From: Chiloscyllium plagiosum
Taxonomy: Eukaryota
Length of the DNA stretch: 64,000 nt
Reading direction: 5' to 3'
NCBI RefSeq assembly: GCF_004010195.1
Contig: NC_057719.1
Span: forward strand, 38,558,401-38,622,400
Below the pieces are notes generated by a model, which made no database searches, was not told where the DNA came from, and saw only the letters and a list, made by a program, of their open reading frames with translations. Below are positions 1-64,000 of the stretch, in pieces (positions within the stretch are counted from its first letter, which is position 1; every line of letters starts with the position of its first letter). The translations under genes and the position numbers were made by a program.

Positions 1-83
1 TGGATGCTGCCTGAACTGCTGTGCTCTTCCAGCACCACTAATCCAGAATCTGGTTTCCAGCATCTGCAGTCATTGTTTTTACC
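1..83 (+). mobile_element. Penelope-like element pseudo-LTR 3' fragment (truncated by window edge)
   Basis: Reverse complement of the pLTR arms at 22982-23065 and 63821-63905 (ggatgctgcctgaactgctgtgctcttccagcacc...gtcattgtttttacc). Confidence 0.8.
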
Positions 84-812
84 CCATATCCCTCCAAACC
101 CTTCCTATTCATATACCCATCCAAATGGCTCTTAAATGTTGCAATTGTACCAGCCTCCACCACTTCCTCTGGCAGCTCATTCCATACACGTACCACCTTC
201 TGCGTGAAAAAGTTGCCCCTCTTTTTTATCTTTCCCCTCTCACCCTAAACCTATGCCCTCTAGTTCTGGACTCCCGATTCCAGGGAAAAGACTTTGCCAA
301 TTTACCCTATCCACGCCCCTCATGATTTTGTAAACGTCTATAAGGTCACCCCTCAGCCTCAGACGCTCCAGGGAAAACAACCCCAGCCTGTTCAGCCTCT
401 TCCTATAGCTCAAATCCTCCAACCATAGCAACACCCTTGTAAATCTTTACCGAATCCTTTCAAGTTTCACATCTTTCTGACAGGAAGGAGACCAGAATTG
501 CACGCAACAGTGGCCTAACCAATGTCCTGCACAGCTGCAACATAACATCCCAACTCCTGTACTCAATACTCTGACCAATAAAGGAAAGCATACCTGTATT
601 CCATGAGATCTAACCTTGCTAAATCAGTCCCCCATGGGGAACCTTGTCGAACACCTTACTGAAGTCCACATAGATCACATCTACCGCTCTGCCCTCATCA
701 ATCCTCTTTGTTACTTCCTCAAAAAAACTCAATCAAGTTTGAGAGACATGATTTCCCACGCACAAAGCCATGTTGACAATCCCTAATCAGTCCTTGCCTT
801 TCCAAATACATG
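84..812 (-). mobile_element. CR1 LINE (HER1-like) 3' fragment with internal deletion
   Basis: ORF 240..434 LEDLSYRKRLNRLGLFSLERLRLRGDLIDVYKIMRG is the CR1 ORF2 C-terminal motif; near-identical to other copies in the window. Confidence 0.9.
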
Positions 813-814
813 TC

Positions 815-1905
815 AAGGCAGATGAATGGGTGATTGGAAAGATGGCGCAGGAGTAACAGCATCAGAGTCCTAGACATTGGATAATCTCTGGAAAAGAACA
901 GAGCTGGGACTGAGGAACTTATGGGGTGTTTTGGTAATGCTGGTGGGAGAGCTATAATGTAATTTGGCAGGTGTGGAAACCAAGAGATGATATTAGAGAG
1001 AAATATTGAGGTTCACAAAAGACTTGGAGAGATACATTATCAAAATAGAAAATACTAATTTAATATGTGGAGTTGGAGTATGGGAGAAAGTAAAGTAGCT
1101 TAAATCAGGGTTATTACGCCTGTGAGTGAATGAAGTATAGTTAACAAGGTTGGAGATTTACAGGCACAGATTGCCATTGAAAATACGATTTTGTGGTGAA
1201 ACAGAGGCCTGGCTCAAAGAATGGCAGAATCGGGTGTTAAATATGCCTAGGGATAAGGTATTCAGAGAGAAGCAAATAGAAAGGAAGGAAAGGAGGAGGG
1301 GTGGTAGGATTGGTTAACGAGCACATTGTAGGGCTGGAGGAAGAGGTTACCCTTGGAGGGTTCAAAGACAGAATCTTGGCTAGATCCAAGGATAGAGGAG
1401 GGTGCAATTACATTGCTCAGCGTAGTCTAAATACTGCCAACTAGTGGAAATGTTGCAGAGGAACAAATTTGCAGGGAAATTACTGAGAGATGCCATCATT
1501 ATACAGCAGTTACGTTGGAAACCTTAGCTATCCAAATACAGATTGGGAGTTGGGTTATGAAGGGCTAATGTCCCTAGGTTGTGTTCAGGTGAATTTCTGG
1601 CCGCAGTCATAGTCTAGTTCAACATGAAAAGATGCTCTATTGGACCTGGTTCTTGAAAATGATAAATGATAAAAGTGGATAAATTTTAGTGGGTTAGCAT
1701 TTAGGAATCTGTGATTAATGTACCATAAGGTTTAGAATGATGAAGACAGACAATTCAATGGGACAAGAACAAAGTTGAGGTTGCATAAACTAACAAAAAT
1801 GTAGGTGGGAGAAACTGTAACTGAGTAATGGACTATCTTCTAAAAAGTGTTAATTTAGGTATTTTCCCTTAAAAATGATCAACAATCAATTCTGAGCTGC
1901 CTGGA
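815..1905 (+). mobile_element. Degraded CR1 LINE, ORF1 end and APE endonuclease region
   Basis: Broken frames read SIVNKVGDLQAQIA.../E.WLKE near 1135-1220 and LLDLVL near 1636, typical of the CR1 endonuclease. Confidence 0.6.
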
Positions 1906-1907
1906 TA

Positions 1908-3400
1908 AGAGACACAGACCCATACAGCATGGGAACAGATCCATTGGTCCAACTCATTCATGTCCACCAGGAAACCTAAACAACTAGTCCCATTTGCCTA
2001 TGCTTGGCCCATCTCTCTCTAAACCTTTCCTTTTACATGTTGTAACTGTATCTGTGTTAACCACTTCCTCTGGCAGTCCACTCCATCTAGAAACAACCCT
2101 CTGCGTGAAAAAGTTACCCATCAGGTCCCTTTTCAACCTTCCCTGTCTCACCCTAAAAATGTGCCCTCTAGTTTTAGACCCCTCTATCCTTGGAGAAAAC
2201 CTTGGCTATTCACCTTATCGATGCCTCTCGTAATTATATAAACTTCTATAAGGTCATCCCTCGGCCTCCAACGCTCCTGAGAAAAAGTCTCAGCTGCTCC
2301 AGTCTCTCCTTATAACGTAAACCTCCTAGTCCAGGTAGGATCCAAATAAATCTTTTCTGCACTCTTTCTGTTTAACATTATCCTTCCTGCAGTAAGGCCG
2401 CCAGACCTGTATGCGGTACTCCAAATATGTCCTCACCAACATCTTTGACAGCTGCAACAAAACATCCAAAATCCTAAAGTCAATGTCCTAACCAATTAAG
2501 ACCAGGCATACCAAATGCTTTTTTTCCTCCCCTGTCGACCTCAGTCACCCATCTCTTGTGGCTCGGCATCGAAACAACCTTGTTGATCTTTAAGAGGGTC
2601 TATTCTCTCCCTAGTTGCACTTTTCCCCTTCATGTGCTTGTACAATCCCTTTGAGTTCTCGTTTACCTTATCTGCCAAAGCCAGCTCATGTCCCGTTTTA
2701 GCACTCCTTACTTTTCTTGTGCACTGTGACAGCCTTTATACTCAAGGAATTCACAATCCCAGGTGCATATATATCATATGCCTCCTTCTTCTTGACCAGG
2801 TTCTCAGTAACTCTAGACATCTAGGGGTCCCCCCTCCTGCCAATCTTAACCTTCACTCTAACAGGAACATACTGACCCTGAACCCTCCTTAACTCACTTT
2901 TGAACGCCTCCCACTTACTAGACGTCCCTTTGCCTGAGAACAGCCTCCCTCAAACAACTTTTGAAAGTTCCTAAGAACATCAAAATTGGCCTTTTCCCAA
3001 TTTAGAACATCAATTTGTCTTCTATTATGAAAATTTATTCAAAATACCTATTCAGTTCCTTCACCATTTCTTTGCTCCTCATTGCTACTGGTCCAGCTTC
3101 ATTTTCTAGCAGTCCAATGTCCACTTGCGCCTCTCTCATCATTTAAAATTTAAAACAAACTCTTGCAATCTTACTTTATATCACTAGCTAGCTTCCTCTC
3201 AGAATCTATCTTCTCCCCCCTTATTGTTTTTTTTTCAATTATCCACTGCTGATTTTTACAGGTTCTCCAATTCTCCAACTTCCCACTAAGCTTCACCATG
3301 TTTTTTCTTTTGCTCTAATGCTGTCCCTGAGCTCCCTTGTCAGCTATGGTTGCCTCATCCTGCCCCAAGTATGCTTCTTCTGCTTCTTGGGATGAATTTT
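1908..3400 (-). mobile_element. CR1 LINE fragments
   Basis: Reverse-complement CR1 3' end (catacagcatgggaacagatcc...) and ORF2 remnants similar to the 15897 and 34622 copies. Confidence 0.7.
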
Positions 3401-3402
3401 TG

Positions 3403-4930
3403 AAAAGGATAAGCCCAGCAACAGACCCGCCAGGTACATTTCAGTGGTGGGTAAGTTAATAGTAACAATTATTCAGGATAAAATTGTCAATTTGGAGGAA
3501 GATAGGTTGCTAAGGTAATGCTGTTGATGTAATGTACATGGATGGCCAAAATACATTCAATATAGTACTGAACAAAAGACCTGGGAGAAACTTTACAGCC
3601 CACAGATTAAAAGGGATAATAGCAACGTAGATATATAATTGGCTGAAGGATAGCAAACACAATAGTTGTCAATCAATATTTTTCAGGCTGGCAGAAGGTT
3701 TGAACTGGAGTTACTGGGTGGTTGGTATTGGGACCCTTGATTCTCATGATCTAGATCTTTGTGTGCAGGGGATAATTTCAAAGTTTGAGGATAATCTGGA
3801 ACTTGGAAGCATTGCAAGCTGTAAGGCAGACAGTGTAGCACTTCAAAAAGACACACAAATTGGAGGAGTGAGTGGGAGATGAAGTTCAATTCAGAAAAGT
3901 GAACAAGGTTGATTTAAGGAAGAACACGGGCAGACAATAAAAAATGGATTATAATTCTAAAGGGCCGTAGGAGTAGAGGGACCCAGGTGCAGATATGCAT
4001 AGGTCATTTAAGATGGCAGGACAGGTGGCGAAAAACAATTAACAAAGCATAGTGTCCTCAGCATTATTAATAGGGGCACAAAGTACAAGAAAAAGGAGGT
4101 TATGCTGAATAAGACACCTGTTAGACATCAAGTGTAGTCCGGTGTACAGTTCTGGATGCCAGACTTATGAAGGCTATGAATGTACTGCGGATAAAGCACA
4201 GAAGAGATTTTCAAGAATAATATTAGGGATGTTAACCTTCAGTTATTTGGGTGGGTTAGAGAGCTTGATACTGTTCTGTTTGGAGAGAAGGTGGCTTTTA
4301 TTTTTTAATTCATTCATTGGATGTGATAGTTATTGGCTGGCCAGCATTTCTTGCCTGTCCACTGTTGACTTCGAGAAAGCGGTGGTGAACTGCTGCAGTC
4401 CATATGCTCAAGGTTGGCCCACGTACCATTAGAAGGGATTCCAGGATTTTGACCCAGCCACAGTGAAGCAACGGAAATATCTTTCCAATTCAAGATGTCA
4501 GTGGCTTGGAGGGGAATTTGCAGGTGGTGGTGTTCCCATGTAAAGAAAAGTTATGACAGAAAGGTTTAAGATCATGAGGGCTAGATAGAGTAGATAAGCA
4601 GCAACTGTTTCTGTTTGTAAAAAAATCAAGAATGAGGGGGCATAGATTTCAAGTAACTTACAAAAGGAAGCAAATAGGATATGAGGATAAACAACTTTTT
4701 CACATTGAGTAGATTGGGTCTGTAAGGCACTGTCTGGAACTGCAGTGGAGGCAAGTTCATTTTGGATACTCAAGAGGGCCTTAGAGATTAAAATAAACGT
4801 GCCAAGGTAAAAAGGCAGAAAAATTGCACCAAGTTATAATGCTCATTTGGAAGGCCAGTGCAGACAGGATGGACTGAATGGCCTCCCTCTGTGATTTAAC
4901 TCTTATGATTTAACTCTTATGATTCTATTA
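3403..4930 (+). mobile_element. Older CR1 LINE RT/3' end, interrupted at ~4297-4540 by an inverted L2/CR1-type 3' end
   Basis: RT remnants (ISKFEDN for SKFADD; LFCLERR) and a terminal (gatttaactcttat)2 gattctat tail. Confidence 0.65.
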
Positions 4931-5587
4931 CTAACGTTATTTATTTTGATTCCCATAAATTTCTTGCAGTTTTGAAAGGAATAAACATTTTTCCACAATA
5001 GCTAGAGCTATTACAAAGAAAATATTCAAGTTAACAAATCTGATTGTATAATTGTCAATTTAAATTGGTTGAGTTCGTTTTCAAGCCTCAAGAGTTAAAG
5101 TTAGAAGAAATAAATGGCAATTTGCAGTGCCACAACTATTCCTTTTCTACAGAAAATGAGATAACACACTACTTATAATGGCAGGTTAGTAATACAGAAT
5201 GCATAACATGCTGGTATGGTAAAGTTGTGTCCTTCTATGGCCTCAAGTCGCACAACCACTAACGATATGTAGCCAGTTGGGAATCCAGGTGAGACTGTTT
5301 GCATGCTTTATCAATCCATTAAAAATAGGACGCACTAATGTAAAGCATGTGATCTCCATGCTCATACTTGGATGGGCAGTGCACAAGCACTTCAGCCTTT
5401 TCATGTGATTGTTCATGAAATGATCAACAACAACAAAAAAGCAATGTGCGAATAGGTTTGATTATGTGCACACTATTTCCTTGGCTACTGCTTGCTGGTT
5501 ATCTGCTAAAACATTTAACATTTGACCCATTTAGCCCCATAACCATTCTAGAAAAACTGCCCTTTAAAGCCAGTTTATCCCATGTGA

Positions 5588-5702
5588 GGGCAGCTCTTGT
5601 GGTGCTGTGGTAGTGCCAGTAACTTTGGGCCAGAAGGTCAGATTCAAGTCCCACCTGCTCCAGTGGTCTGTCAATATATCTGAGCAGGTTGTTTAAAATA
5701 CC
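5588..5702 (+). mobile_element. Short tRNA-derived SINE (related copies at 7739-7815 +, 9175-9281 -, 59560-59677 +)
   Basis: A-box-like gtggtgctgtggtag and B-box-like gattcaagtcc; four mutually similar ~80-115 bp copies in the window. Confidence 0.6.
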
Positions 5703-6225
5703 TACCTGTGCAGTGTGGTGACCAGAAGTGAACACAGTACATCAGGTGCATTCCAAACAGTGCTTTACACAACTGTGGTGTGACCTTTCCACCTTTGTAT
5801 TACAGTTTGCTTGAGATAAAGGCCCACATTTCATTCGTGTTTCTTTCCCCAACCGTTGGGTAGCTTTTACCAGTTTTTGTACATGGGCCACTAAATCTTG
5901 TTAAGCTCTCCATTGTCAGTTTAATCCAAGCAAAAGGGATAGAAAAATGTAAAGAACCATTCCCATTAGATAAGACTTCAGAAGACTAGACCTTTAAGCT
6001 GATTCCGCCATTCAGCAGGATCATGGCTGATATGGTCGTGGTTTCAGCTACACTTTCCTATCCACCCTAATAACCTTCAATTCTCTGGTCTATGAAAAAT
6101 CTAACTCAATTGGCCTTGAACTGATTTAAAGAACCAGCCTCTACTACAAACTAGGAATTACACATACGTACACAACCTTTTGAAGGAAAAATAACCTGCC
6201 ATTATTCAATTATAATCCATCACTA

Positions 6226-6555
6226 AGGGCAGCATGGTGACTCAATGGTTTGTACTGCTACCTCACAGCCCTAGGAACCCAGGTTCAATTTGTTCTTTGG
6301 GCGACATTATGGAGTTTGCACATTCTCCCCTTGTCTTCATGGGTGTACTCTGGGTTCTCCTGTTTTCTCCCAGTCACAAAGATGTGGGAATTAGGTGGAT
6401 TGGCCATGCAAAATTGTCCATAGTGTCCAGAGATGTGTAGGCTAGGTGGATTAGCCATGGGAAATGCAGGGTTACAGGGAAAGGGTAAGGGTGGGTCAAT
6501 GTGGATTGATGGGCTAATTGGCCTGCTTCCACATTATAGGGATTCTATGATTCTA
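6226..6555 (+). mobile_element. V-SINE (HE1-like): tRNA head, V domain, CR1-type tail
   Basis: Head ggcagcatggtgactcaatgg...ggttcaatt, V-domain ggagtttgcacattctcccc, tail gattctatgattcta. Confidence 0.8.
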
Positions 6556-7890
6556 AGGAGCAACCTCATATTCTTAAACTATATCCCTTACATTTAGTCT
6601 CTCCACAACAAGAAAAGTCCACCTGACATTCAGCTTATCCAGTCACTCCTCCCCCCCCAAACATTTTACATGTTTCAATAAGGTCACCCACCATTCTTCT
6701 AAATTACATGCGTAAGTGCCCAGAAAGTTAGATGCATGCTTAACTTTTCGTAAATTAATTTGTAATTCCATTATAGATTGTGAATTAATTGAATCTTTAC
6801 TCCAAAAATCTGTTTCTTAAAGAGCATTGTATATGCATATGTTGTACAATGACTTGCATAAAAACATGGACATTATGGATACAGCTTCTGAAAGCTGCAC
6901 TCCTGATTATATGAGTTTGCGCCTCAGAGATAGAGAACTACAACAGACCATAGGTACAAGAGAACTATACTGCTATTGTGTAAAACAATACATACACAGA
7001 GGACCTCAAGGGCAGATTCTTTACAGCAATTTCCGCAAAGGAAGCACATGGATCTTAAAAACCATTTAATCAACCTGTGACTCAATCAGCGGTCAATCAA
7101 GCCAATACTGTCCCAAACTTCATTTGGTGAACAGGAAGGAACAACCAAGCACTTTCAGACACTCAATTCCCTCTTTTGTTGACAGCAGCTGGCCAGATTT
7201 AGGAAGCCAGTCTGATAGAAAGAACTTTGTGCCCAGAGGAAGTGTGTGTCTAGGGGTGTTCCTTTTGTAAACAGAAACAGTGAACTGCCTGAATTGTTGT
7301 AAGAATGTAACCTCAAAAAGAACTACTGTACACATCAATGTGCTTCTGCCAAAGCCAAATATGTACACAGCTGACACTTACTAGTTACTCATCATTCACT
7401 GATATCAACTTAGACCCATACATGGTCACACCTCATTAGTTACACAAGGCATAGAACAGCTTAATGCTCACTTCAATTTCCTCAATTATTCTATCTTGAG
7501 TAAGAGTTTCATAAGTTGATGGGTAGAGTTTATCCTGAAGTTTGTCTAAAGTGGTAAAAACTTTATGCAGTATCTTCTATGGTTTTAGTATTACCCAAAA
7601 GGATCAATTAAAAGATCGTCACTCTTGTCATGTGGACAAATACAACACCCAGTTTATGCACAGCAATGTCCTTCAAACTGACATTAGATAAACAACCAAT
7701 TAATCTATTTGAATGAGATGGTCAAGAAGAAAACACTTAGGCTCTCTTGTGGTACAGTGGTAGTGCCCCTACTCTGGACCGGGAATCCTGGGTTCAAGTC
7801 TCACCTACACCAGAACATTAAACTGTTCTATGTCCTATCTAACTAATGAGATGTGACCATGTACGGAACTAAGTTGATATCAGTGAATAA

Positions 7891-8010
7891 TGGAGAAAGG
7901 GTGAACAGCAGAGGCTGGAGAGTCAGTCACTGGAAAAAGCACAGCAGGTCAGGCAGCATCACAGGAGCAGGAGAGTCGACATTTTGTGCAGGACCCTTCA
8001 TTAGGGCTGG
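7891..8010 (-). mobile_element. PLE pLTR fragment with degenerate hammerhead motif
   Basis: Minus strand reads cctaatgaagggtcctgcacaaaatgtcgac followed by the pLTR body. Confidence 0.65.
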
Positions 8011-8030
8011 CAGGTGATCTTATTGAGACA

Positions 8031-8438
8031 AAAAAAAACTGCAGATGCTGAATCCAAGGTAGACAACAGGAGGCTGGGAGAACACAGCAAGCCGGGAGAA
8101 CACAGCAAGCCAGGCAGCATTGAAACATGGAGAAGTCAACATTTCGGGTTTAACCCTTCTTCAAGACTGGAGCTGGGTGTAAGGGGAGCCACAGATAAAG
8201 GGAGTGAGAGCGGGTTGGTGAGGCAGGGTAGGTGCAGATAGACGGAGGGTACGAACTGGTTGGTCGATGGGAGGGATGAATCCAGTAGGTGACTAGAAGG
8301 GGAAGGGGAAGGGGAAGTTATTTGAAATTGGAGAACTCAAAATATTGAGTCCTGCATGCTGTAGGCTGCCCAAGCGAAGGATGAGGTGTTGTTCCTCTGT
8401 TTTGCAGTTAGATTTGTTTGGCAATGGAGGCGGCCAAG
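8031..8438 (-). mobile_element. PLE 3' end (endonuclease C-terminus + pLTR) with 18-bp TSD
   Basis: Flanks ggtgatcttattgagaca (8013-8030) and ggtaatcttattaagaca (8439-8456). Hammerhead-like ttgaagaa-gggt-taa-accc-gaaatgtt. Similar to 45620-45750. Confidence 0.7.
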
Positions 8439-8584
8439 GGTAATCTTATTAAGACATGCAATATTCTTAGGGGATGAACAGATTGATTAGAGGGAAAACA
8501 AAACACTTGGTCAGAACAGGTTCAAAGTCCCTTGCTCCTTCTTGATAAATAAAATGGCAGCTTTTACATCATTCCGAACAGGCA

Positions 8585-8883
8585 TGATTTGGAGATGCTG
8601 GTGTTGGACAAGGGTATACAAAGTTAAAAATCACAACACCAGGTTATAGTCCAACAGGTTTAATTGGAAGCACACTAACTATCATGGTATTCAAACAGAT
8701 GAAAGACTCAACAGACAATCAAGGTATTTTTCAATGTATAATTTCAGTTACACCACACTTTAAATTTTTGCTATAAATTCTGTGCCTTAGGATTGAGTGC
8801 TCCACTATCACCTGATGGAGCATCGCTCCGAAAGCTAGTGTGCTGCCAATTAAACCTGTTGGACTATAACCTGGTATTGTATG
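8585..8883. mobile_element. Fold-back PLE mini-element with 14-bp TSD
   Basis: Inverted arms ~8628-8677 and ~8836-8886; TSD attccgaacaggca (8571-8584) / attccgatcaggca (8884-8897). Confidence 0.8.
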
Positions 8884-9404
8884 ATTCCGATCAGGCAGAT
8901 ATCCTCTTGTATCATCTTTCTGTAAACTGCATCCTCTGCCAGTGTATGCGCGCCCTCAAGCAAGACATGATTTGATGTGACTAGCCTATAGAATTAAAAA
9001 GAGCAAATACTCCCAAAGTATTCCAACAATATATTCGCATATAAAACAGTAATTGCTGCTCCTGGAATTCGAAGAAATTGACTCCAACATCTAAACTAAC
9101 AAAAAAAAACAGCAGCTCTTACAGCCACAATTTTTTTCCCGTCCTCCATTTTGGATTACCCAAAATCCATCTCGTTAGTTAGACAAGACATAGAACAATT
9201 TAGTGTTCTGGAGCAAGTGAGACTTGAACCCAGGCTTCCCTATCTAGAGTAGGGGCTTTACCACTGTACCCCAAAAGGGCCTAATTGTTTTGTTTTGACC
9301 ATCTCACTAAAATGGAAAATTGATCATTTACCTAATGTTAATTTGAAGGACATTGTGTACAAACTGGGTGTTATGTTTGCCCACATGACAAGAGTGACTG
9401 GGTA

Positions 9405-9997
9405 AGAGTCTATGGAGTTGGGAGGTCATGTTGCGGCTGTACAGGACATTGGTTTGGCCACTTCTAGAATATTACGTGCAATTCTCATGTCCTTCCTATG
9501 TGAAACTTGAAAGGGCTCAGAAAAGGATTTACAAGGACGTTGCCACGGTTGGAGGATTTGAACTATAGGGAGAGGATGAAAAGGCTGGGGCTGTTTTCCC
9601 TGGAGCGTCAGAAGCTGACGAGTGACCTTATAGAGGTTTATAAAATCATGAGGGCATGGATAGGATTAATAGACAAGGTCTTTCCCTGGGGTGTGGGAGT
9701 CCAGAACTAGAGGGTATAGGTTTAGGGTAATAGGGGAAAGATTTAAAAAGAGACTGAAGGAGCAACTTTTTCACACAGGGGATAGTGTGTTTATGGAACG
9801 AGCTGCCAGAGGAAGTGGTGGAGGCTGGTACAACTACAGCATTTAAAAGACACCTGGAGAGGTATAGGAGTAGGAATGGTTTAGAGGGATATGGGCCAAG
9901 TGGGACAAGATTAGGTTAGGATATCTGGTTGGCATGGATGAGTTGGACTGAAGGGTCTGTTTCCATGCTGTACATCTCAATGATTCTATGACTCTAA
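9405..9997 (+). mobile_element. CR1 LINE (HER1-like) 3' end
   Basis: ORF 9507..9710 LEDLNYRERMKRLGLFSLERQKL; tail gattctatgactcta. Confidence 0.9.
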
Positions 9998-10951
9998 TAA
10001 ATATGCATAACCAAACAGATGGGCTTCAGAAATTTCTTAAATAAAAACATTACTTCCATTTGAAATTTCTCTGTATATACAAACAATAACAGTTCTTTTT
10101 TTTTCACAGAAGTCTCAAGATGTATTATCTAATCATCACTATTTCAATACTGAAATTGGTCCAAATCTCAAACAGAAATGCACATAGATGCCTTTGCACC
10201 CTCAGGAGATCACAAAGCATTTTTCAATAGATTAAATGAGTCTTGAAGGCAATCACTGCCTGTAAGCAAAAAGGCACACGTTTTGCATATAACAAGATCC
10301 CATGAATAGCAAATGAATAAATGGACCAAAAGTAGTTGTTTGGTAATATATTACTTAAGTATTGAAGAAACAGGCACATTTCTTGAAGCTTTTCATCGTG
10401 CACGCAAAGGAACAATGCGTAAGAATACCAATTCAGGGGGAAAAGAAAAATCAACATTTAGCATGCATGAGTGTATTTATTTTGACTTGGTAGAAGCATT
10501 CTCTTTGTGGCAAAAATCACGGTGTAACAGTGTGAACAGCTAGCTTTACCTATCACTCAACGTTTTGAGTGAATGTACCCTTACTCTGAAGGTAAACTTG
10601 GCAATTTTCAGGACCAAAAGTGCCTGCCTTAGAGCTTTCTGCGAGTTTGCTTAATACAGTACGAAATTATTTAAGGGTCACTGTTACTCTGCAGGATGGT
10701 TTTGATGCACCTTAATTCAGCATCAAGTTTATGCTGAGATGAGAGATATTAGGGACTGGGTTGTAACTTAGAGGGCATAGTAAGCTGGACCTGGTACAGG
10801 ATAGGATCTGAATACTCCAGTGTGTTCAGTTAAATAGTATGGCATTAATCTTTTTCTTTTCCCCAAAGTATCCAAATTAAACTAACTTCAAACTTGACTG
10901 ACAAGATACATTTTTAGATCACACCGTTGACTCACAATGCTAACGGAATTA

Positions 10952-11983
10952 AAGTTTGGGTGAAGATTTGTAGCTCGGGTGCTCGTTGTTGTGGTTCTGT
11001 TCGCCGAACTGGAAATTTTTGTTGCAAACGTTTCGTCCCCTGTCTAGGTGACAGCGTCAGTGCTTGGGAGCCTCCTGTGAAGCGCTTCTGTGGTGTTTCC
11101 TCCGGCATTTATAGTGGCCTGTCCCTGCTGTTTCCGGTTGTCAGTTTCAGCTGTCCGCTGTAGTGGCCGGTATATTGGGTCCAGGTCGATGTGTTTGTTG
11201 ATGGACTACATTCGTTTTGCTCATGTTGGGTATCGGGTCCTTCGTTCTGGTGAGTTGTTGTCTGAGCGTGGCTGTTGGTTTGTGTGCCGTTATGAGTCCT
11301 AGGGGTCGCAATAGTCTGGCTGCCAGTTCTGAGATGTTCCTGATGTATGGTAGTGTGGCTAGTCCTTTTGGTTGTGGTATGTCCTCGTTCCGTGGTCTTT
11401 CTCTTAGGCATCTGTTGTTGAAGTTGCGCGGGTATCCGTTTTTGGTGAATACCTTGTATAGGTGTTCCTCTTCTTCTTTTTTCAGTTCTGGTGTACTGCA
11501 GTGTGTTGTGGCCCTTTTGAATAGTGTCCTGATGCAGCTTCGTTTGTGTGTGTTGGGGTGGTTACTTTCATAGTTCAGGACTTGGTCTGTGTGTGTGGCT
11601 TTCCTGTATAGCTTTGTGGTGAATTCTCCGTTCGGTGTTCTCTGTACCATCACGTCTAGGAATGGGAGTTGGTTATCCTTTTCTTCTTCTCTCGTGAATC
11701 GGATTCCTGTTAGTGTGGCTAGCCACACTACCATACATCAGGAGCATGGCACTCATCCACAAACTCCATCAACAAACACATCGACCTGGACCCAATATAC
11801 CGGCCACTACAGCAGACAGCTGAAACTGACAACCGGAAGCGGCAGGAACAGGCCACTATAAATGCCGGAGGAAACACCACAGAAGCGCTTCACAGGAGGC
11901 TCCCAAGCACTGAGGATGTCACCTCGACAGGGGACGAAACGTTTGCAACAAAAATTTCCAGCTCGGCGAACAGAACCACAACA
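10952..11983 (-). mobile_element. Penelope-like element: RT fragment between inverted pLTRs, 13-bp TSD
   Basis: ORF 11147..11734 (GIRFTREEEKDNQLPFLDVMV...YRKATHTDQVLNYESNHP...KNGYP...LPYI) is PLE RT. Inverted arms ~10986-11207 and ~11755-11983. TSD gctaacggaatta (10939-10951) / gctaatggaatta (11984-11996). Confidence 0.92.
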
Positions 11984-13144
11984 GCTAATGGAATTAGCTG
12001 AAGGTGTTAAAGTTTTCATTCTGGAACTAAACTGCTTTTAGTCTCTTGAAATAATTCTGAATATCCTTTCAACCTTCACTATGAATATTTTTGCCTTGCA
12101 TGTACCTCATTGCTCCCGTCAATTTCCAAATGGGTCTCTCAAGTTAGCTTGCCAGGTTTGAAGCAAATGGACAATCTAAAAGACCCACTAAACAAGGCAA
12201 GCATAATCAGAAGCAGGAGGGACCAGCATCATAAAACTAGTTTTAATACTAAAACAGTATTAGGCTTGCATCAGCTTGAATGTACAGCCTCCTTTCTCTG
12301 ATCTCCCCTCCCCTCTCCAGACTAGTCGTGCTTCAGAACAATGCGTGACAGCTCTGAATTAATCATCATTGGGTTATTGACATGATTTCCATTGCAAAAT
12401 TCCAGGATCCTGAACCACAAATCTTCCTTTGAATTTGTAACAGCAATAGTACTTAGGCAACATTTCTCACTGTACTGGTGTAAACCACAAAATGCATTTC
12501 AGGAAACCACATTTGGTCGCCATTTCCCTTCACTGAAAATATCCTCTTCCTGACAGCATCCTGTAAGCATTCTCACCCTCTGCAGTGAATAATAATCTAT
12601 TAAGCCTAGGTTCTGTAACTAACACTAAAGATTTAGACATTTAAAAGGACATAAATAAAATGTTACTACATTTGGAAAGTTTTCTAGTATATACCATTGA
12701 ACACAACAGTAATGAGTTTCTAAAAAATGAAGTAATTATACAATCTAATTTCCAATGCATCGAGAATTGGGTCAAATAGATCGGCATTACTGTTCTTCCA
12801 AATTTCCACTATAATTAACACACGAAAGCAACTTTAGATCAATTCTTTTGTAAACAGTGCATTGCTCGCACAAAATTTCAAAACAAAAGTGTAGCTTTAC
12901 ATTAAGTGCTTAAATGATAGCAAATGTCATTATCCTCAATGTTAAGTTGTCATCACTTTAATTAAGAATCAAATTAAATTCTTAAAGCAAAATGTAAAAA
13001 TGTTTCAAATGGAAATTTGAGGAAAATGTATGTTAATAATATGATCCAAATGTTTGGATGCAATAGTGCTAAGGCATGGGTTCAAACATTCACCTATCTT
13101 TTTCCCTCTCAAGCATATTTCATACATTGTCCAAGTTAAACTTT

Positions 13145-13813
13145 TGTAAGGCTATCATTTGCGTAAATTTGGATTTTCAAGTGGAGGTATCTGTAAAGAT
13201 CAACTTTTTTTTTAAATACAAATTTCAAGAAAGCACGTGATTTAACAATGTCTCTATCAGATACCGGGGAGGTTACATGCTGGATGTTCACAATGCTAAG
13301 TCTTATGAGCAACACAGAAACAGATGATCAGAGACCAGAATCCGTTTCAGTTCAGAAGAGCAATTTCATATTAAAAAGGGCCAGTTAGTTTGCTGAAAAT
13401 CTCCAGTGTTTTTAGTAAGTAGAACTCTTCACATGAGAACTAAATGTCAGTCCAGGTTGTTTGGATGGAAAATATATCTCTAGACCTTCAAAACTGGAAT
13501 GAGTCTGTTCAGTCAGAGTTCTTAAGATAGGAGTGATTTGCCACGGAGACTGTATAGTATAAATATTTTAAACTAGGTGCTTGCAAAAGGGTTCTATTGT
13601 TGTTTTGCTTTGAATGTTAAGAACTTCTTAAATTTACATATACAGAGTGTTCTTTTTGTGGAATAAACTTGAATTCTTTTGTTAAAGAGAACACTGGCAG
13701 CCTTGTGTGATTATGTTCAGCAACCAAAGTGCAAAAATTACACTTATCTGTCAAACCAGGTTTCATTCCAGGATCTAACTTGTTCAATACTACCATCAGC
13801 TGGGGTCATAACA
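13145..13813 (+). mobile_element. Probable degraded solo LTR
   Basis: Ends gtcataaca like the other LTRs here; AATAAA near 13662. The 5' end (tgtaagg) and TSD (cttt/tttt) are imperfect, so the start is uncertain. Confidence 0.45.
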
Positions 13814-13949
13814 TTTTCTAATGTCTTAATTCTTCTCACCTAATCCCATTTTCTATAACCTCCAACTTAACCAAAAGTCCTTCCTGCAATAAGATCTCTT
13901 TTATATCATTTCCTGTCCCCCTTAACCATACTGATTGCATGATCCAAAC

Positions 13950-14480
13950 GTATACAGGATGAAACACACACTTTCAGTCCAACTAGTCCACACCAACCAT
14001 GTTCCCAAACTAAATTAGTCGCACTTTCCTGCGTTTGGTTCACATCCGCCCCCCCCCAACCTTTTTCATGTACTTATCCAAATGTCTGTTAAATATTGTA
14101 ACTATATCTGCATTCACCACTTCCTCTGGTAGTTCACTCCACACATGAACCACTCTCAAAATATGCCCCCTAGTTTTGAACTCTTCTAGTCTAGAGAAAA
14201 GATCCTTGGTACTCACCTTATCTATGCTTCTCAATTATATTTTAAATCATTAAGATTACCCCTCAACCTCTAATGCTCCAGTGAAAAAAGTCCAAGTCTA
14301 TCCAGCCTATTTTTATAATTCAAATTATCCATTCCTGGCAATATCCTGGTAAATCTCTTCTGAACCCTCTTCAATTTGATAATATCCTTTCTTTAGCAGA
14401 GCAACCAGAATTTCATGCAGTATGTGAGAACAGGCCTCACCAAGGTCCTTTACAACATCAACATGACATCCCAACAATTA
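13950..14480 (-). mobile_element. CR1 LINE 3' fragment
   Basis: ORF 14040..14234 ...VVHVWSELPEEVV...FNRHLDKYM. Confidence 0.8.
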
Positions 14481-15896
14481 CACTATGGTTTTGTACCCAT
14501 CCATCACATTTCTGCCACCTTTCCTAGTGTTATTACATAAACCCTATACCTCCAATGCAGAAACAGTCCAATTGGTGTAACAGGTCCATATGTTCGATGC
14601 AAGTTTCCTCTTAACTCCTCCTCTTCAAAATCGATCAGCACATCCCACTATTCCTTTCTCCATTATATGCTTTTCTAGTGTTTCTTCACTGCATCTGTAC
14701 TGATCATCTGAACCAGTACTTATGATAGCAAATTCTTGATCAACAAGTGTTTTTCTGAATTTCAGTGAATTTGTTAAATTTATGATCTGGGGTCTGGGAA
14801 CCATTGCTCCTATTTCTATAGGATGACATAATTGGCCTCATTCTGGTCACCTGTCAAATCTTTTATTGACAACTAGTCCATGCCTGTCCATGTAGCATTC
14901 TAGCAAATTTTTTTTTGCACCTTCTCCAGAGCCTCAAATTTCCCCTTCCGATTGCAGGGAAATAATTGTGCAAGTCACCACCTCATCAACGAGATGCTGG
15001 GCTGAACAGTCTGCTGTAGATTTGCTCAAAATGGGATCTTAACTTGCCACCTCTATGGCTCGACTTACTCCAATCTGGGAGCAATTAGAGGAAAGGTTAG
15101 GGGGTAAGGGGATGATTCCGAAGGCCTTGCCCTTGCTGCCTTTAGTCCCGTACCACTACACTCTTGAGGGGCAAAATTTTCTTGCTGCTGCATGGCCTGG
15201 AAAGTATGGCTTGACAAAGTTATTTAGACCAAAAAGCTTGATAAAGCTCACCAATCAGTTCCTAACATGCTGATTCACTTTCTTGGTTGTGGGTCTGACA
15301 CGCAAGTTAACAGTTAACATGCCAGCCACCACACAGCCTGAAAAGGGAATATCTCTGACAGTGGAAGAGATGAATGGGCAGAAACAACCGTTGTCTTAAG
15401 GTATTTTTAAAGCACTTCAAAAAAAGGTTGCAGAGACTGTGTACTGGATGTTACTTGAACTTGAAATTTTTCAGTCTTTTGTACTGGTGTGGCAGACATA
15501 CAACAAACTGTGTTGTAAACATTAGTGCAATCTGATTGAAACTCTAAGCCAAAGTACTTAACAAGTTTCCCTCCCTTGAAAGAATTCAAGGAATTTTTTG
15601 CTCAAGGGCAATTCGGATGGGGAATAAATGATGGCTTTGCCAGCAACTGTCACATTCCAATAATGGTTTTAAGAGATTTAAAACAGCTCAATGTAAAAAT
15701 GCCTAAAATTAAATAATGGTAAAAATCCTATCAACTTTGTAAAAACATAATTCTAGTCTATAAAAGTAGTCAGGCTGGAAATCTTTAACAATGTTATAAA
15801 AAAGACAATATTAACCTCAAAGTTGTTTCTTTTTATCTCAAACCTGCTTCCACATCCATTATAAAATGGTGGCCTCCCTCAGTTCACGTTTGATGT

Positions 15897-18800
15897 AGAG
15901 AGTCATAGATACAGAGATGTACAGCATGGAAACAGACCCTTCGTTCCAACCTGTCCATGCTGATCAGATATCCCAACTCAATGTAGTCCCGCCTGCCAGC
16001 TCCCAACCCATATCCCTCCAAACCCTTCCTATTCATATACCTATCCAAATGCCTCTTAAAATGTTGCAATTGTACTAGCCTCCACCATTTTCACTGGCAG
16101 GTCAATCCACACACGCACCACCCTTGTGAGAAAAAGTTGCCCCTTCGATCACTTTTATATCTCTCCCCTCTCACCCTAAATCTATGCTCTCTAGTTCTGG
16201 ACTCCCCAACCCCATGGAAAAGACCTTCTCTGTTTACCCTATCCATGTCACTCATGATTTTATAAACCTCGAGAAGGTCACCCCTCAGCCTCCGACACTC
16301 CAGGGAAAAGAGTCCTACCTATTCAACCTCTCCCTATAGCTCAAATCCTCCAACCCTGGCAACATCCTTGTAAATCTTTTCTGAACTCTTTCAAATTTCA
16401 TAACATCCTTCCGATAGGAAGGAGACCAGAACTGCACGCAATATTCCAACAGTGGCCTAACCAATGTCCTGTACAGCTGCAACATGACTTCCCAACTCCT
16501 GTACTCAATACTCTGACCAATAAAGGAAAATACACCAAACACCTTCTTCACTATCCTGTCTACCTGAGACTCTACTTTCAAGGAGCTATGAACCTGCACT
16601 CCAAGGTCTCTTTGTTCAGCATCACTCCCTAGGACCTTACCATTAAGTGTACAAGTCCTGCTAAGATTTGCTCTCCCAAAATGCAGCACCTCGCATTTAT
16701 CTAAATTAACCTCCCTCCATCTGCCACTTCTCAGCCATTTGACTCATCTGATCAAGATCCCATTGTAATCTGAGGCAACCTTCTTCGCTATCCACTACAT
16801 CTCCAATTTTGGTGTCATCTGCAAACTTACAAACTATACCTCTTATGCTCACATCCAAATCATTTTTACAAATAACAAAAAGTAGTGGACCCAGCATCGA
16901 TCCTAGTGGCACCCCACTGGTCACAGGCCTCCAGTCTGAAAAACAACCCTCCACTACCACCCTCTGTCCTCTATCTTTGAGCCAGTTCTGTACCCAAATG
17001 ACTAGTTCTCCCTCTATTCCATGAGACCTAACCTTGCTAACCAGTCTCCGAGGGGGAACCTTGTCAAACAGATCACGTCAAACAGATCACATCTACCACT
17101 CTGCCTTCATTAATCTTCTTAGTTAACTCTTCAAAAAAAAAATCAAGTTGGTGAGACATGATTTCCCACGCACAAAGCTTTGTTGACTATCCCTAATCAG
17201 TCCTTGCCTTTCCAAATACATATACATCCTGTCCCTCAACAACGCGCCCACAACCGTCAGGCTCACTGGTCTTTAGTTCTCTGGCTTGTCCTTACCACCT
17301 TTCTTAAATACCTCCATACCTGCCAACCTCCAGTCTTCCGGCACTTCACCTGTGACTATCAATGTTGCAAGTACCTCAGCAAGGGGCCCAGCAATCACTT
17401 TCCTAGCTTCCTACAAAGATCTAGGGTACACCTGATCAGGTCCTGGGGATTTATCCACTTTTATGCATTTCAAGACATCCAGCACTTCCTCCTCCGTAAT
17501 TTGTATATTTTTCAAGATGTCACTATTTCCCTACATTCTATATCTTCCATGTTTTGGATGCAAGTTTGCTCACTGAGCTGGGAGGTTCGTTTTCAGACGT
17601 TTCGTCACCGTAGTAGGTAATATCATCAGTGAGCCTTCGAATGAAGCTGTGGTGGTGTAACCCACTTTCTATTTATATGTTTGGAGGTTCCTTGGGTTGG
17701 TGATGTCATTTCCTGTGGTGACATCATTTATGGTGATGTCATTTCATGTTCATGAACAGTAAATTGCATCATAGAAAATGCAGGAAGTACAGTTGTTCGC
17801 GGGTGGAACTCTCTCGGATGGCATTCCTTTCCCATCTTCGGGCAAGTTGTAGCGTGTTGCGCCCATAGGTTTTTGCAAGGTTTGTAGCTCAGGGTATAGG
17901 TTTGCTCGCTGAGCTGTAGGTTTGATATCCAGACATTTCATTACCTGGCTAGGTAACATCATCAGCGTCTACAGAAAACCAACAAATACTGACCAAATAC
18001 TTAACTACAGCAGCAACCATCCCAATACACACAAAGCTGTATCAAAACACTATTCCAACGAGCCACCACACACTGCAGCACAGACGAACTTCGGAAAACA
18101 GAGGAGAACCACCTATACAACGTATTCAAGAAGAATGGATACTTTAAAAAAATACAGTATGCAGATTCCTCACGAACAAACCACAACAAGCAGACCAAAC
18201 ACAGCCAGAAACCCTAACCACCTTACCATACATCAAAGTTGTTTCAGAAATGACAGCCAGACTACTAAGACACCTCGGAATCCTAGTAGCACACAAACCC
18301 ACCAACACTCTCAAACAAAAACTAACAAAAAGACCCAGTACAACCCATGGACAAAACCAACGTTATCTACAAAATTCCATGCAAGGACTGCCACAAACAC
18401 TATGTAGGACAAACAGGAAGAAAGTTAGCCACCAGGATACACGAACACCAGCTAGCCACAAAAAGACACGACCCTCTCTCCCTCGTAGCCCGACACACGG
18501 ATGAAAAAGAACCACCATTGTGACTGGGACAACACATCTATCCTGGAACAGGCTAAGCAAAGACATGCCAGAGAATTCCTAGAGGCCTGACACTCCAACC
18601 ACAACGCCATAAACAAACACAGATCTAGATACCATCTATCAACCCAGGAAATGACTTCACCACAAACCCCAGGAACCCCATCCAAGAGAAAGATATAAAT
18701 AGAAAGCAGGAGACAACAGCTTCGCTTCACTTGGAAGTCGCCATTGTTGTTGTTACCTAGCCAGGTAATGAAACATCTGGATATCAAACCTACAGCTCAG

Positions 18801-19195
18801 CGAGCAAACCTACACCCTAAATGTTACCTAGTATGGTGACGAAACGTCTGTAAACAAACTTTTCAGCTCAGTGAGCAAACCTATATCCAGAACCTCAACC
18901 TGAGCTACAAATCTTAAAATTCGCAATCTTCCATGTTCTTTTCCATCGTAAACATTGATACAAAATACTCATTTAGTACATTCCCCATCTCCTGCAGCGT
19001 GACACAAAGGCTACCTTGTTGATCTTTGAGGGGCCCTATTCTCTCCCTAATTACCCCTTTTGTTCTTAATGTATTTGTAAAAACCCTTTGGATTCTCTTT
19101 CACTATTTGTCAAAGCTATCTCATATCCCCTTTTTGCCCTCCGTATTTCCCTCTTAAGTATACTCCTACTGCCTTTATACTCTAAGGATTCAGTT
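15897..19195 (-). mobile_element. CR1 LINE (HER1-like) with RT domain, interrupted by a PLE at 17554-18925
   Basis: ORFs 16706..16960 (VTSGVPLGSMLGPLLF...KFADDTK) and 16315..16689 (LVRPLLEYCVQFWSP); 3' tail at ~15897; CR1 sequence resumes after 18937. Confidence 0.92.
17554..18925 (+). mobile_element. Composite Penelope-like insertion (RT C-terminus, GIY-YIG endonuclease, four pLTR pieces) with 12-bp TSD
   Basis: Perfect TSD atcttccatgtt at 17542-17553 and 18926-18937. Frames read VYRKPTNTDQIL..., LPYI, and NVIYKIPCKDCHKHYVGQTGRKLATRIHEH (GIY-YIG, ~18358-18450). Confidence 0.9.
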
Positions 19196-20109
19196 GTTCA
19201 AGGAGAATCACTAAGTACCTGGCATTAAATAATAAATCTACAAAACAATTTTGGGATTTAAATAATTTTATGAAGTCAAATTTCTATTATATGATTCATT
19301 CAAGATATGAACTCCATGATTATCTTACAAATAGCAGTCTTACAAATCAATGGCAAGATTCCATTTGGTTGCATCTGATTGCATTATTATATTATAAGGA
19401 GTAGACAAAGGAACAATATACAATTTAATCAAAATCTTTAAAAATCTTGTTAAATTGAATGGAAATTTCAGATGTAACTAGAAATTAAATACAATGTATT
19501 CAAATATGCACATTCAACCAGGCAAAAAGGGTATTGGAATCAAATGAGACAACTCAAATTATAGAATAAATTAGACAAAATGTGAAAGTGAATTAATAAG
19601 TCTAAAGTTACTGCAGTCGAATGTAAAATACTGCATGTAGATTAAAAAAAAGATGTCACACAATCTAATGGTTTTGAAAAGCTAAGGATTAAGGAAAGAG
19701 ACGTAGGAATCTGAATAAACCTTATGCTAAACATGACCAACTAATGCGTAACAATATTAATACAAAAAAAAAACTGCATCCAGCCTTGGTTGCTGGGTAA
19801 CAAGAAAGACATCGCAAAGAACAGCTACAAGAAGATCCTTAGTGTCTGTTTGAATAATGTTTGAATAATGAAGAAACTTGAGAAGAAATGTGGACTTGTA
19901 AGACAAGCAAAGTAGTATCAGTGGGGTGAGAATGAAAAATAAATAAAATAAATTGGAACAGTAAAATAAGGATTAAAAGCTAATTTTAGGGCCATCAACA
20001 AGTAACTTAGGGAGCTGGCTTATAGATAAATACAGCAAAACAAGGGCTGGACGTTTGGGTCTGCCTAGAATTATCTTCATCAGTAATTATGTAGCGATCT
20101 TGAAGAGGA

Positions 20110-21330
20110 GGCATAGAGTGCTTTCCTTTCGTGTTTCAACAATTCTCCCATTGGTGTCTGAACAGGCTTTTCTGTGGAAGTAATTCTTCTAAGCTCCACA
20201 ATCTCATCTTTTCCCCATAGCCTGCAAAATCTCTCTCTTCAGGTACATAGCCATTTCTGTTTTTGAAAGCCACAACTGTATCCCCCTCCACCATGTCTTT
20301 GGGTAGTGCATTCTGGATCATAACACGCAGTATATTAAAAAACATTTTTACATTTGGTCCTTCTGTTAATCATCTTAAATTGGCATCCTCTCTGATTCTT
20401 GCCAATGGGAACAGTTTCACCCTTTCTTCTTTAACACTTACATCAAATCTTCTTTGAACCTTCCATTCTCTAAGGAGAACAGCCAGGTTCACAAATCCAT
20501 CTATGGAACTGAAATTCCTTATTGCAGTAAGTACCCTTCTTACATTGTTTCTGCACCCTCTCCAATACATTCACACTTTGTCTAAGGTGCGGTGTTATGG
20601 ACCAGATCAAATCCCTTCAACATACACAAAGACGACAGTCTTGACCCTAGCTTTTTCTAATTTTAAAGACATGTGCTCAGCATTGCATTCCAGAGGCAAT
20701 TAAATTGGTCAAGTTAGTAGTCTTGAAGCAAAATACACTTTATTCATAAACTTTAGTTAAAATACAACAAAAGAAAGAAGGAATAACAAACTCTCTTAGA
20801 AAACCGAGAATAATAGATTATTTAACTACTGAACAGTAACTGTTCCAATATGGTAAATCCCATAAACACACACTTGTCAAAGGCAAATTCAGCAAAATAG
20901 ACCGTCTCACATGCAATTCTAGCAGCAGGAAGAGAAATCCCTGCTTTTAGCTGTTACGGAGAGAGGGGAAAAAAACAACAGCTTTGATATCCACTTTCAA
21001 AACCCCAGCAGGAATTGGTACTGAAGACTAAAACTAAAAAATCAACAAATCCTAGTTTTGTGGGAGCTTGACCCCACCAATTCAGGCTGGTTCTGTTATT
21101 CCAACTGTGGGGGAAAAAAAAACCCCAAGGACTCACAAGCTGTTTATCTTATTGGCTTTGAAGCTGACTGCACACTACCTTTGTATCAACCTTTCCTCAA
21201 AAAAAGACAAAATACACCTCGTAAAGCCATAGTATCATAACAGCAGTGCCCACTACTGAATCAGTGCTTTATAAAGATCCATCACAATGTCTTTGCTTTT
21301 GTACTTTATCCCTCTTTTAAATAAACTCCA
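20110..21330 (-). mobile_element. Older CR1 3' fragment hosting a solo LTR
   Basis: ORFs 20136..20345 and 20370..20570 give degenerate CR1 C-terminal motifs; sequence continues across the LTR. Confidence 0.6.
20593..21242 (-). mobile_element. Solo LTR (Gypsy-like), 650 bp
   Basis: Termini tgttatg...cataaca; 4-bp TSD gcgg (20589-20592) / gcag (21243-21246, consistent with CpG decay); minus-strand AATAAA near 20740. Confidence 0.8.
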
Positions 21331-22981
21331 GATGTAGAAGTGCAATGAGCTAAATTCAAAAGTTACAATCTTCTTCCTTACCAAAAAATTAAAATCATAT
21401 TTTATAAAAATGACATTTACCAATGAGCACATACTAAACTACTTTAAATGGATTAATTTATCCTTCGCATTTTTACAACTAACTGTTCATCTGCTTAAAT
21501 AACCACTTTCTTAAACTAACTCTTATTTTTCTCCCCCCCTCAGTACTGTATTAGTGGGTCAGGCACAGTGCCACCCAGACTGTATTCAGCATTTCAGGTC
21601 AGGGCCTGGAATTCTTCCCCATTTACCTACATGTTTGAAAGGTCATGGTAAGATTGGATCCACTATAACCCCTGCAGCAGTGAGTCACACAGCTCTTCCA
21701 GCATATCTCATACAAACGAAATCTGCACATCCGTTTGCAGTCACTTACTCACATTCAACATACAAAAGTCTTCACCACACCCATTTACATTTTAGAAAAG
21801 AAACACATTTGTATGTTCTCTTCTAAAGATTCATTCCATTATTTTTCTTCTGCCGTCTCTCCATCAACAATTTGCTTTCCTTTAGACTTCCTTATTTAAT
21901 GCTTTCTTTTCACTTCTTTATTCTTCCCTTTTGCTTCACCTTTCCTAATTGGCTTACTTTCCTCTCAGTTTATACATCATTCCCTTTTCAATTCTGAATT
22001 CTATTAAATATTGTATTACATCCTCAAATATAGTTATCCTATTAGTTGCTCTGCTACTTCCTTTCGCAACTTACCACTGACCAACTAAAAGCTTCTGCAA
22101 AAAAACCAAGATAAAGTTCTCATTTAATATCAATATACTTTTGTTTATTTTCAACTCAAATCAGCTGCAATTTTCTTTATAACAAACTCTCTTTTCAGTG
22201 ATATAATAAAATCCATTAGTACTTGTTTACCTGGCAGTCGTTTGTCATAACTAATCCCACTCTTTTTAATCTTTGTCTGTTTTCTATACTTTTCTTAACC
22301 TGTAGAATTAGCTTTAGAATTTTTATTTTAATTTCTCGGTTAGTCCAAGAGTGTCTACTTTTGCTCGTCGCTTTATTTGTGGTGGAAATGGGCTGATTTT
22401 GTACTTTCTTCTGTTTAATTTTTTAAACTAATATTTATCCATAAATATTAGTTTCAACTAGTTTCCCTTCCAATTTATCTGGGCTTTCATGTCATTTAAA
22501 GTGGCTGTTCCCAGTCTCCACCTTTAATTACTTCCTTTACTTATCTAGTTTCTGTACTTAGTTTTGCAATAGTGAAATCAAGATGCTCCCATCTCCATAT
22601 GCCACCTGCTTGGCCCACCCCCAATTCCTAAACTAGATCCAACATAAATCCCTTGCTTTCAATTGGAGCATTCATTTAGAACACAGTCCTGCGCACATTA
22701 CAGAAATCAAATTCCTTCTGTGGAAGTTTCATTACACTTAAACTAGTTAATCTCTAAATAACTGCAGTCACTATATAAATGCCATATCATTGAGTCTTTT
22801 TTAAATTCAGAACGTACCGTTGGAAAGTCTAACATTTGATGCCCATTTCTAATTGCGCTCAAGGAAGTGATGTGTTCTGCCTTTGTAAATTTCTGGAGCC
22901 TGTGGGGTGTAGGTACATTATATTGGTGAGCTAGTTCCAATGTTTTGACACAGCAACTGAAGGAAGGGTTATATAGTTCCA

Positions 22982-23406
22982 AGGTAAAAACAATGACTGC
23001 AGATGCTGGAAACCAGATTCTGGATTAGTGGTGTTGGAAGAACATAGCAGTTCAGGCAGCATCCGAGGAGCAGTAAAATCGACGTTTCGGGCAAAAGTCC
23101 TTCATCAGGAATACAGGCAGAGAGCCTGAAGGAGAGATAAGTGAGAGGAGAGTGGGGGTGGGGAGAAAGTAGCAAGGATGCCTGCCTTGAAGAAGTTTTC
23201 CTCCTCTCCCTACAAGAGTCTCAGGGAGTCCCTCTCCCACTGCAACTCCCAGGTCATTTACTCTATGCTCCCCACCCCCACCCTCCTCTCACTTATCTCT
23301 CCACCCTTCAGGCTCTCTGCCTGTATTCCTGATGAAGGGCTTTTGCCCGAAACGTCGATTTTACTGCTCTTCGGATGCTGCCTGAACTGCTGTGCTCTTC
23401 CAGCAC
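22982..23406. mobile_element. Fold-back PLE remnant with two hammerhead motifs
   Basis: Inverted arms ~23030-23174 and ~23256-23406; ctgatga-a-gggc-tttt-gccc-gaaacgtc at ~23329-23356. Confidence 0.85.
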
Positions 23407-23851
23407 AAGTAGGGAGAGTACCTCATCTAGGGTAGTGAGGGTGTGTTTGCTGCAGGGGGTAAGCTTCCAGAAAGGAGAGGACTGGGAGTGGTAAATGAAT
23501 GGTATCATTTACCTGATGAAACAGCTCACAGTCCATGACAATGGCAGCCAAGGGTATGTTTTGTGGCTACAGATAAAATAAATGCCATTGTATGTTTTGA
23601 GGTGGTGGGTTTGGGTTCCTGTCCAGATGGTAATGAAAGTGGAATTGTGGGCAGACTTGTTGGGGGCAAGTGAATTGAGGATGCTACCCTCTGCTGTGGG
23701 ACGATGCACTACAGGGATCAGGAACAGAGACTTTGTGCACCGGCTCCAGCCAGCCTCCTAGGCAAATGGCTGGCTTCTTGTTAGGCAGATGGTTCCTCTG
23801 GTCGGTCCCTGTGTGGTGGTGTCAATGATGGTCAAGGTTAGAGGTTCATGT
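23407..23851 (-). pseudogene. env: Endogenous retrovirus env fragment (SU C-terminal half, furin site, start of TM)
   Basis: One frame with two stops (23758-23760, 23509-23511): ...GTICLTRSQPFA*EAGWSRC...YNGIYFICSHKTYPWLPLSWTVSCFIR*MIP...LTPCSKHTLTTLDEVLSLLV. It matches the class I env motif (W/F)xCGxxAYxxLPxxWxGxC, then an R-x-K-R-like site and a hydrophobic segment. Confidence 0.75.
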
Positions 23852-24229
23852 CAGATGCATTTTAAATGTTGCAATTGTATTAGCCTTTACCACTTCCTCT
23901 GGCAGCTCATTCCATACACATACTACCCTCTGAGTGAAGAAGTTGCCCTTAGTTCTCTTTTATATCTTTCCCCTCTCATCTTAAACTTATGCTCTCTAGT
24001 TCTGGACTCCCCCACACCAGGGGAAAAGACCTTGTCTATTTATCCTATCCATTCCTCTCATGATTTTATAAACCTCTATAAGGTCACCCCTCAGCCTCTG
24101 ATGCTCCAGGGAAAACAGCCCAGCCTATTCAACCTCTCTCTATAGCTCAAATCCTCCAACCCTGGCAACATCCTTGTAAATCTTTTCTGAATCCTTTCAA
24201 ATTTCACAACATCCTTCCATTAGGAAGGA
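23852..24229 (-). mobile_element. CR1 fragment truncated at both ends, lying inside the ERV
   Basis: Near-identical to 120-490 and 34767-35140; lacks the 3' tail. Confidence 0.85.
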
Positions 24230-24898
24230 CTGCAGTAATGAGCTTCATGGTAAAATGGGTCCCCCTGTCTGTTTCTATGTTCCCTGGGATTCCAAATCTT
24301 GAAATAACATCCAACAGAAGACACTTTACCATGTTTGGGCGTTATCGTTTTGGTGGGAAATGCCTCAATCCATTTTAAAAACATGTCTACAATAACTAGG
24401 ACATATTTGTATACCTGTTTCTGAGTCATGTGGGCAAAATCAGTCTGGAGGTGGGTGAATGGGCCCCTCAGGAACTGGTACATGGTCGTATTTGACCACA
24501 GGCTTCCTTGCATTGTTCTGTAGACACTGTGGAGGCACTGTGACGGCAGGGCTTGGGCAACTGCAGTGAATCCCGGTGCACACCAGGAACGGCTGACAAC
24601 ATGTATCATGCCTCTCTTGCCTGTGTGTCTGATTCCGTGTGCCACCAGGACCAGTAAGTGCAGATGGGCTTTTGGGCAGATGATACAACCATCAGGGTGG
24701 ATAAGCGCCTGTAGGGAGGGTGACTGTATGGCCCCAAGACGTCCTCTGTTCTGATGGGGCAGCTTGCTGAGCTGCTCGGACTACATTGAGAGGGTCAGGG
24801 GACTCCGGAGGTTTTGTCACACTGGAGGGATATGCATGACATTAGTGACCGGGTGTAGTGCAGCTTCCCGGGCTGCTGCATCAGCTGAGTCATTTCCT
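24230..24898 (-). pseudogene. pol: Endogenous retrovirus pol fragment (RNase H C-terminus + integrase N-terminus/core), class I (gamma/epsilon-like)
   Basis: Frameshifted translation: GNDSADAAAREAAL (RNase H end), HPDGCIICPK...AHGIRHTGKRGM (HH), C..CLQNN (CC), GPFTHLQTDF, YKYVLVIVDMFLKWIEAFPT, DVISRFGIPGNIETDRGTHFT (first two catalytic Asp). Confidence 0.88.
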
Positions 24899-25321
24899 GG
24901 GGGGCGTGGACCTGACCAGGTAGTCACGGAGGGAACGGTCTTTGCGGAAGGTGGAAAGGGGTGGGGAAGGAAATATATCCCTGGTGGTGGGGTCTGTTTG
25001 GAGGTGACGGAATTGTCAGTGGATGATTTTGTTTATGCGAAAGTTGGTAGGGTGGAAGGTGAGCACCAGGGGTGTTCTGTCCTTGTTACGGTTGGAGGGG
25101 TGGGGCCTGAGGGCGGAGGTGCGGGATGTGGACGAGATGCGTTGGAGGGCATCTTTAACCACGTGGGAAGGGAAATTGCGTTTTCTAAAGGAGGCGGCCA
25201 TCTGGTGTGTTCAGTGGTGGAACTGGTCCTCCTGGGTTACACCTCTTCCAACCCTACCTCCTGCAAAAATGCCATCCCGTATTCCCAATTCCTCCGCCTC
25301 CGCCGTATCTGCTCCCAGGAG
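24897..25321 (-). mobile_element. PLE RT C-terminal fragment with an internal inversion
   Basis: Minus frame MAASFRKRNFPSHVVKDALQRIS...DRTPLVLTFHP; plus frame YTSSNPTSCKNAIPYSQFLRLRRICSQE (25237-25321). Confidence 0.8.
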
Positions 25322-25639
25322 CAGCTGATTCAAGGATGAAGGAGGTTATTGGAGTTTAGAAGAATGAGGAGTGATTGCACTGAAATATTTAATTCAGAGG
25401 CAGTTTGACAGGGTAGATACTTAAAGGATGTTTCTCCTTATGGGAGAATCTAGAATTGGGGGCACAGTTACAAAATAAGGGGTGCCCCACTTAAGACAGA
25501 GTGGAGGAGCCGCCTGAGGGTTGTCAGACCTTGAAATTCTCTTTAACACAGTGGAGAATGAGTCATCGAATATATTCAATGCTGATTAGCACTGATCACA
25601 GCCTTCCTGTGTACAGAAATCAGTCCTCCTCACTGTTGA

Positions 25640-26800
25640 GCATGAAAGAGGAAACGCCAAGACAGTGACGTCACAGAATGCATCTAGACGAGGGGACTTT
25701 AATGTCCATCATATGGTTTTGTAACACCAATACTGGCAGAGTTGGTTGATCCTTAAAACACATAGCTGCTGGACAGGTGGTGAGGAAACAATCTACTTGA
25801 TCTCATCCTCACCACTCTACCTATTGATCATGCACCTGTCTATGAGAGTGTTGGTACGTACAACAAACACAGTTATCATGGAGACAAAATCCAGTCTGAG
25901 GATATACTCCATACTGTTGAGCCATTAAGCTATGCTGCATTGCATAAACCTGAACAAATTAGCCCATCTGAGGGGTGCTGGAGGTCAACAACAGCAATAA
26001 AATTGTATTCAATCATACTATGCAACTTCATGATTTGGTATATCCTCTATTGTACCATCAGGCTGGAGAATCAAACTTGATTCAAAGAAAATGAAGGAAG
26101 GCATGCTAGAAACAGCACTGGGCATACCTAAAAGTGAGGCAGAGCTACAACAGAAGACTATGTGTATGCCAAAAGTATCATGTAACAGACAGGACTAAGC
26201 AGTTCCAAAAACAACAGTTCAGATCCAAGAACTGCAGTCCTCGCACATCAAGTGCAATGGTGGATAATGGAACCAAAAGGAGATGCATCGCCACATATAG
26301 CCCTATCCTCAACAATACAGGAATCCAGCATGTTATGCAAAACAAAAAATAAATTGCGAGAGAAACTCAGCAGTTCTGGCAGCATCCATTATAGAGAAAG
26401 CAGAATCAATGTTTCAGATCCAGTGACCTTTCATCAGAATATGTAACAGGCATCCATCTTTAAAGAAAAATGAAAAGTGGATGATCCATTTCAGCCTTCA
26501 CCTAAAGTCCTCAGCACCCCAGATATCAGTATTCAACCAAATCAGGTCACTCCCTATCATGTCATGAAATGGCCAAAGACACTGGATACAAAGGCTATGG
26601 CCCATTACAACAGCCCAGCAATAGCATTGAAAGACACATACTCCAAAACCAGCCGTGCACCTAATCAAGCTGTTCTAGTACAGCGAGCATCTACCCGGCA
26701 ACGTACAAAATTGCTTAGGTGCATCCTGTCTACAAGAAGCAGGATAAGTCCAACCCTGCCAAATACAGTCCTCTCTATTCTTGATCATCCTTAAAAAGTT
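25640..26800 (+). mobile_element. Old L2/CR1-clade LINE fragment containing a PLE pLTR at ~26340-26440
   Basis: ggggactttaatgtccat (GDFNVH endonuclease motif); LDTKAM...SPAIALK; related to 32140-33330 and 58730-61420. Confidence 0.6.
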
Positions 26801-28909
26801 AGAAGGGGTATAGTTACAAGAATATTGTTCCATCAGTAAACAAGATTGGACTCATTCAGTTTAGAAAGAACGTTAGTTTGGTACACCAATCAAGGTTTTT
26901 CTTCTGTACACATTTTTATACAAGCAATTTCAGACCATCAAAGCAATTTGATTCAAGCAATATCTGTATTCAATATATTTTACACCCTTAAAATATTAAA
27001 TGTATTTTAAAAATCTCTAATTAGAATTTTAGAAGATGAATGGTGGATGATTTCAACTTCGAGAACTTCAACATTCTTCTAGATTGCACTTGCACCTCTA
27101 AGTGAATAGTATGAAGATATGCATTTTCAACATTTTCAAATATAGATACAGTATTTATATGGCAGTCTAGGGGTAAACTATTCTGGTCCTTGAGCCCACT
27201 CTGCCATTCAACAATATCATGACTAATCTATGGCCTAACTCCATGTGCTTGCCCACCCTATATCTCTTGACACCCTTGCTTAATAAAAATTAACCGCAGT
27301 TTGAAGTAGTGTGTTCCAAATCACCACTACTCCTTTTGAGTAGAAGTGCTTTCTATCCAGCCCTGAATGGCCTGGCCCGAATTCGTAGACTATATCCCCT
27401 CTTTTCAAATCTTCAGATTTCATGATCTATCCTTTTTAGGTCTGAAATGGATAACATCACACTTGCTTATATTAAAATTCATCTGCCACAGCTTTACCCA
27501 TTCACCTAATTTATCAATATCCTGTTGTAATTTTATACTGGGTGAATCATGAAAATGAAATACTTTTAAACAACTGCTTAGTATTATGAACTAGTGTGTA
27601 AATGAAGTGACTGATTTTACCGTGAGACATTTTGTATAGTGACTGCTTCCAGTCAAATTTGATTGAGTACCAATGCGATAGCAACAGAATTTACCACACA
27701 CCAGTACTATTGCATTCACACGCTATTACTTTAAACCCTTTAACTGTTTGTTAATAAACAAATATTAATTTCGTTTGTTTTTTTAAAAAATGCACACTGA
27801 TAGGCTAACATTTTTTCATGTATCCTGCCCAGTTACTTCAAGTCCAGCACACAAAAAACAACTCTCGCACAAAAGGGTAAAAGTCAATGGATTTTTAAAA
27901 AAACGTTAAGGGATATCGGCTTCGCTGCCCTGGCCAACATTTACTGCTCATTCTAACTGCCATTTAAAACGTGGAGGAGATTGCGTTTTTGAACTGCTGT
28001 ACTCAGTGTGGTCTAGGCATATATTAGCAAGTGAAATCCATTATACTGCTCACTGTAATGACATAGTATTATATTCCAATGAAACAGTCGATCTGTCCCT
28101 TGTCATAACAATGCCTATTAAGGAAGTGTCTAACAAATTGTGGAATGCAACCCTGTTGATTGTCAGACAGGCTTTTAGTCCTCCACCTCTTTTCAGGAAA
28201 TAGAAATGACATTAAAGGAAGCAGAACTGGCTTAAGTTCAGCAAAGAAATGGTTCTTGTCCAATTTCACAACAAATAAACAAGAAGTGAAAAGTTTTACA
28301 AAGAAAGACCAATCTTCCAGTTGGCTGCATGATTTCATTAAATTTTAAATGTCAAAGTTTCAAGAACCTTTCTGACTTTGACAATTATAACAGTAAAATA
28401 AGCTTGAAAATCTATTCATTTCTTGTTTGGCAAAACTAAGTTTACACGATTAAATACAGATGTCAATGTTATAAATGCAGTTATTTTTGAAATCAATGAA
28501 TGTTGGGCATTAGAAAGTCACATATATTGGTCACTATGGGGGCAATAGTAGGGCACATGTGGGGTGATTATGCAGGGAGATAGCTTACGTAAACTTCTTC
28601 AAACCCACAATTTGGCCACAGAGTATTGCCATCAAGTAGCTACTGCAGATTAATAAAACATCTGAGAACTGGTGTTAAGAGTTTGCTGCTAAAGAGTGAT
28701 CACGTATAAAAATGAAAGATTCAATATTCAAATCACTATAGAGAACATATTTTGATGATAAAGATTCCTGACCTGTATAAAATATGCGACTGAAAAGGTA
28801 AGGTTGCAATCCGTTTATACACAATTACCAAATGTTTTACTTTATAAAACTTACTGGAATTTCAAGAAACACTTCACTGTTGGAAGACATTATTTGTTTG
28901 ACTGCTCAC

Positions 28910-29001
28910 CTCACCAAATGCTCCTCTGCCAATGACTTTCAACATTTCAAAGTCATCTCGGCGTAGCCTCAGCTCCTTTACAGTCGAGGTAAATGGTTTT
29001 G
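28910..29001 (-). CDS. CDC42BP: Internal coding exon (exon 2 equivalent) of a myotonic dystrophy kinase-related CDC42-binding kinase (MRCK); paralog A/B/G unresolved
   Basis: Minus strand ...actttacag|CA AAA CCA TTT...GGT GAG|gtgagc. The 92-nt, phase 1 to phase 0 exon translates (A)[30 protein letters not shown], the kinase N-terminus with Gly-rich loop typical of MRCK/DMPK. Size and phase match MRCK exon 2 as I recall it. Exons 1 and 3 were not found in the window. Confidence 0.93.
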
Positions 29002-29259
29002 CTGTAAAGTTCAAAAATGATTGAATTAGAAAGGTTACATGCATTTCAAACTTGTTTGAGAATATCTCGTCATGAAAATTTTGACAATTCAGATTCATGA
29101 AATTATTACAGCACAGGAAGCCTCTATTCTGTGCTGGTTCTTTGAATAAGCATGACACTTAGTGTCTACTCACTGTAAATTTGCACATTGATCCTTCTTA
29201 AATAACCACCTAATTCCTTCTTGAATGCCTTGATTAAACCTGCCTCCACTACATTCAAA

Positions 29260-29357
29260 GAGAAAGTGAGGACTGCAGATTCCTGAAGAAGGGCTCATGC
29301 CCAAAACGTCGATTCGCCTAGTCCTTGGATGCAGCCTGACCTGCTGTGCTTTTCCTG
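29260..29357 (+). mobile_element. 98-bp PLE mini-insertion with perfect 16-bp TSD
   Basis: ctccactacattcaaa at 29244-29259 and 29358-29373. Content is a 20-nt inverted tail plus a hammerhead-starting pLTR. Confidence 0.85.
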
Positions 29358-29790
29358 CTCCACTACATTCAAACAGTGCATTGCAGCCATTAACTGCTCA
29401 CTCTGAAAAAATTTTTCCTCATTTTTTTTTTACTAATTACTTTAAATTTATGTTCTCTCACTATCCTAAGTAAAAACATCTTCTCCATATAGTGTGTCCA
29501 CACCCCTCTCAATTTTGAACACTTCTACCAAAGCTCTTCTCAGGCTTCCCATCTAAGGAAAACAGTTCCACCTTCTCTAATCTAGCTTCATAGCTGAAAT
29601 TCCTCATCTGTGAGACCAATCTTTTAAATTTCTCCTGCATTCTCCAATGCTTTCACATTCTTCCTAAAATGCGACACCCAGCACTGTATACAGTTGTCCA
29701 GCTGAACGCGAACAAGTTCAATATAACCTCCACGCTCTGGTAGTCTAGAGCCCTAGTTATAAAGCTTTAGTAGATATTTTTAATAACCTG

Positions 29791-29921
29791 GAGAAAGTGA
29801 GGACTGCAGGTGCTGGAGTTCAGAGTCAAGAGTGTGATGCTGGAAAAGCACAGCAGGTTAGGCAGCAGAGGAGCAGGAGAATCGACGTTTCGGGCATAAG
29901 CCCTTCATCAGGAATGAATGA
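29791..29921 (-). mobile_element. PLE pLTR mini-insertion with intact hammerhead core, ~15-bp TSD
   Basis: TSD atttttaataacctg (29776-29790) / atttttagtaacttg (29922-29936); minus strand ctgatga-a-gggc-ttat-gccc-gaaacgtc. Confidence 0.8.
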
Positions 29922-32139
29922 ATTTTTAGTAACTTGTTCAGACATGTTACAATCATACCACTGGAGCAAACTTTCTTGACCTACTTGCACATAAAACCTG
30001 GAACTCCTGCTCCAGTATTCTGTTTCAATTTGCACTTTATTTTGTATTGTTTCCCCATACTCTTCCTGCCAAAATCTATCACTTCACTTCCCTGCATTAA
30101 AGATCACCTGCTACGTAGCCACCCACTTACTAACTTGTCCATGCCCTTTCAAAGTTCTACACTAACCTCTTCACAATTCATGTTATCGAAGTTACATATC
30201 ACATGCAATTTTTGAAATGGTACCCGGTACACCAAAGCCTTGATCAATAAAATACGTCAAATGAAAAATGTTCAAAACTGCAGCATTATTTGCTGCAAAA
30301 CAAAACATTTAAAATATTTTAAACATTTATAGGTCAGAAGATTTAAGATCATAGGTTACTTGCAGTTTATCCGCCATGCAACTTTTATCCACACATCTAG
30401 TTTTTTTTGCTGTGGAGAGAACTCATGATCCCTTGAATAAAGGCTCACAAACTATTAAAATAAATGAAGAGCTATTCAAAAATCTCTTCAAAACTAATCT
30501 GCTTATAAAACAACCAATAAAAAAAGCACCATCACATTCACCATTATGCAAACAACCCTGCTAAAATGCCTTACATCAGTAGAATTCACCATTCATAATG
30601 ACACTCCATTGCAAACTTTATAGACAAATCTTCCAGAGATCAAAAATACTAGTGTCTATGATGTTGAATCTCAAAGTTTCAGCAAACAGACTTTAATTTA
30701 AAGCAGGCAATTTTATCATCCAATTCAAAGGTTCAACAGAGGTCTGAATTTTACATCAATGTAAAATGTACAAGGTCCAGTCACAAATGCATACCTTAAT
30801 CTCAATACTGTTGAATTCAAAAGCATGTTATATCTTCAGAATAAAAGTACTCAAATACCTCGACGCTTGCACAAGTGCTGATCAACTTATTCATCATTTA
30901 CCTTTTCTGAACAAAGTTTGATCACTAGTCACTGCATGAGAAACATATTTAACTTATCAGACAGTATCTATTTATGAGATTTGAAGTTGGTAAGACCTTA
31001 TTAACTTACCTGTCAAAAGTAATTCAACTCTAGATTAGACATCTCCCATGGCTTACAACTCCTATAAGATTCAATCCAGGTGGCCTAACAAAAAAGGTCC
31101 CCAGAGTGAATGGTGAGGGGGTGTTGTCTACAACATCCACTCACACAACAGGTTAGGCAAGGGCAAGAATGTTGCACATGGACTTGTTACGAGCACCTTT
31201 ATCCCAGGGTAGGAATCTCAGAATCAGTCTCATTCATTATTTTTAAATATCCAGTGCCTCCATCCAGACAAACGACAACCATTTCTATAACTAAAAGAAA
31301 GAATGCCAAATTCTGGAAATGCTTCGTAATATTTAAAATACAACATTTATGATTGGACGAAGAGTCAATAGACATACAAGATTAAGAAAAAGGAGAACCA
31401 TTTGGTTCCTCAAGCCTACTTCACTATGAAAATTGGCTACAGCTGATCAGTTTGCGTTTCACAATCCCATCTGTCCCCAGTAATTTTGGAGCATGTTAGA
31501 CAAGAGAGTCAGTTTAACCTTTAAAGACTTAATGACCTACACCTCCATCAACGGTAGAGTTCCAAAGTCACACAACCCTCATCTCCATCAAAACAGGCAA
31601 TCCCTAATTAAGAAATAGCGCCCAAGCCCCTGTACTGGACTTGCCTGCAAGAGAAAAAATCCTTTGCACATGTACCTTGTCAAGATCTTTCAAGATCTTA
31701 AACACTACTGTCAGGTCACTCCTCCCTCACCTAAACTCCAGTGCAAACAAGGCCAGCATGTCCAACACACCTTTATAACCAAATAACTACAATGACAAGA
31801 CAACTGACCTAAATTAAACTGGAGAAATATTCCAAATCCAATTTTGTATCCGATAATCTATTAAGATAAAATACTGATTATAAATAAGCATTCTTTTCAA
31901 TGAAAATAGTAAACGAAACATGAGTTTGTGGTTAAAATTCTTCCAAATATATGTAAGAGTATCAGTAGGACTGACCACTTTATAGTCATCATGAATGCAA
32001 AGTTCCAGTTTCCCAATGACATTTCTGTCATGCGTGCAAAATGAACTTTGCATTCAAACAGATTAAACAACTCAAAACTAGGCATCCATAACGTGCTGCA
32101 GGCCTTCAGCAGCAGCAAAAATTATATTCGAGAAACAGT

Positions 32140-33330
32140 ACAAATCCAAACTCCCCAATCACTCTACTCTCAATCAGCAGAAAAGTAATGAAAGTGGTTG
32201 CCAAATGATGTCAAGTGGCATTTGGTAAGGTCCCACCTGCTCACTCATGCTCAGTTTCAGTATCAGCAGGGCCACTCAGCTCTTGCTCCAGCCATTACAG
32301 AGCTGTTGCAGCCTAGGTCCAAATGTGAACAAAAGAGCTAAACTCCAGAAATGATGTGATAGTGACTGCATTAAGGCAGTTACATCAATGACCTTCCCTT
32401 TATCAAAAAGGTCAGAAATGCAAGGCGTGCTATTAACTGCATAATGTTCAATACTATCCATGTTTCCTCAGATACTGTACCAGTATCCATATTCACTAAG
32501 ATCTGAATGACATCCAGGCTAAGGTTGATAAGTGGCAACTAATATTCATGCCACACAAGTTACACAAGCTAGGCAATGATCACGTAGGAATGGACGCTGC
32601 ACGACCCACTGTGATTTCCAGCATTTTTCGATTTCAGTAGATAGTGACCATCTCTAACAACAGGGGGTCTTGACATTCCATGACAATCAGTCACCATTAA
32701 CATGTTCGGAAAATACAACCGACCAGAAACTCAACTAGACCTGCCATATAAATACTGTAGCTACAATAGCACTTCAATGCTGAAACTTCTGTAGTGACTA
32801 ACTCAACTTCTGCCTCCCCAAGACTTGCTCACCTTCTATGAGGCAGAAGTCAGGGGTGTGATGGAATATTCTCCACTTGCCTAGCTGACTAGAGGTTCAA
32901 CACCACAAGTAGTTCTTATATTCTTCAGAACAAATAAACCTGCTTGAATGGTGCACCATCACTACTTCCAACATTCACTCACTCTCTCCCACACTGATGC
33001 ATGATGACAGCAGTGAATACTATCTACAAGATGCACTACTTTAAGTCACCTCCTTCAACAGCACCTTCCAAACCGATGACCTCTAATATCTAGAAGGACA
33101 ACACAGCAGCATCTATACAGGAACACCACCACCACCTGTGAATTCCCCTTCATGTCATACATAATTCTGATTTTGAACTATTTCACCATTCTTTGTTGTT
33201 AAATCAGTGAAAATCCTGAAACCCCCATCCTTACAGCACTGCAAATACTCCTGGTGACTGCAGACTGGAATGGTTTAAGGCAACAGATTAACAGCACCTT
33301 CTCCTGGGCAAGTAAATGCAAGTCTAAACA
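32140..33330 (+). mobile_element. Old L2/CR1-clade LINE RT and 3' end
   Basis: Remnants such as tatgaggcagaagtcaggggtgtgatggaatattctccacttgcc (YEAEVRGVMEYSPLA). Confidence 0.6.
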
Positions 33331-34621
33331 GCCTCATGAACAAAATGTAGCTTGAGAAAGGCAGCAAGAGGAGAAACATAAATAGGTAAGAGAAAGATTC
33401 AGAATCCTGGCATTCTCACACACCACACCACAAATTGTTTCAAAGATTCATTAGAGCCGTGAGGATTTGGTCACTGTGCTATGCCCACCATGGATAATTA
33501 GGAAGGGTTTTAATTCCAAAGAGGCAACAATAATAAAGCAGTGAAATAGCAAATTCATGCTTTACAAAAGTATTAGTTGTCTGTGTATGCTAAGTATACT
33601 ACTTGTTCACAGACGTAACATAAATCCTCACTAACCAGCAATATAGCAGTTTGTTCACTCCTCGAAGAGGCAGCATTGGCTTCCAATTTCAAAGGCACTG
33701 GCACCTATAATTTAGTCTGCTACTTACTAAATGTGATTTGTTTAAAATCCTCCACAGCCGTTTGTTTCGTATTATGCTCATTAATGTAGAACTGTGCTCC
33801 AACTAAATATGAACATACAAGCAGAATGAAAAGGTTTTTAATTTAATGTTACGAAGAAATTTCCATGGATTATGGGTATCTTTTAGAACAGAGTCAATGA
33901 AAGCAGTTGGGAACGTGTTTGTTTTACAGAAATCATTTCTTGGTAGTTGCTTCTTATGATAACTGTTTATTTACTGGAGGCTCCATACCTGGGTGTATGA
34001 CTGTCAGGTAAGGCTACAGTGTCTGTTGGAGATTTGAAAATTGTGTTTAAAAATATCCATACTTTTTAAAAATGCTATTTTTACATTATTGAATGTCAAC
34101 AGAGTTTTGCAACACACATTAAAGCAGGTGCTATTGCATCAATGACTAGAACAGATACAGCAAATTGTACTAAATCCTCAGCTAAGAACAATTGTACAAC
34201 TTTTAAGTAATGCCTCAGTTGCTAACATCGGCATTATTAATTTATTTTCAGAGCAAACATAGCTGAAGGGGTAAGCCAGATGCAGAACTATCCATGCAGT
34301 GTAGCAAATGCTTATCACAAAATATTGCAGCAACTGAAATTTAAAATATTGACACAAATCTTCATCTTCAGTTGTCCCTAAAGTAAAAAGGTCGCCGTTC
34401 TCCACCTCAAAAATGCTCCCCATTAGACATGATAATCTGCATTTCTGCAAAATCTGGGCTCAGAAGAAGCATGTAACAGCACTGAGTCAGAGAAATGTTT
34501 GAGGGATGAGACGATGGTGCCAGATCCTCGAAGATTACAAATATTTACCCAATTTTACTTAGCATCATGCAAAGTTATCAGAGAATTATTTTAAGATTCA
34601 ACTGAAATCAGAACTGTTACT

Positions 34622-35256
34622 TGGAGTTATAGAGATATGCAGCACGGAAACAGGCCCTTCAGTCCAACTCGTCCATGCTAACCAGATATCCCAACACAAT
34701 CTAGTCCTACCTGCCAGCACCTGGCCCATATCTCCCTCCAAACCCTTCCCATTCATATGTACCAATCCAGATGCCTTTTAAATGCTGCAATTGTACTAGC
34801 CTCCACCACTTCCTCTGGCAGCTCATTCCGTACACGTACCACCCTCTGCGTGAAGTTACTGCCCCTTAGGTCTCCTTTATATCTTTCCCCTCTCACCCTA
34901 AACCTATGCCCTCTAGTTCTGGACTCTCCCACCCCAGGGAAAAGGCTTTGTCTATTTATCCTATCCATGTCCCTCATGATTTTATAAACCTCTATAAACC
35001 TCTTCAGCCTCCGACGCTCCAGGAAAAACAACCCCAACCTATTCAACCTCTCCCTATAGTTCAAATCCTCCAACCTTGGCAACATTCTTGTAAATCTTTT
35101 CTGAACCCTTTCAAGTTTTACAACATCTTTCCAATAGGAAGGAGACCAGAACTGCATGTAATATTCCAACAGTGGCTAAACCAATGTCCTGTACAGCCGC
35201 AACATGACCTCCCAACTCATGTACTCAATACTCTGACCAATAAAGGAAAGCATACC
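34622..35256 (-). mobile_element. CR1 LINE (HER1-like) 3' end
   Basis: ORF 34753..35169 EYYMQFWSP...LERVQKRFTRMLP...LPEEVV...FKRHLD. Confidence 0.92.
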
Positions 35257-37400
35257 TTAATACTGCTAAACCCATTACGACAAATACTGACATTTATTGA
35301 CAGTAGAATCATAAAGAGATGATGGACACTCATGCTTCAGTAATATTGGTATTGGGACACAAATGCAAGAACAACCAATTTCATCTTGCATTAATAAAAT
35401 TCATGTCTACTGTTAAAGGGTCAGAATGGCTGTTCAGTACATTAAAACTAGGTTACACCTCATTCAATAAAGCTTAACATGTTCAGTGATTTTGCAGCAA
35501 AAATATCACATGAAAGTCAACGTTCATGTCAATTCTCTGATTCTGGTCTTCACTACATCAAATGTACCCTGTAGCAGGGGAAGGTAGAACTGACAGCAGC
35601 TTCAGAATTTCTACATTTAACTGCTCATGAGAAATTGGCATCAGCTTTGCCTAGTAACAAATGCTGGCATCAACAGTTTGTCAGTAATACAACAGCAAAT
35701 TCAAGGTCAACGTTTTCAGCAAAACATATGTCTTTGCACTTAAGTTATGGAGTAACCAACACAAATAGCTGCAATCAAAAAATTACAGCTTTTAAAAAAA
35801 AAAGCTTTGTGGAGGAAATGTACCAACTGCTCAGTAATTACAGAGCCAGGGCTGTTTGAAGATAGACTGTTTACCGCCTAATCAGAATTTAAGGATCCCA
35901 CTTCATGGTTTTTATTTTTGTAAGTAAACAACAGATCACCAAAAAAAAACACAACATCAGTATTGGACATTTAAAACTGCCATCAAACAGTGAAAAAGTA
36001 AATATCAATGGCATTGGAAGAAGGGAAGAGTGAATTGATAGATGTGCAAAATGACAAAATATGGAATGAAAACTTTGTAGGAGAACCATCGTGGTAAATA
36101 GAATTGACCAATGTGAAAGGAATATTCTTGTTCAAAAAACTTTAACCTTAGACAACTTTCTAGATGCAAGGTGATGGCTGGATCTTATTTATCCTAGTGA
36201 CCATCATAGTCTTGGGCTGTACTCCTAAATATTTCAGGGGGATTTTTAAAAATGCCAAATTATTAAATGATTTTCTGCACAAAGTAGCTTTAGAAGACTA
36301 ATTTACTGGCCTAGTACAATATGGAACAGCTTCTCATTTCCATTGAGAACTTAAATTTAATTAAATATGCAATTTAATTTTACCATTAGTGGCATTTAAT
36401 ATTTTGAACAAGGCACTTGAAAGTTCAGATTGTTAAGTATAAGCTGTACTCAGATGAACATGTGGGATTAGTTTTAGTTCCCTCCTCAGTGGTAGAAGTA
36501 ATGTTTTTGCTGTTTGTTAATCAGTTTGTCTAGAAACAACATAACTCAAACATTAATGCACAGTTGTCAAAGAACATGATACATTGATTGGCCCAAAGAA
36601 GAACTGATATTGGAATTGGTATTTTTCTAACAAAAGGACTTGCTTACATCAAGGGATAAGACAAAATCACAGCTGAGTTTTCTTTTTAATATACTTCAAT
36701 ATTTTATTTAGAGTTAGCAGGAATTTTGAATTAGCACTGCACTTCAATTTTCATGCAGATCTCTCCAAAAAATCAATATGCTGGTTTGTCAAATTGCCAT
36801 TCTTGCATCTCCTCCACAGTAATGTGGATAAATTAATTTGTTATATCTCAGTTTTAAATCTTCCCTCCAATTCAGCACAAAAATAGTTGCAATGATTGAA
36901 CATCCTTTACATTGTAAGGAATAAACTGTAGCAATCTGTGACTTGTGGAATAAACTGTAGCAATCTGTGACTTGTTCAAATTTTTGACCCTCTCCTGCCT
37001 TTGACTTATTATGCTGCATATATCAAAAGTGAATCAATAAAAGTAAAATTTCATAAAATTCAAGCTTTAGAAAACGTAAATACAGAATTCATTTTTATGC
37101 CAAATGTTTGAGCAGTTTACACAGGGTCAGTTTTATTTGATTATGACATTACCATGTTGGTCACTAGTCCATGTTCCTTAGCAGCAACCACAGAAAGATT
37201 ACTCTTATATCAGTTTTGACCCATAGCTCATCATCACAGCCAGTCATTTTCACATCATTAAGTCTTAGAATGCTTAAAAAAGTTACGCACTGACTTTAGA
37301 AGTCAGACAAAACAAATAACCCATTTATTCTATAAAATGGAAAAGAATGTCGGTTTCAATCAAAATAAGCAAAATGTTCAGATAAACAGTAGGCAAATAT

Positions 37401-39410
37401 TAGAGAGTCAGAGATGTACAGCATGGAAACAGACCCTTCGGTCCAACCCGTCCATGCCAACCAGATATCCCAACCCAATCTAGCCCCACCTGCCAGCACC
37501 TGGCCCATTTCCCTCCAAACCCTTCCTATTCATATACCCGTCCAAATGCCTTTTAAATTTTGCATTTATACTAGCCTTCCCCACTTCCTCTGGTAGCTCA
37601 TTCCATACATGTACCATCCTCTGCATGAAAACTTTGCACCTTCGGTCTCTTTTATATCTTTCCCCTCTCACCCTAAGCCCATGCCCTCTACTTCTGGATT
37701 CCCAGGGAAAAGACCTCGTCTATTTATCCTATTCATGCCTGTGGTGTAAAATTATGTCCCAATACATGTGTGAATCATAATGTAACACATGTATTGGGCC
37801 AAGCAGTGGAATGTGGTGAAACGGTTAAAAATTATGTCCCAATACATGTGTGAATCTAACCGGAATGGAGGTGTTGCTTAGTCCCGTGTGAATCTTATTA
37901 CACACCTCCCCGTGTGAATCTTCTTATCTGTATGTAACCAGAATGGAATGTGTTTTTTAGCCTTGCTCTGCTGTTCACATGAATGTTTATATCTGGAAAA
38001 GAGTATATCAGCTGGAAAAGTCTCCAGTTCGGTGAGTCTGCTCCGGGGTTACGTTTAACCGCCGAGCGTGGGTTGTTGGCAGCCGCTCTACGAGAACTGA
38101 CGGCTCCCAGTTCCGGTAACATGTAGAGTGAGTATAAGCCAGACCCGTTGTAAGTATGAGACCTGGTTGTGGCGACGCTGCGGGGAATAAAATGCTCATA
38201 TTCTAGCAGACTCGCCTCTTGGTCGTTTGTTCTGTGTCAGACTACTCTCCTACGAACCTGACCTTGAGAATTTTTTAAAACAATGCCCCACATGATTTTA
38301 TAAACCTCTATAAGGTCACACCTCAGCCTCTGATGCTCCAGGGAAAACAACCCCAGCTTGTTCAATCTCTCCCTATAGCTCAAATCTTCCAACCTTGGCA
38401 ACATCCTTGTGAAACTTGAAAGGGTTCAGAAAAGATTTACAACATCCTTCTGATAGGAAGGAGACCAGAATTGCATGCAATATTCCAACAGTGGCCTAAC
38501 AGCCTCAACATGACGTCCCAACTCCTGTACTCAATACTCTGACCAATAAAAGAAAGCATACCAAATGCCTTCTTCACTATCCTATCTACCTGCGACTCCA
38601 CTTTCAAGGAGCTATAAACCTGCACTCCAAGATCTCTTTGTTCAGCACCATTCTCCAGGACCTTACCATTAAGTGTAGAAGTCCTGCTAAAATTTGCTTT
38701 CCCAAAATGCAGCACTTTGCATTTATCTAAATTAAACTTCATCTGCCACTTCTCAGCCCATTAACCCATCTGATCAAGTTCCCATTGTGATCTGAGGTAA
38801 CCCTCTTCGCTGTCCACTACACCTCCAATTTTGGTGTCATCTGCAAACTTACTAACCATACCTCTTATACTCACATCCAAATCATATATATATAAATGAT
38901 GAAAAGTAGTGGACCCAGCACCGATCCTTGTGGCACTCCATCTGCAAACTTACTAACCATACCTCTTATACTCACATCCAAATCATATATATATAAATGA
39001 TGAAAAGTAGTGGACCCAGCACCGATCCTTGTGGCACTCCACTGTCACTCACAGGCCTCCAGTTTGAAAAACAACCCTCCACCACCATCCTCTGTCTTCT
39101 ACCTTTGAGCCAGTTCTGTACCCAAATGCCTAGTTCTCCCTGCAATTCATGAGATCTAACCTTGCTAACCAGCCTCCCATGGGGAATCTGGTCAACCACT
39201 TTACTGAAGTCCGCATAGAGTATGTCCACCGTTCTGCCCTCAATCCTCTTTGTTACTTTTTCAAAAAACTCAATCAAGTTTGTGAGACATGATTTTCCAC
39301 ACACAAAGCCATGTTGACAATCCTTAATCAGTCCTTGCTTTTCCAAATACATGTACATCCTGTCCCTCAGCACCCTTCTTAAACAGTGGCACCACTATTC
39401 TAGCCTGGTG
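37401..39410 (-). mobile_element. CR1 LINE (HER1-like) with RT, interrupted by a solo LTR and a 101-bp tandem duplication
   Basis: ORFs 38972..39373 (QHGFVCGKSCLTNL...SGVPQGSVLGPLLF) and 38437..38742. Confidence 0.92.
37740..38282 (+). mobile_element. Young solo LTR, 543 bp, 5-bp TSD
   Basis: TGT...ACA termini; TSD atgcc at 37735-37739 and 38283-38287; TATAA at 38133-38137; AATAAA at 38186-38191; retains many CpGs. Confidence 0.9.
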
Positions 39411-41133
39411 CATTAACTTTCCTAAATTATCCAGCACAACTGATGATTCCTTCTGACAGATGGAAATGTTTGACATACAATGTGGAAACAACTCATTTTT
39501 GTGGGCAGGCAGTTTATCAAAATGAATTTGCAATGAAACAAGCCTAAAAATTCCTCACCCTTGGTGACAGAAAACTGCTTGACCTTAATGCTTTAATGGC
39601 AGCATTAAAACTACAACCTGATGCCTCCAATGTTTGGTCTTAGGGAGCTAGCCACAGGCTCTCCTCTGTTCTGCTTGCGAGAGTAGACTAAATTCATTTA
39701 GATTATAACTATTCATTCTTTGTACAATTGCAAATTCGCCCTTGCTAACAGTGATGACGAGAGCAGCATCTTCATTTTCACAAGCTCAAAGGCAAATTGT
39801 AATTTCCCTCGAAATTCATGTTCACTGTATTACATTAGCAGTATATACAAAGGTGAACAATTTGCATGCAAGGCGAGTATTTACACAAGTTATAGCTTTT
39901 CTGATAAACAGTATGACAAATCTCACCCAAGGTCAAAACTGACATCACAATTACTCCAAGAGAAATAATACAGGTTAAATACAATTTTAATGTACAAATA
40001 ACTAAATCATAAAAGTCCGCAGCCCCTGGAGGTAACGGTTACACAACGAAGTGTGTTTTGAGATAGAGGACACTATTCATTTCAAAAGTTGAAAAATCTG
40101 GACAATGTAAATGTTACAAAACGGGCTGGGCCCATACACCAAGCTATTTGGAACACGTATCACACAGTCACCTGTTAGACCCTTGCTGCAATTGACAAAA
40201 CAAGTTATCACCATTCAAAAAGTAATAAACTTTGGAGTGCCCCAAGGAAATGAAGTCACATCATTTTTAAAACACATTTACAAATTGAATAGTTCTTAGA
40301 GAACACATTCTGGAGCTAATTGGACAGCAGGCTATATTAGGCCTAGCATTGTTGAAAGAGATAGGATTAATTAATAACCTCATGTGAAGGTGACCTCAGA
40401 CAGCAGCAATCCTATGACTAAGCTTTACAATCAATCAGTTTGATGGGAGGGCTAGTGCATGACTAGTATTTTAAACTTAAATAAGAGGAATTATTAGGGC
40501 ATGAAAACAGAGCTAGTTAAAGCAAACTGGCAAATTAAGTTAAAAGATAGGTCAATGGTGTTATAATATCAAATATTTAAGAGAACATTTCAGAATGCAT
40601 ATATTGTAATAAAGAAAGATTCTAAAGGGAGGGTTAACTATCCGCAATTAACTGAAAATATTAGCAATATCTGATATCTGCTACCATAAGAACAGATATA
40701 GTCTACTTCTATTCAGCCCATCAAGTACACTCTGCCCTTCACTGAGATCTTGATTGATCTGATAACCTTGAACTCCACTTTCCTGCCTTATCCCCGTAAT
40801 CTTCAAGCCCCTACTGAAAATCTGTCTAAACCTTGATTATAATTAAGAACTCAGCCTGCACTGTCCTCTGAAGGATTCCACAGATTTACTACACAAGAAA
40901 TTACACTTCACCTCAGTCTTAAATAGAGACCCTATATTCTGAGATTATGCCCTCAGGCTCTAGAATCTCCCACATCTAACTTGTCAAGACCTTTCAGAAT
41001 TTGAGGTTTCAATTAGGTCACCTCTCATTCTTCTAAACTCCAGTCAGTACAAGCTCAATCTACTCAACATCATAAGAACATTGTTTCATACTTGGGGTCA
41101 ACCTAACTAATCTATTCTTGACTGTATCCAAAA

Positions 41134-41345
41134 CAGACAGTCCTCAGTTTGTGAACAGGTTCCTTTCTGGAGTTAGTTTGAAAATCGATTCATACACAAG
41201 TCGAACACAATGGCTAACAATATAAAGGAACAGTTCCTAAGTTTAGGAAATGTTCACACGTCAGATCTTGAATATTCCACCCCTGTATAAGATCACATTG
41301 TAAGTACGAACATTCATAAGCCAGATGTTCGTAAATCGGGGGCCA
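41134..41345. mobile_element. Degraded Tigger/pogo-like non-autonomous DNA transposon (MITE)
   Basis: Left end cagacagtcctcagtttgtgaac and right end gttcgtaaatcgggggcc are imperfect inverted repeats resembling Tigger TIRs; no TA TSD is visible. Confidence 0.45.
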
Positions 41346-43544
41346 TAACTAGGCACAGTATCCTAAGTATCTAAAATAATATCAAATTTAAGGAAAAAGC
41401 ATTAAATTGCTTAAAAGGTGGTATTTCAGAAGATTAGAAAGAATACAAAAACAAAGAATAACCAGAAGGGATGGGGGGAGAAATTAGATGACGAGAGAAG
41501 ACTAGCTAGAAATAAAAACTAGATTGCAAAAGTTTCAGTAGATATTTTATAAAAAGAGTCAATAAAATGAATACTGGTCTTCTAGACAGTGTTTGGGGAA
41601 TTAGTAGTCCCGTAATAAGAATGGAAAATAAAAGGATGACTGTTTTAGAGCTATGTGTTTTAATCATTCTATTGGTCTATTTTAAACAGTATTTGGACTT
41701 TAATTCTTCCTTTGTTTGGGAAATAAACAGCAACCACATATTGTAGGGCAATAAAATTTGTTTCCTAGCACTTTGGGAACTCCTTTAGAAAGAAAAACAT
41801 TCATAACCATACTAGTTATGATATCGCAATTAAATGACGCACGGAACGTAATGAGGAATTAAGCTAGCCAGAAATAGGTATATTAATGACACAAAAAGGC
41901 CAATGTTCCTTTTAAAACTCAAGAGGAAACACTTTGTTGCTTCAAGCTGGATATATCTGCAAAAGGTACATTCATCATTTGATCCATATCAGTGCCAACC
42001 TAATGTAGTAACCCTTTCATGGAAAATAATCTAAAAATTTCTGAACACCTTTATTTGGATAGAATGAAGGAGACATTCATACAATAACTTCAGCTCCAAT
42101 GAAAAGCAATTTTGCTTCACATTGCCAAAGCAGTACAAGTACAAAGGAAGTCTGAATATAGAATCAGGATATTTTGATTGAAAGATGACAGTCATGAAAC
42201 TCGTTACTTACGATTTATAAGAATTAAGTCAGAATTATTACCACACAGGAGGAGGATATTTGGCCCATCTAAGTGAGCATCATGAGTTAGTATTATTCTA
42301 CCATCCTTTCTCCATAACCCTGCACATTATTTAAATAATCTGAATGGCTCCACCACATCTCCTTAGAACCATTCTTGTCAACCTCTAAATTTTTTCACTG
42401 CGTTCACATCCTTCCACAGCACGGTGCCCAGAACTACACACAATAATCCAGCTGGTTTAAACTAGTGTTTTATGTAGGTTCAGCATAACCTGTCTGTCTT
42501 GTACTCTATGCCACTATTAATAAATCCTAGATGTCATGTGCTTTATTAACCACTCACCCTTCAACCTTTAATGAATTATGCACATGTACACCCAAGTACA
42601 TCAACTCTTGCACATGCCTTTAGAGAATATCCTTTGTTTTATTCAGTCTCTCCATGCTTTTTCCACCATTCTTCCACATCAAACTTCCACCTAATTATCA
42701 GCATGCTCCACCAACATGTGCACGTACATTTTGTTAAGGATATTACATAATGTAATTCACAATTGACTTTCTAATCTGTGTCATTAGGACATTTAACCAC
42801 ACTTTCAGATCTAACCACCATGTGACTGATAATAGATTGAAAATAGGCTGCAAGACTGATTCCTATGGTGGTACTTCATTATTCTGAATGTGAACCATTT
42901 ATATCCATTTCTCATGTTTGCTAGCTAGCCAACCAACCTCCTCTGTCCATGCTGAAACACTATCACTTTCCACCACAAGCTCTTATTTTACGTAGCAACC
43001 TTTGGTTTTATATCTTGATTACCTTTTGTAATTTAAGTAGCCATTTCTCTAGACCTGTCTTTGTCCACAATGCTGTCACTTCCTTCATTTTATTTCCCAA
43101 TCTGTTAAATAGGATTACCCTTTCACAAAAGCATGTGACAGATGTGTCCATTAGAAATAGAACATAGAACAGTACAGGCTCTTCAGCCCTCGATGTTGTG
43201 CCAACCTTTCATCCTACTCTAAGATCAAACCAACCTACATACCCTTCATGTTACTATCATCCATGTGCCTATCCAAGAGCAGCTTAAAACGTCCCTAATG
43301 TATCTGACTCTACTAGCATCACTGGTAATGTATTCCAAGCACCCACCACTCTGTAAATATATACTGTATTACTTCTTAGGGTTAGAGTCAAAAACACGTT
43401 TTAAAGGCAAAATTAATTAATTTGTATCTATATATGGATCATTCAAGCATGTCACATTGTTGCAGTGATAATTTGCAGAGGTTTTTTAAAATTAGTTTTG
43501 GGTTATGTGATTTCTCACACAGAGGGGCACAGGAAAAGCAAAAG

Positions 43545-43820
43545 TGGTGAGGAGGGAGGAAATGGGAAGCGCAGGACAGAACCTATGATACAGTGAAAGA
43601 AAAAGAGAGAGCAAGATCGAGAGCATGAGAGAGACAGGTCACAAGCACAACAAAGCGAGCGTGAATGACTGAGAGAGCGAGCACTACAGACAACATGGGA
43701 GCAAGAGTGTGCAAGAGCAAGAGATTGTGAGAGAGATTGTGAGAGAGAGAGAGAGAGAGATTGTGAGAGAGAGAGAGAGAGAGAACAAGAGGAAGAGAGA
43801 GAACAAGAGGAAGAGAAAAC
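43545..43820. repeat. GA-rich compound microsatellite
   Basis: (ga)n runs, gagagattgt repeats, gagaacaagaggaaga x2. Confidence 0.85.
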
Positions 43821-44143
43821 AACAGTTCACACAGGAACACACCCTTTGGCCCAAGCCTGCACCGATAAGATGCCTTTGTAAATTAAAAACCTTTTGACTC
43901 CACACAGTCTGCATTCCTCTATTCCCTGCCTATTCATGTATTCTTTTAAAAAGTGCAAAAATAACTTGACTCTCAAATCTCCTTTAAACTCTCTTTTACC
44001 TTAAATCTATATCCCCTAGTAATTAACATTTCTACTATGGAAAAAAAGACTCCGACTATTCATTTTATCCATGCCTCTCAATTTTGTAAACTCCTACCAG
44101 ATAGCTTCAGACGTTTAAGTGATAATACACCACATTTGCCCAA

Positions 44144-44240
44144 GTAAAATCAGAAATTGCTGGAAAAGCTCAGTAGGTCTGGTTGCACAGTTGAGAGAAA
44201 TCAGAGTTAACATTTTGGGTCCAGTGACCCTTCCTCAGAA
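44144..44240 (-). mobile_element. PLE pLTR fragment inserted in a CR1
   Basis: Minus strand ctgagga-a-gggtc-actg-gaccc-aaaatgtt; CR1 sequence on both sides. Confidence 0.7.
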
Positions 44241-44289
44241 CCCCAGTTTGGCCAGACTCTCCTCATAGTTAATACCCTCTAAACACATG

Positions 44290-44560
44290 CACACAGACAG
44301 CGCCAGACCTGGTACGAGTGTGCATGCACATGTGGGGTGGAGAGAAGAGAGAGTCGGGGGTGGAGAGAAGAGAGAGTGGGGGGTGGGCGCAAGGGGATGT
44401 GTGTGAGTGTGAATGTGAGTGAGTGAGAGAGATGGATGGACAGAGAGAGACGGACAGAGACAGAGAGAGTGAGTGAGTTGGGGAAGGATGGGAATGGAGG
44501 AGGAGAGAGTGAGAGAGATGGGAGGAAAGGGGCGAGAGGGAGAGGACAGAGAGCAAAAGG
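44290..44560. repeat. Purine-rich low-complexity tract (GA/GT)
   Basis: Degenerate gaga/gagt/ggg repeats. Confidence 0.8.
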
Positions 44561-44984
44561 GCAAAAATAAACTAAGTAGCTGCAAGTCAATAGAGAGCGT
44601 TTGCAGAAACCAATACTGCTTGCTGACGCGGCGTCTCTAAACTAGAATACTGTGAAGCTTAAACTAGAACTGGAGAATCAATAACCTTGGGATGCTCAAG
44701 ATTTGCCACCAGAAACAGTTATTTAATCAACATCTTTTCAGAGCTCATATGAACATTTCAAATAGGAGCTGAAGTAGACCATTTGACCCTTCACCTTTGC
44801 TTCATCATTCAATATTATCACTTAACATGTTGTGAACTTCATGTCCACATCTACACCAATTATTAAATTTGTACTGCTACTTGGCTCAGCAAGATCAATA
44901 CGATTAGCTATGAGCCCATAACATAAGTCAATAAACTCGTTAAGAATACCTCCCTCTTTTAGATTTCAAAAGTAAACACTCCCA

Positions 44985-46055
44985 CTTCGCCTACATTGTA
45001 TCTGTTCAGATGACACTACCTTCCAGAACAGCACTGCTGGCATGCTTCTTTCTTCCATAACCGTAGTTTCCCCGTCCACTGTGGTTGACAGGACCCTCAA
45101 GTGTATCCAATCGATTACACGTGCTTCCACTCTCGCCCCTTCCTATCACTCAACAGCGTGATCTAATTCCCTTCCTCACTTTTCATCCCAACAGCCTCCA
45201 CATTCAAAAGGATCATTCTCCACCATTTCAGACGACGCCAGCAGAACGCTATCATCAAACACACCTTCCCCTCACTGCCCCGTCTGCATTTCGCAGAGAT
45301 CACTCCCTGCAGGTGGTTCATTCTACCACCCCTTCCCATGGCATCTTCCCACATAAATCACAGAAGGTGCAACATCTGCCCCTTCATCACCTCCCTGCTC
45401 ACCATCTATGGGTCTAAACAATCTTTCCAGGTGAAGCAGCATTTCACCTGTACCTCCTCCAATCTTGTGTATTCAGTGCACCCAATGTGGCCTATGCTAC
45501 ATTGGAGAAATCAAATGCAGACTGCGTGACTGCTTTGCAGAACACCTTCAGTCCTTACACAAGGATGACCCCAACCTTCACATAGCCGGTCATTTTAACA
45601 CAGCATCCTGCTCGCATGCCCACTTGTCTGTCCTCAGCATACTGCAATGCTCCAGTGAATCACCGCAAACTGCAGGAACAACATCTCTTCTTCGGACTAG
45701 GCACTTTTGACAAGCTTTTGGATTTAATATTGAGTTCAACACCTTCAAATTGTGAACCCACTCCCTTTGTTTTAGCTTTACTTGTTACATTCTGTTACCA
45801 TACCCTCTCTTCTTTCTCCCAAACCCCAGTGGGACTGCCTGTTCTTTCCGTCTAGCAGTTAGACACACTGTTCTGCCATTTTCAGATTCCAATCACTTAA
45901 TCCAAACTAGCAATCTTCTTAACCTCCCTCCATTGCATATACACTGCACACTTAACGTCAGCTTTGATGAAAAATCATCTAGACTCTAAACGTTAGCTTG
46001 CTTTTTCTCCATGGATGCTGCCTGACCCGCTGAGAGCTCCAGCATTTTGTTTTCA
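44985..46055 (+). mobile_element. Degraded PLE 3' portion (RT C-terminus, GIY-YIG, pLTR)
   Basis: ORFs give LTFHPNSL, RRCNICPF...FQVKQHFTCTSSNLVY and CTQCGLCYIGEIKCRLRDCFAEH; degenerate hammerhead at ~45963-45995. Confidence 0.8.
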
Positions 46056-48187
46056 CTAACTGCATTCTGATTGTGAAGTATTAAAAATCTTCTGTTATGG
46101 TCCATCAATGTTTGGATCTCTCAACTTATTTCTCTCTCACCATACCCCAACCCAGACTGCTGAATTTTATTTCAGTATCATTCCAACTGCAACATAACAA
46201 AATAGTCAAACATTTCTCTTACAATTCTGCTTATTTTCATGTGTAACACATAAAATGATATCAAATGTATAAAGTAAAAAAGGATGATTCTAAACCTTAC
46301 ACACAATATATACAACATGGACGCTACTATCCAGGATTAACAGGAAAGCTGATGCCTTTGAGTGGTGGAGTTGCTGAAATGCATAAAATTGACATGCACC
46401 AACATTACAAGCTTTGTCCTATCGTCCCTGGATAAATAGTGCAGCAAGTGGAAGCTGAGCAAGAAATGAATGACTAAAAAAAAAATCCAAAGAATAAGAC
46501 TACTGCACGATTTCATAACTGCAAATTTTGAACGTTTTTAATAAACAGATAAAATCTGAAAGCATTTCTTATCTTTACAGGAAAAATATAGACTGCAATA
46601 TACTTTCTAGTTACTTTGAATATTGAAACAAAATGGATACTTAAACTTCACAGCAATTTGATAAAGCCAGTAAATTCTTCAAAAGGAGATCAAAATAAAG
46701 CAGATGGTCAATGAATCCTCAACAAAGGTGAATTAACATTAATAGAGAAGCTTCATAAATCTAACCAGCACTGGTCAAGCTTTCAATGCATCTTTTATTG
46801 CCTTACAAAACTCAACAGGACTAACATTGGGAGTGGGGGAGGGGAAAAGATGAAGTGAGAGACAGAGGGTGGGAGTTGGTGGCCAGCAACAAAGGAAGAG
46901 AATCAGCTTTCAGTACTGAAGTATTAACTTACTCTTCAAGAACATATACAGCCAGCAGGAGAGGGAGTTGATGAAAAATGGAAGACCTAGGACTGCCAAA
47001 TCAACAAAACATTTTGCACCTAGGCAAATTTGAGAATGAAAATGAATGAATGAATGGATGAAATTCTTGGCACTTGCTTAAAATGATTCCAGAGCCCTGA
47101 AAAACACCTTCGAAATCCCACTGACTGACCCAATGGAAAGTGTTGCCTACATCAATCTTTGAAACATTCAAGTATCTGTACGTCTACTTGATGGATGAGG
47201 AAATTCTGGAGTTCGGTATTAAAGCAAATCTTCAAGCTTTACAGGAAGATGTGGATAAGCAAGGTGGAATAATACAACCCAGAAACTTCAAACGATTTAA
47301 TAATACAGAACCTAAAACAAGTAGAATGGCATAATATTTTTGTTCCTGCCAAATTATATTCAACATTGGTTAGAAAAAGTATAATATACTAAGCAACAAC
47401 TTACATTCCTAAAGCAAATCTTCATTTTTCAGTGATTTTTTAAAATGCTTAATAAAGTTGCATTGTTCCAAAAAAAAAGTGGAGTTATTATAAAGATTGT
47501 TGTCAGCTAGAAAAGGTTACAAATGGGAAGCATGTCAGAACTCTTATACAAAAGCTAACAATTTTGAATACTTCAATATTAATCCTTTCCTATAGGCATA
47601 AACATCACATTTTAAATCCTAAATTATCCTTGATATAGGTCAAACTTAGAAACAAAGTATATCAACAGCAACTCTTCATTTACCACATGCAAGGAAAGTA
47701 GTTATCGCAAGTACTAATGTTAATAAATTGACCTAGAGTAACATTCTATAATTACATAAATGTGTTCTATATTTGTGGTTAAATTTATCTATACCTTATT
47801 TGTTTCTGGTGCTCATTGAAGCATTAAAATTTAATGACTAAGTATGACAGTGGATAAATTTGAATTAGCCCATTTTGGCAGAAGCACTGAAAAGCAGTAC
47901 CCTATGTAAAATGGAGAGAGATTGCAGAACATGTTGATTCAGAGGGCTTTGGTTGTCCTGGTACATTAAGTCATAAAGTCAATATGCAGGTACAAAAAAT
48001 GATTAGGAATGGAAGTGCGTAGCACATTGGTGGGACCACATCTGAAGTACCTATACATAGGTTTGGTCACCTTATTTAAAGATAGAATTACTTTAGAAGC
48101 AGTACAGAGACATTTGTTCAACTCATTCTTAGAATGAAGGCTCATCGAATGAAGGAAGGTTGAAAAGGATAGGCCCATATCCATGAG

Positions 48188-48323
48188 CTTCATTCCTGAT
48201 GAAGGACTTTTGCCCAAAACCTTAATTTTTCCTGCTCTTCATGCCGCCTGACCTGCTGTACTTTTCCAGCACCACTCTAATCTTGACACTAATCTCCAGC
48301 ATCTGTAGTACCCACTTCCAACT
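48188..48323 (+). mobile_element. PLE pLTR mini-insertion with perfect 11-bp TSD inside a CR1 (~47850-48820)
   Basis: atatccatgag at 48177-48187 and 48324-48334; the insertion starts cttcat-tcctgatgaagg. Confidence 0.8.
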
Positions 48324-48829
48324 ATATCCATGAGGGTTTAGAAGAATGAGAAATGATCCTCTTGCAATGTAAGACCTTGTGGTGACTGGATAAGGTGGAT
48401 TTTAGAGGAATATTTCCTCTTGTGGGGAGACTAAAACTATGGCCATTAAGTAATGTTCATTGTGAAGAGGAAAAGGTTCACCAAGACAAATGTCGCTTAC
48501 AATCAGAAACTGGAAAAGTCATAATGGGAAATAATGAGATGACAGACTATTTTCACTGGTGTTTAGAAGAATGGTGGGGGGAGGGGGTGGAATCTCACAG
48601 AAATGTACATAACTCTAACAGAACTGGACAGGGGTCACAATCTAAGGATAAGGGTAGTCCATTTAGGACTGAGATGAGATCGATTTCTTCATCCACAGAG
48701 TGGTGGAATTCTTTCACAAAAAGGCCAAGTCAGTCATCGGGAAGAAAGCGGGAACAGAGTACTGGGTTGGATGGTCAACTGTGTGCAGACTCGAGTGATT
48801 GAATGGCCTACTCTTTTAAATAAAGATGT

Positions 48830-49275
48830 AAACAGAAAAGTCAAAGCCCCCTCAATACTGTCCCCTACTGGGAGGATTGCACTTGTTTAAATACAGAATA
48901 AAGCTCACTCTATTCTTTTTAACAGAGAAGTAAATTTCCTTGACTCTTTTGAACTCAAAGTAAAGATCCTTCAATTCAAAATAAAAATGACATTCCCTCA
49001 ACTCAGTCAGTATCAAACACTCCTGGGATAGGGACAAGGGGTCAAAATACAGAGTAAAGTTTCCTCTCTATGACTCTACAGGTTTGAACTCAAAGTAAAT
49101 TCAAAGCAAAGTTCTCTCAGTTCCGTCCCCAGCAAACATACCCAGGACAGAGACATCAAGGGGTTAAAACACAGGAAAATGTCTTCGACTCGTTAGAACT
49201 AAAAATAACTTTGCCCCCACACCAACCCCATTAAATACCCCTGGGACAGGTACAACAGGGGGTTAAAATAAAAAC
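48830..49275. repeat. Degenerate tandem repeat, ~110-130 bp unit, 3-4 copies
   Basis: Recurrent gaactcaaagtaaa, atcaaacactcc...ggacagg...ggggttaaaatacagagtaaag motifs. Confidence 0.6.
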
Positions 49276-51644
49276 ACCCTTGGTTCTTTGAGGGAGTCCA
49301 AAATGATAATAGGAGGAAAATAAAACTGTTTTGTTGTCAGTTTCTTGACCTGTGTACATCTTTCAGCTCGCATCCTCCGCTCAGCTTACTTTGTCAACCT
49401 GTAAAGCTAAGTAGAAAAGGTAACAGTGACTGGCATGGTTAACTTTTTCCATATGGACATTCCAAAAGTATCTGAAAAAGTACCAAAGATTAGACTTATG
49501 AACTCAATTAAATTTATTGCAATAAAGGAAAATACAAAATGTTTTTCCTAGACTGGAGGGAAAATACAGTTATACTCAAGGGTTGTTATTGAAACCACTG
49601 TTGAAACAGACCACAGAAGGACATAAACTGGGGAAATGACAAGATTTGTGGCAAATGAAATTTAATGCAGAAAAAGGTAAAGTGAGGGAGTACAAGCTCA
49701 AAATTATAAAATAGCGAAGAGACCAGGAGGTGCAAGTACACAAATCTTTTAAGGGGTATGGTCAAATCCATAAGGATTTCAAAAACACACATGGGATCCT
49801 GGGTTTTATCAAAATAGAGACAAAGTATAAAAAAAAAACAAGTTATCAAAACGCTAAAAAATTGTTGACTGGACTTGGGCTATACACACGCTGAACACCA
49901 CACTTTAGGAAGGAGTTTGGACAGAATGCAGAAAGTATCTCTTGGAATACTACTGAAGTGGGGAACCTTCAGTTAAATTGGGAGATTAGAGAGCTCGGGA
50001 ATTCTCAACTTCAAGAAAAGATGCTCCAAACAATGCAGGGAAATTGAGAGGAACAGTTTTAACTGGATGGGGTGTTTATAATCCGAGGTCACAGATTTAG
50101 GATTTGCAAAAGAAAACACAGGATGGGGTGGGAGCAATTTATTCAAAAAGCTGCCGCAGGCACTGTAGACCAAAGGGTCTACTTCAGTGCAGTAATATTC
50201 CATGATTCTAATAAAGTTATACATACTGCTGTCTAAAGCAAATTGATCAGAATGGAGTCTTATAGTACAGTACTACAGTTAGAGGGAAACAAAGGTTCAG
50301 CAATTAAATTCTATCTCTGCATTTAAAATGGTTGATATTAAGTTTATTACTACACAGTATATTATAAAGACTCAAGCAGAAAGTGGAATTTTCAGACAGG
50401 CAATCTAAGGCGAGACAGTAATAGCTTTGTTAGTGTACACTCAATGGATCAAAGGACCTTTTCTCTATAATATGATTCTATGCTACTTGTACATTAAATT
50501 GTTTGATTTCTTTAATATCTAATATTCTGAATGACAGATTTAGTCATGAGGCTTTTACAAGCCCAGGCATCAAGCTTTTGAAAAAGCAATGATCAAAAGT
50601 AATGACTTTTTAAAAAAATAGAATGGAAAAGGCAACATTTTTTGTAATTCACACATCAACCATGCAATTCACAACATTTTTTTTCTTATTAGATGATTAT
50701 AGGGAATTTCACTGCCTGTCTTGACTTGTTTACATATTTTAACTATTTTCCTGAATATTGTTTATGATTCTATTGTAGAAGCCATTGAACTGATTACATT
50801 TTGAGCAATTAACTGTATTCTGTATGAGCAAGCTAACAAAAAAAGAGACATAACTTGAAAGAATAAATCCCCCTTATGTTTAAGAAGTAATATTTGGAGC
50901 AACATTTGAAGGGAAGTTTTAATTTTAGGAAATGGCTTTGTAAAGAGAATCCAACAAGGAAAAAAAGTGTAACTCAAGAATTGAATTTAGATAAAGAATA
51001 AACACTTCATGTCTGTGCTGCTTACAGTTGATAAATAAAAGAAATAGAAATACGAATATCCTCAGGACTGTGAAAACTCAAATGATAATACTTAAGACAA
51101 CTTCTACTGTAGTTTTTAACAGATGGAGGAAGTGGAGTGGAAAAAAAACAAAATTCGTCACCAATGCACATTAGGATATGGAAGAGATATGCTTTAAGGA
51201 CCAACTTAGAAGAGAGGGAGATAGGCAGATGAAGACACGAACAGTACAGATTCCAGATCTGAAGACCAAGACAGATGATAGCAACGATGGAACAATTAAA
51301 ACTAAACATGTGCAACAAGCCACAATGGAGAGAAGCAACTATCTTTCCTGCTTGTGCAGATAAGTAAATCTAAGACCTTTGGGGGGGGGGGTGGAATGCA
51401 GTGAGACCACTGAATGATTTAAAAACAAGGCTTAAAGTGTTAAAAAAATTGAAGCATTAACATAGTGTTTAAATCAGTGAGTCCAGAGGTGATGGGTGAA
51501 TGGAGCATTGAGCAAATCAGGAGATGGGTGGTAAAGGGGCAAGGCTAGTGGTGATAAAGGCTTGGATAAGAGTTTCAGCAGATTAATATTAAAGAGTTGA
51601 TGTAGGTGGTCTTGGTGGAATGCTTGTGTAGCTGAAGGAATCAC

Positions 51645-52351
51645 TGGCTAGGCCCATCTCTAATTGCCCAGAGGATAATTAAGAGTCAACCACATTGCTG
51701 TGGGTCTGGAGTCACATGTAAGCCAGACCATAGGATGGAAGTCTCCTTCCTTAAAGGCAGCAGTGAACCAAATGAGAGCTTCATACAATCGGCAATGAAT
51801 TCATATAGTCATCATTAGACACTCAATTCCAGATTTTACTGAACTCAAATTCCATTATCTGCTATGGTGGAATTCAAACCTGGTCCCGAGAACATGACCT
51901 TGGTCTCTGCCTGATGAAGGACTTTTGCCCAAAACATCCATTTTCCTGCTCCTCAAATGCTGTCTGACCTGCTGTGCTTTTCCAGCACCACTTTAATCTT
52001 GACTCGGAATTAAAAGTCCAACAATAACACCACTAAGCCCAAAGTAGGAGCAAATTACTGCAGATGCTGGAATCTGTACAGAAAACAAAAAATACTGGAG
52101 ATCACAGTGGGTCAGGCAGCATCCATGGAGAGAAATTCTCATATTCTGATCTCTTCATCTGAACATCCTTTCTCCTCCAGCATTCCAACACCCTCCCCAC
52201 TACTGCATGAATGCTGTCCCCTTAACTCTTCATAAGAGCTGAAGTGTTATCTCGACTCAAATGCTAGCTTGCATTCTCTCCATAAATGCTGCCTGACCCG
52301 CTGTGATCTCTAGCATTTTTTGTTTTTAATACCACTAGGTCGTTACCTCCC
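51645..52351 (-). mobile_element. tRNA-derived SINE interrupted by two PLE insertions (51910-52005 and fold-back 52041-52327)
   Basis: Minus-strand tRNA-like head (A-box ...cctagtggtatt, B-box ggtttgaattcc); approximate duplication aacaccactaag / aataccactagg around the fold-back. Confidence 0.65.
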
Positions 52352-52589
52352 CTCAATGTATGACACGAAGGGTGTAATCATCCTGCGTAAGCCCCAGACA
52401 GTTGCTAGGGAGCAGGATGGAGTTACTGACTAGGGAGCATGGTTTGCAGCAGGCATCTAAGACCACGGCTTCAGACATTTTAATACTTATATGAAAGAAA
52501 TTTCAACTTATCCAGAACTGGATGTTGCATTGACAGTGTGGCAATGTTCTGAGATTAAGTCAGTCTACTTGCAACCTTGTGTTACTTCT

Positions 52590-53620
52590 GATGCTACTCT
52601 TTGCTTCAGGTGCCTTTCAAATTTGCTTATTTCTTTTTTTCCTAGCATTATCGGTTTTGCTTTATCCCCCCCCATGGATTCTTTTTCCGATCTTTTCCCA
52701 CGTCCAAACTAAATTAATCTCTCTGACTGCACGAGCAAACCTTCCTACAAGAATACTGATCCCAGTACTAAGATGTAACCCACTCTTCCTGGACAGGTCC
52801 CCACCTGTGCCAAAATCATTACTAATGTCTCTGAAATTTAAATCCCTCCTTCCTGAGCCATTTCTCCAGCTCCACATTCATTTGCTTTGCTTTCTTATTT
52901 CTGTACTCATTTTCATGTGGCAGTCAGAGTAATCATTTGATTACTACCTGTGAAGTCCTGCTTTTTAATCTCATTTCTAGCTCTCCAAAATCTGCTTTCT
53001 GGACCTCATCTGTCTTTCCAATTACATTATCGGTACAAAATATAACAAGTTCTTGCTGTTCACAGCCACCATAAATGTGTTCTGCAGCCACTCATCCTGG
53101 ACCCTGGCACATGCCATCCTGGAATCATAACTGTGGCCCAAGAAATGCCTAATTTTTAAATTATTAAATCCTGTATCATTACTGGACTTCCACTGTTCTT
53201 CCTTCCTCCTGTGCAGCTAACCCACATGTGGTGCCACAGATTTGGTTCTAGCTGCACTCCCCTGTGGAACCCCAAGCCAATATCAAGAGGGAAAAGTACT
53301 CAGTGAGCAGGATGGACTGATACAACTCCTGCCATTACCTGTCCAGTGCTCTTACATTGTCTGACTGCCACCAAATCCCTCTCTGGCTGCTGTCTCTTCA
53401 AATGAGATGTCACCACCTTCCTAATGTGCAATTCATGTCAATTTCACACTTGTGGATGCACAGTGGAGACTCCATCTATCATGTAAGTTCTGAAACCTGG
53501 AGCTCAAATTTCTGGAGCTTGTGAAACTTCTTGCACGTGCAGTCTTTTAGCAGAAAGCATCTATAACTTCTTATGGCATTGGTTGCATATTCCACAAAGC
53601 CAAAAAGTGTCCTGCCACAC
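52590..53620 (-). mobile_element. CR1 ORF1 (esterase-like) fragment
   Basis: ORF 52662..52877 ...SRKSGLHLSTGISILVGRFARAVREINL resembles the DGLHL motif of the CR1 ORF1 SGNH esterase. Confidence 0.6.
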
Positions 53621-53627
53621 TTTTATT

Positions 53628-54347
53628 TGTTATGGACTAGGCCAGACCACTCAAAACATTCTTAAGCAAAAGTTAAAAATCACAACACCAGGTTATAGTC
53701 CAACAGGTTTAATTGGAAGCACACTAGCTTTTGTAGCTTCATCAGGAGCGACGGTCAGAAAGCTTAGTGTGCTTCCAATTAAACCTGTTGGACTATAACC
53801 TGGTGTTGTGTGATTTTTTAACTTTGTACACCTCAGTCCAACACCAGCATCTCCAAATCATTCTTAAGCAGGCAACCTAGACCACAACTTGGCAATTTGT
53901 TTCAATAAGTGTATGGTGAAAATTATCCAGAGTAAGATAACTAGGTTGACTACTAGATTTTAAAAGAGACTAAAGTGTTTTCACAAAATTACACAATAAA
54001 ACACAAAGAACCCCTACAGAACTCAACCTATCCAACTAAACTAGGAGAGATGCCACACACCTCACTGTTGAACGCCCAACCAGTTCAGGACTGAATTAAG
54101 CTGCTCAGCTAAAGAGCTAACCACTCCCCTTTCATTATATAGGTCACTTCTAAAACATGACCACTTTGGCGTAAAGCGTCATCTGTTTACATATCAACAA
54201 AGGCCTCAAAGTCCTTTTCATTTTTGGACCAAACTAGACTGATGGGAGCCCGGCCTGGTTTATTACCCCTCTGGGAAAAAAAAAATCAAGAGCGGTGTAT
54301 CCTTCAGCCAAGAAACAGCGTCTGGAAAAAGGACTAACTTTGTGACA
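53628..54347. mobile_element. Solo LTR (related to 20593-21242) containing a fold-back PLE
   Basis: Termini tgttatgg...ttgtgaca; perfect 4-bp TSD tatt (53624-53627, 54348-54351). Confidence 0.82.
53669..53858. mobile_element. Fold-back PLE mini-element (same family as 8585-8883), 12-bp TSD
   Basis: Arms ~53669-53731 and ~53759-53825; TSD cattcttaagca (53657-53668, 53859-53870). Confidence 0.85.
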
Positions 54348-54677
54348 TATTTGACAAATTAATTATGACTTGGAAATGAGAAAGTAGAATCACTCACCAA
54401 ACAGCTCCTTTATCTGTGCTGCAGTCACTTTTTATTCCTGACATCCTGTATCCAACTCTGTCATTTCTCTGTTCCTGCTGGCTCCATTTTATACCCTATT
54501 CAACTCACTGCTTTCTGCTGCTTTCCAAATAGCTAATTACACTTGGGTTTTCTCTCCCCAACTTTATTTTATATCTTCAAACTCTATGCTGCTTTATGAG
54601 CTTCCTAGGTTTTCAATAACTTAGCACTGCTTTATGGCTGTTCTCTCTTTTTATACCAAACCAGTTTTCTCCAAAGT

Positions 54678-54885
54678 TACAAAAACAGTGTTGCAGATGT
54701 AGGAAATTGGGATGAGAAAAGAATAGTGGGAAAATTAGTAGATGTGGCTGTATCTGTGGAGAGAAAAACATAACTACATTTGAGATTTGTCTCTGATGAA
54801 AGGTCAGTGCTGAAATGCTCACTTTGTTTCTCTCCACAGTTGCTAACAGGCCTGCTGAGGCATTCCAACATTGTCTGCTTTAATT
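54678..54885. mobile_element. Old fold-back PLE remnant
   Basis: Inverted ctgtggagagaaa / tttctctccacag around ctgatgaaaggtcagtgctgaaatg. Confidence 0.55.
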
Positions 54886-55589
54886 GAATCATTGCCAAAT
54901 AAGTGCAGATTTTGAGACTCAAACTAACTTCCAACTAAAACGACGCAAAAAAGAGTATCCCTACCCTTGGTTTAACAAATCACATCCTAGCACAATATAG
55001 AAGGCTTTTCAGCACATCAAGTTTGCAGTAGTTCTTTAAAACATGATCCACTTGGTTCACTCAACTGTATTTTTTTCTCCAAGCATTTATCCAATTTCCC
55101 TTTGAAGATGACTATTGAATCATTATTCACCACCCATCAATTGTCCGCCTGAAATCTGAATAACTTGCTCCTTTAAAAGTTCTTCCATTTGTCACATCTG
55201 AAAAGTCTGATGTGCCACATAGTTAAGACAAAAAAAAAATCCATTTTTTAGATTATGCAATTTCAGGTTGGGTGATGATACCCAATTCAAGGTACACTTA
55301 CAAATTCACAGGGAAGCTATAAATATAAAAATTTGAAGTAGTTTAGTGCACCAAAGCAGCAACTTTGCACATTTCATTCTTAAAGTCACTAAAATCTTTG
55401 TGCTTGGAATCGTGATCATTTTGAAATTCCTCAAATAACTTACACGAAGGGAACAGTAACCAATTCTATTTCTAATATTTCTCATAGCCTTCTGCCTACA
55501 TAACTAATTGCTTGGTATGAAGGGGACGCAGCTATGTTTGGCAAATTAATCAACATAATAAAAACCAAGACCACAGAACAGAGACCCAT

Positions 55590-56248
55590 AGGAGCTCAGG
55601 TACACAGTTCCCTGAAAGATTCATCACAGGTAGACAAGAGTGGTAAAGGCGGCATTTGGCACACTTGTCTTTATTGCTCAAACTACTGAGTATAGGAATG
55701 GGATGTCATGTTGCGGTCATTCGGGAAGTTGGTGAGGCCACTTTTGATGTACTGCATACAGTTCTGGCTACCCTGTTCTAGGAAGGATATTAGTAAAATT
55801 GGATGCGTGCATAAAAGATTTACAAGGACGTTACTGACACTGAATGGTTTAGAGTCATAAGGAGAGGCTGGATAAACTGGAACCTTCTCAACCGAACGTA
55901 GGAGGTTGAGGGGTGACCTTACAGAGGTTTATAAAATAGTGAGAGACATAGATAAGATAAATAACAAAGATCTTTTCCCTAGATTTGGGGAGTTCAAAAC
56001 TTACGAGGAGAAAGATTTAAAAAGGGACCTGAATGGTACTTTTATTTTTACAGAGAGGCTGTACAGGAAAGAATGTTAGAAGTAGTAAATGCAAGTACAG
56101 TTACAAAATTTAAAAGACAGGTATATGAATAGGAACTGTTGAGGGTTATGGGCCAAACACAGGCAGGTGGGACTGGCTGAGGTGGAAAAACTGGCCAGTG
56201 TGGACAAGTTGGACCAAAGATAGGTTTCTGTGCTATATGACTCTACGA
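55590..56248 (+). mobile_element. CR1 LINE 3' portion
   Basis: Same family as 9405-9997; tail tatgactcta. Confidence 0.8.
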
Positions 56249-57304
56249 CCAGTCACAAGGTTCTCAGCTCCAGAACATTTGTTTCCTCTTAAAATTAAAA
56301 TTAGCCATAAATTCCATCAAAGTCTAATTTTAGAAAACTAGAATGGAACTAGATGCTTTTGAAAATAGAAATAGTGACTCAATGAATTCATCCAACAAGA
56401 ATAAAGAAATAAGAATGAAGAACAACCAATAATCTTAACCTTTCACTCTGCCACCTCCCACCATATTCCATGCTTTGACTGCTGCATGAGTTTCAAATCA
56501 TTTTTTGTTAAATTATTCAACCAATAAGTTATTGCTCGAACCATTCATTTGAAGCTAACTAAACTTTAAACTAGGCCAAACAATTCAAGCCTGGCTATCC
56601 AGTGGTAGCACCAACCCATGACTACTTTGCAAACTTTATCCATTTCACAATGCTTGATTTATTTTGTACTGAGTCACAAAGTACACAACAGCCTTCATTT
56701 CGGACAGTATAATAAAGCCAACACCATTTAGTATCGTGAACATTACATACAGACTTGCTGTTAATTTTCCCTTACAAGTAGTTTTACCAGAGCCATCAGA
56801 CCCTGTGCCTTTCATATAAATAATCATAATTTATGATCAAAGCACCTAAAAGATTAAATAAATAAAAGTTCAAAGCTTTGATGTTGCTAAGAATTTATTT
56901 GTATGCTGGCACAGCATCAAATTATACAGCTGTCAGCTTTAGTCTTGTTTAATATCGGACAATAATAAAGCGTCATACAACTTGGCAACAAATAAATATT
57001 ATTTGTTATCCAAATGAAAATTGCACTTGTGGAAAGTCATTCCAATTTGAGTTACAGCCACAAAGAAACTTGAATCTTAGAAAATACCATACATTCTGAA
57101 TGCTGTAATCACAATGAGCTAAGATGCTCTTAATGGGAGGATAAAAATGAACAACTTTTAATAAGGACAGTATTGCTTATGGATCTCAAAAGGGATAATT
57201 ACTGATTGTACCATTCACTGTGGTGTCATGCAAATCTGGGCTGAGTGTAACAAAGGATCTTGACCAGCAGACAAGAACAGGTTCTCCTAATAGTCTCTGT
57301 AATT

Positions 57305-57506
57305 TTTTTAGATTACATTACAATGTGGAAACAGGCCCTTCGGTCCAACAAGTCCACACCGACCCGCCAAAGCGAACCCACCCATACCCCTACATTTACC
57401 CCTAACCTAACACTACGGGCAATTTAGTATGGCCAATTCTCTTTGGACTGTGGGAGGAAACCGGAGCACCCGGAGGAAACCCACACAGACACGGGGAGAA
57501 CGTGCA
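57305..57506 (-). mobile_element. 5'-truncated V-SINE (HE1-like)
   Basis: Reverse complement of the V domain (ggaggaaaccggagcacccggaggaaacccac...ggggagaacgtgca) plus CR1-like tail. Confidence 0.8.
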
Positions 57507-58729
57507 TAATGTACACAATACCCCTGCAACATGTAAATGGTTGCAAAGATGCAATAAACATTTTTATTTCAAAATACTCTTTCAGTTAGACCTGAAGATG
57601 AACTGATCCACACTAGACCATTCTTGTTCTGAAGAAACATATCTAGAAGATATTGGTGATAGCAGGCATACAATAAATTCGACTGGTAGCACAAGTACAG
57701 GATTCTTTATAAAGTCAGATGCATTTAAAATGAAATCATCTACTTACAATTAAGCTGTATGACAATTTAGGCAAAGGCTTAGTAAAATAATTTCACACTG
57801 AAATTAAAACTTTTACACACTGTTGTATCATCTAGCTGTTCAAAAACAAGTCACTGAATTAACTGCAAGCACACTAAAGTTTTGTTTTAAAAGGAGATCT
57901 CTCTGCAGCTGAATTTTATTAAAGGCATCGAAAATATAATTTCAGAATAGATATCCAATGGGCAAGGACCCATTAAATTATAATAAACAGGTTAATATTT
58001 AATTAGGGAACAACATTAATGCTTCTTACTTGAAAACCAATATGAAACCAAACCGAGCCAGGAAAACCTGAATTTTACCAACAGGTAGAGATATAAAAAG
58101 ACTGCTTCAGACCAGTCCTTGCAAGCTGAATTTCAATTTTCACTATCATAAACTTAACATCTGATAGCAGTACTTAATTTTTACAATTTTTTTATATGAC
58201 AGCTTGACAGGAAGCACCTCTTGCCTCTCCCAAGTATCCTCCTGCATTGTTCTTATATCCACTCTGTCTCCAAGATTCTCTTACCTTATCTCTGAAACTT
58301 CAATCATTGAAGCCCCTTTCCCACGCTTTATTTCCACATCACAACAAAATGAAGCACATTAGAGTAGTAGGTTATTCCACATTCAGCAGTCAAAATCCAA
58401 TCCCTTCAATGCCTCATGGATTCCAACACCAATCTTATTTTGAATCCTATATTAAATCCTCAACTACAATGAATCTCAAAGGAAATGACAATGGAGATAA
58501 AACAAGAACTAGCAATGTTGGAGATGGTTAAAAAGGAAATGGGGAAAATTGCAAATACTAGACAGCTAGAATTAGAAACAGAAAATAGAAATATATAGGC
58601 GTTCATAACTGAAACAGAAAAGATATGCTAACATTTCTGGTGAATCTTCAGTCAGAACAAAATAAAATAGGAAAGCAAGCTCTCTAATGGGGTTCAACAA
58701 AACAATGACACAAGCTTCTACATTTATGT

Positions 58730-61420
58730 TTTTATTCATGACATGTGCACATTGTTTGCTGGGTCATCACTTATTGTTCATTCCTAGATGCCACTGAGGT
58801 GGTGGTGGTGGTGATGATGAATTGCCTTCTTGAATCACTGCAGTCTATTTGGAGTAAGTAGACCCACAATATTGTCAGGAAGGGAATTTAAGGATTTTGA
58901 CACCAACACTTAAGGAACAGAACGTACTTCTGAATCAGGAAGATGAGTGGCTTAGAATGGGAACTTACAGGTGATGGAGTTTCCATGTATATGCTGCCTA
59001 TGTCCTTTTAAATCGGTAATAGTTGTTCGCATGGAAAGTGCATCCTATAAAGAGTGCACACTACTGTGACTGAGTGATACTGGTAGAGGGGGTGAATCTT
59101 TGGGATGAGGTGCCATTCAAACTTTGTCCTGGATGATATGAGCTTAGATTATAGTTGGAACTGCATTCATCCAGGCAAGTGGGGAGCACTCCCTCACATT
59201 CTGATTTGTTCCTTGTAGATGGCAGACAGGCTGAGAGTCAGATGGTAAGTTACTTGCTAGCTTTTGACTAGTTCTTATAGCCACAGTACTTATATTGCTA
59301 TTGATAATATGATGCATTGAAATGTTATGGAGCAATGGTTAGATTCTCTCATGTTAGATTGAGCATGTCAAAAGTGACTTATCAGTCCAGATCTTATTGC
59401 ATTTGGACACAGGATGCTTCAGTATCTGAAATCATTAAGTGGTGCTGAACATTGAGCAAACATCCCTCACTCTAATGTTACGATGGAAGAAAGGTCACTG
59501 ATGAAGCAGCTGAAGAGGATGGTTTCCAGGATACTGCAGAAACATCAACAGTGCCATATAGGGCTCTTGTGGTCCAGTGGTCATGTCCCTACCTCTGCAC
59601 CAGGAGGCCCAAGTTCAAGTCCCTCCTGTTTCAAGAGGCATGTAATAACATCTCTGAACAGTTGATTAGAATACATCAACCCTGAGGAGTTCATGCAGAG
59701 ATGACTTGCAGCAAAGTTGACTGATCTTTAACAATCCCATAACTATCTTCATTTGTGCCAGGCGTGGCTCCCACCACCAATCCCCATTGACCTCAGTTTT
59801 ACTACAGTTCCTCGATACCATATGTTATGAAGGTGGAGAAGCGTACTTTACCTTTAAGAGAATTAAAAGCTTGCTGAACTACCTGACAGCATCAAGTGTT
59901 CTGAACAAGATACATTGTCACCTGTTAATCCAGCAGCTGTAGTAGCTGGTTGCCTGGAGACAAAAACAAATTTGAATTAGGCCAGTTTAAATTATACCCT
60001 AAAAAAAACAAATTCAATCAAGTTTGAATTTAGTATACTGACAATCTGATGCTTTGGAGGCATAGGACCAGGAAAACCTCAACAGCTGAGGAGAACTGCC
60101 GAAGACCAACAGAAGTAGGCTGCTAGGCAGAACTCTGAGAGGTACCTGTCTAGAGAAGGAGTTTGCACAGAGTAAAAACATCAACACTGACCTGGAGAGA
60201 AAATCTACAGAGAAAGATATAAAAGAGAAGATTTGACAGCTGGCAGATTTTCAAATTTGGATTTTTCTGTAAATCTTAATCGTGGGTTTTATCAGACTAG
60301 TATTATAGAAGAGCAAGTAAAAGATAGGTTGGAGAATGTAAATAGTTGGAGTTGTAAATAGTTGTTAGTTAATTATTCACTGTTATAGTTTAAGAAATAA
60401 AGTTGTTAATTTTTACTTTAATTAGTTCTTGGCCTCTTGAATTTTCACAGATTACTGCACGGGATAAATCTTTTCTGTGTTGCTGGTTTAAATTAAGCAG
60501 ATGGATTTATCCCATGTCATAACGCATATTTGGTCAAATGCTGCCTTGATGTTAACAGCAGTTGCTCTCATCTCATCTCTAGATTTCAGCTCTTTTCTCC
60601 AAGTTTGAACCAAGCCTATGAGGTCAGAATCTGAGTGGCCCTGGTGGAACCAAAACAGAACATCAGTTGGCAGATTTGCTTTACTAGGACTGCAGTGAGG
60701 ACTGCAGATGCTGGAGTTGAGAGTCGAGAATGTGGTGCTGGAAAAGCACAACAGGTCAGGCAGCATCTGAGAAGCAAGAGCATCGACATTTCAGGTAAAA
60801 GCCCTTCACAAATAATGAGGTTTTGTTTTACTGCTGATCGAGTGTAGAGTGTTGGGCAGTAATTGGTTGGGTTGCATTTGTCCTGCTTTTCACATAGCAA
60901 TTGTCAGGTAGATGCCAGTAATATGGCTGTAGTGGGGTAGCTTGACTAGGGGTACGGCAAGTTGTGGAGTACATACTTTCAGTACGATTGCTGATATGTT
61001 GGCATGACCCATAGCATTTACAGCATCCAGTACCAGCCATTTCCTAATATCATATGGAGTGAATCAAATTGGCTGGCGACGAGCATGTGATTCTGGAGAC
61101 CTCTGGAGGAGGCAGAGGACAGATCTCCTACTTGGCATTTCTGGTCAAAAATTGCTACAAATTCTTCAGCCTCACCATTTGCACTGATGTACTGGGCTCT
61201 CCTATCATTGAAAGGTGGATATCTGGGAATCTCCTTCTCCAGCAAGTTAAATTATCCACTATAATTCACGACTGAGTTTTGCAGGGCCACAGAGCTTAGA
61301 TCTGATCTGTGGGTTGTGGAATTACTGAGCTCTATCACTTGCTGCTTGTGTTGTTTGTACGCAAGTAGTTCTGATTTGCAGCTTCACCAAATTGACACCT
61401 TTTTAGGTGTGCCTGGTGCT
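58730..61420 (-). mobile_element. Old L2/CR1-clade LINE hosting a SINE (59560), a solo LTR (59823) and a PLE pLTR (60690-60812)
   Basis: ORF remnants VRECSPLAWMNA, AVNIKAAFD and KQDKCNPTNYCP. Confidence 0.65.
59823..60524 (+). mobile_element. Solo LTR (Gypsy-like), 702 bp
   Basis: Termini tgttatga...tcataacg (last base mutated); perfect TSD cata (59819-59822, 60525-60528); AATAAA near 60396. Confidence 0.82.
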
Positions 61421-63820
61421 TGTACGTACAAAGTATTCTGTGCCAGCACAGAAACTTCCATGTAATGAAAGCCAGCCCTGTTCAGCTAGGAGAAAACAAA
61501 ATAATGAGCTTCTTTTTCTTAAAAATATGCAGAACTGACGCTTGTTACAGGTTGCAACTTGCCACAGTTTACTTCAAAACAAAATTGATGTGCCTCCACA
61601 TATTGAACAGTGTTCTTTAAATTTCTGTAACAATTTAGAGCTGTAGCCACATCATAGGAATAGTTTTCCAAATCCATAACCAGTGAGGAACTATCCCTGT
61701 AAGCAATATAAACCATGTCAGTCATGACTTCCATCTGAATTTCCCACTTGCACTGCCAGCATCCACCATCAGAGATGAATGTCTAGGTTAAAACACCTAG
61801 ACTTAAAAAGTTTATTATAAAGACAGTTTTCACATTGTAGCCTATTAGTGTAATGTATAATTCCAGTCAATCATCCAAATAGCACACTTTCAGCTTTAGC
61901 ATAAACAGCCCGGATATTTCCAGGATTGGCAATCACATTGGTCAAACCATGCTCCCTTTCACAGTAGTTATTTGTTGCATTCTGAAAATCAAATAACCAG
62001 CAGCACAGTGACTCTGACAACTGCTGAGAGGCTAAGCATGTAAGCCAAGTGGGACAGGTGTCAGGTGGTTAGGATGTCTGGCCAGTGATGAAGTACTCAG
62101 GGTGTGGATGTCAGATCAAGACTTCTGGTCAATCCAAATGAACATGGGTCAGCTCTAGAATGGACTTAATTTGGTCCTCAGATCTGTAAGCACTCCTACG
62201 ACGCTTTTTCTAAATGCAATTTGTCTCATGCTCTCAAACATTGAAAACTTGAATACAACATACTGTAAACTGAAAAATATACAGGCTATTAAGTATTGAA
62301 TGAATAATGTTCAGCATTTTAAATAGAAATTATTAGCAAGCATACCCAAGCAGTAATATCACATTAAGTGGAAAAGAACATTAAATTAGGCATAAAACAG
62401 AAAGTACTGGAATACTTCAGTAAGTTTAGTGCCATCTGCTGAGAGAACAGAGTTAAGATTGAGCCAAATAGGATTCTTCTGAACTAAATGCAGGTGGAAA
62501 TGTGGGGCTGGGAGAATGAAGGAGCTGGGAATGAAGGGAAGCTATGGGATGGATTAGAGTGCATAAAGATTAAATGACAATGTTGTGGAACAAAAGGCAA
62601 AAAGAGTGGTCATGGTTGTAGTAAAGAAACAAAATGCAAATGTGAATGGCGGAATAGAACATCTCTACCCAAAAGCAAATTTAAAAATGAAACACAGGAT
62701 TCAGACAAAAAAAAAATCAAAATGGGGAAGCGCTCATGCTCCACAACTGCTGAACTCAATGCTGAGTCTGGAAGGCTGTAAATTGCCTTAAGAGAAGATG
62801 GAGGTGCTATTTCTCAAGCTTGCTCAAGCTGCTTCATGACCTCAGTTTGAGAGGTCACAAGGTTACTAAAGGTCATGGGAAACCCCACTCATGCTTAAGT
62901 TTTAGGGCAAAGTAAACTTATAAGTTGGGCAAGCATTTTTAAAAATAAACTAACAGTTTTCTTAACCAGAACAAGACAAGAATCCTTCATACTTCAGAAT
63001 TTGTGTTGTGACAGTTTAACTGAAAATGGTTTTGTAATGTCCAACTGTTATAAGTAAACAACATATAAAAAAGTCAGTAATTTAGTCCCAAAGACCTAAC
63101 TACTATAAGAAAAATGACAAACTACCCTGTAATCCTTTATTCAGCACAAGACCAATCTCAACCACGTAGACAGTCAAATTGAGTTGTGAAGTGGATGTTG
63201 ATCATTTCATTTGAAAACTTACCAACAATTAACAAGTATTAATGAACGAACACCAATCCTCACCACTGACATAGGGCTTGCTCAGACTACTATATGTAAC
63301 ACTGATGAGAGCAAGAGCCCAAGATTTAAACAAGTTAAACGTGACCTTATAATCAATTATTGAAAGCTGCCATACACTAAACAGTTTAGTGCCCGAGGTT
63401 AGCTTTGGTAACAGTTAATCAAATCAAAATGAGCAACATAAAGTTATTATTTCATAGAATTTCCTTCATGTTAAATTGGCTAATTTAAAGTCATTTTGCT
63501 TAAATATGCCTTCTTCTTGATATGTTCAAAGCTGAATATAAAACTAATTCCATCTCTCAAATGATCACTTTTACCTTTGTTTTTCTTAACAAAAGGAAAA
63601 GAAAACTATGCACTCTTGAAACATCTTTTAGAAAAAGGAGTAAGCTTTAACAAGTTGGAAGAGGCTCCTGAATTTGTGAACTAAAACAGCACAGTCAATG
63701 TTATTTTGTCTGCATTCATAAATTCTAGCCCAAGTCACATCAGATTTGTTTGCGACCTAGTAAGCATAACCAATACGAATTGAGTGAAAGAGGAATAACT
63801 AAGACAGACAACAATAAAAT

Positions 63821-64000
63821 AGGTAAAAACAATGACTGCAGATGCTGGAAACCAGATTCTGGAGTAGTGATGCTGGAAAAGCATAGCAGTTCAGGCAGCA
63901 TCCGAGAAGCAGTAAAATCGACATTTTGGGCAAAAGCCCTTCATCAGGGCTGATGAAGGGCTTTTGCCCAAAACATCGATTTTACTGCTCCTCGGATGCT
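63821..64000. mobile_element. Head-to-head PLE pLTR palindrome (truncated by window end)
   Basis: Arms 63897-63947 and 63950-64000 separated by 2 nt (tcatcag-gg-ctgatga). Confidence 0.88.

What the first reader, a model, noticed from the sequence alone, without database searches (positions are those of the whole stretch)
7980..63985. Dense, multi-family set of minimal hammerhead ribozyme motifs with covarying stem II
Seen in sequence: about 20 motifs of the form CTGANGA-N-[stem II]-GAAA-[palindromic ACGT/AGCT]-H. Stem II differs between families yet still pairs: gggc-tttt-gccc (23329), gggc-ttat-gccc (29881, minus), gggc-tcat-gccc (29283), gggt-taa-accc (~8145, minus), gggtc-actg-gaccc (~44216, minus), aggtc-actg-gatct (~26416, minus), ggagc-atc-gctcc (~8817), gtcacct-cgac-aggggac (11918), gttacc-tagtat-ggtgac (~18823). 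Established: PLE pLTRs encode minimal type I hammerheads with a palindromic, loop-less stem III that are thought to act as dimers. Inference: at least five shark PLE families keep the fold, at roughly one motif per 3 kb. Most copies are damaged by CpG decay at CGAAA or ACGT.
Basis: partly seen in the sequence, partly recalled or inferred. Interest (0 to 1): 0.75.

Follow-up and report, generated by a model that had tools for sequence, protein, structure and literature searches.

The report
Shark Penelope stubs carrying minimal hammerheads
These motifs are real, mostly decayed end-pieces of at least eight Penelope-like jumping-gene families, each carrying the tiny predicted self-cutting RNA (minimal hammerhead) already known for this class; they occur about 220,000 times with an intact core in this likely carpet-shark genome, and the copies' ends suggest most were likely made from uncut RNA that starts right at the hammerhead.

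Summary
Observation confirmed. 23 copies span the hammerhead core in the window, 1 per 2.8 kb; all nine cited stems are there, but only 3 copies are fully intact. Genome-wide the intact-core patterns occur 220,079 times against 1,764 reversed controls. Each family traces to a Penelope-like (PLE) RT/GIY-YIG ORF, and one locus is a full pLTR-ORF-pLTR unit. This is the minimal hammerhead of Cervera and De la Pena 2014, in a host and at a copy number my searches did not find in print. Extra: in four Neptune-type families 5' ends pile up at the start of helix I, often after an extra G, which likely marks a capped transcript start copied without cleavage. A footprint at the cut site is unresolved; RNA reads show none. 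Cleavage is untested. The scan found this before: 770 notes in at least 36 genomes, including this one. New member of a known kind; interest 0.3.

The parts
7974..8008 (-). decayed A2-like minimal hammerhead, 5'-truncated stub
8134..8168 (-). family F minimal hammerhead (C3>T, CpG-decayed triplet), 4-bp helix I
8314..8439 (-). remnant of a PLE GIY-YIG C-terminus upstream of the family F motif
   Evidence: similar to longer F copies
8808..8842 (+). family E motif (AGCT palindrome), two core letters missing; inverted partial copy at about 8620-8683
11023..11064 (-). family B motif (one core change), end of the minus-strand copy that carries the PLE tail to about 10963
11207..11710 (-). family B (Poseidon-type) ORF remnant, RT thumb to start of the endonuclease
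11906..11947 (+). family B motif, intact; inverted partner of the 11060 copy; element ends at 11983
17592..17633 (-). family C1 motif, one helix II mismatch
17928..17969 (-). family C2 motif, CpG-decayed; inverted 5'-truncated copy next to the plus-strand element
17970..18650 (+). family C (Poseidon-type) ORF remnant with GIY-YIG domain
   Evidence: PF01541, E 4.4e-4, below the curated cut-off
18740..18781 (+). family C2 motif with decayed core, 3' end of the ORF-bearing copy
18821..18852 (+). family C1 motif cut at its 5' side (no CTGANGA)
23077..23112 (-). family A motif, one helix II mismatch; left arm of the 23031-23406 inverted pair
23325..23360 (+). family A motif, intact; its 31-letter core occurs 15,207 times exactly in the genome
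26404..26441 (-). family D motif, decayed stub starting at helix I
29279..29314 (+). family A2 stub starting at -4 after a G; GAAA decayed
29880..29915 (-). family A2 stub, intact motif
44205..44242 (-). family D stub, CpG-decayed
45067..45757 (+). broken Neptune-type ORF end (degenerate Cys linker, GIY-YIG) upstream of the family G motif
   Evidence: read by eye, no Pfam hit
45960..45998 (+). family G motif, decayed core, 4-bp helix I
48192..48227 (+). family A/A2 stub, decayed
51907..51942 (+). family A stub, decayed
52232..52326 (+). heavily decayed family G copy with an inverted partial partner at 52082-52134
53669..53861 (.). family E fold-back pair whose junction cuts through both motifs
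54789..54826 (+). decayed D-like motif
60694..60808 (-). family A2 stub truncated inside the core
63821..64000 (.). family A back-to-back inverted pair, motifs at 63947- and 63950+, both CpG-decayed

Best explanation
The motifs are dead genomic copies of the ends (pseudo-LTR region) of at least eight Penelope-like retrotransposon families, each master of which kept a minimal type I hammerhead fold that likely self-cleaves only slowly, with help from a second copy or the element's protein, and most short copies were likely reverse-transcribed from uncut RNA that begins at the hammerhead. Steps. SHOWN: each family's motif lies on the sense strand at the 3' end of a PLE ORF; helices I and II covary between families; copies end at two sites about 35-45 nt apart, 75-130 nt past the core (the PLE tail); about half of the short copies have an inverted neighbour; in families A, A2, D and E 5' ends crowd at the first letters of helix I; in family B the ORF's ATG and the upstream ORF's stop both lie inside the motif. 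INFERRED: the pLTR promoter starts a capped RNA at the first base of helix I; the PLE RT primes internally downstream of the motif (as shown in vitro for the anole element), reads through the uncut site and runs off the cap after 90-130 nt, adding one base opposite the cap; priming in the downstream repeat of a tandem gives the long copies. After insertion the copies decay neutrally, CpG first. UNTESTED: any cleavage, dimer formation, circles.
For: Full unit motif-ORF-motif 2.5 kb apart in L083, with RT (PF00078) and GIY-YIG. ORF links: A 31 of 89 copies have a same-strand PLE protein hit within 2.6 kb upstream, several at 660-840 nt (some of the 31 are artefacts of a motif inside the query); B 31 of 35 (many fetched by that protein); A2, E, F longest copies read GIY-YIG upstream; D one copy; C and G in the window. 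Covariation: helix I 27 of 32 Watson-Crick pairs across 8 family majorities, reached by 2 of 40,320 permutations; helix II 30 of 32, 8 of 40,320; on 16 real copies 78% of cells pair, 32 double changes, 0 of 500 shuffles, slid controls 22-51%. Two 3' ends: B at +74 and +112, A/A2 near +82-93 and +125-127, E +82-90 and +120-122 (loose ends). 5' starts in -9..0 among unbiased copies: A 17 of 46, A2 49 of 106, D 23 of 66, E 21 of 49 against 3-7 expected if uniform; non-inverted flanks unrelated in 119 of 124. Loose ends at exactly -4 in three runs (168 reads, 46 and 286 contigs) and an extra G at three listed joints to -4. In the first 100 of 5,232 A2 matches with a non-C letter at -5, I counted by hand 67 G, 20 A, 13 T at -5 against 33/33/34 at -6. 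PMC11167929: internal RT priming, tail, uncut RNA as main template, ATG inside the hammerhead.
Against: No cleavage or RNA 5'-end data. In my own smaller sample the G at -5 is not enriched (A2 9 of 42, A 3 of 21, D 3 of 14, E 0 of 14). Family F shows no 5' pile-up among unbiased copies (1 of 10) and B none. The uniform expectation is crude, local-alignment ends are fuzzy and the A2 and D upstream references are single copies. A, A2, D, F, G share downstream sequence, so the eight families are not independent and the permutation counts overstate significance. The most abundant families (A, A2) have a U.U mismatch in helix I, and 5 of 8 monomer folds pair the core with the GUC strand instead of forming helix I. 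The best-holding run may be the assembly's own source.
Confidence: 0.75

Rival explanations
1. Circle model: both hammerheads of a tandem cut, the unit-length RNA is ligated into a circle, and RT copies round the circle; copies span the cut site because it was re-joined.
For: Proposed in PMC4209133. Paired same-strand motifs flank the ORF in L083. Copies starting exactly at the predicted cut: 4 of 22 family A starts in +8..+60; 160 genome matches against 45 one base later; one joint lands on the first base after the cut (table 5c).
Against: A circle has no 5' end, so it does not explain starts crowding at -4 with an extra G. A2, D and F show 0 starts at the cut of 49, 51 and 13. The 160 rows mostly carry three recurring flank triplets, which points to insertion variants or inverted junctions, and the 90 matches one base earlier look like small deletions; the loci were not classified. 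No RNA end pile-up or circular joint in the raw-read run.
Confidence: 0.2
2. The fold is kept for something other than cutting in the abundant families, such as overlap with the transcription initiator, the start codon or an RT-binding hairpin, and A/A2 are catalytically weak or dead.
For: A/A2 helix I is 2 bp, U.U, 1 bp yet they supply 127 of 222 core-spanning copies in the unbiased sample. Helix I's 5' strand coincides with the inferred start; in B the ATG lies in the core. Hammerhead mutants did not reduce anole PLE insertion in vitro (PMC11167929).
Against: All catalytic positions, the G10.1-C11.1 pair, the palindrome (ACGT or AGCT) and an NUH triplet are kept in all families, and helix I 3' strands change in step with 5' strands, which a promoter alone would not require.
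Confidence: 0.25
3. The short copies are an independent non-autonomous family (non-LTR retrozymes or SINE-like units) that spreads from other stubs.
For: Many stubs share both ends (-4 to about +125), and a head-to-tail joint of that 130-nt unit exists. Retrozymes derived from PLE pLTRs are reported, also in one chondrichthyan (bioRxiv 10.64898/2026.07.22.740005).
Against: No tandem array of the motif in the window. Stubs start downstream of the TATA-like box seen in long copies, so they likely lack a promoter; the same sequence continues into ORF-bearing copies.
Confidence: 0.1
4. Chance motif amplified with a repeat, no RNA structure.
For: High counts come from repeat amplification, not from independent origins; one look-alike on the antisense strand of a CR1-type LINE did pass my loose filter.
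Against: Same core, extra base, G-C pair and palindrome in eight families from two PLE clades with compensatory helices; matches the published consensus (PMC4209133).
Confidence: 0.02

Closest known systems
[quoted passage not shown]
   Same: Type I core, no helix III loop, palindromic 15.2-16.2, one extra base between 9 and 10.1, G10.1-C11.1, short helix I, several consensus families per genome, mostly single truncated copies, some on opposite strands close together, few full elements.
   Different: No shark is named in the parts read or in supplement file 2. Copy number 220,079 intact cores here against about 4,000 (coelacanth) and 9,000 (Xenopus tropicalis), with different descriptors. 5'-end pile-up at helix I is not described in the parts read.
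Poseidon_Ac (PAc) of the green anole, Frangieh et al. 2024 (PMC11167929; read parts 1-2 of 4, main text to start of methods)
   Same: ORF starts inside the hammerhead; two RT start sites leaving a 30-40 bp tail about 110 nt into the ORF; no RNA-seq read ends at the cut site. Family B matches: ATG at core +6, ends at +74 and +112.
   Different: In family B the upstream ORF's stop codon also lies in loop II. No biochemical test here.
EN+ PLE clades Penelope/Poseidon and Neptune/Nematis (PMC8557442; passages only)
   Same: RT plus C-terminal GIY-YIG, partial tandems, adjacent inverted truncated copy, tail. B and C lack the Cys linker; F and G show it.
   Different: Clade calls rest on the linker and by-eye similarity; no tree was built; linker not read for A, A2, D, E.
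Animal non-LTR retrozymes (bioRxiv 10.64898/2026.07.22.740005; read part 1 of 5 and passages)
   Same: Short non-coding units with a type I hammerhead related to PLE pLTRs.
   Different: Defined by tandem arrays with a hammerhead in each unit; the window has dispersed single or inverted stubs, no array.

Membership tests
PLE minimal hammerhead | Core CUGANGA, GAAA and NUH triplet | tested here: met
   All 8 family majorities; C1 majority of 5 copies is CpG-decayed at one triplet-side letter
PLE minimal hammerhead | One extra base between positions 9 and 10.1; G10.1-C11.1 pair | tested here: met
   8 of 8 majorities; 13 of 16 real copies G-C, the 2 failures being misaligned E rows
PLE minimal hammerhead | No helix III loop; palindromic 15.2-16.2 | tested here: met
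   ACGT in seven families, AGCT in E
PLE minimal hammerhead | Short helix I and helix II with compensatory changes between families | tested here: met
   families are related, so not a phylogeny-corrected test
PLE minimal hammerhead | Located in PLE pLTRs | tested here: met
   L083 unit; ORF links for all 8 families
PLE minimal hammerhead | Self-cleavage, as dimer or with protein | not testable with these tools
   No RNA end pile-up at the cut in one poly(A) single-cell run, which is weak; genomic footprint unresolved
EN+ Penelope-like element | Single ORF with RT and C-terminal GIY-YIG | tested here: met
   B: PF00078 on L083 and L082 ORFs, GIY-YIG PF01541 weak on family C; no intact ORF found, L083 is broken once
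EN+ Penelope-like element | Partial tandem forming pLTRs, adjacent inverted truncated copy, 30-40 bp tail | tested here: met
Penelope/Poseidon clade (B, C) | No CX2-5CxxC linker before the endonuclease; RT tree placement | tested here: inconclusive
   Linker absent in B and C translations; tree not built
Neptune or Nematis clade (A, A2, D, E, F, G) | CX2-5CxxC linker; RT tree placement | tested here: inconclusive
   Linker read in F and degenerate in G; not read for A, A2, D, E; tree not built
Canonical type I hammerhead (Rfam models) | Helix III stem-loop and loop I-II tertiary contacts; Rfam match | tested here: not met
   No hammerhead family among 13 Rfam matches at E up to 5; no helix III loop
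Non-LTR retrozyme | Tandem array with a hammerhead in each unit | tested here: not met
   None of 14 tandem-repeat rows in the window; one head-to-tail joint elsewhere

The most novel reading that the evidence does not exclude
In shark Neptune-type PLEs the hammerhead is the capped first 32-35 nucleotides of the transcript, its helix I doubling as the initiator, and hundreds of thousands of 90-130-bp stubs are RT run-off products that record the cap as an extra G; cleavage would then act as a decapping switch on the element's own RNA rather than as a way to cut unit-length copies out of a longer precursor.
Probability: 0.45. Interest if true: 0.55.

Novelty: new member of a known kind. Interest (0 to 1): 0.3.

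Why it matters
As a class it is known. What this genome adds is scale and a natural experiment: about 220,000 intact cores and, by extrapolation from 222 copies in 1.05 Mb, roughly 0.7 million remnants, from eight or more families whose helix I ranges from 4 good pairs to 2 pairs plus a U.U mismatch in the most successful families. The role of PLE hammerheads is an open question (PMC8557442 calls it unclear; PMC11167929 found cleavage dispensable in vitro). If the stubs record a capped start at helix I, they fix where PLE RNA begins and show that uncut RNA is the usual template in vivo. Practically, genome-wide ribozyme searches and repeat annotation in sharks should treat these as PLE ends.

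Tried and rejected
Rfam scan: no hammerhead; the miRNA hits are the inverted pairs at 23031-23406 and 63897-64000. A loose descriptor with 2 core mismatches gave many chance hits. A tenth 'family I' was dropped: it is the antisense strand of a CR1-type LINE (17 of 122 fragments; label from window ORFs and recall). Hits to residues 50-98 of the L099 query come from a motif inserted in that query and were disregarded. Families C2 and H had under 4 intact copies and were left out of the permutation test. In alignment A1 the two E rows are shifted by one column and several copies lack element sequence upstream; they were kept, which lowers the counts. Long 'open frames' were mostly assembly gaps; no intact family A element was recovered. 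Sequencing runs: no RNA holder listed on record; run X21 laid 0 reads; in X20 the read-end cluster at L083:6931 is where that copy is truncated, not a cut; 69-91% of laid reads run on into unlike sequence, so they mostly come from host transcripts that contain stubs. X20 depth on the B element is higher for one orientation in 29 of 30 bins, likely sense, one sample only. Cut-site truncation test inconclusive. Upstream context of family E beyond the endonuclease was not obtained (one search returned no loci). Literature: no held paper on shark PLE hammerheads or on a start at helix I in searches; the library lacks most subscription papers, and supplements of the bioRxiv preprint and file 1 of PMC4209133 were not seen and may list a shark.

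Full report
Observation. Seeding BLAST with one copy per family lists the window's copies; alignment to family references gives 23 copies spanning the core and 27 fragments. A strict descriptor scores 13 in the window against a mean of 0.9, maximum 5, in 200 dinucleotide shuffles. Only three copies are intact (11910+, 23329+, 29911-); most others show CpG decay at CGAAA or ACGT. Rfam does not see these motifs.

Scale. One 31-letter family A core occurs 15,207 times exactly, control 0. CTGANGA-N10-22-GAAACGTH occurs 168,250 times (control 1,502) and the AGCT form 51,829 times (control 262), together 220,079, one per 16 kb. These patterns do not demand helix II and include a few chance hits. In 108 arbitrarily placed 10-kb stretches of the large contigs, 222 copies span the core in 1,048,492 non-N bases (A2 86, A 41, E 39, D 33, C1 9, F 6, B 5, G 3), which extrapolates to roughly 0.7 million. 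Cervera and De la Pena give about 4,000 for coelacanth and 9,000 for Xenopus tropicalis with a stricter descriptor (PMC4209133).

Structure. Majority letters of eight families keep the core, the extra base after position 9, G10.1-C11.1, a palindrome and an NUH triplet. On 16 real copies 78% of cells pair with 32 double changes; 0 of 500 shuffles reach this and slid controls give 22-51%. The families are related, so these are not phylogeny-corrected. A and A2 have a U.U mismatch at the third pair of helix I. Single-strand folding forms helix II (whole or in part) in 7 of 8 copies but helix III cannot form, and in 5 of 8 the core pairs with the triplet strand, in line with an inactive monomer.

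What carries it. Window 17970-18650+ and 11207-11710- are PLE ORF remnants upstream of families C and B; 8314-8439- and 45067-45757+ are endonuclease ends upstream of F and G. Elsewhere in the genome A, A2, D, E and F copies extend upstream into RT or GIY-YIG coding sequence. L083 is a complete motif-ORF-motif unit of 2.5 kb: an ATG inside the upstream motif opens 195 codons before a break, the rest reads 658 residues with RT (PF00078, E 8e-7) and ends at a TAG in loop II of the downstream motif. Nearest named relatives of that protein are from Chiloscyllium punctatum (87-89%) and Stegostoma (60%), so the host is likely a carpet shark. B and C lack the Cys linker (Poseidon type); F and G have it (Neptune or Nematis type; definition from PMC8557442). 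Inverted pairs (10987-11983, 17891-18818, 23031-23406, 53669-53825, 63897-64000) and two preferred 3' ends per family are the published PLE insertion anatomy (PMC8557442; PMC11167929).

5' ends. I had seen upstream conservation fall away about 5 letters before the core; reading this as a capped start came from earlier notes of this scan, which I then tested. Among unbiased copies, starts in -9..0 are A 17 of 46, A2 49 of 106, D 23 of 66, E 21 of 49, against 3-7 expected if uniform; F 1 of 10 and B show no pile-up. Flanks of non-inverted copies are unrelated in 119 of 124, so this is not a second subfamily. Laid reads and contigs break at exactly -4 in three runs, with an extra G at three listed joints. 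TATA-like words lie 30-45 letters upstream in long copies (read by eye). In the first 100 of 5,232 A2 matches my hand count gives 67 G at -5 against 33 at -6, but my smaller alignment sample shows no G excess (A2 9 of 42, A 3 of 21, D 3 of 14, E 0 of 14). The cap reading is therefore likely, not shown.

Cleavage. Most copies run through the predicted cut, so their template was uncut or re-joined. Starts exactly at the cut: A 4 of 22, E 2 of 32, A2 0 of 49, D 0 of 51, F 0 of 13. Genome counts of 160 at the cut, 45 one later and 90 one earlier are confounded by recurring flanks and were not resolved. The one raw RNA run that laid shows no ends at the cut, as in the anole (PMC11167929).

Verdict. 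It is the known PLE minimal hammerhead in a new host at very high copy number; six searches of the held library found no paper on sharks. The scan itself has reported it many times (770 notes, at least 36 genomes, two listed from this genome; none near this window). New member of a known kind, interest 0.3; the capped-start reading would merit about 0.55 if confirmed.

Noticed in passing
L083:4416-4429 and 6925-6931 (minus); window 11910-11930: In family B the hammerhead is coding twice over: the ORF's ATG lies in the core and the previous ORF's TAG lies in loop II; the TAG is also present in most C1 and C2 copies.
   Followed up: partly
one search hit list for P0005: After shark proteins, the closest named relatives of the family B ORF are from tapeworms and flukes (43-55% identity). 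May reflect old host-parasite transfer or only which genomes leave PLE ORFs annotated; no tree built.
   Followed up: no
window 83-813, 9414-9995, 15899-17241, 34625-35256, 37399-39372: Many 80-87% identical fragments of a LINE with RT (PF00078 at 38975-39394), CR1-type by recall; its antisense strand can mimic the hammerhead core.
   Followed up: partly
window 24223-24780 (minus): Broken integrase-like fragment (PF00665, E 0.001, below cut-off), LTR retrotransposon or endogenous retrovirus remnant; described only.
   Followed up: no
window 24755-25336: Another Neptune-type RT/thumb remnant with an internal inversion, no motif beside it.
   Followed up: no
window 7618-7853 and 9168-9398: An 83% identical inverted pair, SINE-like by recall, brackets the cluster of A2, F and E stubs at 7900-8890.
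   Followed up: no
L002, L088, L090, L091, L095-L100: Assembly gaps fall repeatedly in the pyrimidine-rich 3' part of family A elements, so full-length A elements and their copy number are under-represented.
   Followed up: partly
listing: A recurring 7-8-letter deletion by microhomology removes GAAA and the triplet from some family A copies.
   Followed up: no
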